Source: a virus (Duplodnaviria > Caudoviricetes). Taken from it: DNA of 26,385 nucleotides. The stretch is from the IMG/VR virus record IMGVR_UViG_3300037846_000096, positions 1 to 26,385 of that record. One strand, 5' to 3'. This document shows positions 1-26,385 of this stretch, piece by piece (the stretch's first letter is position 1; the number at the start of each line of letters is the position of its first letter). The notes beneath the pieces were generated by a model. It searched no databases and had not been told where the DNA came from. It saw nothing but the letters and a program-made list of their open reading frames with translations. A program made the translations under genes and the position numbers.

Positions 1-162
1 TTTATGAATAGGTAAATTGCAATTATTATAATCATCATAGGTCGCATAATCTGATATTAGACCTTTGATGAAACTTTTTAACGCACATCCTGTCATTTTT
101 TCCCCTTCCTGGGATTGACTTACTAAATAGTCACGCGATAAACTCTTCTCTGGACGGTTCAT
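1..162 (-). CDS. Hypothetical protein, partial (runs off the window start)
   Basis: Open frame from ATG at 162 (MNRPEKSLSRDYLV...) to base 1. Alternative ATG at 96 (MTGCALKSF...) preceded by CAGGAAGGGG. Not in the ORF track. Confidence 0.5.
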   Translation of the reverse strand, partial: MNRPEKSLSRDYLVSQSQEGEKMTGCALKSFIKGLISDYATYDDYNNCNLPIHK

Positions 163-203
163 AATTGATCTCTCAAGTTTGATAATGTTTCGTCTTATGT
201 TAC

Positions 204-240
204 TGACTAGCTCTGTTATAGGACGGGGCTAGTCAATTTA
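204..240 (+). terminator. Strong stem-loop, possibly a terminator
   Basis: TGACTAGCTCTGT(204-216)/ACGGGGCTAGTCA(223-235) pairs fully on the + strand using 2 G-U pairs, followed by ATTTA. Confidence 0.45.
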
Positions 241-251
241 AATCCTTGTTA

Positions 252-434
252 TCAATCTCCTAAACTCAATAACGTCTTATCATATGCTTCTAAATAATCG
301 TGGTATTTAATAGTTCCACTTCTATACATTAGATGAAATCTATTAATCGTTTTCTCAAGCTCATCATCTAAACCTTTTTTGTGAATATTTTTCTTTAACT
401 TAATTTGTTCTTCATTTGTTAGTCGTGTATACAT
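252..434 (-). CDS. Hypothetical protein
   Basis: 60-aa ORF with GAAAGGT upstream, co-oriented with its neighbours. Confidence 0.6.
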   Translation of the reverse strand: MYTRLTNEEQIKLKKNIHKKGLDDELEKTINRFHLMYRSGTIKYHDYLEAYDKTLLSLGD

Positions 435-448
435 AATTTAATTACCTT

Positions 449-694
449 TCAATGCTTAAAAATAAATCCTAATATTGAAACAGTTAATGCAAATTGCGCA
501 AATCCAATTCCTACCATCCATTTAATCATACTTATTTCTAAAGATTTTAGTTCGGTTACTAGATAAGATTTTGTTACCAATTGGTCATCTATTAATTTAG
601 CCAATTGTTTTGCTTGGTATTCTGCATGTTCTCTTTTTATGCCAATCAACTCAGCACCTTTCGTATATTCTAATGTATCAAATAATGTATTCAT
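449..694 (-). CDS. DUF1640/CCDC90-like coiled-coil protein with C-terminal transmembrane helix
   Basis: N-terminal FDTLEY..GA...G...EHAE motif, LVTK..L..ELK.LE..MIKW motif, then a hydrophobic tail. SD GAGGA. Confidence 0.8.
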   Translation of the reverse strand: MNTLFDTLEYTKGAELIGIKREHAEYQAKQLAKLIDDQLVTKSYLVTELKSLEISMIKWMVGIGFAQFALTVSILGFIFKH

Positions 695-741
695 TTTATT
701 CCTCGTTAAATTAATATAATTATGATATAACCTATATTTAT

Positions 742-927
742 CTATGTCAACATATTTTTTTGTTCTTCCATCATTTTTCTAATACTTGTTCTGATCACTT
801 GACATACGGACATGTCATGCTCATCTGCTTTACTTCTAAGACACTTTAGCATTTCTTTTGTCACAGATACGCACAAAGTTGTATCAAACCTTGCACTTTT
901 TGGTTTCCTGCGTTTATCTTTTTGCAT
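742..927 (-). CDS. Ribbon-helix-helix (CopG/Arc-like) DNA-binding protein
   Basis: TTLCVSVTKEMLKCLRSKADEHDMSVCQVIRTSI fits the beta-alpha-alpha RHH pattern. SD GGAG. Lies at the divergence point. Confidence 0.75.
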   Translation of the reverse strand: MQKDKRRKPKSARFDTTLCVSVTKEMLKCLRSKADEHDMSVCQVIRTSIRKMMEEQKNMLT

Positions 928-1002
928 AATTTAACTCCAATTATTTTATATATTATGTAAGTTATGTGATATGATACTATATTATTTTAATAAGGAAAAG
1001 TA
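928..1002. promoter_or_regulatory. Divergent early promoter region
   Basis: AT-rich gap between divergent genes. Extended -10-like TGATACTAT / TGATATGAT on +, and ATATAAT on -. Confidence 0.5.
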
Positions 1003-1221
1003 ATGTTTATTAGATTACGGGACTTTTTAATTCCCATTGAATGTATAAAATTAATTCATTTTCAAACCATCAAGGTAGATGATGTAATAGTTTATTATAA
1101 AATTTCTATTAAGGAACATATTGGTTGTTTTTTTGACATTCATTATGATATTACTCAGAAAAAGGAGTTTATGGCAGCTTGTGAAAAGTTAGAGAAGGTA
1201 TTATGTGGAGATAAAATTTAA
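1003..1221 (+). CDS. Hypothetical protein
   Basis: 72-aa ORF, SD TAAGGA, TAATG coupling to the next gene. Confidence 0.65.
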   Translation: MFIRLRDFLIPIECIKLIHFQTIKVDDVIVYYKISIKEHIGCFFDIHYDITQKKEFMAACEKLEKVLCGDKI

Positions 1222-1526
1222 TGATTAATGAAAATACTAACGAAGAACTTAAGAAGCTAATGGATATGGTAACAGAAGTTGGAGACAAAATATCACAATT
1301 TATGTCTAATGAGATTCAAAATCATAAATATCATTTTGGTAATGATATAAACAAATTTCTACTTTTCATCCACATTTTAGGTTCTTTTAACTTATGTTAT
1401 ATTTATACATTATTACAAAATATGTCCAAAGATATACATAAAGATGTACTTACAAAGGAAGAAATAATAAAAGACATTGTAGATTTTACCACTCATATCA
1501 ATCTGAGCTTTGTAAAAATTCATTAG
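1221..1526 (+). CDS. Hypothetical protein
   Basis: 101-aa ORF, SD GGAG, translationally coupled to the upstream gene. Confidence 0.65.
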   Translation: MINENTNEELKKLMDMVTEVGDKISQFMSNEIQNHKYHFGNDINKFLLFIHILGSFNLCYIYTLLQNMSKDIHKDVLTKEEIIKDIVDFTTHINLSFVKIH

Positions 1527-1564
1527 ATTAAGCTTTGAGGAATTAATAGCGAGGAGTAATTATC

Positions 1565-1828
1565 ATGTCGGCTCGTTCTTTAAGTTGGGCATTTCAAACT
1601 AAAGTTGGAAATCATTTAGCCAAATATCTTTTAATTGTTCTTACAGAAAGCGGGTGTGATGGACGTCATGATAATATGTTATCTAATTTAGAAATTGCAC
1701 AAATAATGGAAATTTCGGAAGATTCAGTTAAAAAAGCTAAAAATTTTCTTAAAAAGAAAGGCTTAGTTTTATTTGAGGATTATACTGATTCTTTTTATTT
1801 GAATATTCCTGAAAATTTTATGAGGTAA
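1565..1828 (+). CDS. Stand-alone winged-HTH protein resembling the replication initiator N-terminus
   Basis: MS....WA......AK.LL..L...D pattern mirrors the start of 2266..3252. HTH segment SNLEIAQIMEISEDSVKKAKNFLKKKGLV. SD GAGGAG. Confidence 0.75.
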   Translation: MSARSLSWAFQTKVGNHLAKYLLIVLTESGCDGRHDNMLSNLEIAQIMEISEDSVKKAKNFLKKKGLVLFEDYTDSFYLNIPENFMR

Positions 1829-1831
1829 AAT

Positions 1832-2107
1832 GTGAAAAATAATGAATTTGATTTTAGTGATATTGCTGATGATGAAATTATAACAATTCGTAGAGAACCT
1901 AGTCCTTATACCCATCTTAAAAACGAAATAATTGATTCATTACCCAATGCTTTATGTATAGCCCTATATGTATATGTGAATAGAGAAGATAAACGCGTAA
2001 CACATAAAGATTTATCCCAAATTCTTAATATTACGGAAGAAGAAATAGAAGAAGCATTTAAAAACTTAATTGAAAAAGGTATTTGTTCTCTTGTTCATGA
2101 AGAGTAG
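1832..2107 (+). CDS. Stand-alone winged-HTH protein
   Basis: YT...NEII......ALYVY and THKDLSQILNITEEEIEEAFKNLIEKG. GTG start with SD GAGGT. Confidence 0.7.
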   Translation: MKNNEFDFSDIADDEIITIRREPSPYTHLKNEIIDSLPNALCIALYVYVNREDKRVTHKDLSQILNITEEEIEEAFKNLIEKGICSLVHEE

Positions 2108-2134
2108 ACTTATCTAGATTTTTGGACACTCCAG

Positions 2135-2199
2135 AAAGACCAAACCCCCAGTCGGCACAAACCAACTGAGGGCAAAAAACTGTGTTGTCCTAACCCAGC
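2135..2199 (-). ncRNA. Putative OOP-like small antisense RNA (~65 nt) upstream of the initiator gene
   Basis: Minus-strand promoter TTGACC(2233-2228)-16 nt-TG-n-TATTAT(2211-2206). Ends in an 11-bp stem CCCUCAGUUGG/CCGACUGGGGG (2172-2145) plus UUUGGUCUUU. The G-U pairs work only on the minus strand. Confidence 0.55.
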
Positions 2200-2265
2200 G
2201 AATGAATAATAACACATTCTCTGGTTAGGTCAACACTCAAACCCCTAATTAAGAGAAAAAATTTT

Positions 2266-3252
2266 ATGTCAGGAAAAATAACAACTTGGGCTTGGACTCT
2301 TCGTTTCGATATACCTTCACATAAATTAGTCATGCTTTCTTTAGCTGATCACGCTGATCCAACTGGTTTATGTTACCCATTTATAGAAACTATTGCTAAA
2401 CATGTTTGTTTAAAAGAAAGTCAAGTAAGGAAAATAATTAGATATTTAGAACAAAAAAATTATATTTCAAGTGAGCCAAGATTTAAACGAAATCATCAAC
2501 AAAGTAGCAATTGTTATCAAGTTAATTATAAAAATTCGTTTCCAACAATCGATGATTCTAATGAAAACTTATCCACAGGGGTGTACTCCAGGATAGCCCC
2601 CCCCTGTACTGTAGGATACCCCCCCCCTGTACTACAGGATAGCCCCCCCCCCTTTAGAATCTCTGAAAAAGATAATGAAAACAATATACTTACAAAAGGT
2701 TCAAATTCAGTAACTAAAAGCTTTATAACTAAGAACATAACTAAAAACTATTGTTCATCTGAAGATGAACTTGGTTCATTTGAACTATTTTGGAATAACT
2801 ACCCAAGAAAGCAAAAGAAGAAAGATGCGTTAAAGATTTGGCGAAAGAACAAACTTTATGAAAACCATAAGCTCATAGTGGAGGATGTACAAAAAAGAAC
2901 AGAACTTAATTGGAAACATAAATCAAAAGAATTTATTCCATTGCCAAGCAGTTATTTGAATGGAGAAAGATGGAGTGATGAGATAATAGATTTTATTAAA
3001 GAACAAAAAATTGTAAAAGAAGTACCAAAACCTAGTCTTGCAAGACAGCAACTAGGAGAAGATAGGCCAAAGATGAGAGATTTCACCCAAGAACGCTTAG
3101 ATCGAGAAGAAGCAGAACTTAAACGACAAGGACTGTCACCAAATGAGCAACATTCATTCTCTGAAACCAATCACCAAAATAACAACCCCGAAACTTCAAG
3201 AAATAACATTAGGAGAAATAGTGTGCAGAAAATTGAAGGATATTTATTTTAA
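2266..3252 (+). CDS. Phage replication initiator (N-terminal wHTH, central ori repeats, FELFW..YPRK...K..A...W domain)
   Basis: HTH_36-like N-terminus, FIPLPSSYLNGERWSDE motif, internal iterons. Confidence 0.85.
   Translation: MSGKITTWAWTLRFDIPSHKLVMLSLADHADPTGLCYPFIETIAKHVCLKESQVRKIIRYLEQKNYISSEPRFKRNHQQSSNCYQVNYKNSFPTIDDSNENLSTGVYSRIAPPCTVGYPPPVLQDSPPPFRISEKDNENNILTKGSNSVTKSFITKNITKNYCSSEDELGSFELFWNNYPRKQKKKDALKIWRKNKLYENHKLIVEDVQKRTELNWKHKSKEFIPLPSSYLNGERWSDEIIDFIKEQKIVKEVPKPSLARQQLGEDRPKMRDFTQERLDREEAELKRQGLSPNEQHSFSETNHQNNNPETSRNNIRRNSVQKIEGYLF
2569..2577 (+). promoter_or_regulatory. DnaA box
   Basis: Perfect TTATCCACA immediately upstream of the iterons. Confidence 0.65.
2582..2652 (+). 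repeat. Three 23-bp tandem iterons (putative replication origin)
   Basis: TGTACT-NN-AGGATA-(G)-C8/C9/C10 starting at 2582, 2605 and 2628, followed by AT-rich sequence. Confidence 0.85.
3125..3137 (+). promoter_or_regulatory. CsrA/RsmA-like hairpin over the SD of ORF 3143
   Basis: GACA-AGGAC-TGTC; GGA lies 10 nt before the ATG. Confidence 0.55.
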
Positions 3253-3409
3253 TGGACAGTCTTGGGAAGAGTGTCATATGAAGATTGCTAATAAATTTAC
3301 AGATTTAAAAAAAGTGTATAGGAAATATTGTCCTGAAAAAACTGAATTAGAGGTTTTAACCGATCTTAGCAACTTTTGTGAAAAAGATTATCATGATTCA
3401 AATGTTTGA
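3143..3409 (+). CDS. Hypothetical protein overlapping the initiator 3' end
   Basis: 88-aa ORF with AAGGA SD hairpin; 110-nt overlap with the initiator. Confidence 0.6.
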   Translation: MSNIHSLKPITKITTPKLQEITLGEIVCRKLKDIYFNGQSWEECHMKIANKFTDLKKVYRKYCPEKTELEVLTDLSNFCEKDYHDSNV

Positions 3410-3514
3410 TTCTAATAATGTTCCACATAGAACTAAAACGGAGTAGAATTTAATAGAACTGTGGTGGCCATGCAATAAACCCTTGATATCCCATAAAGCC
3501 ATCACAGTTTCACT

Positions 3515-3528
3515 ATGAAAGGATTCAT
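3515..3528 (+). promoter_or_regulatory. CsrA/RsmA-like hairpin over the SD of the VRR-NUC gene
   Basis: ATGA-AAGGAT-TCAT; GGA lies 6 nt before ATG 3530. Confidence 0.55.
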
Positions 3529-3529
3529 C

Positions 3530-3997
3530 ATGCTAGACCAAAAACACTCGAATATATTAAAAATTAATAGAAAATGTACAACTTCAGAACGCAAAGAACA
3601 AATCGCTTTAATGACATGGGCGCGAATGCAGTTAATACCATTGGTTGGACATGCCACTGGAGGCCTCAAATCTGCCCGTAGCGGGGCGATCGATAAAAAG
3701 ATGGGGGTAAGTAGGGGGTACCCAGATTTAAGCCTCTTAAAAGCGCACGGCGGATATTTCGGAATGTTCATAGAAATGAAACAAAATCGTACATATCAGC
3801 CCAGTGAGCGCAAAACTGATACATGGCTTGCTCAGATTGAATGTATCAGCAAACTTAATGCTGATGGTTACTATGCAACATTTGCGTACGGGTGGGAGAT
3901 GGGAGCGGCTTACATCAAGCGGTATTTGAGTTTGCCACCGACATTGAGAGAGGGACGCGTATTGATCGAACCTAGCTCATTTGGTTGCATCATATAA
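3530..3997 (+). CDS. VRR-NUC domain (PD-(D/E)xK) nuclease
   Basis: E..EQ.....W, GVSRGYPDL, GYFGMFIEMK and Q......L...GY.A motifs. Start moved from 3515 to 3530 on SD spacing. Confidence 0.85.
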   Translation: MLDQKHSNILKINRKCTTSERKEQIALMTWARMQLIPLVGHATGGLKSARSGAIDKKMGVSRGYPDLSLLKAHGGYFGMFIEMKQNRTYQPSERKTDTWLAQIECISKLNADGYYATFAYGWEMGAAYIKRYLSLPPTLREGRVLIEPSSFGCII

Positions 3998-4026
3998 TTT
4001 AATTTTGGTAGGCTTTAGCTTTAAAA

Positions 4027-4037
4027 GCAAAGGATGC
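4027..4037 (+). promoter_or_regulatory. CsrA/RsmA-like hairpin over the SD of the lysozyme-like gene
   Basis: GCA-AAGGA-TGC; GGA lies 7 nt before the ATG. Confidence 0.5.
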
Positions 4038-4041
4038 CATC

Positions 4042-4401
4042 ATGCTAACACCGCAAATGATAACAAAATTGGAGCAGTCGTGGATAAAACATGAACAATG
4101 CAGAAATTTCCCCTCTACCGCTCACTTGGGCAAAGACCCAGACATCGGTTTTTTTTATAACAAATTGTATGAGGATTTCGAGTGGTTTAGAATTTTAGAC
4201 AATGAAAGACAGCTCGTGCTAATCGATATGTGCAAGATGGGTTATCAAAATTTCTTGAGTTTTAAACGCATGATTAAAGCTATTTCTTTGGGCAACTATG
4301 ATGATGCAGCACAAGAAATGCTCGATAGCAAGTGGGCGCAAACCGATAAAATTCGGGCGCAAGAACTTGCTAAGGCCATGGCATTAGGTGTGTACGAGTG
4401 A
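4042..4401 (+). CDS. T4-type (GH24) lysozyme-like protein with apparently deleted catalytic hairpin
   Basis: C-terminal lobe WF..LD..RQ.VLIDMC.MG...F.RMI.A...NY..AA.EMLDSKWA.....RA..LA..M..G is typical. The TIG.G motif is absent. Confidence 0.8.
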   Translation: MLTPQMITKLEQSWIKHEQCRNFPSTAHLGKDPDIGFFYNKLYEDFEWFRILDNERQLVLIDMCKMGYQNFLSFKRMIKAISLGNYDDAAQEMLDSKWAQTDKIRAQELAKAMALGVYE

Positions 4402-4462
4402 TATACGTAACTAAATTGTTGTTAAATTAGCATTAATGTGAAATGATGTAAATATTATTTTA

Positions 4463-4478
4463 AGCAACGGAATTTGCT
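4463..4478 (+). promoter_or_regulatory. CsrA/RsmA-like hairpin over the SD of the putative terS
   Basis: AGCAA-CGGAAT-TTGCT containing ACGGA; GGA lies 8 nt before ATG 4480. Confidence 0.55.
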
Positions 4479-4479
4479 A

Positions 4480-4908
4480 ATGATTGTTATTACTAATCCT
4501 TCCCAGACTCACTATGACCATCAAGATTTTAACAAAATAGTTGGTACAGTTTATGAAGCAAAAGGCTCACTTGGGCAAATTGCTGATCTAAATTATATTG
4601 CACGGGTCACCTTTTTCGGATGGATAAAACATGGGGATGAAGACCGCAAAGACGGACTTACGACTGAACTTGCTATGCTATCTGCTGAGATTAGAAAGCG
4701 ACAAGCCGAAGTTGTAATCGATTTATGTAACCAAGGTCTTAAAGATTTCAAGCGCGCAAAATTCATTATGTGGTGGCTTGGTCGTGTGTTTAGAGAAGAT
4801 TTTGGTGTTGAAAGTGAAGAAATGAAACTGCTCAAAGACCTCGTATTTAATCAAATTCTACCCAAGATTGTTGCACAAGGAGAGCGCAAAAATGTCAAAG
4901 CAGCCTAA
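4480..4908 (+). CDS. Putative terminase small subunit / HTH protein
   Basis: HTH-like SLGQIADLNYIARVTFFGWIKHG, helical core, W.L.R...EDFG motif, located upstream of terL. ATG 4480 preferred to TTG 4474. Confidence 0.55.
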   Translation: MIVITNPSQTHYDHQDFNKIVGTVYEAKGSLGQIADLNYIARVTFFGWIKHGDEDRKDGLTTELAMLSAEIRKRQAEVVIDLCNQGLKDFKRAKFIMWWLGRVFREDFGVESEEMKLLKDLVFNQILPKIVAQGERKNVKAA

Positions 4909-5495
4909 TCTCCTCGGTAAGATGGCATTCGATGATTTCTGGATAATTCTATATGTCTAATGCAATGGCAATTATGACAAACTGGAATAAGATTATCTAT
5001 TTTTCCATTTTTTCTATTGCCATCTATATGATGAATTACAAGAATTCTTTTATCTTTTATTCCACAGTCGTAACATTTTTTTTCATATACTTTCCATGCA
5101 TTTCTTTGATAACTTCCAGGCATTTCTCTTTCAAGAGATTTAGCTTGATAATCTTTTGCAAAACATTTTTGAGAACAATATTTTCTTACATAATTTCTTC
5201 GTTTAACGAGATTATGTGGCAAATAAAATTCTTTTTTGCAAAAAGTACATATAAAAGTTTTTCCCGTTTTTTGATTCATACTACTACATATTTTAGAACA
5301 AAATTTAGCTTTTATTCTTTTATATTTTTTACTTATGAATTCTTTAGAACAATTAAAACATTTATTTATAATAGGTGGCTTAAGCCGATATATTCCTCCA
5401 CATTTATAGCCACAAGTTTTATATCTATCTTGATGACAAAGTGGAACAGAAAATGCTTTACTACAAATAGGACAAATTTTATCTATTCTTTTCAT
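4905..5495 (-). CDS. HNH endonuclease with N-terminal CxxC zinc-finger repeats
   Basis: CYDCG...LVIHHIDGNRKNGKIDNLIPVCHNCH..H, preceded by three C-x2-C...C-x3-C units. Confidence 0.9.
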   Translation of the reverse strand: MKRIDKICPICSKAFSVPLCHQDRYKTCGYKCGGIYRLKPPIINKCFNCSKEFISKKYKRIKAKFCSKICSSMNQKTGKTFICTFCKKEFYLPHNLVKRRNYVRKYCSQKCFAKDYQAKSLEREMPGSYQRNAWKVYEKKCYDCGIKDKRILVIHHIDGNRKNGKIDNLIPVCHNCHCIRHIELSRNHRMPSYRGD

Positions 5496-5509
5496 AAAGG
5501 AATATTATC

Positions 5510-5698
5510 ATGAGTTCAAAGAAATGGATACAAAAAGCTTTGCCTAAATCAAGCAAAGGAAAACTTCATCGAGAGCTAGGTGTTCCAATGGGTAAAAAAA
5601 TACCTAAATCAAAAATGATCAAAGCACTTCACTCCGAAAATCCTAGAATGAGAAAACAAGCTAATTTGGCTAAAACTTTGCGTGGTTTGCGTAAATAA
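5510..5698 (+). CDS. Small basic phage protein (KWIQKA...G.LH..LGVP.GKKIP type)
   Basis: 62 aa, Lys-rich; a motif I recognise from podophage packaging regions. SD AAGGA. Confidence 0.75.
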   Translation: MSSKKWIQKALPKSSKGKLHRELGVPMGKKIPKSKMIKALHSENPRMRKQANLAKTLRGLRK

Positions 5699-5708
5699 AG
5701 GACAATTT

Positions 5709-5885
5709 ATGAAAAAAGAAGTAGATGAAAAAGCGTGTTTTTTAGGGTTGCCAAATGGATTGAACGGTGATTTAGACTACAACTCTCATTTCGTGCGTGC
5801 TAAAAATCCTAATAAACCTGGGGCAAATAATCGACAAGCAGAAGAAGTCAATGCAGATGAAGTGATGGGCGATATAATGTGCTAG
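5709..5885 (+). CDS. Hypothetical protein
   Basis: ATG 5709 with AAGGA SD preferred to the track start at 5682. Confidence 0.55.
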   Translation: MKKEVDEKACFLGLPNGLNGDLDYNSHFVRAKNPNKPGANNRQAEEVNADEVMGDIMC

Positions 5886-5897
5886 TTAAGGAATTGC

Positions 5898-6059
5898 ATG
5901 GATTGCAAAGGATGCGGCTACAAAGACACGCGGATAATAGAATCTCGTGGCGAAGGTGGTAGTGTAAGAAGGCGTAGACAATGTATGAAATGTGGTTTGA
6001 GGGTAACAACTGAGGAACTCATAAAACCACCAAAGCCAAAGAAAGAGATAAAGACTTGA
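5898..6059 (+). CDS. Stand-alone NrdR-like zinc-ribbon protein (53 aa)
   Basis: [40 protein letters not shown]... SD AAGGA; stop overlaps the terL TTG. Below the ORF-track size cut-off. Confidence 0.85.
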
Positions 6060-7654
6060 GAACTCCCTTTACTCAACTAGATCGTTCAAATAAAGCAGCC
6101 ATTGGCGTTTGTATGGCATATCTTGATACTTACAACAAACGTACACAACGACATATAACATTTGAAGAATCAAGGACGATTATTCATGCAAGCGAAAAGG
6201 ACAAAGTTTATCTGCCTTCTCCAACTGGTAAACTTTTTAGTGAGTCTCGCGGTTTTATTGATCTTGTGTGTGGCCCTTACGGATCGGGAAAGTCAACAAT
6301 GTGTGCACAACGCATCGTCCGATCCGTCTGTAATATGCCGCCCTGGCACAATGGACGAAGAAGAGCAAGATGGGCAATCGTTAGAAACACAAGCGGAGAA
6401 CTTCAATCAACCACATTACAAACATGGCTGCAATGGTTCTCTGATTTGGGAGATATAAAAAAACACCAAAAACCCATTATGACTTACGAGCATTTTTTTA
6501 ATGATGGATTAGGGACAGTTGAACTTGAACTTATATTTATAGCACTTGATAGACCAGAAGATGTAAGAAAAATAAAGTCACTTGAGCTAACTGGTGTTTA
6601 CCTTAATGAACTATCTGAATTACCACAGAATGTACTTTCTCATTTCAAGGGTCGTGTGAATGGAAGATATCCCTCTAAGAGTTTTTGCCCAGAACCTCAT
6701 TGGTCTGGGATTATTGCTGATACTAATCCTCCTGATGAAGACCACTGGATTTATAAAGACTTCGAAGAAAACCCTAGTAGCAACTATCGTATTTTTCATC
6801 AGCCTAGCGGCTTACTTGAAGATAAAGATGGTTTGGTAAAAGATAAAGATGGAAATTATATTCAAAATAAAGAAGCTGATAATATAGAAAATCTTTCAAA
6901 TGATTATTATCCTAAGCTTGCTGAAAAACAATCTGATGGTTTTATAAAGGTCTATTGCTGTGGTAAATATGGATTGGTTGAGTCGGGCAAAAGAGTATAT
7001 CCTGAGTATAATGATGATATTCACTCTATTGATCATATTGAAGCCATACAAGGTGATCCAATTTATCTCGGTTGGGACTTTGGTCTTACTCCTGCTTGTA
7101 TTGTCATACAAATTACTCCACGTGGTAAAGTTCTAGTCCTTAAAGAATATGTTGCAGAAGATATCGGCATTAAAACATTTGCAACTAATATTGTGTTACC
7201 AAGGATCGCAATTGATTTTGTATATAACAAAATTGGCGGTAGTGAGGGAGATCCATCTGGTATGAAGGGCGATGAGATAATGGAGGAACTATCTTGCATT
7301 GGAGAACTTACTAATCTTGGAATTAAAACTAATGCAGCAAGTACAAATGATATTGATGTTAGAATTAATAGTGTTAGATATTTTCTGAATCTTATGGTTG
7401 ATGGAAAGCCTGCGTTCTTGTTATCACGTGAGGGATGCCCGATACTTCGTAAAGGTTTTATGAGCGGATATCATTTTAAACGCATGATGATAGCAGGAGA
7501 TGATCGCTATCAGGATAAGCCAAACAAAAATCGTTTTTCTCATCCTCATGATGCGCTACAATATAATCTCATGCGATTTGCAGCAGATAGAGTAATTGAG
7601 CGAACAAGTAAGCCAGAAGTAGATATGTTTAATCCAATTCTTAGGATATTTTAG
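6056..7654 (+). CDS. terL: Terminase large subunit
   Basis: Walker [23 protein letters not shown], Walker B VYLNE, DTNPP, nuclease motifs GWDFGLTPA and SHPHDALQY. Start may be ATG 6113. Confidence 0.95.
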
Positions 7655-7655
7655 A

Positions 7656-7856
7656 ATGAAGTTATATGAATTATTGATTAGTTCTAAGAAATATTCTTTG
7701 TTAAGAAGATCTTCGTGGGAAATAAAAGAATCTTTTTTAATTCTGCCAATAAATAGATATCAAAATTTATATATTTTAACTTTAGCAGAAGAGTTGATGA
7801 TTTATAACCCCACACTTGATGATCTAGTCGCTGATGATTGGGAAATATATAAATGA
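7656..7856 (+). CDS. Tad2/DUF2829-like protein (possible anti-defence sponge)
   Basis: RRSSW near the N-terminus and C-terminal YNPTLDDLVADDWEIY. Confidence 0.65.
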   Translation: MKLYELLISSKKYSLLRRSSWEIKESFLILPINRYQNLYILTLAEELMIYNPTLDDLVADDWEIYK

Positions 7857-7899
7857 TAATTATCTTTTACTTTCAAGATGTGCATCATTAAGGAGAATT

Positions 7900-8070
7900 A
7901 TGCTATTGGAAATAACTATAGAAAATCAAGATAAAAATGATTGTCATCCATTGATTATTAGGCATCATGAAGAAGATATGCAATGCGTAAGAGTTTATGT
8001 AGATGAATCTCATGTAACAGTTAATATAGAAGAACTTAGACTTGCTTTACGTAAGATAAACACTAAATGA
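7900..8070 (+). CDS. Hypothetical protein
   Basis: ATG 7900 with TAAGGAG SD, preferred to 7834. Confidence 0.6.
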   Translation: MLLEITIENQDKNDCHPLIIRHHEEDMQCVRVYVDESHVTVNIEELRLALRKINTK

Positions 8071-8082
8071 TTAGGAGTAAAT

Positions 8083-8241
8083 ATGAATCCAATTGAAAAT
8101 AAAAAATTAGTGTTACAGAATGATTTTGATATAAGACGACAAGTTAAAGGTATATTAGAAGATTATCTAGGTATTGAAAAGCCAAAAGAATTAAGGAACC
8201 AAGAATTATTTTATAGAGCTACAAACTACAGAGGAAGTTAA
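8083..8241 (+). CDS. Hypothetical protein (52 aa)
   Basis: MNPIENKKLVLQNDFDIRRQ..., SD AGGAG. Not in the ORF track. Confidence 0.55.
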   Translation: MNPIENKKLVLQNDFDIRRQVKGILEDYLGIEKPKELRNQELFYRATNYRGS

Positions 8242-8244
8242 ACG

Positions 8245-8400
8245 ATGCCGCCATTAGTAAAAGGTTCAAAAGCTAGGACGCCTAAAGGATTTTCAGAAAA
8301 TGTAAGACGAGAAAGATCAGAAGGCAAAAAGATGGATCAAAGTGTTGCCATTGCTTATTCAGAGGCACGCGGAAAGAAAAAGAAATCTAAGAAAAAATAA
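8245..8400 (+). CDS. Small basic phage protein (MP.L.KG......S.N...E...GK...Q.VAIAYS.A type)
   Basis: MPPLVKGSKARTPKGFSENVRRERSEGKKMDQSVAIAYSEARGKKKKSKKK. SD GAGGA. Not in the ORF track. Confidence 0.75.
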   Translation: MPPLVKGSKARTPKGFSENVRRERSEGKKMDQSVAIAYSEARGKKKKSKKK

Positions 8401-8454
8401 GCTATAATCTTCTTAGGTGGTGGTTTACAGGGACGGCAAATTAAGGAGACTAAA
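8401..8454 (+). promoter_or_regulatory. Late promoter (GC-TATAAT) and leader with CAGGGACG and AAGGA sites
   Basis: TATAAT at 8403-8408 with no -35. CAGGGACG at 8428-8435 matches the Csr motif CANGGAYG. Confidence 0.5.
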
Positions 8455-8718
8455 ATGCCTATTCAATCGTTACGCACGAATTTTCCAGGCGATAATTATC
8501 AAAGCGCGCGTTTAGTAAGATTACACTCAACTGATGCCCTTGCAACTTGTACGGCAGCAGGATATCTAAATAATTACTTAATAATGCAAAGTATTCCACT
8601 CTATACCACTGATTTTGTTCATCTTGCCGCTTTAGATGGGACTCAAATTTATAAGCCAGCATTCACGAATGGAACGCCTTTTAATGGTGGCAGTGTTCAG
8701 CTAGTTGCATTATCTTAA
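8455..8718 (+). CDS. Hypothetical protein, probably virion-associated
   Basis: 87-aa ORF, strong SD TAAGGAG, directly before the portal. Confidence 0.7.
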   Translation: MPIQSLRTNFPGDNYQSARLVRLHSTDALATCTAAGYLNNYLIMQSIPLYTTDFVHLAALDGTQIYKPAFTNGTPFNGGSVQLVALS

Positions 8719-8723
8719 TGAAT

Positions 8724-8876
8724 TGCGCTAGCGTGTCATCTCGCGAGATGATGACTTTAAAACTCCTTGAGTCCGGTGGACGTCTGGATAAGCCAGACTA
8801 GCGCAGAGAATTCCAGGTTCACTCCTCGTGACCGCTAAGCCAAGTTTCCCCACACTTGCGGAATAAAAGCTGGGGA
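8724..8876. ncRNA. Candidate structured RNA (multibranch fold) upstream of the portal
   Basis: Closing stem TGCGCTAG(8724-8731)/CTAGCGCA(8798-8805) enclosing several hairpins, then two more hairpins; GC-rich against its surroundings. Confidence 0.5.
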
Positions 8877-8883
8877 TTTAACT

Positions 8884-8899
8884 TAACCAAGGAAGGTTA
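8884..8899 (+). promoter_or_regulatory. CsrA/RsmA-like hairpin over the portal SD
   Basis: TAACC-AAGGAA-GGTTA; the last A is the A of the ATG. Confidence 0.7.
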
Positions 8900-11100
8900 T
8901 GGAGCGCGACCCTAAAGATGTGAATCACGACCTATCGCAAGAAACATTGAGCGAGATGGAAGAGAGACGCATAGCAATGATGGATGAAGCTGGCGTTGAT
9001 GAAAAAGAAGTACTTATTAAAGCTGGCAAGCACTTAAACATTTGGAATAGTTATTTCAATGAAAATATCGTCAGAGGTAAAGACGATATGAACTTTTGCT
9101 TAAGAGACCAGTGGACTGCTGTTGAGAGATCAGAGTTTACGAGACTTTTTAAACCTGCCATGACATTTAATAAACTTTATGATCCAGTAAAGAAGATAGC
9201 CGGAGAACAGCGGAAAAACAAACCAGACCTAATAGTAAGATCCCTAACGGGAAAGGCAACACAGGAACAAATAAACTTACGAGCAGATTTAGTACGTACA
9301 ATATCATATCAATCTCAGAATGATTTAGTTTACCAAACAGCATTTAAGTCAGCTCTTATGATGGGTTTCGGTGCATTCCAAATTTGTTTAGATTATGAAT
9401 CGCCTAAATCATTTAATCAAATCATTCGTTATGAGATGATATCTGATCCTACGCGTACTGCATTTGATGCAACAGCATTAAAACCACATAAAGGGGATGG
9501 GAACTATTGTGCAAGATACTATGTATTTACTCGGGATGAATTCTTTGCAACCTATCCTTATGTCACTAATCCCGTATCTTATGTCGATCCATATATGCTT
9601 TTGGATTTCCAATGGCAAACCAGAGATACTATTACAGTTTGTGATTACTTTGTAAAAGAATGGTTTCCTCTTATAATTTATAAACTATCTAATGGAGAGG
9701 TGGTAAATGAAAATGAATGGGAAGCGCTGCAGGCGAATTTTAAAATGCAAAGGGAAATTACCAAAGGATCTGTGGTCGAAAAAATTGTTGAAAATGAAAT
9801 GCCTAGGATTGTGGGAGAGCGTCAAACGCAAGATTATCGGATAATGCACTATAGAATGATTCGTGATCAAATAATTGATTTCTCAGAATGGCCATCTAAA
9901 AACTTACCAATTATATTCGTTGATGGAGATTCGTATTATATTGAAGGCCGTCAATATACTAAGAGTTTCATTCATGAAGCTAGAGATGCTCAAAAATGCG
10001 TTAATTATTTCGGAAGTGACATCGTTGCAGACGTTAAAAATAGAAGACGTGAACAATGGCTCGGTACCCCTGATAATATTTCAGGATATGAGCAAGACTG
10101 GCGAAATCCAGAGTTGCAAATGGGATTGTTACGCGCTAAACCTGATCCTAAAACTGGTCAGATGCCTGTCAAGCAGCCCCCCTGGGATCTCTCACCAGCA
10201 ATTATGCAAAATTTTCAACGTGCTACACAAGATATACGAGAGATTCTCGGTTTTTCTGAAACAGAAGCGCTTCAAGGTCGTGATATCTCAGGAAAAGCAA
10301 GACGTGAACGCAAATTGGAAGGGTCAATGAGTGCTTACGTTTATTTTGATAACATGAACCAAGCAGTTGAACAAGGCGGTAGGGTCGTTAATGATTTATT
10401 GCCATACATTATTGGTAATGATGAACGTAGAATGGTTATTAGTAAAAACGATGGAAAAACCGATCCTGTAACCATAAATGAAAAGCAATCAGATGGTACA
10501 ATTAAAAATGATTTAGGGATTGGTGATTTTGATGTTGAGATAAATTCAGGGCCATCATTTGCTGTCCAAAAAGAAGTTGCTCTGGAATTCTTCCAACAAA
10601 CAATTTCTAATAATCCACAGATATTTAACCTTATTGCAGACCTTTGGGCAGGGAATCTTGATATTCAACAAATGCAGCAAGTTAAAGACCGCTTAAAGAG
10701 TCTTGTACCTCCTGAAATATTAGCAAAAGAAGAAGGTAAACAACCACCGCAACCACAACCCAATCCTCAAATGATGATGATGCAGGCAGAATTACAAGGC
10801 AAACAAGCAGACATTCAAAATAAAATGGCTGAAACCAAGATCAAAGCTGAGAAATTACAACTTGAGAGAGAACAAGCGCAACTAGACCATGCAAAACTAT
10901 TATTAGAAGCGCAAAAAATCCAGACTGATGCACAATTAAATATATTCGATCATAAGATTAATTTAGAGACTGCAAAAGCCCGTCATCATATGGACGGTAA
11001 AAAGACTGAACTCGATTTCACTCATCAAATAGCCAAGATATTGAGCGATATCAAGAAAGAAGAGGCTAAGGTTAATAAAGAGAATAAGAAAGAAGAATAA
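8899..11100 (+). CDS. Portal protein, P22 gp1-like
   Basis: 733 aa, D..F....QW, TFNKL..., GFGA, SGKA..ER, G.FDV.I.SGPSFA.QK motifs and a C-terminal coiled coil; follows terL. Confidence 0.93.
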   Translation: MERDPKDVNHDLSQETLSEMEERRIAMMDEAGVDEKEVLIKAGKHLNIWNSYFNENIVRGKDDMNFCLRDQWTAVERSEFTRLFKPAMTFNKLYDPVKKIAGEQRKNKPDLIVRSLTGKATQEQINLRADLVRTISYQSQNDLVYQTAFKSALMMGFGAFQICLDYESPKSFNQIIRYEMISDPTRTAFDATALKPHKGDGNYCARYYVFTRDEFFATYPYVTNPVSYVDPYMLLDFQWQTRDTITVCDYFVKEWFPLIIYKLSNGEVVNENEWEALQANFKMQREITKGSVVEKIVENEMPRIVGERQTQDYRIMHYRMIRDQIIDFSEWPSKNLPIIFVDGDSYYIEGRQYTKSFIHEARDAQKCVNYFGSDIVADVKNRRREQWLGTPDNISGYEQDWRNPELQMGLLRAKPDPKTGQMPVKQPPWDLSPAIMQNFQRATQDIREILGFSETEALQGRDISGKARRERKLEGSMSAYVYFDNMNQAVEQGGRVVNDLLPYIIGNDERRMVISKNDGKTDPVTINEKQSDGTIKNDLGIGDFDVEINSGPSFAVQKEVALEFFQQTISNNPQIFNLIADLWAGNLDIQQMQQVKDRLKSLVPPEILAKEEGKQPPQPQPNPQMMMMQAELQGKQADIQNKMAETKIKAEKLQLEREQAQLDHAKLLLEAQKIQTDAQLNIFDHKINLETAKARHHMDGKKTELDFTHQIAKILSDIKKEEAKVNKENKKEE

Positions 11101-11343
11101 CTAACCTATTATTTTAGCCATATGAAGTATTATTCCACCGAATAAAGTTATGATCAAAGCTATTTGCGTTAAAATAGTTCCTAATACCCAGTGAAAGTTA
11201 GAATCCATTTTAGCTAATAATTGAATTTTATCTTCTTTCATTTCTCTAACGATTATATCAAAACGATCGTCAATTTTGCGTGATATCTCTTCAAGCAATC
11301 TAATCCTAACTTCATGATCTATATATTCATGACTTGCACTCAT
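11101..11343 (-). CDS. Coiled-coil protein with C-terminal transmembrane helix (DUF1640/XhlA-like architecture)
   Basis: HEVRIRLLEE...KMDSNFHW plus hydrophobic tail. SD GAGGAG and its own promoter. Confidence 0.75.
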   Translation of the reverse strand: MSASHEYIDHEVRIRLLEEISRKIDDRFDIIVREMKEDKIQLLAKMDSNFHWVLGTILTQIALIITLFGGIILHMAKIIG

Positions 11344-11381
11344 CTTATCTCCTCATTTTTAAAAACTAGTAAGGGCTTAAT

Positions 11382-11390
11382 ATTATATCA
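11382..11390 (-). promoter_or_regulatory. Extended -10 promoter
   Basis: TG-A-TATAAT on the minus strand, ~40 nt upstream of ATG 11343. Confidence 0.6.
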
Positions 11391-11404
11391 CAGGATAAAA
11401 AAAT

Positions 11405-11434
11405 GATAAACAATGAGTGGGTGACACCCACTCA
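11405..11434 (-). terminator. Putative intrinsic terminator
   Basis: Perfect inverted repeat TGAGTGGGTG-A-CACCCACTCA (11414-11434), followed on the minus strand by TTGTTTATC. Confidence 0.55.
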
Positions 11435-11447
11435 AAATATTCACTGG

Positions 11448-11543
11448 TTAATTCACACAACTTATCCTAAAGTTAGTGGGCTTATTTGTTTTATCTTTGG
11501 TCGCTGCACCAAACAGCGGCTTTTGACATTTATGATTGCTCAT
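11448..11543 (-). CDS. Putative 31-aa small protein
   Basis: MSNHKCQKPLFGAATKDKTNKPTNFRISCVN, SD AGAGGAG 10 nt upstream, terminator-like hairpin just downstream. Confidence 0.4.
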   Translation of the reverse strand: MSNHKCQKPLFGAATKDKTNKPTNFRISCVN

Positions 11544-11770
11544 TGTTTCTAGTCTCCTCTAAGCGCACTTCGTGAGAAAATAACATAATACGTTATATAA
11601 TGTAATCAATTAATAACATTTAGATTAAATATTAATCAATTATAACTTGCGATAATAAAAGTTATAGTTGGGGAAAATAACTAACCTTATTTTCTACATA
11701 GTTAGTTTCCCCAATTGCCACCCGTGCTGTTCCCTTCCCATTAAAGAGAAATGCGTTTTATGTCAAGGTG

Positions 11771-11803
11771 AAAAAAGTTGCCGCAGCATGTTATGGCAAC
11801 TTT
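11771..11803 (-). terminator. Intrinsic terminator of the tRNA transcript
   Basis: AAAGTTGCC...GGCAAC followed by TTTTTT on the minus strand, ~36 nt after the last tRNA. Confidence 0.65.
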
Positions 11804-11839
11804 ACTAGGTGCTAATAGCTACTAGTTTTGTATAATTAT

Positions 11840-11912
11840 TGCTACCTGTCAGGATCGAACTGACGACCTACGATTTACGAAACCGTTGCTCTACCAACTG
11901 AGCTAAAGTAGC
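11840..11912 (-). tRNA. tRNA-Thr(CGT)
   Basis: Full cloverleaf GCTACTT/AGGTAGC, D arm GCTC/GAGC, anticodon loop TTCGTAA, T loop TTCGATC. CCA not encoded. Confidence 0.95.
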
Positions 11913-11917
11913 ATTAA

Positions 11918-11988
11918 TGCCCAAGATAGGAATCGAACCTATGCCTTTTGATTACAAATCAACTGCACTACCTTTGTGCTACTCGGGC
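11918..11988 (-). tRNA. tRNA-Thr(TGT)
   Basis: Cloverleaf GCCCGAG/CTTGGGC, D arm GCAC/GTGC, anticodon loop TTTGTAA (one G-A mismatch in the stem), T arm ATAGG-TTCGATT-CCTAT. CCA not encoded. Confidence 0.9.
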
Positions 11989-12242
11989 TTTATATTCGCA
12001 GCCAATAGTATCATTGTTAGATATATTGATAATGATTTACGAATTTTATAATTTTCTTTCGAATAATTTTTATGATATTCCTGATTATCAGGTTTTTTTC
12101 TTTGTTTTTCTTGCGCTTTATTCCATTGTGATTTAAGACATTTATGACATGAATACCATGATCTATTTTTAGTAGTTTTAAGCTTAAAAATGGTAAATCC
12201 ATGTTTTTTACAATTTCTTTTCTCTTCAAATGCTTTAATCAT
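11979..12242 (-). CDS. Basic Zn-finger-like protein (CKKHG...CHKC), probably leaderless
   Basis: 87-aa ORF with ATG 7 nt after a TATAAT box; the stop codon lies within tRNA-Thr(TGT). Confidence 0.6.
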   Translation of the reverse strand: MIKAFEEKRNCKKHGFTIFKLKTTKNRSWYSCHKCLKSQWNKAQEKQRKKPDNQEYHKNYSKENYKIRKSLSIYLTMILLAANIKPE

Positions 12243-12278
12243 GCCGCGGATTATAAATCATATGCCATATAAAGTAAA
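12243..12278 (-). promoter_or_regulatory. Sigma70 promoter with GC-rich discriminator
   Basis: TTTACT(12278-12273)-17 nt-TATAAT(12255-12250)-CCGCGGC-ATG. Confidence 0.7.
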
Positions 12279-12300
12279 CTACGAAACACCATATATAGCG

Positions 12301-12329
12301 TTGTTATACTGACCACATCAGCCTAAAAT
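12301..12329 (+). promoter_or_regulatory. Promoter of the scaffold/coat operon
   Basis: TTGTTA(12301-12306)-17 nt-TAAAAT(12324-12329), with C at -13. Confidence 0.55.
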
Positions 12330-12338
12330 TGAGTCTAA

Positions 12339-12357
12339 CGTGTGCAGGATGTACACG
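12339..12357 (+). promoter_or_regulatory. CsrA/RsmA-like hairpin at the 5' end of the scaffold leader
   Basis: CGTGTGC-AGGAT-GTACACG (7-bp stem with one G-U), ~60 nt upstream of the ATG, so it is not the SD. Confidence 0.6.
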
Positions 12358-12417
12358 GGGCGAACGAACCGCCTAATGTTCGGGGCAACAAGAATGCCGC
12401 GTGTGGAGTAGTAGATT

Positions 12418-13197
12418 ATGGATAATCGTCAGGACGACAAGGAAGTATTGACAGAAGAAGTTGGAGAAAGTTTAGGGGAACCTGAGGCTGCTATTTCAGA
12501 AGTAATAGAAGCTGAGGGCAAGGATAATGACCCTCTGTATGTTCAGAAACGTTTGAAACAACAGAAGCGGGCACACGATAGGGACATGCGTGAATTGCAG
12601 GCAAGGATTAGCCAAATGCAAACCCAATTATCACCCCAACAACCACAATTTCAAGAAGCCAATAGTCCCTATGATCAAGGAGGAAACTCTGGATCAGTAG
12701 AAGACGCTATCCGCAAAGCGGTAAGTTTTGCGCTCCAACAAAGGGATGTCGAAGAGCGTAAAGCTAGAGATATGCAGTCACAAGCCCACATATCAAGGCA
12801 GTATCAAGATTTACAAAAACATCTTGATAGTACAGCCGATAAATATGACGATTTTGATGAAGTCGTTAGAGGTGAAACTGTAAATATCACTCCGCACATG
12901 CGTGATGCAGCACTAATGCTCCCAAAAAAAGGTGCAGGAAGTGCAGGAGAAGTCCTCTACAAATTAGGTAAAAATCCTGAAGAATTAATCCGAATCTCAA
13001 AACTACCACCAATAGATCAAGCAAGTGAACTCGTAAAACTGAGTCATGCTTTGGTTTCAGGCGGTGAGCAAAAAGGTTCATCCCCACGTCCACTAGGACA
13101 GATCAAAGCAAATCCAGTTACGAATTCCCAAGGTGTCACGGAAAAGACATCGCCCGCAGCTATTAGGGCACTCATGAAAGCTGGAAAGTTTAAATAA
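12418..13197 (+). CDS. Capsid scaffolding protein
   Basis: Acidic N-terminus, VQKRL coiled coil, KYDDFDEVV, G.EVLY.LGKNPEE..RI..L.P..QA.EL.KL; located between portal and coat. Confidence 0.85.
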   Translation: MDNRQDDKEVLTEEVGESLGEPEAAISEVIEAEGKDNDPLYVQKRLKQQKRAHDRDMRELQARISQMQTQLSPQQPQFQEANSPYDQGGNSGSVEDAIRKAVSFALQQRDVEERKARDMQSQAHISRQYQDLQKHLDSTADKYDDFDEVVRGETVNITPHMRDAALMLPKKGAGSAGEVLYKLGKNPEELIRISKLPPIDQASELVKLSHALVSGGEQKGSSPRPLGQIKANPVTNSQGVTEKTSPAAIRALMKAGKFK

Positions 13198-13212
13198 CTT
13201 TTCTTTTTTTAT

Positions 13213-13242
13213 AAACGGAATTTTTTACTAACAAGGATGTTA
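13213..13242 (+). promoter_or_regulatory. Paired CsrA/RsmA-like sites in the coat leader
   Basis: AAA-CGGAA-TTT (13213-13223) and TAAC-AAGGAT-GTTA (13229-13242); the GGAs are 18 nt apart. Confidence 0.7.
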
Positions 13243-13246
13243 TAAA

Positions 13247-14458
13247 ATGCCTAATCAATTTATTACAACGCAATTAGTTAGCAATACTGCACTTGCAATG
13301 TTCGCTAACAATAGTCCATTTGTCATGACGGGTTCAAGAATCTATCAGGACGATTTTCAAAACTCAGGTTATAAGATTGGCGATACGTTACAAGTTCGTC
13401 GCCAAAATAATTTTGTCGTAGGTGATGGTTCAACTGCTGTTCCGCAAGATATTATTGAGACTGTTGAAAATATAACTGTTGCACATCAATACCATGCGCT
13501 CATTGCCTATACTGTTCAGGATTTAACTTTGCGAATTGAAGATTTCTCTCGCATGTTTATTCAACCTGCAATTCAAAATATCATTACGCAAATGGAACGA
13601 GATATTTGTTCAGATGCAGAACAAGAACTTTATTTATTTCAAGGGTCAGCAGGTTCTCCAATAAATTCCTTTAGCTCAGTAGATTTAGCAGGCGCTAAGC
13701 TTCTTGAGCAGGGAGTAAACATTGCATCTGATGCGTATCTTGCCATGACAGTGCGCGACGGATCATCGTTAAAAGCTGCTCTTTTAAATAACTTTACGCC
13801 AGTATTTAATGAAGAAATTGTAAGACAATCAGCAATTGGCCATTTATCTTATTTTGATATTTTCCAATCTCAAAATATTGTAACCCATGTAGCAGGTGCA
13901 GGACCTACTTTACATCCAGGTGATACGTTACTTGTTAATGGAACTGTCGCATCAGGAAATACGATTGTATTATCCGGTGCAACTGGTGCTGTTACTAATT
14001 ACTTTTTACCAGGTGATTTAATTTCAATTGCAGGCGTTCATTCTGTAAATCCATTATCTCGTGCCTCAACCGGTCAGAACATGCAATTTGTGATTACTGC
14101 TGCTAGCAGTTCATCAGGTGGTGGTGCGCTTACAATCCAAGTAAGCCCAACGATTATTAGTGCAACTTCATCTCCTTTGCAAAATGTAGATGTTGCAGTA
14201 CCGACGGGACAAGCAGTATCAGTTGTTCCTAGTTACCATGTTAATGTTGCCTATCCATCTCGTGCATTAGATATCGTTTGTCCGCCTCTTTATAAATTAC
14301 AAGTTCCATATGCAAGTGTTGCCGTTGATCCTGAAACGGGATTATCACTTGCTGTAACACAAACTGGTGACATTTTAGGATATCAAAACTTAATGCGGCT
14401 CGATATTTTATGCGGGTTTAAATGGCATCCTCAATATGCAGTTAAATTATTGTCTTAA
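13247..14458 (+). CDS. Major capsid protein, P22 gp5-like
   Basis: MPN.FIT, KIGDTLQVR, F....SQN..TH.AG, GD.I.IAGV.SVNP, R.DIL.G.K...P..AV. Confidence 0.95.
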   Translation: MPNQFITTQLVSNTALAMFANNSPFVMTGSRIYQDDFQNSGYKIGDTLQVRRQNNFVVGDGSTAVPQDIIETVENITVAHQYHALIAYTVQDLTLRIEDFSRMFIQPAIQNIITQMERDICSDAEQELYLFQGSAGSPINSFSSVDLAGAKLLEQGVNIASDAYLAMTVRDGSSLKAALLNNFTPVFNEEIVRQSAIGHLSYFDIFQSQNIVTHVAGAGPTLHPGDTLLVNGTVASGNTIVLSGATGAVTNYFLPGDLISIAGVHSVNPLSRASTGQNMQFVITAASSSSGGGALTIQVSPTIISATSSPLQNVDVAVPTGQAVSVVPSYHVNVAYPSRALDIVCPPLYKLQVPYASVAVDPETGLSLAVTQTGDILGYQNLMRLDILCGFKWHPQYAVKLLS

Positions 14459-14469
14459 GGAGATTTTAA

Positions 14470-14769
14470 ATGAAGAACAGATATGATGGAGCGCCAGGAA
14501 AAGACGCTGCAATTTCAAATACTCGTCACAAACGTTTTGAAGCAGAACACAGAGAAAAAAATGCTTTTGTGAAACGCGAACAAGCAGCCCTTTCAAAATA
14601 TGAAGGCCATAATCCAGTTATGAGCAATGAACTCATGGAATTTAATGCGAACATGCAAAATACTGGGCAATGGGCACAAGGATTTTGCGATAAGTTGACT
14701 GAAGGATTGGATAAAGTTGCATTTCCAATCAATGAAGACCCAGGTCACGGTAATGGTCGAAAGATGTAA
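14470..14769 (+). CDS. Hypothetical protein
   Basis: 99-aa ORF after the coat gene, SD TAAGGAG. Confidence 0.7.
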   Translation: MKNRYDGAPGKDAAISNTRHKRFEAEHREKNAFVKREQAALSKYEGHNPVMSNELMEFNANMQNTGQWAQGFCDKLTEGLDKVAFPINEDPGHGNGRKM

Positions 14770-14781
14770 GAGACAAATGGA

Positions 14782-15828
14782 ATGCCACAACTTGTCAGGA
14801 CGACAAATGATGTTATTGTAAATGCTCTTTACTTATTAGGTGAACTCGGAGTTGGTGAAACGCCAGATGGGTTCATGCTAACAACAGGTCTTGAGCTAAT
14901 CAATGAGCTATTAGACAAATTTTCATCTGACAGTATATACATTCCATTTTTAACAACGATCAATTTTAATTTTATTGTGGGACAAGATACTTATTCAGTT
15001 TCTGATATCATGCCGGCAAATATTAATGCAGATCGAATCGTAGACCTTTCTTTTGCAAATTATCAAGTACCAGGATTTGGAATTGTTGGAAATGGATCAA
15101 CTACCATTCCAATATCTGTAACATTTACAGCAGATTCAATTTCAAATCTACTCACAATGGGTGCAACGTCATCATTTCCAACTGGTACGCCAATCACATT
15201 ACAGACAACTGGTACATTGCCATCCCCTTTTATATCTGGTGTTACTTATTTTGTAATCAATGTCTCACCTACGACGATTTATTTGTCAACTACTTTAGCT
15301 AATGCAACTGCTGGTATTTTTATAGATATATTATCTAATGGTGTTGGAACACAAATTATTACTACCAATAGTTTTATTATTCAACAAAACCCAACAAATT
15401 TAGTTTATCCATTACGGATTATAAATAAAGCACAATATTATAATGTTGTAAGACAAACTAATTTATTGTCACGTCCTGGATTTATATTTTTAAATAAACA
15501 ACCACAAGAAAGTTTTGTAACAGTTTATCCAATACCAGACCAACCTTATCCTTGTGCATTACAAGTAAAGTGCATGATAAATGAATTAACAAACCAAGAC
15601 ACACTTGGGGAACTTCCACCTAATTATTATGGATTTTTAAAATATGCACTCGCGCGCAAGTTTTTAGCTTATTATCCTAGTGGAAATTGGCCTGCTGTGA
15701 ATGAATCAGAATATGAGGATTATTATAATACATTTAAAAATTGCAATGAGACTGATCTCACTTTACGTCCATCCGTCGTATTAACAGCACCTGAGCCTTT
15801 TTACTGGCCTAATATTTTGAGTTATTGA
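14782..15828 (+). CDS. Head-tail adaptor (P22 gp4-like position) with inserted beta-rich domain
   Basis: T.ND.I.NAL..LG....GETP.......GLE..N.LLD, VYP.PD, LPP.Y...LKY.LA..; ~85-aa insertion. Confidence 0.75.
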   Translation: MPQLVRTTNDVIVNALYLLGELGVGETPDGFMLTTGLELINELLDKFSSDSIYIPFLTTINFNFIVGQDTYSVSDIMPANINADRIVDLSFANYQVPGFGIVGNGSTTIPISVTFTADSISNLLTMGATSSFPTGTPITLQTTGTLPSPFISGVTYFVINVSPTTIYLSTTLANATAGIFIDILSNGVGTQIITTNSFIIQQNPTNLVYPLRIINKAQYYNVVRQTNLLSRPGFIFLNKQPQESFVTVYPIPDQPYPCALQVKCMINELTNQDTLGELPPNYYGFLKYALARKFLAYYPSGNWPAVNESEYEDYYNTFKNCNETDLTLRPSVVLTAPEPFYWPNILSY

Positions 15829-15829
15829 T

Positions 15830-17734
15830 ATGCCAGAAATACAAGATTTTGAAATTGTAGGCAGTTACAATAATCAGCGTTTTCCAAATATTGATGCTGA
15901 ACGCACAATCAATATGTTTGAATATATAGACCAAAAGGGCAAAAAACCAAAATCTTTATTATCAACATCAGGACTACTTAATACCGGACTTGATTTCTCA
16001 GCAACAACAACGGGATTTTTCAGGGCTGAATTTGTATTTAATGGGTTTGAATTTTTTGTAGTAGGTGCTGATATTTGGAAACGTGATCAAAATAATAATC
16101 TAACAAAATTAAATTCTCCATCTCAATTATTTCATACTGGCGTTGGTTATGTCGGAATTGATGCAAATAATGCATCAGGTGGTGGACAGGTATTGTTTGT
16201 AGATGGTACCTTGGGCAGTATTTATGATACGGCAACTGGTATATTTACTTATAATGTCATATCCGTTGATCCTAATTTTCCTAAATCACCAGTTGATGTT
16301 TGTTTTATTGATGGATTTTTAGTTGTTGCAAATGGTGGTACTAATGGCTTTCAATTATCTGCATTTAATAATGCTTATAGTTGGGGGCTTGTTGAATCTA
16401 CATTAGTCACTTTTGACCATACTACTAATTTGATTACACCAAATACTGGTACAGTTTATACAACTGGTATGCAAATAAATTTTACAGCAGGAGGTGGGTT
16501 GCCTCCTGAGATCATTGCAGGGACAACATATTACGCAATATTTTTTTCAAATGCACAAATACGTATTGCAACAACATTAGCAAATGCACTTTCCAATACT
16601 TTTTTAACTTTCTCAACGAATGGAACCCCCCCAAATACTATTACTAATTTAGGTGCATCTGGACAATCTGGACAATTACAACAAGCATTTATTAATTCAC
16701 ATCCTGGGAACATTGTTGCGTGTCGTACTTTGCATCGTAGGGTATTTTTATTTTCAATGAACTTTACCGAAGTATGGGAAAATTCCGGCCAAGGATCAAA
16801 TCTTCCGCTTAGGCGAAACAATAATTTATTGATGGAATATGGAACACCAGCAGTAGGTAGTATTGTAACTGGTTTTGATAAGATGATATTTTTGTCACAA
16901 GACAAAGATGGTCTTGGGGCAGTCATGGAAGTGATTGGTACTGAATCTATACCGATTAGCAATCGTGCGCTTGACTTTCAATTAGCACAATATGCTGAAC
17001 TTCAACAAATATCCGATGCACAAGGAATATTCATAAAAGAAAATGGAATTATTTTTTACAGATTGAATTTTACGGCTGCAAACCATACTTTTGTATATGA
17101 TGTAACATTAAGTGACCCAAGACAAGAAGAAGGTAAACTTTGGCATGAGGAACAAGTACTAAATGGTGATAGACACCCAGCGCAAACTCACGGATATTTC
17201 TTCGGAAATAACTACTTTGGAGCTTACAATAGCCTTATACTTTACCAAGTGGATTCATCATTTGTCACAAATGATGGTGAGGCAATCGCAAGAATAAGAA
17301 TAGGCCGAGCCTATGTTCCAGCTACATATAATCGCACAAGATGCGATAGGTTTATGCTAGATGTGATACAAGGACTTGCAGAATTAGAAGTAGTACCTCC
17401 TGCTGAAATAGATTTACTCACAGAAACTTTAATTCCAATTACTACAGAAAGTGGAATTAATATTTTATTAGAACCTGGAAATAGCGGATTTTCTATTTTT
17501 AATTTAGCAGAACCTGTTGTATTTTTATCTATTTCTAAAGATGGAGGTGTTACTTTTGGACATAGATTAAATGGTACAGTTGGTGCAATTGGTGATCGTA
17601 CCCATCGTACAGTTTGGAGAAAATTAGGGGTCATTCCACGAGGACAAGCATTTGTTCCAAAAATTGAATTTTTTAACCAAGTACCATTTATTATATTAGG
17701 TGCTGCTTGGGTCTTTGAAGTATTACCGGAGTAG
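15830..17734 (+). CDS. Tail hub / packaged-DNA stabilisation protein (P22 gp10-like)
   Basis: ER.INMF, V.FIDG, TEVW.NSG, FY.LNF..ANHT.VYD....WHE, L..SKDGG.TFG, R.VWR.LG. Confidence 0.85.
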   Translation: MPEIQDFEIVGSYNNQRFPNIDAERTINMFEYIDQKGKKPKSLLSTSGLLNTGLDFSATTTGFFRAEFVFNGFEFFVVGADIWKRDQNNNLTKLNSPSQLFHTGVGYVGIDANNASGGGQVLFVDGTLGSIYDTATGIFTYNVISVDPNFPKSPVDVCFIDGFLVVANGGTNGFQLSAFNNAYSWGLVESTLVTFDHTTNLITPNTGTVYTTGMQINFTAGGGLPPEIIAGTTYYAIFFSNAQIRIATTLANALSNTFLTFSTNGTPPNTITNLGASGQSGQLQQAFINSHPGNIVACRTLHRRVFLFSMNFTEVWENSGQGSNLPLRRNNNLLMEYGTPAVGSIVTGFDKMIFLSQDKDGLGAVMEVIGTESIPISNRALDFQLAQYAELQQISDAQGIFIKENGIIFYRLNFTAANHTFVYDVTLSDPRQEEGKLWHEEQVLNGDRHPAQTHGYFFGNNYFGAYNSLILYQVDSSFVTNDGEAIARIRIGRAYVPATYNRTRCDRFMLDVIQGLAELEVVPPAEIDLLTETLIPITTESGINILLEPGNSGFSIFNLAEPVVFLSISKDGGVTFGHRLNGTVGAIGDRTHRTVWRKLGVIPRGQAFVPKIEFFNQVPFIILGAAWVFEVLPE

Positions 17735-17736
17735 AC

Positions 17737-18000
17737 ATGGCACAAGACATTGATGATTTTCCTTATTATGATCCTTTAATAAAGTCTGAAACTATAAAAA
17801 TGTCTGATGTATGGATTGCATCTTTGAGTGCATTTAATCAAACATTAACAGGTTATTTGACTTCTTTTGGTATGTTTATGCCATTACTCACAACTGCTGA
17901 AAGAGATACAATTCAATCGCCAGGTAACGGACAATTGATATATAATACAGATCTAGGAACAGCCCAATACTTTAAAGCGGGAGTTTGGACTAGTTTTTAA
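17737..18000 (+). CDS. Small tail protein
   Basis: LTTAERDTIQSPGNGQLIYNTD....Y....W fibre-type motif; position between hub and ejection genes. Confidence 0.65.
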   Translation: MAQDIDDFPYYDPLIKSETIKMSDVWIASLSAFNQTLTGYLTSFGMFMPLLTTAERDTIQSPGNGQLIYNTDLGTAQYFKAGVWTSF

Positions 18001-18008
18001 ATCTTTAA

Positions 18009-18024
18009 CTTACAAGGATGTAAG
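18009..18024 (+). promoter_or_regulatory. CsrA/RsmA-like hairpin over the SD of the first ejection gene
   Basis: CTTAC-AAGGAT-GTAAG; contains UACAAGGAUGU, matching 11 of 12 positions of the CsrA SELEX consensus RUACARGGAUGU. Confidence 0.75.
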
Positions 18025-18026
18025 GT

Positions 18027-18608
18027 ATGGACTTAGCAAATGGATTAGGTGGAATATTTAACGGATTATTTGGAAATTCTGGCGCTCCTTTTGATAAAGC
18101 TAGCAAAGCCTTAAATCCTTTCTTTGATCGAGCAATTGGCGCGCAAAATCCTTTCTTTAATGCTGGAAAGGAAAGTATCCCTCAATTTCAACAATTTCTG
18201 CAAATGATGCAAGACCCCAATAAGTTTATCAATGATTTAATGGGAAATTATCAAGAATCTCCTTATGCTAAATACCAACAAGATCAGGCCATGCGTACAG
18301 CTACAAACATGGGTTCCGCTAGTGGTCTTTCTGGTTCAACACCTTTAACACAATTTGCCCAGAAAAATGCGCGTGATATCTCATCTGAAGACATGAATCA
18401 ATGGTTACAGAATGTATTAGGTATTAATACGCAATATGGAGAAGGACTTCAGCGAATGATGGGAATGGGTCAAAATGCTGCCAATATGATAAGCCAATTA
18501 AATCAAAATTTTGGCGGCGCTCAAGCAGGTCTTGCATATGGAAAAGAGAGAGGACGTCAGCAGGATCAAAGAGGATTATGGGGCGGTTTAATGGATATAT
18601 TATTTTAA
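18027..18608 (+). CDS. DNA transfer/ejection protein (P22 gp7-like)
   Basis: Gly/Ala/Gln-rich, PF..AG, SP...YQ..Q......N..SA.GL.GS motifs. Confidence 0.75.
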   Translation: MDLANGLGGIFNGLFGNSGAPFDKASKALNPFFDRAIGAQNPFFNAGKESIPQFQQFLQMMQDPNKFINDLMGNYQESPYAKYQQDQAMRTATNMGSASGLSGSTPLTQFAQKNARDISSEDMNQWLQNVLGINTQYGEGLQRMMGMGQNAANMISQLNQNFGGAQAGLAYGKERGRQQDQRGLWGGLMDILF

Positions 18609-18619
18609 GGATTAAAATA
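18601..18619 (+). promoter_or_regulatory. CsrA/RsmA-like hairpin over the SD of the second ejection gene
   Basis: TATTTTA-AGGAT-TAAAATA, ending on the A of the ATG. Confidence 0.55.
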
Positions 18620-20199
18620 TGGGATTTACAGGCATACCATTACCTAAAGTTTTATATGATGAGGAAGCGCCTGGTGGCATTGGAACTGCTATGAAAGGAT
18701 GGAATGCAGTTAGACATGGTCGTCTTGAAAATCAAATTAAAAAAGCAGAAGCGCTTTATGCACCTTATACGCAACACGCAAATGCCGCATCAAAAGAAGC
18801 ATATTCTCAATTTGTAGGCCCACAATCTATAGCACATATCCTGTCTGATCCTAGAACAAGAGGTATGTTAAGTGATGATCAATATAAAAAATTATTAGGT
18901 GCATTTTCAAATCAACTAGGTCCAGGAAATGCTTTAGCTAATTTGCCTAATCCAAATCAAATGCAAAATAATCAATTTGGTAATGGAATATTAGGAATGG
19001 CATTAAATGCTGTACGTGATTTATTTCAAGGTAATAAACAAAATCCGCAAAATCAAAATTCATTAGTGCCCTCACAACAACAACAGCAACCACCACAATC
19101 TCAAGTAATGCAACAAGGTGGTAGTCAAAATAATACTGGTGATTTTGGTGCAAATAATAGGATGAGTGATCAACAATTAGATGAAAAATTACGACGATTA
19201 GATCTATCAAACCAATCCTCAACTCTCCCCGCTAATGTTCCATTGGCTGGAACTTCTCCTACTTATGGAAGACAATCAGCTAATTTACCTCCTGGTGTAA
19301 TGGGTGCCCAAAATCCATATGCTATAATAACATCAGGTGAGAAAGGTCTTGAAAAACAAGTAGAATCAGAAGCTCAAGCAATTACTGATCAATGGAAATC
19401 AAGACAAGATGAAATAAGAGAAGCTGCAACAGGTGCACAAGAGATTGATAATAATTTAGATAGATTGGATGATTCTAGAGAAAGATTAGGAAAATATGAA
19501 AAAGGTATAACATATGGAATTCCGTTTGGACAAGGGCCTGCATTCACAACGGCTTCTCAAGAATCTGATCTTGCATCAAATAATTTAGTTGCTGCTAAAT
19601 TAAGTGCATGGCAACGCCGACAGATAACTAATAAAGACCTTGATTTTGGTAAGATGTTAAAAGCTGGTCGATATATGACTGATGATGCTTATAAAGCCGC
19701 AGTTAATTATGATCGTGCAATGTCAGCCCGTATAAAAGAATATCCTGCATTTGCATTGCGCGCACAACAATTAGGTTTAACGCCTGCGCAATTTGATGCT
19801 ATTTTATTTAGATATGCAAATGAAAGACCTTTATATAATGCAAAAACTAAAGAAATAATATCTGAAAATCTAAATACATGGGAAGATTATTTAACGGAAG
19901 AAAGTATAAAAGAAACTTTTAGCCCAAATTATAAAAAACAACGTGAAAAGAATCTTCAAAATATGGCTGGTGGCAATAAAAAAGATGATGAAAAAATATT
20001 AAAACAATTTGATGAAATACAAAATCAAAAACCTAAAAATGTAAAAGAAGCAATAAAAAAAGAAGGAGATAGATTTAGAAAAGAAACAATACCAATGTGG
20101 TGGATTAATCCTACTACTAATAAAAGAGAAGAATATAACGTACCACAAGAGCATGTTCAAGAATTTATTGATAATGGATTTAAAAGGTTAAATAAATGA
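18619..20199 (+). CDS. Putative ejection (internal virion) protein
   Basis: 526 aa, Gln/Asn-rich and helical; synteny with the P22 gp20 position. Confidence 0.65.
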   Translation: MGFTGIPLPKVLYDEEAPGGIGTAMKGWNAVRHGRLENQIKKAEALYAPYTQHANAASKEAYSQFVGPQSIAHILSDPRTRGMLSDDQYKKLLGAFSNQLGPGNALANLPNPNQMQNNQFGNGILGMALNAVRDLFQGNKQNPQNQNSLVPSQQQQQPPQSQVMQQGGSQNNTGDFGANNRMSDQQLDEKLRRLDLSNQSSTLPANVPLAGTSPTYGRQSANLPPGVMGAQNPYAIITSGEKGLEKQVESEAQAITDQWKSRQDEIREAATGAQEIDNNLDRLDDSRERLGKYEKGITYGIPFGQGPAFTTASQESDLASNNLVAAKLSAWQRRQITNKDLDFGKMLKAGRYMTDDAYKAAVNYDRAMSARIKEYPAFALRAQQLGLTPAQFDAILFRYANERPLYNAKTKEIISENLNTWEDYLTEESIKETFSPNYKKQREKNLQNMAGGNKKDDEKILKQFDEIQNQKPKNVKEAIKKEGDRFRKETIPMWWINPTTNKREEYNVPQEHVQEFIDNGFKRLNK

Positions 20200-21566
20200 C
20201 CGATAAATTTGACCCTAATAAATATGCAAAAAAATCTTTTAATCCAACATCTTTTAGTGGAGTAAGCGAACTATTAAATAAAGCAGAAGAAAATACAGTT
20301 CCATTTGAAGAAAAAAGAACTCCTCAAATTCAAGAAGAATTTTCAAATCCTACAATTATGCCAGGATTTCAGAATTTACCTAAAAAAGAACAATTAGAAC
20401 GTATAGCATTTAGTCAATTTGATCCCGCAAATAGAAGTCCCCTTGGCGTAAGTGTTGGCCCTGGTACTTTTGAAAGTAAAACTCAAAGAGCGATATCAAG
20501 TATTTTACCAACTCTTCTAGCACCAGAGATTAAATTAGGTGGTGGATTGTTAGGCGAAGGTGCTTCCTATTTATTAAATGCGTTATCAAGAATTGGAACA
20601 GGAACAGGTGCAAATCTTGCTTATGAATTACCTGAAATTAAGAGTAAACAAGATTTTAAAAATGCTTTAAATCAAAATTTAGAATTAAATTCTATACTTG
20701 AAGGAATTTCTCAAGTACCAAGAATTGCAGGTGGCGCATTATCTTTATATAAACCAGGAACTAGATATGCTAGTAAAAAAGCTGAATTAATAAATAAAGA
20801 GTATTATGATGCTAAACGATTACAAGAACAGGCTTATAAGTCTGTTTTTGAAAAACATGGTAAATCAGAAGTTACTAAAAATACAGATGAATTTTTAAAA
20901 GATATTGAGTATAAGAAATTATATCCAGAAGCGCGCAAAATATATGAAGACTTTAAAAAAAGTCGTAATTTAAAAGATTTGCATGATTTGCAAAGCCAGA
21001 TTGGACGAGACCAAATTAAAGCTGCAAATGCTCAAAAACCAAAAACATCTCAATATTTTAAAATTTATAGAAAAAATTTGAATGATAAATTATATAACTT
21101 TTTAGAAAATACTGACAAGAAAGCATTAGCACAATATAAAAAAGGTTCTAATATAACAAGAGATTTAGTAAAGCCTTATGTATCAAATAAAGAACTTGAA
21201 AAAATATCTGAGGGGAGAAAATTAGAAGGAAATTTAACGCCAGAAAAAATTAAATCTGCAATTACACAAGGCGCAGAAAAAAAAATATATTCAGTGAATG
21301 GTGAACAAATTTTATCAATACCTAAAACTCATCCTCTTATGAATCATTTGAATAATATAAATAATAGATTAGGGTTTGCTAATTTTCTTCAAAATTGGAT
21401 TCCTGGAATAGTTAAAAAATATGGAATAAATCTTCCAGAAAATTTAGTACATATGGGAAATGTTTTAAATAAATTAGAACCTATTTATTATCCATCAGGA
21501 CGTGTAGGTTTTGGAGAAACAGTAAGTGAAGACTTAAGGAAAGAACGAAAAAAAGGAATAAGGTAA
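20196..21566 (+). CDS. Putative ejection (internal virion) protein
   Basis: 456 aa, N-terminal FDP..Y repeats, Gly-rich hydrophobic segment, ATGA overlap; synteny with the P22 gp16 position. Confidence 0.65.
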   Translation: MTDKFDPNKYAKKSFNPTSFSGVSELLNKAEENTVPFEEKRTPQIQEEFSNPTIMPGFQNLPKKEQLERIAFSQFDPANRSPLGVSVGPGTFESKTQRAISSILPTLLAPEIKLGGGLLGEGASYLLNALSRIGTGTGANLAYELPEIKSKQDFKNALNQNLELNSILEGISQVPRIAGGALSLYKPGTRYASKKAELINKEYYDAKRLQEQAYKSVFEKHGKSEVTKNTDEFLKDIEYKKLYPEARKIYEDFKKSRNLKDLHDLQSQIGRDQIKAANAQKPKTSQYFKIYRKNLNDKLYNFLENTDKKALAQYKKGSNITRDLVKPYVSNKELEKISEGRKLEGNLTPEKIKSAITQGAEKKIYSVNGEQILSIPKTHPLMNHLNNINNRLGFANFLQNWIPGIVKKYGINLPENLVHMGNVLNKLEPIYYPSGRVGFGETVSEDLRKERKKGIR

Positions 21567-21570
21567 ATAT

Positions 21571-23217
21571 ATGACTAGCACTACAAAAGTATTTACAATA
21601 GAACCTAATCCGCATTGGGTAATAATAGATAATTTCTCAAAGTTACCTAATGGCGCAGCAATATTTACTTATAGAAGTTTAGATCCTGCTGAATTTAAAC
21701 CAGCATATCAAGATAACGCAGGACAAATACCTTATTGTCAACCTATTGTTGGTAATGGAAATGGAACATTTGATCCGATATTTTGGGAATTTGATCCCAA
21801 TAACCCACAAGAAGGTTACTATATTCAGGTATGGTCAGCAGCTACTAATGGGGTAATGTTATGGGATTTTGGGCCACTTTTTGGAGGAGGAGGAGGTGGT
21901 GGTGGTACTGTTACAGATAATGTTAATATTGAAAATTTTGTTATAAATAGTTATTTCTTTAGAAATATTGGCAATCAAGCCGGAACGCCATCGTTACCCC
22001 AATTTATCAATTTAGCACCAAGTAATAATGCAGGATATGTAGGAACTACAACGGATGTTGGTGGATGGCATGGGGGAGATATAGTATTTGCTAAAAGCAA
22101 TACTACTTCATCTGATAGTTTATCTTTTGTTAAATTTAATCCATTAGGAGTACATGCTTTACCTGGACAAGATATAACTCCTATTTATTATCTTAATTAT
22201 ACTTGCACTGGGGCTGGATCAGCTGAGGCTTATAAATATGTACAATTTCCCATAGTACAAGGGATACAGAATTTATCAAACCAACCTATGACAGTTGTTG
22301 TTTATGCAAGAAGTTCATCAAGTTCAATCATTAATCTTACATGGAGAATGTGCTTTGGAGACGGGTCTCCTGCAACTGCTGATATAATATTGCCGGTAAC
22401 TGCACCTATAACATTAGATAATGACTGGATACAATATTCATTTGATTCTACAACGCCTGATGCAACGTTAGGACAATTAGGATTATGTGGAAATGATGCA
22501 CTTTTTCTTCAAATAAATTATCCATTGTCTCCAAATACTTGCAATATTGATATTGCAAAAGTGGCTGTTTACTTAGGAAATGGTCATGATCCCTTAATAG
22601 AATTTCAAACTAATGATATGATTGATAGTATCATTAATACTCCAAGAACAGGTGACACTCGTACTTCACTTAATTCATTCTTGCCAGGTTGGGTTGCAAT
22701 GAATGATTTAACGATTGGCACTAATGATACGAATGGTTCATCAAATGCAACTAATAGAGCAAATGAAGATACTTTTCCTTTGTTTAATTTGATTTGGAGC
22801 TTATTTAATGGAAGTGTTCCATTGCAAGCTTTAGCTCCTATGTTTACAAGTGGGGGAGCGCCGGTTGCTTATGGAGCATCTGCAATATTTGATTTTACCG
22901 CTCATAATCAAATATCACTTACCAAAAATTTAGGGAGAGTCATGGCTGGAGCAGGTGGTAGTAATGGAATAGGTACAACTTTTGGTGTTTCTACTTATCA
23001 ATTACTGACTACAGATTTGCCAAATCATGTTCATATATCAGGTATTCCAGGACAGACATTTATTTATACAGGTAATGGAACTGGGCCTTTAATGGGAACC
23101 GGTCCCACTCCATCTAGTCATACTGCTGATACTGGCGTGCAAGACCCTCCTAGTCCCAATAACCCAATATCTTTATATCAACCAACAGTATTTATGAACG
23201 TCTTTATGAAGCTTTAA
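21571..23217 (+). CDS. Tail spike/fibre with N-terminal virion-anchoring domain and C-terminal collar-like region
   Basis: PNP.W...D....NG..IFTY......P.YQD..G....QPI...NG, G8 linker, TGD.......GWV.MN..TIG, LP.H.H, ..QPT.FMN..MKL. Confidence 0.75.
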   Translation: MTSTTKVFTIEPNPHWVIIDNFSKLPNGAAIFTYRSLDPAEFKPAYQDNAGQIPYCQPIVGNGNGTFDPIFWEFDPNNPQEGYYIQVWSAATNGVMLWDFGPLFGGGGGGGGTVTDNVNIENFVINSYFFRNIGNQAGTPSLPQFINLAPSNNAGYVGTTTDVGGWHGGDIVFAKSNTTSSDSLSFVKFNPLGVHALPGQDITPIYYLNYTCTGAGSAEAYKYVQFPIVQGIQNLSNQPMTVVVYARSSSSSIINLTWRMCFGDGSPATADIILPVTAPITLDNDWIQYSFDSTTPDATLGQLGLCGNDALFLQINYPLSPNTCNIDIAKVAVYLGNGHDPLIEFQTNDMIDSIINTPRTGDTRTSLNSFLPGWVAMNDLTIGTNDTNGSSNATNRANEDTFPLFNLIWSLFNGSVPLQALAPMFTSGGAPVAYGASAIFDFTAHNQISLTKNLGRVMAGAGGSNGIGTTFGVSTYQLLTTDLPNHVHISGIPGQTFIYTGNGTGPLMGTGPTPSSHTADTGVQDPPSPNNPISLYQPTVFMNVFMKL

Positions 23218-23223
23218 TTTAAG

Positions 23224-23284
23224 GCTATAATACGGAAACGTTTCACGGATTGAAACTTATTAACTAACCAAGGAAGGTACTAAA
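23224..23284 (+). promoter_or_regulatory. Late promoter (GC-TATAAT) and leader with two CsrA/RsmA-like hairpins
   Basis: TATAAT 23226-23231; GTTTCA-CGGAT-TGAAAC 23240-23256; ACC-AAGGAA-GGT 23267-23278 over the SD. Confidence 0.7.
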
Positions 23285-24220
23285 ATGGCTTTTCAACAAT
23301 ACAATGTTTATGATGGTTTAACAGCAGTAAGAATTGTCGATATTGCAAATCTTGCTGGTACATATTTCAATGGACAAGTAAATAACGGCGTAGGCGCGAC
23401 CCTTACTGTTACCGCAACTGGGGTTTTAACCATTGACAGTGTAGCTCTAAATTCTGGTGATTCTATACTCTTAGTTGCTCAAACTGCTGCAAATCAAAAC
23501 GGTATTTATATCGTCTCAAATCCAGGTGCAACGGGCATCCAACCGGTACTCACGCGGCGTGCTGATGAACAAAACATTGAACAAATTAGGGCTGGTCAAT
23601 TTGTAACTGTCGGCGCTGGCACTGTCAACAATGGCACCGTATGGTCAATTGTTGAGCCATTACCGGCCCAATTTGGGATTAGCAATTTTGTATGGGTAGA
23701 TAGTTCTGGGCTTTCTGGCGGTGGCCTTGGTACTGCGTCTACCAAAGCTGCATCAAACAATGCCCAACCCTCCGTTGCATCAGTATCTGGGGCAACAGTG
23801 ATTGGCGACCTTGCTATGTTTGCCGATACCGCAGGAACTGTAACGGATTCAACCATTGCAGCAAGCAATGTTGTTGTTAAAAATGCAGTAAATGTAATGG
23901 CTGCTGGTTCTGCTATTACAATGGCAAAAGTAAATGGTACTGAGGCTGCTAATGCAGTGACTGCAAGTGGGGTCGCTGGATTACTAACCACCTCAGCATT
24001 AACAACTGCTGGTGCTGGTAATTATGCCATTACATGGACCAATACTTTCATTACTGCAACTTCATCTGTTCTGATTATGCTTGCAGGTGGTACCAACACA
24101 ACTGAAAACATTACGATTAAATGCGCACCAGGAGCTGGAACTGCAACGCTTACTATCTATAACAATACAGCAGCAACAGCACTCAATGGCACAATTTTAA
24201 TGAGCTATTTAGTAATGTAA
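23285..24220 (+). CDS. Virion fibre/decoration protein
   Basis: Ala/Thr/Gly-rich; GD.ILL..QT....NGIY.V...G......LTR..D motif typical of phage fibres. Confidence 0.7.
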   Translation: MAFQQYNVYDGLTAVRIVDIANLAGTYFNGQVNNGVGATLTVTATGVLTIDSVALNSGDSILLVAQTAANQNGIYIVSNPGATGIQPVLTRRADEQNIEQIRAGQFVTVGAGTVNNGTVWSIVEPLPAQFGISNFVWVDSSGLSGGGLGTASTKAASNNAQPSVASVSGATVIGDLAMFADTAGTVTDSTIAASNVVVKNAVNVMAAGSAITMAKVNGTEAANAVTASGVAGLLTTSALTTAGAGNYAITWTNTFITATSSVLIMLAGGTNTTENITIKCAPGAGTATLTIYNNTAATALNGTILMSYLVM

Positions 24221-24225
24221 TTGAT

Positions 24226-24250
24226 AAGGAGGGCTTAAAACCCTCCTTTT
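24226..24250 (+). terminator. Intrinsic terminator
   Basis: AAGGAGGG-CTTAAAA-CCCTCCTT-TT directly after the stop codon. Confidence 0.75.
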
Positions 24251-24267
24251 AAGATAAGGATATCTTA
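24250..24267 (+). promoter_or_regulatory. CsrA/RsmA-like hairpin over the SD of the spike-base gene
   Basis: TAAGAT-AAGGAT-ATCTTA, ending on the A of the ATG. Confidence 0.65.
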
Positions 24268-24587
24268 TGTCATTACCGTTTAATTTTATTCCTCCTCTAG
24301 ACCCTAATATTTATTCAGCACAAGTTAGGGTATTAGGTGGCCCAGCAAGAACAGGCCCAGTTACTTATGATACCGGATTTACTAATTCAAATACCCCACC
24401 AGGTGTTCTTGAATTTGCACGATGGATATATGTAGGTACGACTGGAAATTTGGCTTATACGAAATGGGACGGAACAACTGAAACGCTCCCTAATATTGCA
24501 GCAGGGATTTGGCACCCAGTTTATGCCGTAAATATTTTAAGTTCAGGAAGTACGGTACTTGCGGCACAGCTTCGGTGGGGAAGTTAG
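24267..24587 (+). CDS. Spike base protein (RcGTA Rcc01079-like)
   Basis: RWIYVGTTGNL....DGT..T...IAAG..HPV.A..I.SSGST pattern; 106 aa. Confidence 0.6.
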   Translation: MSLPFNFIPPLDPNIYSAQVRVLGGPARTGPVTYDTGFTNSNTPPGVLEFARWIYVGTTGNLAYTKWDGTTETLPNIAAGIWHPVYAVNILSSGSTVLAAQLRWGS

Positions 24588-24734
24588 ATGATATGGGTCG
24601 GGAGTATTCCTATATTGATCTATACACTAGATGCTGCAGCCTCCGTTTTACCTGTTACCGGTAATTTACTCGTTACTGATAATTCTAATTTTTTACTCAC
24701 TGATAACACTAAATTTTTATTAGCAGGTGGCTGA
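24588..24734 (+). CDS. Small fibre-adaptor-like protein (48 aa)
   Basis: MIWVGSIPILIYTLDAAASVLPVTGNLLVTDNSNFLLTDNTKFLLAGG; abuts the upstream stop and overlaps the next ATG (TGATG). Not in the ORF track. Confidence 0.65.
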   Translation: MIWVGSIPILIYTLDAAASVLPVTGNLLVTDNSNFLLTDNTKFLLAGG

Positions 24735-26385
24735 TGTCATTAACATTAGACCAGATATTTACATTAAACCCAATCACATCAAATGCACCTACTGATCTTA
24801 TGTATTTTGTGCAATCACCTTATACGCCAGGCACTGATGCTGGGATGACATTTGCAAATTTTGCAGCACAATTTACTTCATCAACTGCAATTATAAATCC
24901 GGCTCATGGTGGAACAGGTATTAATAATGGAACAAGCACCATTACAATTGGTGGTAATGTTTCATTTGTTGGGGCATTTACCTTCTCAGGGAATTTGACA
25001 GGTAATACATCTGTCATCTTCCCTGTATCCGGCACACTTGCAACTACTTCCCAACTTCCAACATTACCACTTTCACTTGCACAAGGTGGTACTTCCGCAT
25101 CCCTCGTTGCTAGTAATGGAGGTGTTTTCTATTCAACAGCAAGTGCGGGCGCAATATTATCAGGTACTGCAACTGCGAATCAAGTTCTTTTATCTGGAGC
25201 AAGTAGTGCCCCAAGTTGGTCAAGTGCAGTTTATCCAGCCTCAACTACCATAAACCAGATTCTTTATTCAAGTTCAAATAATGTCATTAGTGGTTTAGTT
25301 ACAGCTAATAATGGTGTAATGATTACAAGTGCACTAGGTGTCCCTTCCATATCATCTACTCTCCCATTGGCAGTACAAACAAATATTACAGAACTTGGGA
25401 CGATTACAGTTGGAATTTGGAACGGTAGTGTTATTACTGGAACATTTGGCGGAACTGGTGTTAACAATGGTGCCAATACCATTACATTAGGCGGAAATAT
25501 TTTAACGGCAAATTCATTTACCACAGTTGGTAATTTTGCAGTAACTCAAACCTATACTGGAATTACTAATGTAACCTTTCCAACATCAGGCACTCTTGCA
25601 ACAACTGCAGCAATTCCTTCATTTCCATTGAGTCTTGCTAATGGTGGTACTAATGCGAATTTAACAGCATCTAATGGAGGAATATTTTATTCAACTGCTA
25701 CTGCTGGTGCAATTCTTTCAGGAACTGCAACTGCAAGACAAATGTTACAATCAGGATTAAGTACAACTCCTACATGGTCTACAACTACATGGCCTGCAAC
25801 GACTACAATAAATCAAATTCTATATTCTAGTGCTGCAAGTGTTATATCAGGTCTTGCAACCGCTAATAGTGGAGTGCTCGTTACATCAAGTTTAGGTGTA
25901 CCTTCTGTAATTGCTGCTGGTACTACTGCACAAGTTCTCCAAGCGTCAAGTGCAGGAACGCCAGCTTGGAGTACGGCTACCTATCCAGCAACAACAACCA
26001 TTAACCAAATTCTTTTTTCATCTGCTGCAAATACTGTAACTGGCCTTGCAACAGCAAATAGCGGTACGTTAGTTACATCTAGCACTGGTGTTCCATCAAT
26101 ATTGGCTGCAGGAACTACAGGACAAGTTTTACAAGCATCGAGCGCTGGAACGCCTGCTTGGAGTACAACCACTTATCCAGCAACCAATGCAATTAATACT
26201 TTATTATATGCATCCGCTGCCAATGTAATGTCTGTTATTGCAGCAGTAAATAATGGTGTTTTAATAACATCAGCAACCGGTGTCCCTTCATTATTGGCAG
26301 ATGGAACAACTGGACAAGTACTAACAGCTACAACTGGATCTCCTCCTGCATGGGCTAATGCGACAGGAACAGGAACGGTGAGTTC
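24734..26385 (+). CDS. Long repeat-rich fibre protein, partial (open at window end)
   Basis: Frame reads open from MSLTLDQIFTLNPITSN...; Thr/Ser/Ala/Gly-rich with GGTG and G..GQVL......P.W repeats. Confidence 0.85.
   Translation, partial: MSLTLDQIFTLNPITSNAPTDLMYFVQSPYTPGTDAGMTFANFAAQFTSSTAIINPAHGGTGINNGTSTITIGGNVSFVGAFTFSGNLTGNTSVIFPVSGTLATTSQLPTLPLSLAQGGTSASLVASNGGVFYSTASAGAILSGTATANQVLLSGASSAPSWSSAVYPASTTINQILYSSSNNVISGLVTANNGVMITSALGVPSISSTLPLAVQTNITELGTITVGIWNGSVITGTFGGTGVNNGANTITLGGNILTANSFTTVGNFAVTQTYTGITNVTFPTSGTLATTAAIPSFPLSLANGGTNANLTASNGGIFYSTATAGAILSGTATARQMLQSGLSTTPTWSTTTWPATTTINQILYSSAASVISGLATANSGVLVTSSLGVPSVIAAGTTAQVLQASSAGTPAWSTATYPATTTINQILFSSAANTVTGLATANSGTLVTSSTGVPSILAAGTTGQVLQASSAGTPAWSTTTYPATNAINTLLYASAANVMSVIAAVNNGVLITSATGVPSLLADGTTGQVLTATTGSPPAWANATGTGTVS
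25790..26355 (+). repeat. Three degenerate 192-nt (64-aa) tandem repeats in the fibre gene
   Basis: PATTTINQILYSSAA...GLATANSG.LVTSS.GVPS..AAGTT.QVLQASSAGTPAWST unit; e.g. GGTCTTGCAAC at 25850 vs GGCCTTGCAAC at 26042. Confidence 0.8.

Follow-up and report, generated by a model that had tools for sequence, protein, structure and literature searches.

The CsrA/RsmA/RsmE operators of glgC, hcnA and psl carry ANGGAN in short hairpin loops, with one site on or beside the Shine-Dalgarno (SD) sequence and a second within bridging distance, and both the RUACARGGAUGU consensus and the ANGGAN loop of CsrA match the phage sites described here (PMC7652899). AUGGA in loops is also a CsrA-type site (PMC5207318), and an 18-nt spacing has been given for the CsrA dimer (PMC4894983). 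The phage sites share the loop motif and the place at the SD, with candidate second sites at a similar distance in part of the leaders, but they lie on phage morphogenesis mRNAs. In the Campylobacter flaA mRNA and the Salmonella fimAICDHF leader, an abundant structural mRNA is a CsrA target that titrates CsrA for the same assembly pathway (PMC4894983), whereas the scaffold sites of the phage are mostly coding, are made by synonymous codons and number 7–8 over about 430 nt, and would titrate CsrA only by presumption. The sRNAs CsrB, CsrC, RsmY and RsmZ likewise have many GGA loops per RNA, with CAGGAUG-type repeats; the scaffold RNA of the phage, in contrast, is protein-coding, has a lower GGA density (14 GGA in 414 nt) and no Rfam match, and no U-tract terminator was found at its 5' segment.

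In Serratia ATCC 39006, RsmA restrains a podovirus-like prophage, which is induced by loss of rsmA (PMC4046660); the accessible part of that text names no GGA sites or direct targets, and unlike that prophage the phage examined here shows no integrase. Phages PTXU04 (gp28), JC1 (gp47) and VvAW1 (gp26) encode a CsrA and so also engage the Csr system, but VvAW1 has csrA and no site excess (2/34), while in the present family the sites occur and no csrA was found. The T4 gene 32 pseudoknot has a role in autoregulation, and the P22 scaffold is also autoregulated; the resemblance to the present phage is a leader pseudoknot before a structural gene, of unrelated sequence. Autoregulation by T4 gp32 is covered in PMC3014915. 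The family-wide test, the coding GGA sites and the scaffold RNA are new here, and searches of the openly available literature turned up no phage whose late genes form a regulon through CsrA sites.

Hairpins at ribosome-binding sites

The window, that is, the whole 26,385-nt stretch analysed (IMGVR_UViG_3300037846_000096), is that of a P22-like podophage, and its features are collected in Table 1. The preliminary description had listed ten genes with the SD GGA in a hairpin loop and read them as a genome-wide CsrA/RsmA lock. All ten motifs were found, with the GGA 5–10 nt 5' of the start, and eight have stems of at least 4 bp at dG <= 0, while those at 4027 and 23267 are 3-bp stems. When flanks were randomised with the NNGGAN core and the start codon held fixed, hairpins (stem >= 4 bp, dG <= 0) were expected at 1.84 of the 28 GGA-SD genes of the window and observed at nine (P = 3e-5; 39 starts examined). 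Across 21 relatives, 164 of 770 GGA-type ribosome-binding sites (RBSs) form hairpins against 46.8 expected from SD-fixed shuffles, confirming the excess. It is absent from 12 control P22-like phages (33/413 against 31.8 expected). P22 and five other phages of gammaproteobacterial hosts show none of it, so GGA hairpins are not a general phage trait. One connector gene was excluded from the leader counts.

Table 1. Positions of genes, candidate RNA sites and RNA segments in the window
Feature	Position	Strand	Remarks
SD hairpin within end of replication gene	3125..3137	+	p 0.011; three homologues only
VRR-NUC nuclease SD hairpin	3515..3528	+	Start 3530; weakly conserved, 4/14 vs 4% shuffled
Lysozyme-gene 3-bp hairpin	4027..4037	+	Not conserved, 1/13
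terS SD hairpin	4463..4478	+	16/19 leaders with SD GGA (27 examined); flank swap 43%
Eleventh SD hairpin	5690..5711	+	7 bp, p 0.013; absent from preliminary description
Portal SD hairpin	8884..8899	+	33/40 leaders with SD GGA (43 examined); 8% shuffled, 20% flank-swapped between orthologues
Portal gene, P22-like	8899..11100	+	PF16510
Predicted scaffold promoter, TTGTTA-17-TAAAAT	12301..12329	+	Start predicted near 12337; promoter scan overall at chance level; RNA contigs begin at 12347–12354
P1, 7-bp hairpin, AGGAU loop, non-SD	12339..12357	+	About 65–70 nt upstream of scaffold start; absent from preliminary description
Segment in contigs of four soil RNA runs	12347..12799	+	12350-12743, 12347-12799, 12347-12748, 12354-12743
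H-type pseudoknot	12358..12382	+	GGC 12359-61/GCC 12371-73; CGAAC 12365-69/GTTCG 12378-82
Conserved GGCA/TGCC hairpin	12384..12398	+	Directly 5' of scaffold SD (GTGGAG 12403-12408)
Scaffold gene	12418..13197	+	PHROG 8865
AUGGA over scaffold start codon	12418..12423	+	Candidate second site
GGA sites in scaffold coding sequence	12430..12610	+	12432, 12441, 12582, 12605; rare synonymous codons
Long coding stem-loop	12724..12765	+	GGA 12744 in apical loop; predicted 3' boundary of scaffold RNA
Coat leader, upstream ACGGAA and SD hairpin TAACA-AGGA-TGTTA	13215..13242	+	GGAs 18 nt apart
Coat gene, P22-like	13247..14458	+	PF11651
Ejection-protein SD hairpin	18009..18024	+	27/36 (43 examined); 12% shuffled, 17% swapped; PHROG 598
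A+T-only SD hairpin	18601..18619	+	Not conserved, 2/8; p 0.062
3-bp SD hairpin	23267..23278	+	Partly conserved, 8/29 vs 5% shuffled; sub-threshold in window
Tail-region gene SD hairpin	24250..24267	+	Partly conserved, 8/27 vs 8% shuffled

Family-wide, the share of SDs with a hairpin falls from late genes (124/400) through middle genes (25/149) to those of the early strand (15/221). The bias to late genes proposed earlier is therefore upheld, but a genome-wide lock is not, as only about one third of late GGA-SD genes are involved; conservation among relatives was not found for the lysozyme, 18601 and early sites, and terL has the hairpin in 2 of 16. The suggested division between GGAH in hairpins and GGAG elsewhere survives as a tendency only: the base after GGA is G in 31/164 hairpin SDs against 239/606 other SDs across the family, and hairpin-free SDs at 1003, 5898, 7656 and 8245 read GGAT or GGAA.

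Stems covary at the portal, ejection and one tail gene and more weakly at terS, where conservation exceeds covariation. Swapping flanks between homologous phages breaks the stems, and four pair positions of the portal hairpin beat all 500 permutations. An A stands at -2 of the SD GGA in 38/40 portal, 36/36 ejection and 32/32 leaders of a 548-aa gene. Like CsrA/RsmA leaders, these have the ANGGA consensus, the GGA in a hairpin loop and a position on or beside the SD or start codon; terS and the 548-aa gene mostly have a single site. Internal mismatches in the stems are G-U in 32 cases and A-C in 10, which points to sense-strand RNA, and GGA loops number 300 on the sense strand and 48 on the antisense. 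Whole single leaders gave unremarkable fold z values against shuffles (portal 0.50, coat -0.44, ejection gene -1.36, terS -0.66), and the signal is the placement of the GGA loop and its covariation, rather than fold strength of the leader.

The coat leaders have GGA beyond the SD in 66 of 70 (89 sites against 19 in shuffled leaders), and the base after it is never G. ANGGA beyond the SD was counted 76 times, 5.9 being expected from shuffling, and the spacings among the 89 sites are 18–20 nt in 20, 9 nt in 10 and 4–5 nt in 50. AUGGA, the candidate second site of these two genes, overlaps the start codon in 60/66 scaffold and 35/42 portal genes, and in none of the genes of 21 of the 31 families listed. 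In all, the family keeps A(N)GGA sites at the portal, terS, ejection and coat RBSs, and more of them over the initial 430 nt of scaffold RNA. The earlier observation is real and conserved, yet narrower and richer than described.

The scaffold leader and its RNA

P1 has a fold z of -3.78. A hairpin with GGA in its loop recurs at this place in 41 of the 66 leaders and in 16 of 21 new ones; 7/7 pairs are changed on both sides, in an alignment fitted to the model. In 23 of 41 relatives this GGA is preceded, at 16–18 nt, by a -10-like hexamer. Stem 2 of the adjoining pseudoknot has at least 4 Watson-Crick pairs in 42 of the 49 leaders that could be parsed (of 66), from 31 different sequences, and in 19% after partner swap. 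The pseudoknot model matched neither P22 nor 11 other controls, and no Rfam family. The element is retained in a lineage that lost GGA; it is separate from the GGA sites and probably the operator for scaffold autoregulation, and it adds a structured RNA to those outside Rfam.

Within the coding sequence, codons that create GGA are strongly preferred: CAG at 78% and 95% (median column 23%) and AGG at 90% (median 4%), with codon 55 being AGG or CGG in 50/62 among the rows listed. Synonymous GGA at codons 5, 8, 55, 63 and 109 takes the top rank when columns of the same residue are compared (Lys 18, Gln 23, Arg 51), although one terL column is also 87% AGG (15 rows), so that codon outliers can occur elsewhere. 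The first 330 nt of the gene hold 432 motifs against 272 +/- 13. Further downstream, the long stem-loop (z -3.65) is the most over-folded window of the gene, at -11.2 against -5.9 kcal/mol under synonymous recoding, and a Lys codon in it is AAG in 92% (median 24%). The preliminary description had cautioned that GGA is also the SD core; this objection fails because of the P1 hairpin, the extra coat ANGGA and the synonymous GGA codons of the scaffold gene, and the CsrA-type consensus it had proposed holds in loops, with GGA selected outside SDs too.

In four soil RNA runs, the contigs consist almost exclusively of an approximately 400-nt scaffold piece with the GGA sites and near-common ends, evidence made up of contigs only, which give neither strand nor level, from runs selected by that region and perhaps from two campaigns. 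Phage parts without RNA cover in those runs are uninformative on expression. Contig ends fall in hairpin loops just 5' of a GGA, at 12347 in two runs and at 12743 in two, and having both ends in loops could be a library artefact. A DNA run (X3, share 0.21) gave short pieces only.

One genome (G016) scores 0 on all 11 site features and a second sequence (L064) on all 7 scored; they are a nested pair (SH-aLRT 99) in which the GGA sites were lost together with stems retained. This joint loss is one clear event. Scaffold sites and other sites correlate modestly across genomes (Spearman 0.41, n 37, kinship ignored).

A proposed role of host CsrA and alternative explanations

The reading we favour, at a probability of roughly 0.6, is that host CsrA/RsmA binds the A(N)GGA sites and represses head assembly and packaging, and that RNA from the 5' part of the scaffold gene may sequester this protein. 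The sites, mostly in hairpin loops, would be bound by the host protein; ribosome loading would be blocked, and head assembly and packaging delayed until free CsrA drops. We infer CsrA as the binder, its host origin and repression by binding from the features above and, with less confidence, a double role for the scaffold 5' RNA. With its 7–8 conserved sites between two strong hairpins, it would be the transcript that the held state yields, untranslated and cut short, and once the scaffold promoter fires hard this RNA could act as a sink that titrates CsrA. A bolder form of the idea, which we regard as tentative and somewhat doubtful, makes the opening 430 nt of scaffold mRNA a CsrB-like sponge that synonymous codons have placed within a structural gene. 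It would be the predominant RNA of a phage held, without integration, in soil, and by titrating host CsrA it would turn on the portal, terminase, coat and ejection genes together; if true, it would be a lysis-timing switch made solely of RNA and a protein borrowed from the host.

Instead, the phage might encode an RNA-binding protein with a different fold that reads A-(G/U)-G-A loops and coordinates late translation, as RegA of T4 does. The trait is restricted to the family, which has several small conserved proteins of no known function, and the P1 loop is AUGA, not AGGA, in four of the 21 new leaders and, on separate branches, in several of the earlier set, a loop that canonical CsrA is expected to bind poorly. 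We consider this unlikely, as consensus and spacing closely match CsrA and no gene family of the site-rich genomes is missing only in G016 (50% cover, E < 1e-8, a search that small divergent genes may escape). The effect could also need no protein, with weak hairpins tuning initiation, 5'-terminal hairpins behind late promoters protecting mRNA, and GGA serving as SD. The hairpins of P1, terS and the 548-aa gene do stand a constant number of nucleotides behind a -10-like box, SD hairpins sit on genes of low-copy proteins, and single leaders fold weakly; yet the portal and ejection hairpins have no -10 at a fixed distance, and the non-SD GGA of P1, the extra coat ANGGA, the synonymous scaffold GGA and the joint loss with stems kept are all left unexplained, which makes this account improbable.

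The same three hairpin classes just 3' of a -10-like box could suggest late-promoter or operator palindromes acting as DNA, a proposal to which we give almost no weight: the arms vary freely with compensation, G-U mismatches are about three times as frequent as A-C, GGA loops favour the sense strand and the sites follow start codons. Very unlikely, too, is a role of the loops in marking RNA for cutting by an endoribonuclease specific for GGA, either RegB-like or from the host, that would set subunit stoichiometry and leave the 400-nt RNA as a product. The contig ends directly 5' of loop GGAs would fit, and RegB cleaves GGAG/U in SDs, but by the same source it is inhibited by structure and targets early genes (PMC3014915), while the phage sites are structured and late. 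The contigs also run across internal GGA sites, and PHROG and Pfam scans of its genome (G001) gave no RegB-like gene, either in the window or beyond it.

csrA, sRNAs and the host

The alternative source of CsrA offered earlier, a phage homologue beyond the window, was not borne out: PF02599 matched in 0 of 24 virus records, and our own csrA profile, four-fold smaller, recovered the VvAW1 csrA, itself a profile member, but had no match with E under 2 in the 21 genomes. Rfam searches for Csr/Rsm sRNAs returned only tRNAs and one chance match in the window and, over seven stretches taken from relatives, a single tRNA. An integrated copy was not seen among 69 metagenome loci (longest contig 39.8 kb). 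In a family that has such sites and in which no csrA was found, virion production would be coupled to host physiology through translation and would need no repressor-integrase switch. Among the structured RNAs catalogued from IMG/VR (PMC10690425), one candidate, DNAVirus_7287, lies upstream of P22 coat genes and another, DNAVirus_5306, upstream of scaffold genes; two leader motifs were not found in six files of that catalogue.

Several routes to the host were tried and rejected. The five genome matches to the coat protein are contigs of about phage size, placed in bins whose taxa are unrelated, and for one bin the 30 relatives have no portal. A Dot/Icm-bearing host was also set aside, DotH/IcmK occurring in 2 of 5 genomes that share an early gene with the phage against 89/400 overall, and the DotA family giving no match. 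The best plasmid matches of the replication protein are from Piscirickettsia (32% identity), and two small phage proteins had no plasmid match. The sites are short, and the natural loss lineage offers a built-in control. The family is large, with 223 coat relatives in IMG/VR. GGA sites could flag csrA-bearing hosts of uncultured phages, and csrA is present in all five gammaproteobacterial genomes that share an early gene with this phage.

Shine-Dalgarno hairpins in the window and its family

The window (26,385 nt, 35% G+C) covers part of the genome of a P22-like podophage, and profile scans detect in it genes for a PF16510 portal, a PF11651 coat, terminase, scaffold and ejection proteins. Genome G001 (34,375 nt) belongs to this same phage, being circularly permuted and 99.99% identical, and its ORFs beyond the window specify tail, recombination and unknown proteins. 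No integrase was matched among its 14 scanned remaining ORFs, and neither an integrase family nor a host-flanked contig was seen in the whole phage family among the loci examined. IMG/VR holds 223 coat relatives, the best 80 of which are 78–100% identical, and the nearest cultured phages share at most 30% identity. Both of the DNA runs that match best come from soil metagenomes, which may be the source of the phage. The genome set comprised 24 virus records, of which 21 were analyzed as whole sequences and three fragments were used via their loci. Features are listed in the table.

Positions of features in the window
Feature	Position	Remark
terS SD hairpin	4463–4478
Additional SD hairpin	5690–5711
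Zn-ribbon protein gene	5898–6059	directly before terL
Tad2-like protein gene	7656–7856	after terL
Long intergenic stretch	8719–8880	before portal
Portal SD hairpin	8884–8899
Two tRNA-Thr genes	11839–11988 (-)	between portal and scaffold
P1 hairpin	12339–12357
H-type pseudoknot and GGCA/TGCC hairpin	12358–12398	between P1 and scaffold SD; conserved
Contigs of the four RNA runs	12350–12743, 12347–12799, 12347–12748, 12354–12743
Scaffold gene	12418–13197
Conserved stem-loop in scaffold gene	12724–12765
Coat gene	13247–14458
Ejection-gene SD hairpin	18009–18024

The preliminary description placed the GGA of the SD in a hairpin loop at ten genes, and all ten motifs are found. Requiring the GGA to lie entirely within a loop of 4–9 nt, closed by a contiguous stem of at least 4 bp with dG <= 0, nine of the 28 starts with an SD GGA pass (39 starts in all), namely eight of the ten and one additional hairpin. 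Shuffling with core and start fixed predicts 1.84 (P = 3e-5). With the same gene caller throughout, the 21 family genomes have 164/770 hairpin SDs vs 46.8 expected, compared with 33/413 vs 31.8 in 12 annotated P22-like control phages (P22, and phages of Vibrio, Shewanella, Thalassomonas, Pseudomonas, Xanthomonas, Rhodoferax and Acetobacter among them); a single control, Chlorobiaceae CV-1-33, shows an excess (6/30, p 0.02). The family signal is concentrated in the terS-to-tail block (124/400 vs 25.9 expected), lower in other coat-strand genes (25/149 vs 10.5) and near expectation on the early strand (15/221 vs 11.1). Five family genomes have no significant excess: G016 (0/30), G021 (2/28), G010, G013 and G014.

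Conservation was scored over distinct leaders with an SD GGA, excluding those without one (3 portal, 7 ejection, 8 terS), some of which have mis-called starts. The hairpin is kept in 33/40 portal leaders (20% after swapping 3' flanks between orthologues), 27/36 ejection (17%), 16/19 terS (43%), 21/32 of a 548-aa gene (23%; absent from the window's own copy) and 9/16 of one tail family (5%), relatives that are not independent of one another and yet have highly diverse stems. Lysozyme (1/13), terL (2/16), the post-coat gene (7/59), the scaffold SD (1/65) and site 18601 (2/8) are close to chance; two of these, lysozyme and site 18601, belong to the original set. Four portal pair positions exceed all 500 permutations, with at least four pair types at each. 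Internal single mismatches favor G-U (32) over A-C (10), as expected of sense-strand RNA. The stretch before portal has several inverted repeats, e.g., GTCTGG-ATAAG-CCAGAC, not common to the relatives' leaders viewed.

GGA sites outside the Shine-Dalgarno sequence

The caveat that GGA is also the SD core is answered by four signals elsewhere: P1, coat leaders, start codons and scaffold codons. P1, a 7-bp hairpin, opens the scaffold leader about 65–70 nt 5' of the start and has a GGA loop in 41/66 leaders. Of 21 leaders from new metagenome loci, 16 pass, four carry an AUGA loop instead, and in one the GGA sits in a bulged stem; this count omits duplicates, two long-insert leaders and one that had no called start. 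With 52 of the 66 leaders as input, a model matches 30/31 close loci and 0/18 distant podophage loci (49 of 69 loci given), with no match in the 12 control phages; in the alignment fitted to it, each of the seven P1 pairs varies on both sides. The model also gives a weak second match (L097:8960-9060 (+), G002; E 0.047).

Among coat leaders, 66/70 carry a GGA besides the SD (89 such sites vs 19 shuffled; ANGGA, 76 vs 5.9, the next base never G), spaced 4–5, 9 or 18–20 nt from the SD GGA; the window's two GGAs are 18 nt apart. AUGGA spans the start codon in 60/66 scaffold, 35/42 portal, 14/40 ejection and 9/26 terS genes and does not occur in 21/31 gene families, a pattern that the protein could also drive through an acidic second residue. 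The opening 330 nt of the scaffold gene contain the motif 432 times, vs 272 +/- 13 in synonymous shuffles, and the following 330 nt show no comparable excess. CAG makes up 78% of scaffold codon 5 and 95% of codon 8 (vs 23% in the median column; top of 23 columns), AGG 90% of codon 63 (vs 4%; top of 51) and AAG 92% of codon 109 (vs 24%; top of 18); one terL column is likewise 87% AGG. A conserved stem-loop, the gene's most over-folded window, has codon 109 in its apical loop.

Four soil metatranscriptome runs (four studies on file, pairing by year and library), picked with 11300–14500, each gave one contig of at least 99% identity, without strand or level. Other phage pieces, five short ones, occur only in run X4 (compared: 1–24700 for X4–X6, 1–13600 for X7). 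A -10-like box lies 16–18 nt 5' of the P1 GGA in 23/41 leaders, which predicts a transcription start near 12337. The contigs hint weakly that the site-rich scaffold segment is a discrete RNA; both contig ends fall at loop GGAs, as could arise from a bounded RNA, from fold-back artefacts or from cleavage.

In the pseudoknot, the second stem has at least four Watson-Crick pairs in 42/49 parsed leaders, with 31 distinct sequences among them and 19% once partners are exchanged; the pattern left 17/66 leaders unparsed, including the window's, whose CGAAC/GTTCG pairing was read directly. No Rfam family matches. Since the pseudoknot outlasts GGA loss, it likely serves a ligand other than the GGA-site reader. 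The scaffold of P22 autoregulates, and the pseudoknot with its GGCA/TGCC hairpin is a candidate autoregulatory operator; a literature search for P22-type scaffold autoregulation found nothing.

A CsrA-type reading and its rivals

The sites share a consensus, stem-A-N-GGA-H-stem, with short stems and second sites, and ligands of CsrA/RsmE have the same features in the portions consulted of PMC7652899, PMC5207318 and PMC4894983. Joint loss is compatible with a single trans-acting reader. A quick IQ-TREE search on 63 coat rows gave a tree with many open forks, in which G016 pairs with locus L064 (SH-aLRT 99), nested within site-rich clades; G016 scores 0 on 11/11 features and L064 on all seven scorable, and both retain the leader stems and pseudoknot. 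Most sites are also gone in G021, L066, L085 and L083; scaffold and other sites correlate modestly across 37 genomes (0.41).

Alternatively, the hairpins could protect mRNA 5' ends or be promoter elements. Three hairpin classes are placed as this would require, but it does not fit the hairpins of portal and ejection genes, the sites in coat leaders or those in coding sequence. Against a CsrA reading stand the AUGA loops of P1; CsrA homologues vary in loop tolerance, according to the part of PMC13443453 consulted. In scaffold P1, AUGA(N) replaces AGGA(N) recurrently on different branches (G005, L007, L009, L017, L023; also L065, L169, L170, L191, L199), and AUGA(N) loops occur in long hairpins 5' of a 106-aa tail-region gene in G002, G006 and G021.

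Judged from its sequences, the system works like a CsrA regulon and is a candidate member. We infer that host CsrA would bind these phage mRNAs and block translation initiation for the portal, terS, ejection and coat genes, and that the untranslated scaffold transcript would end early. Its site-rich RNA, a probable mRNA-borne CsrA sink, could titrate CsrA, by analogy with flaA mRNA in Campylobacter; release could come via scaffold RNA or host Csr sRNAs. The phage CsrA homologue offered earlier as an alternative was not found in the 24 virus records, a three-sequence profile finding none in the 21 genomes, and no Csr sRNA family matched the window or the stretches of relatives examined. The original observation is confirmed, and its CsrA interpretation is partly supported.

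Some phages carry csrA genes (PMC11879866, PMC9144972), 30 of 2517 according to PMC7366521. The consulted parts of PMC4046660 describe a prophage restrained by RsmA and give no sites, those of PMC8545117 hold nothing on phage targets, and those of PMC3014915 treat RegA and RegB; six supplementary files of PMC10690425 showed neither of two leader motifs. The literature searched yielded no account of CsrA sites on the late mRNAs of phages.

A gammaproteobacterial host is plausible; a Dot/Icm-bearing host is unsupported. Among plasmids, the closest matches to the replication protein are Piscirickettsia plasmids, and 5/400 genomes of one bin's class carry homologues of a G004 early gene, 5/5 with csrA. 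The genome G218 (loci L159, L164, L166; 2.0 Mb) has nine csrA-family matches.

The 53-aa Zn-ribbon protein (NrdR N-terminal family), present in 19/21 genomes, is a candidate late regulator. The Tad2-like (Thoeris anti-defence) domain protein has a paralogue elsewhere in G001, and the tRNA-Thr genes (CGT, TGT) lie opposite the late-gene strand. In G016 the terminase large subunit ORF (9896–12506, -) encodes 869 aa vs ~525 in relatives, possibly through an intein or insertion.
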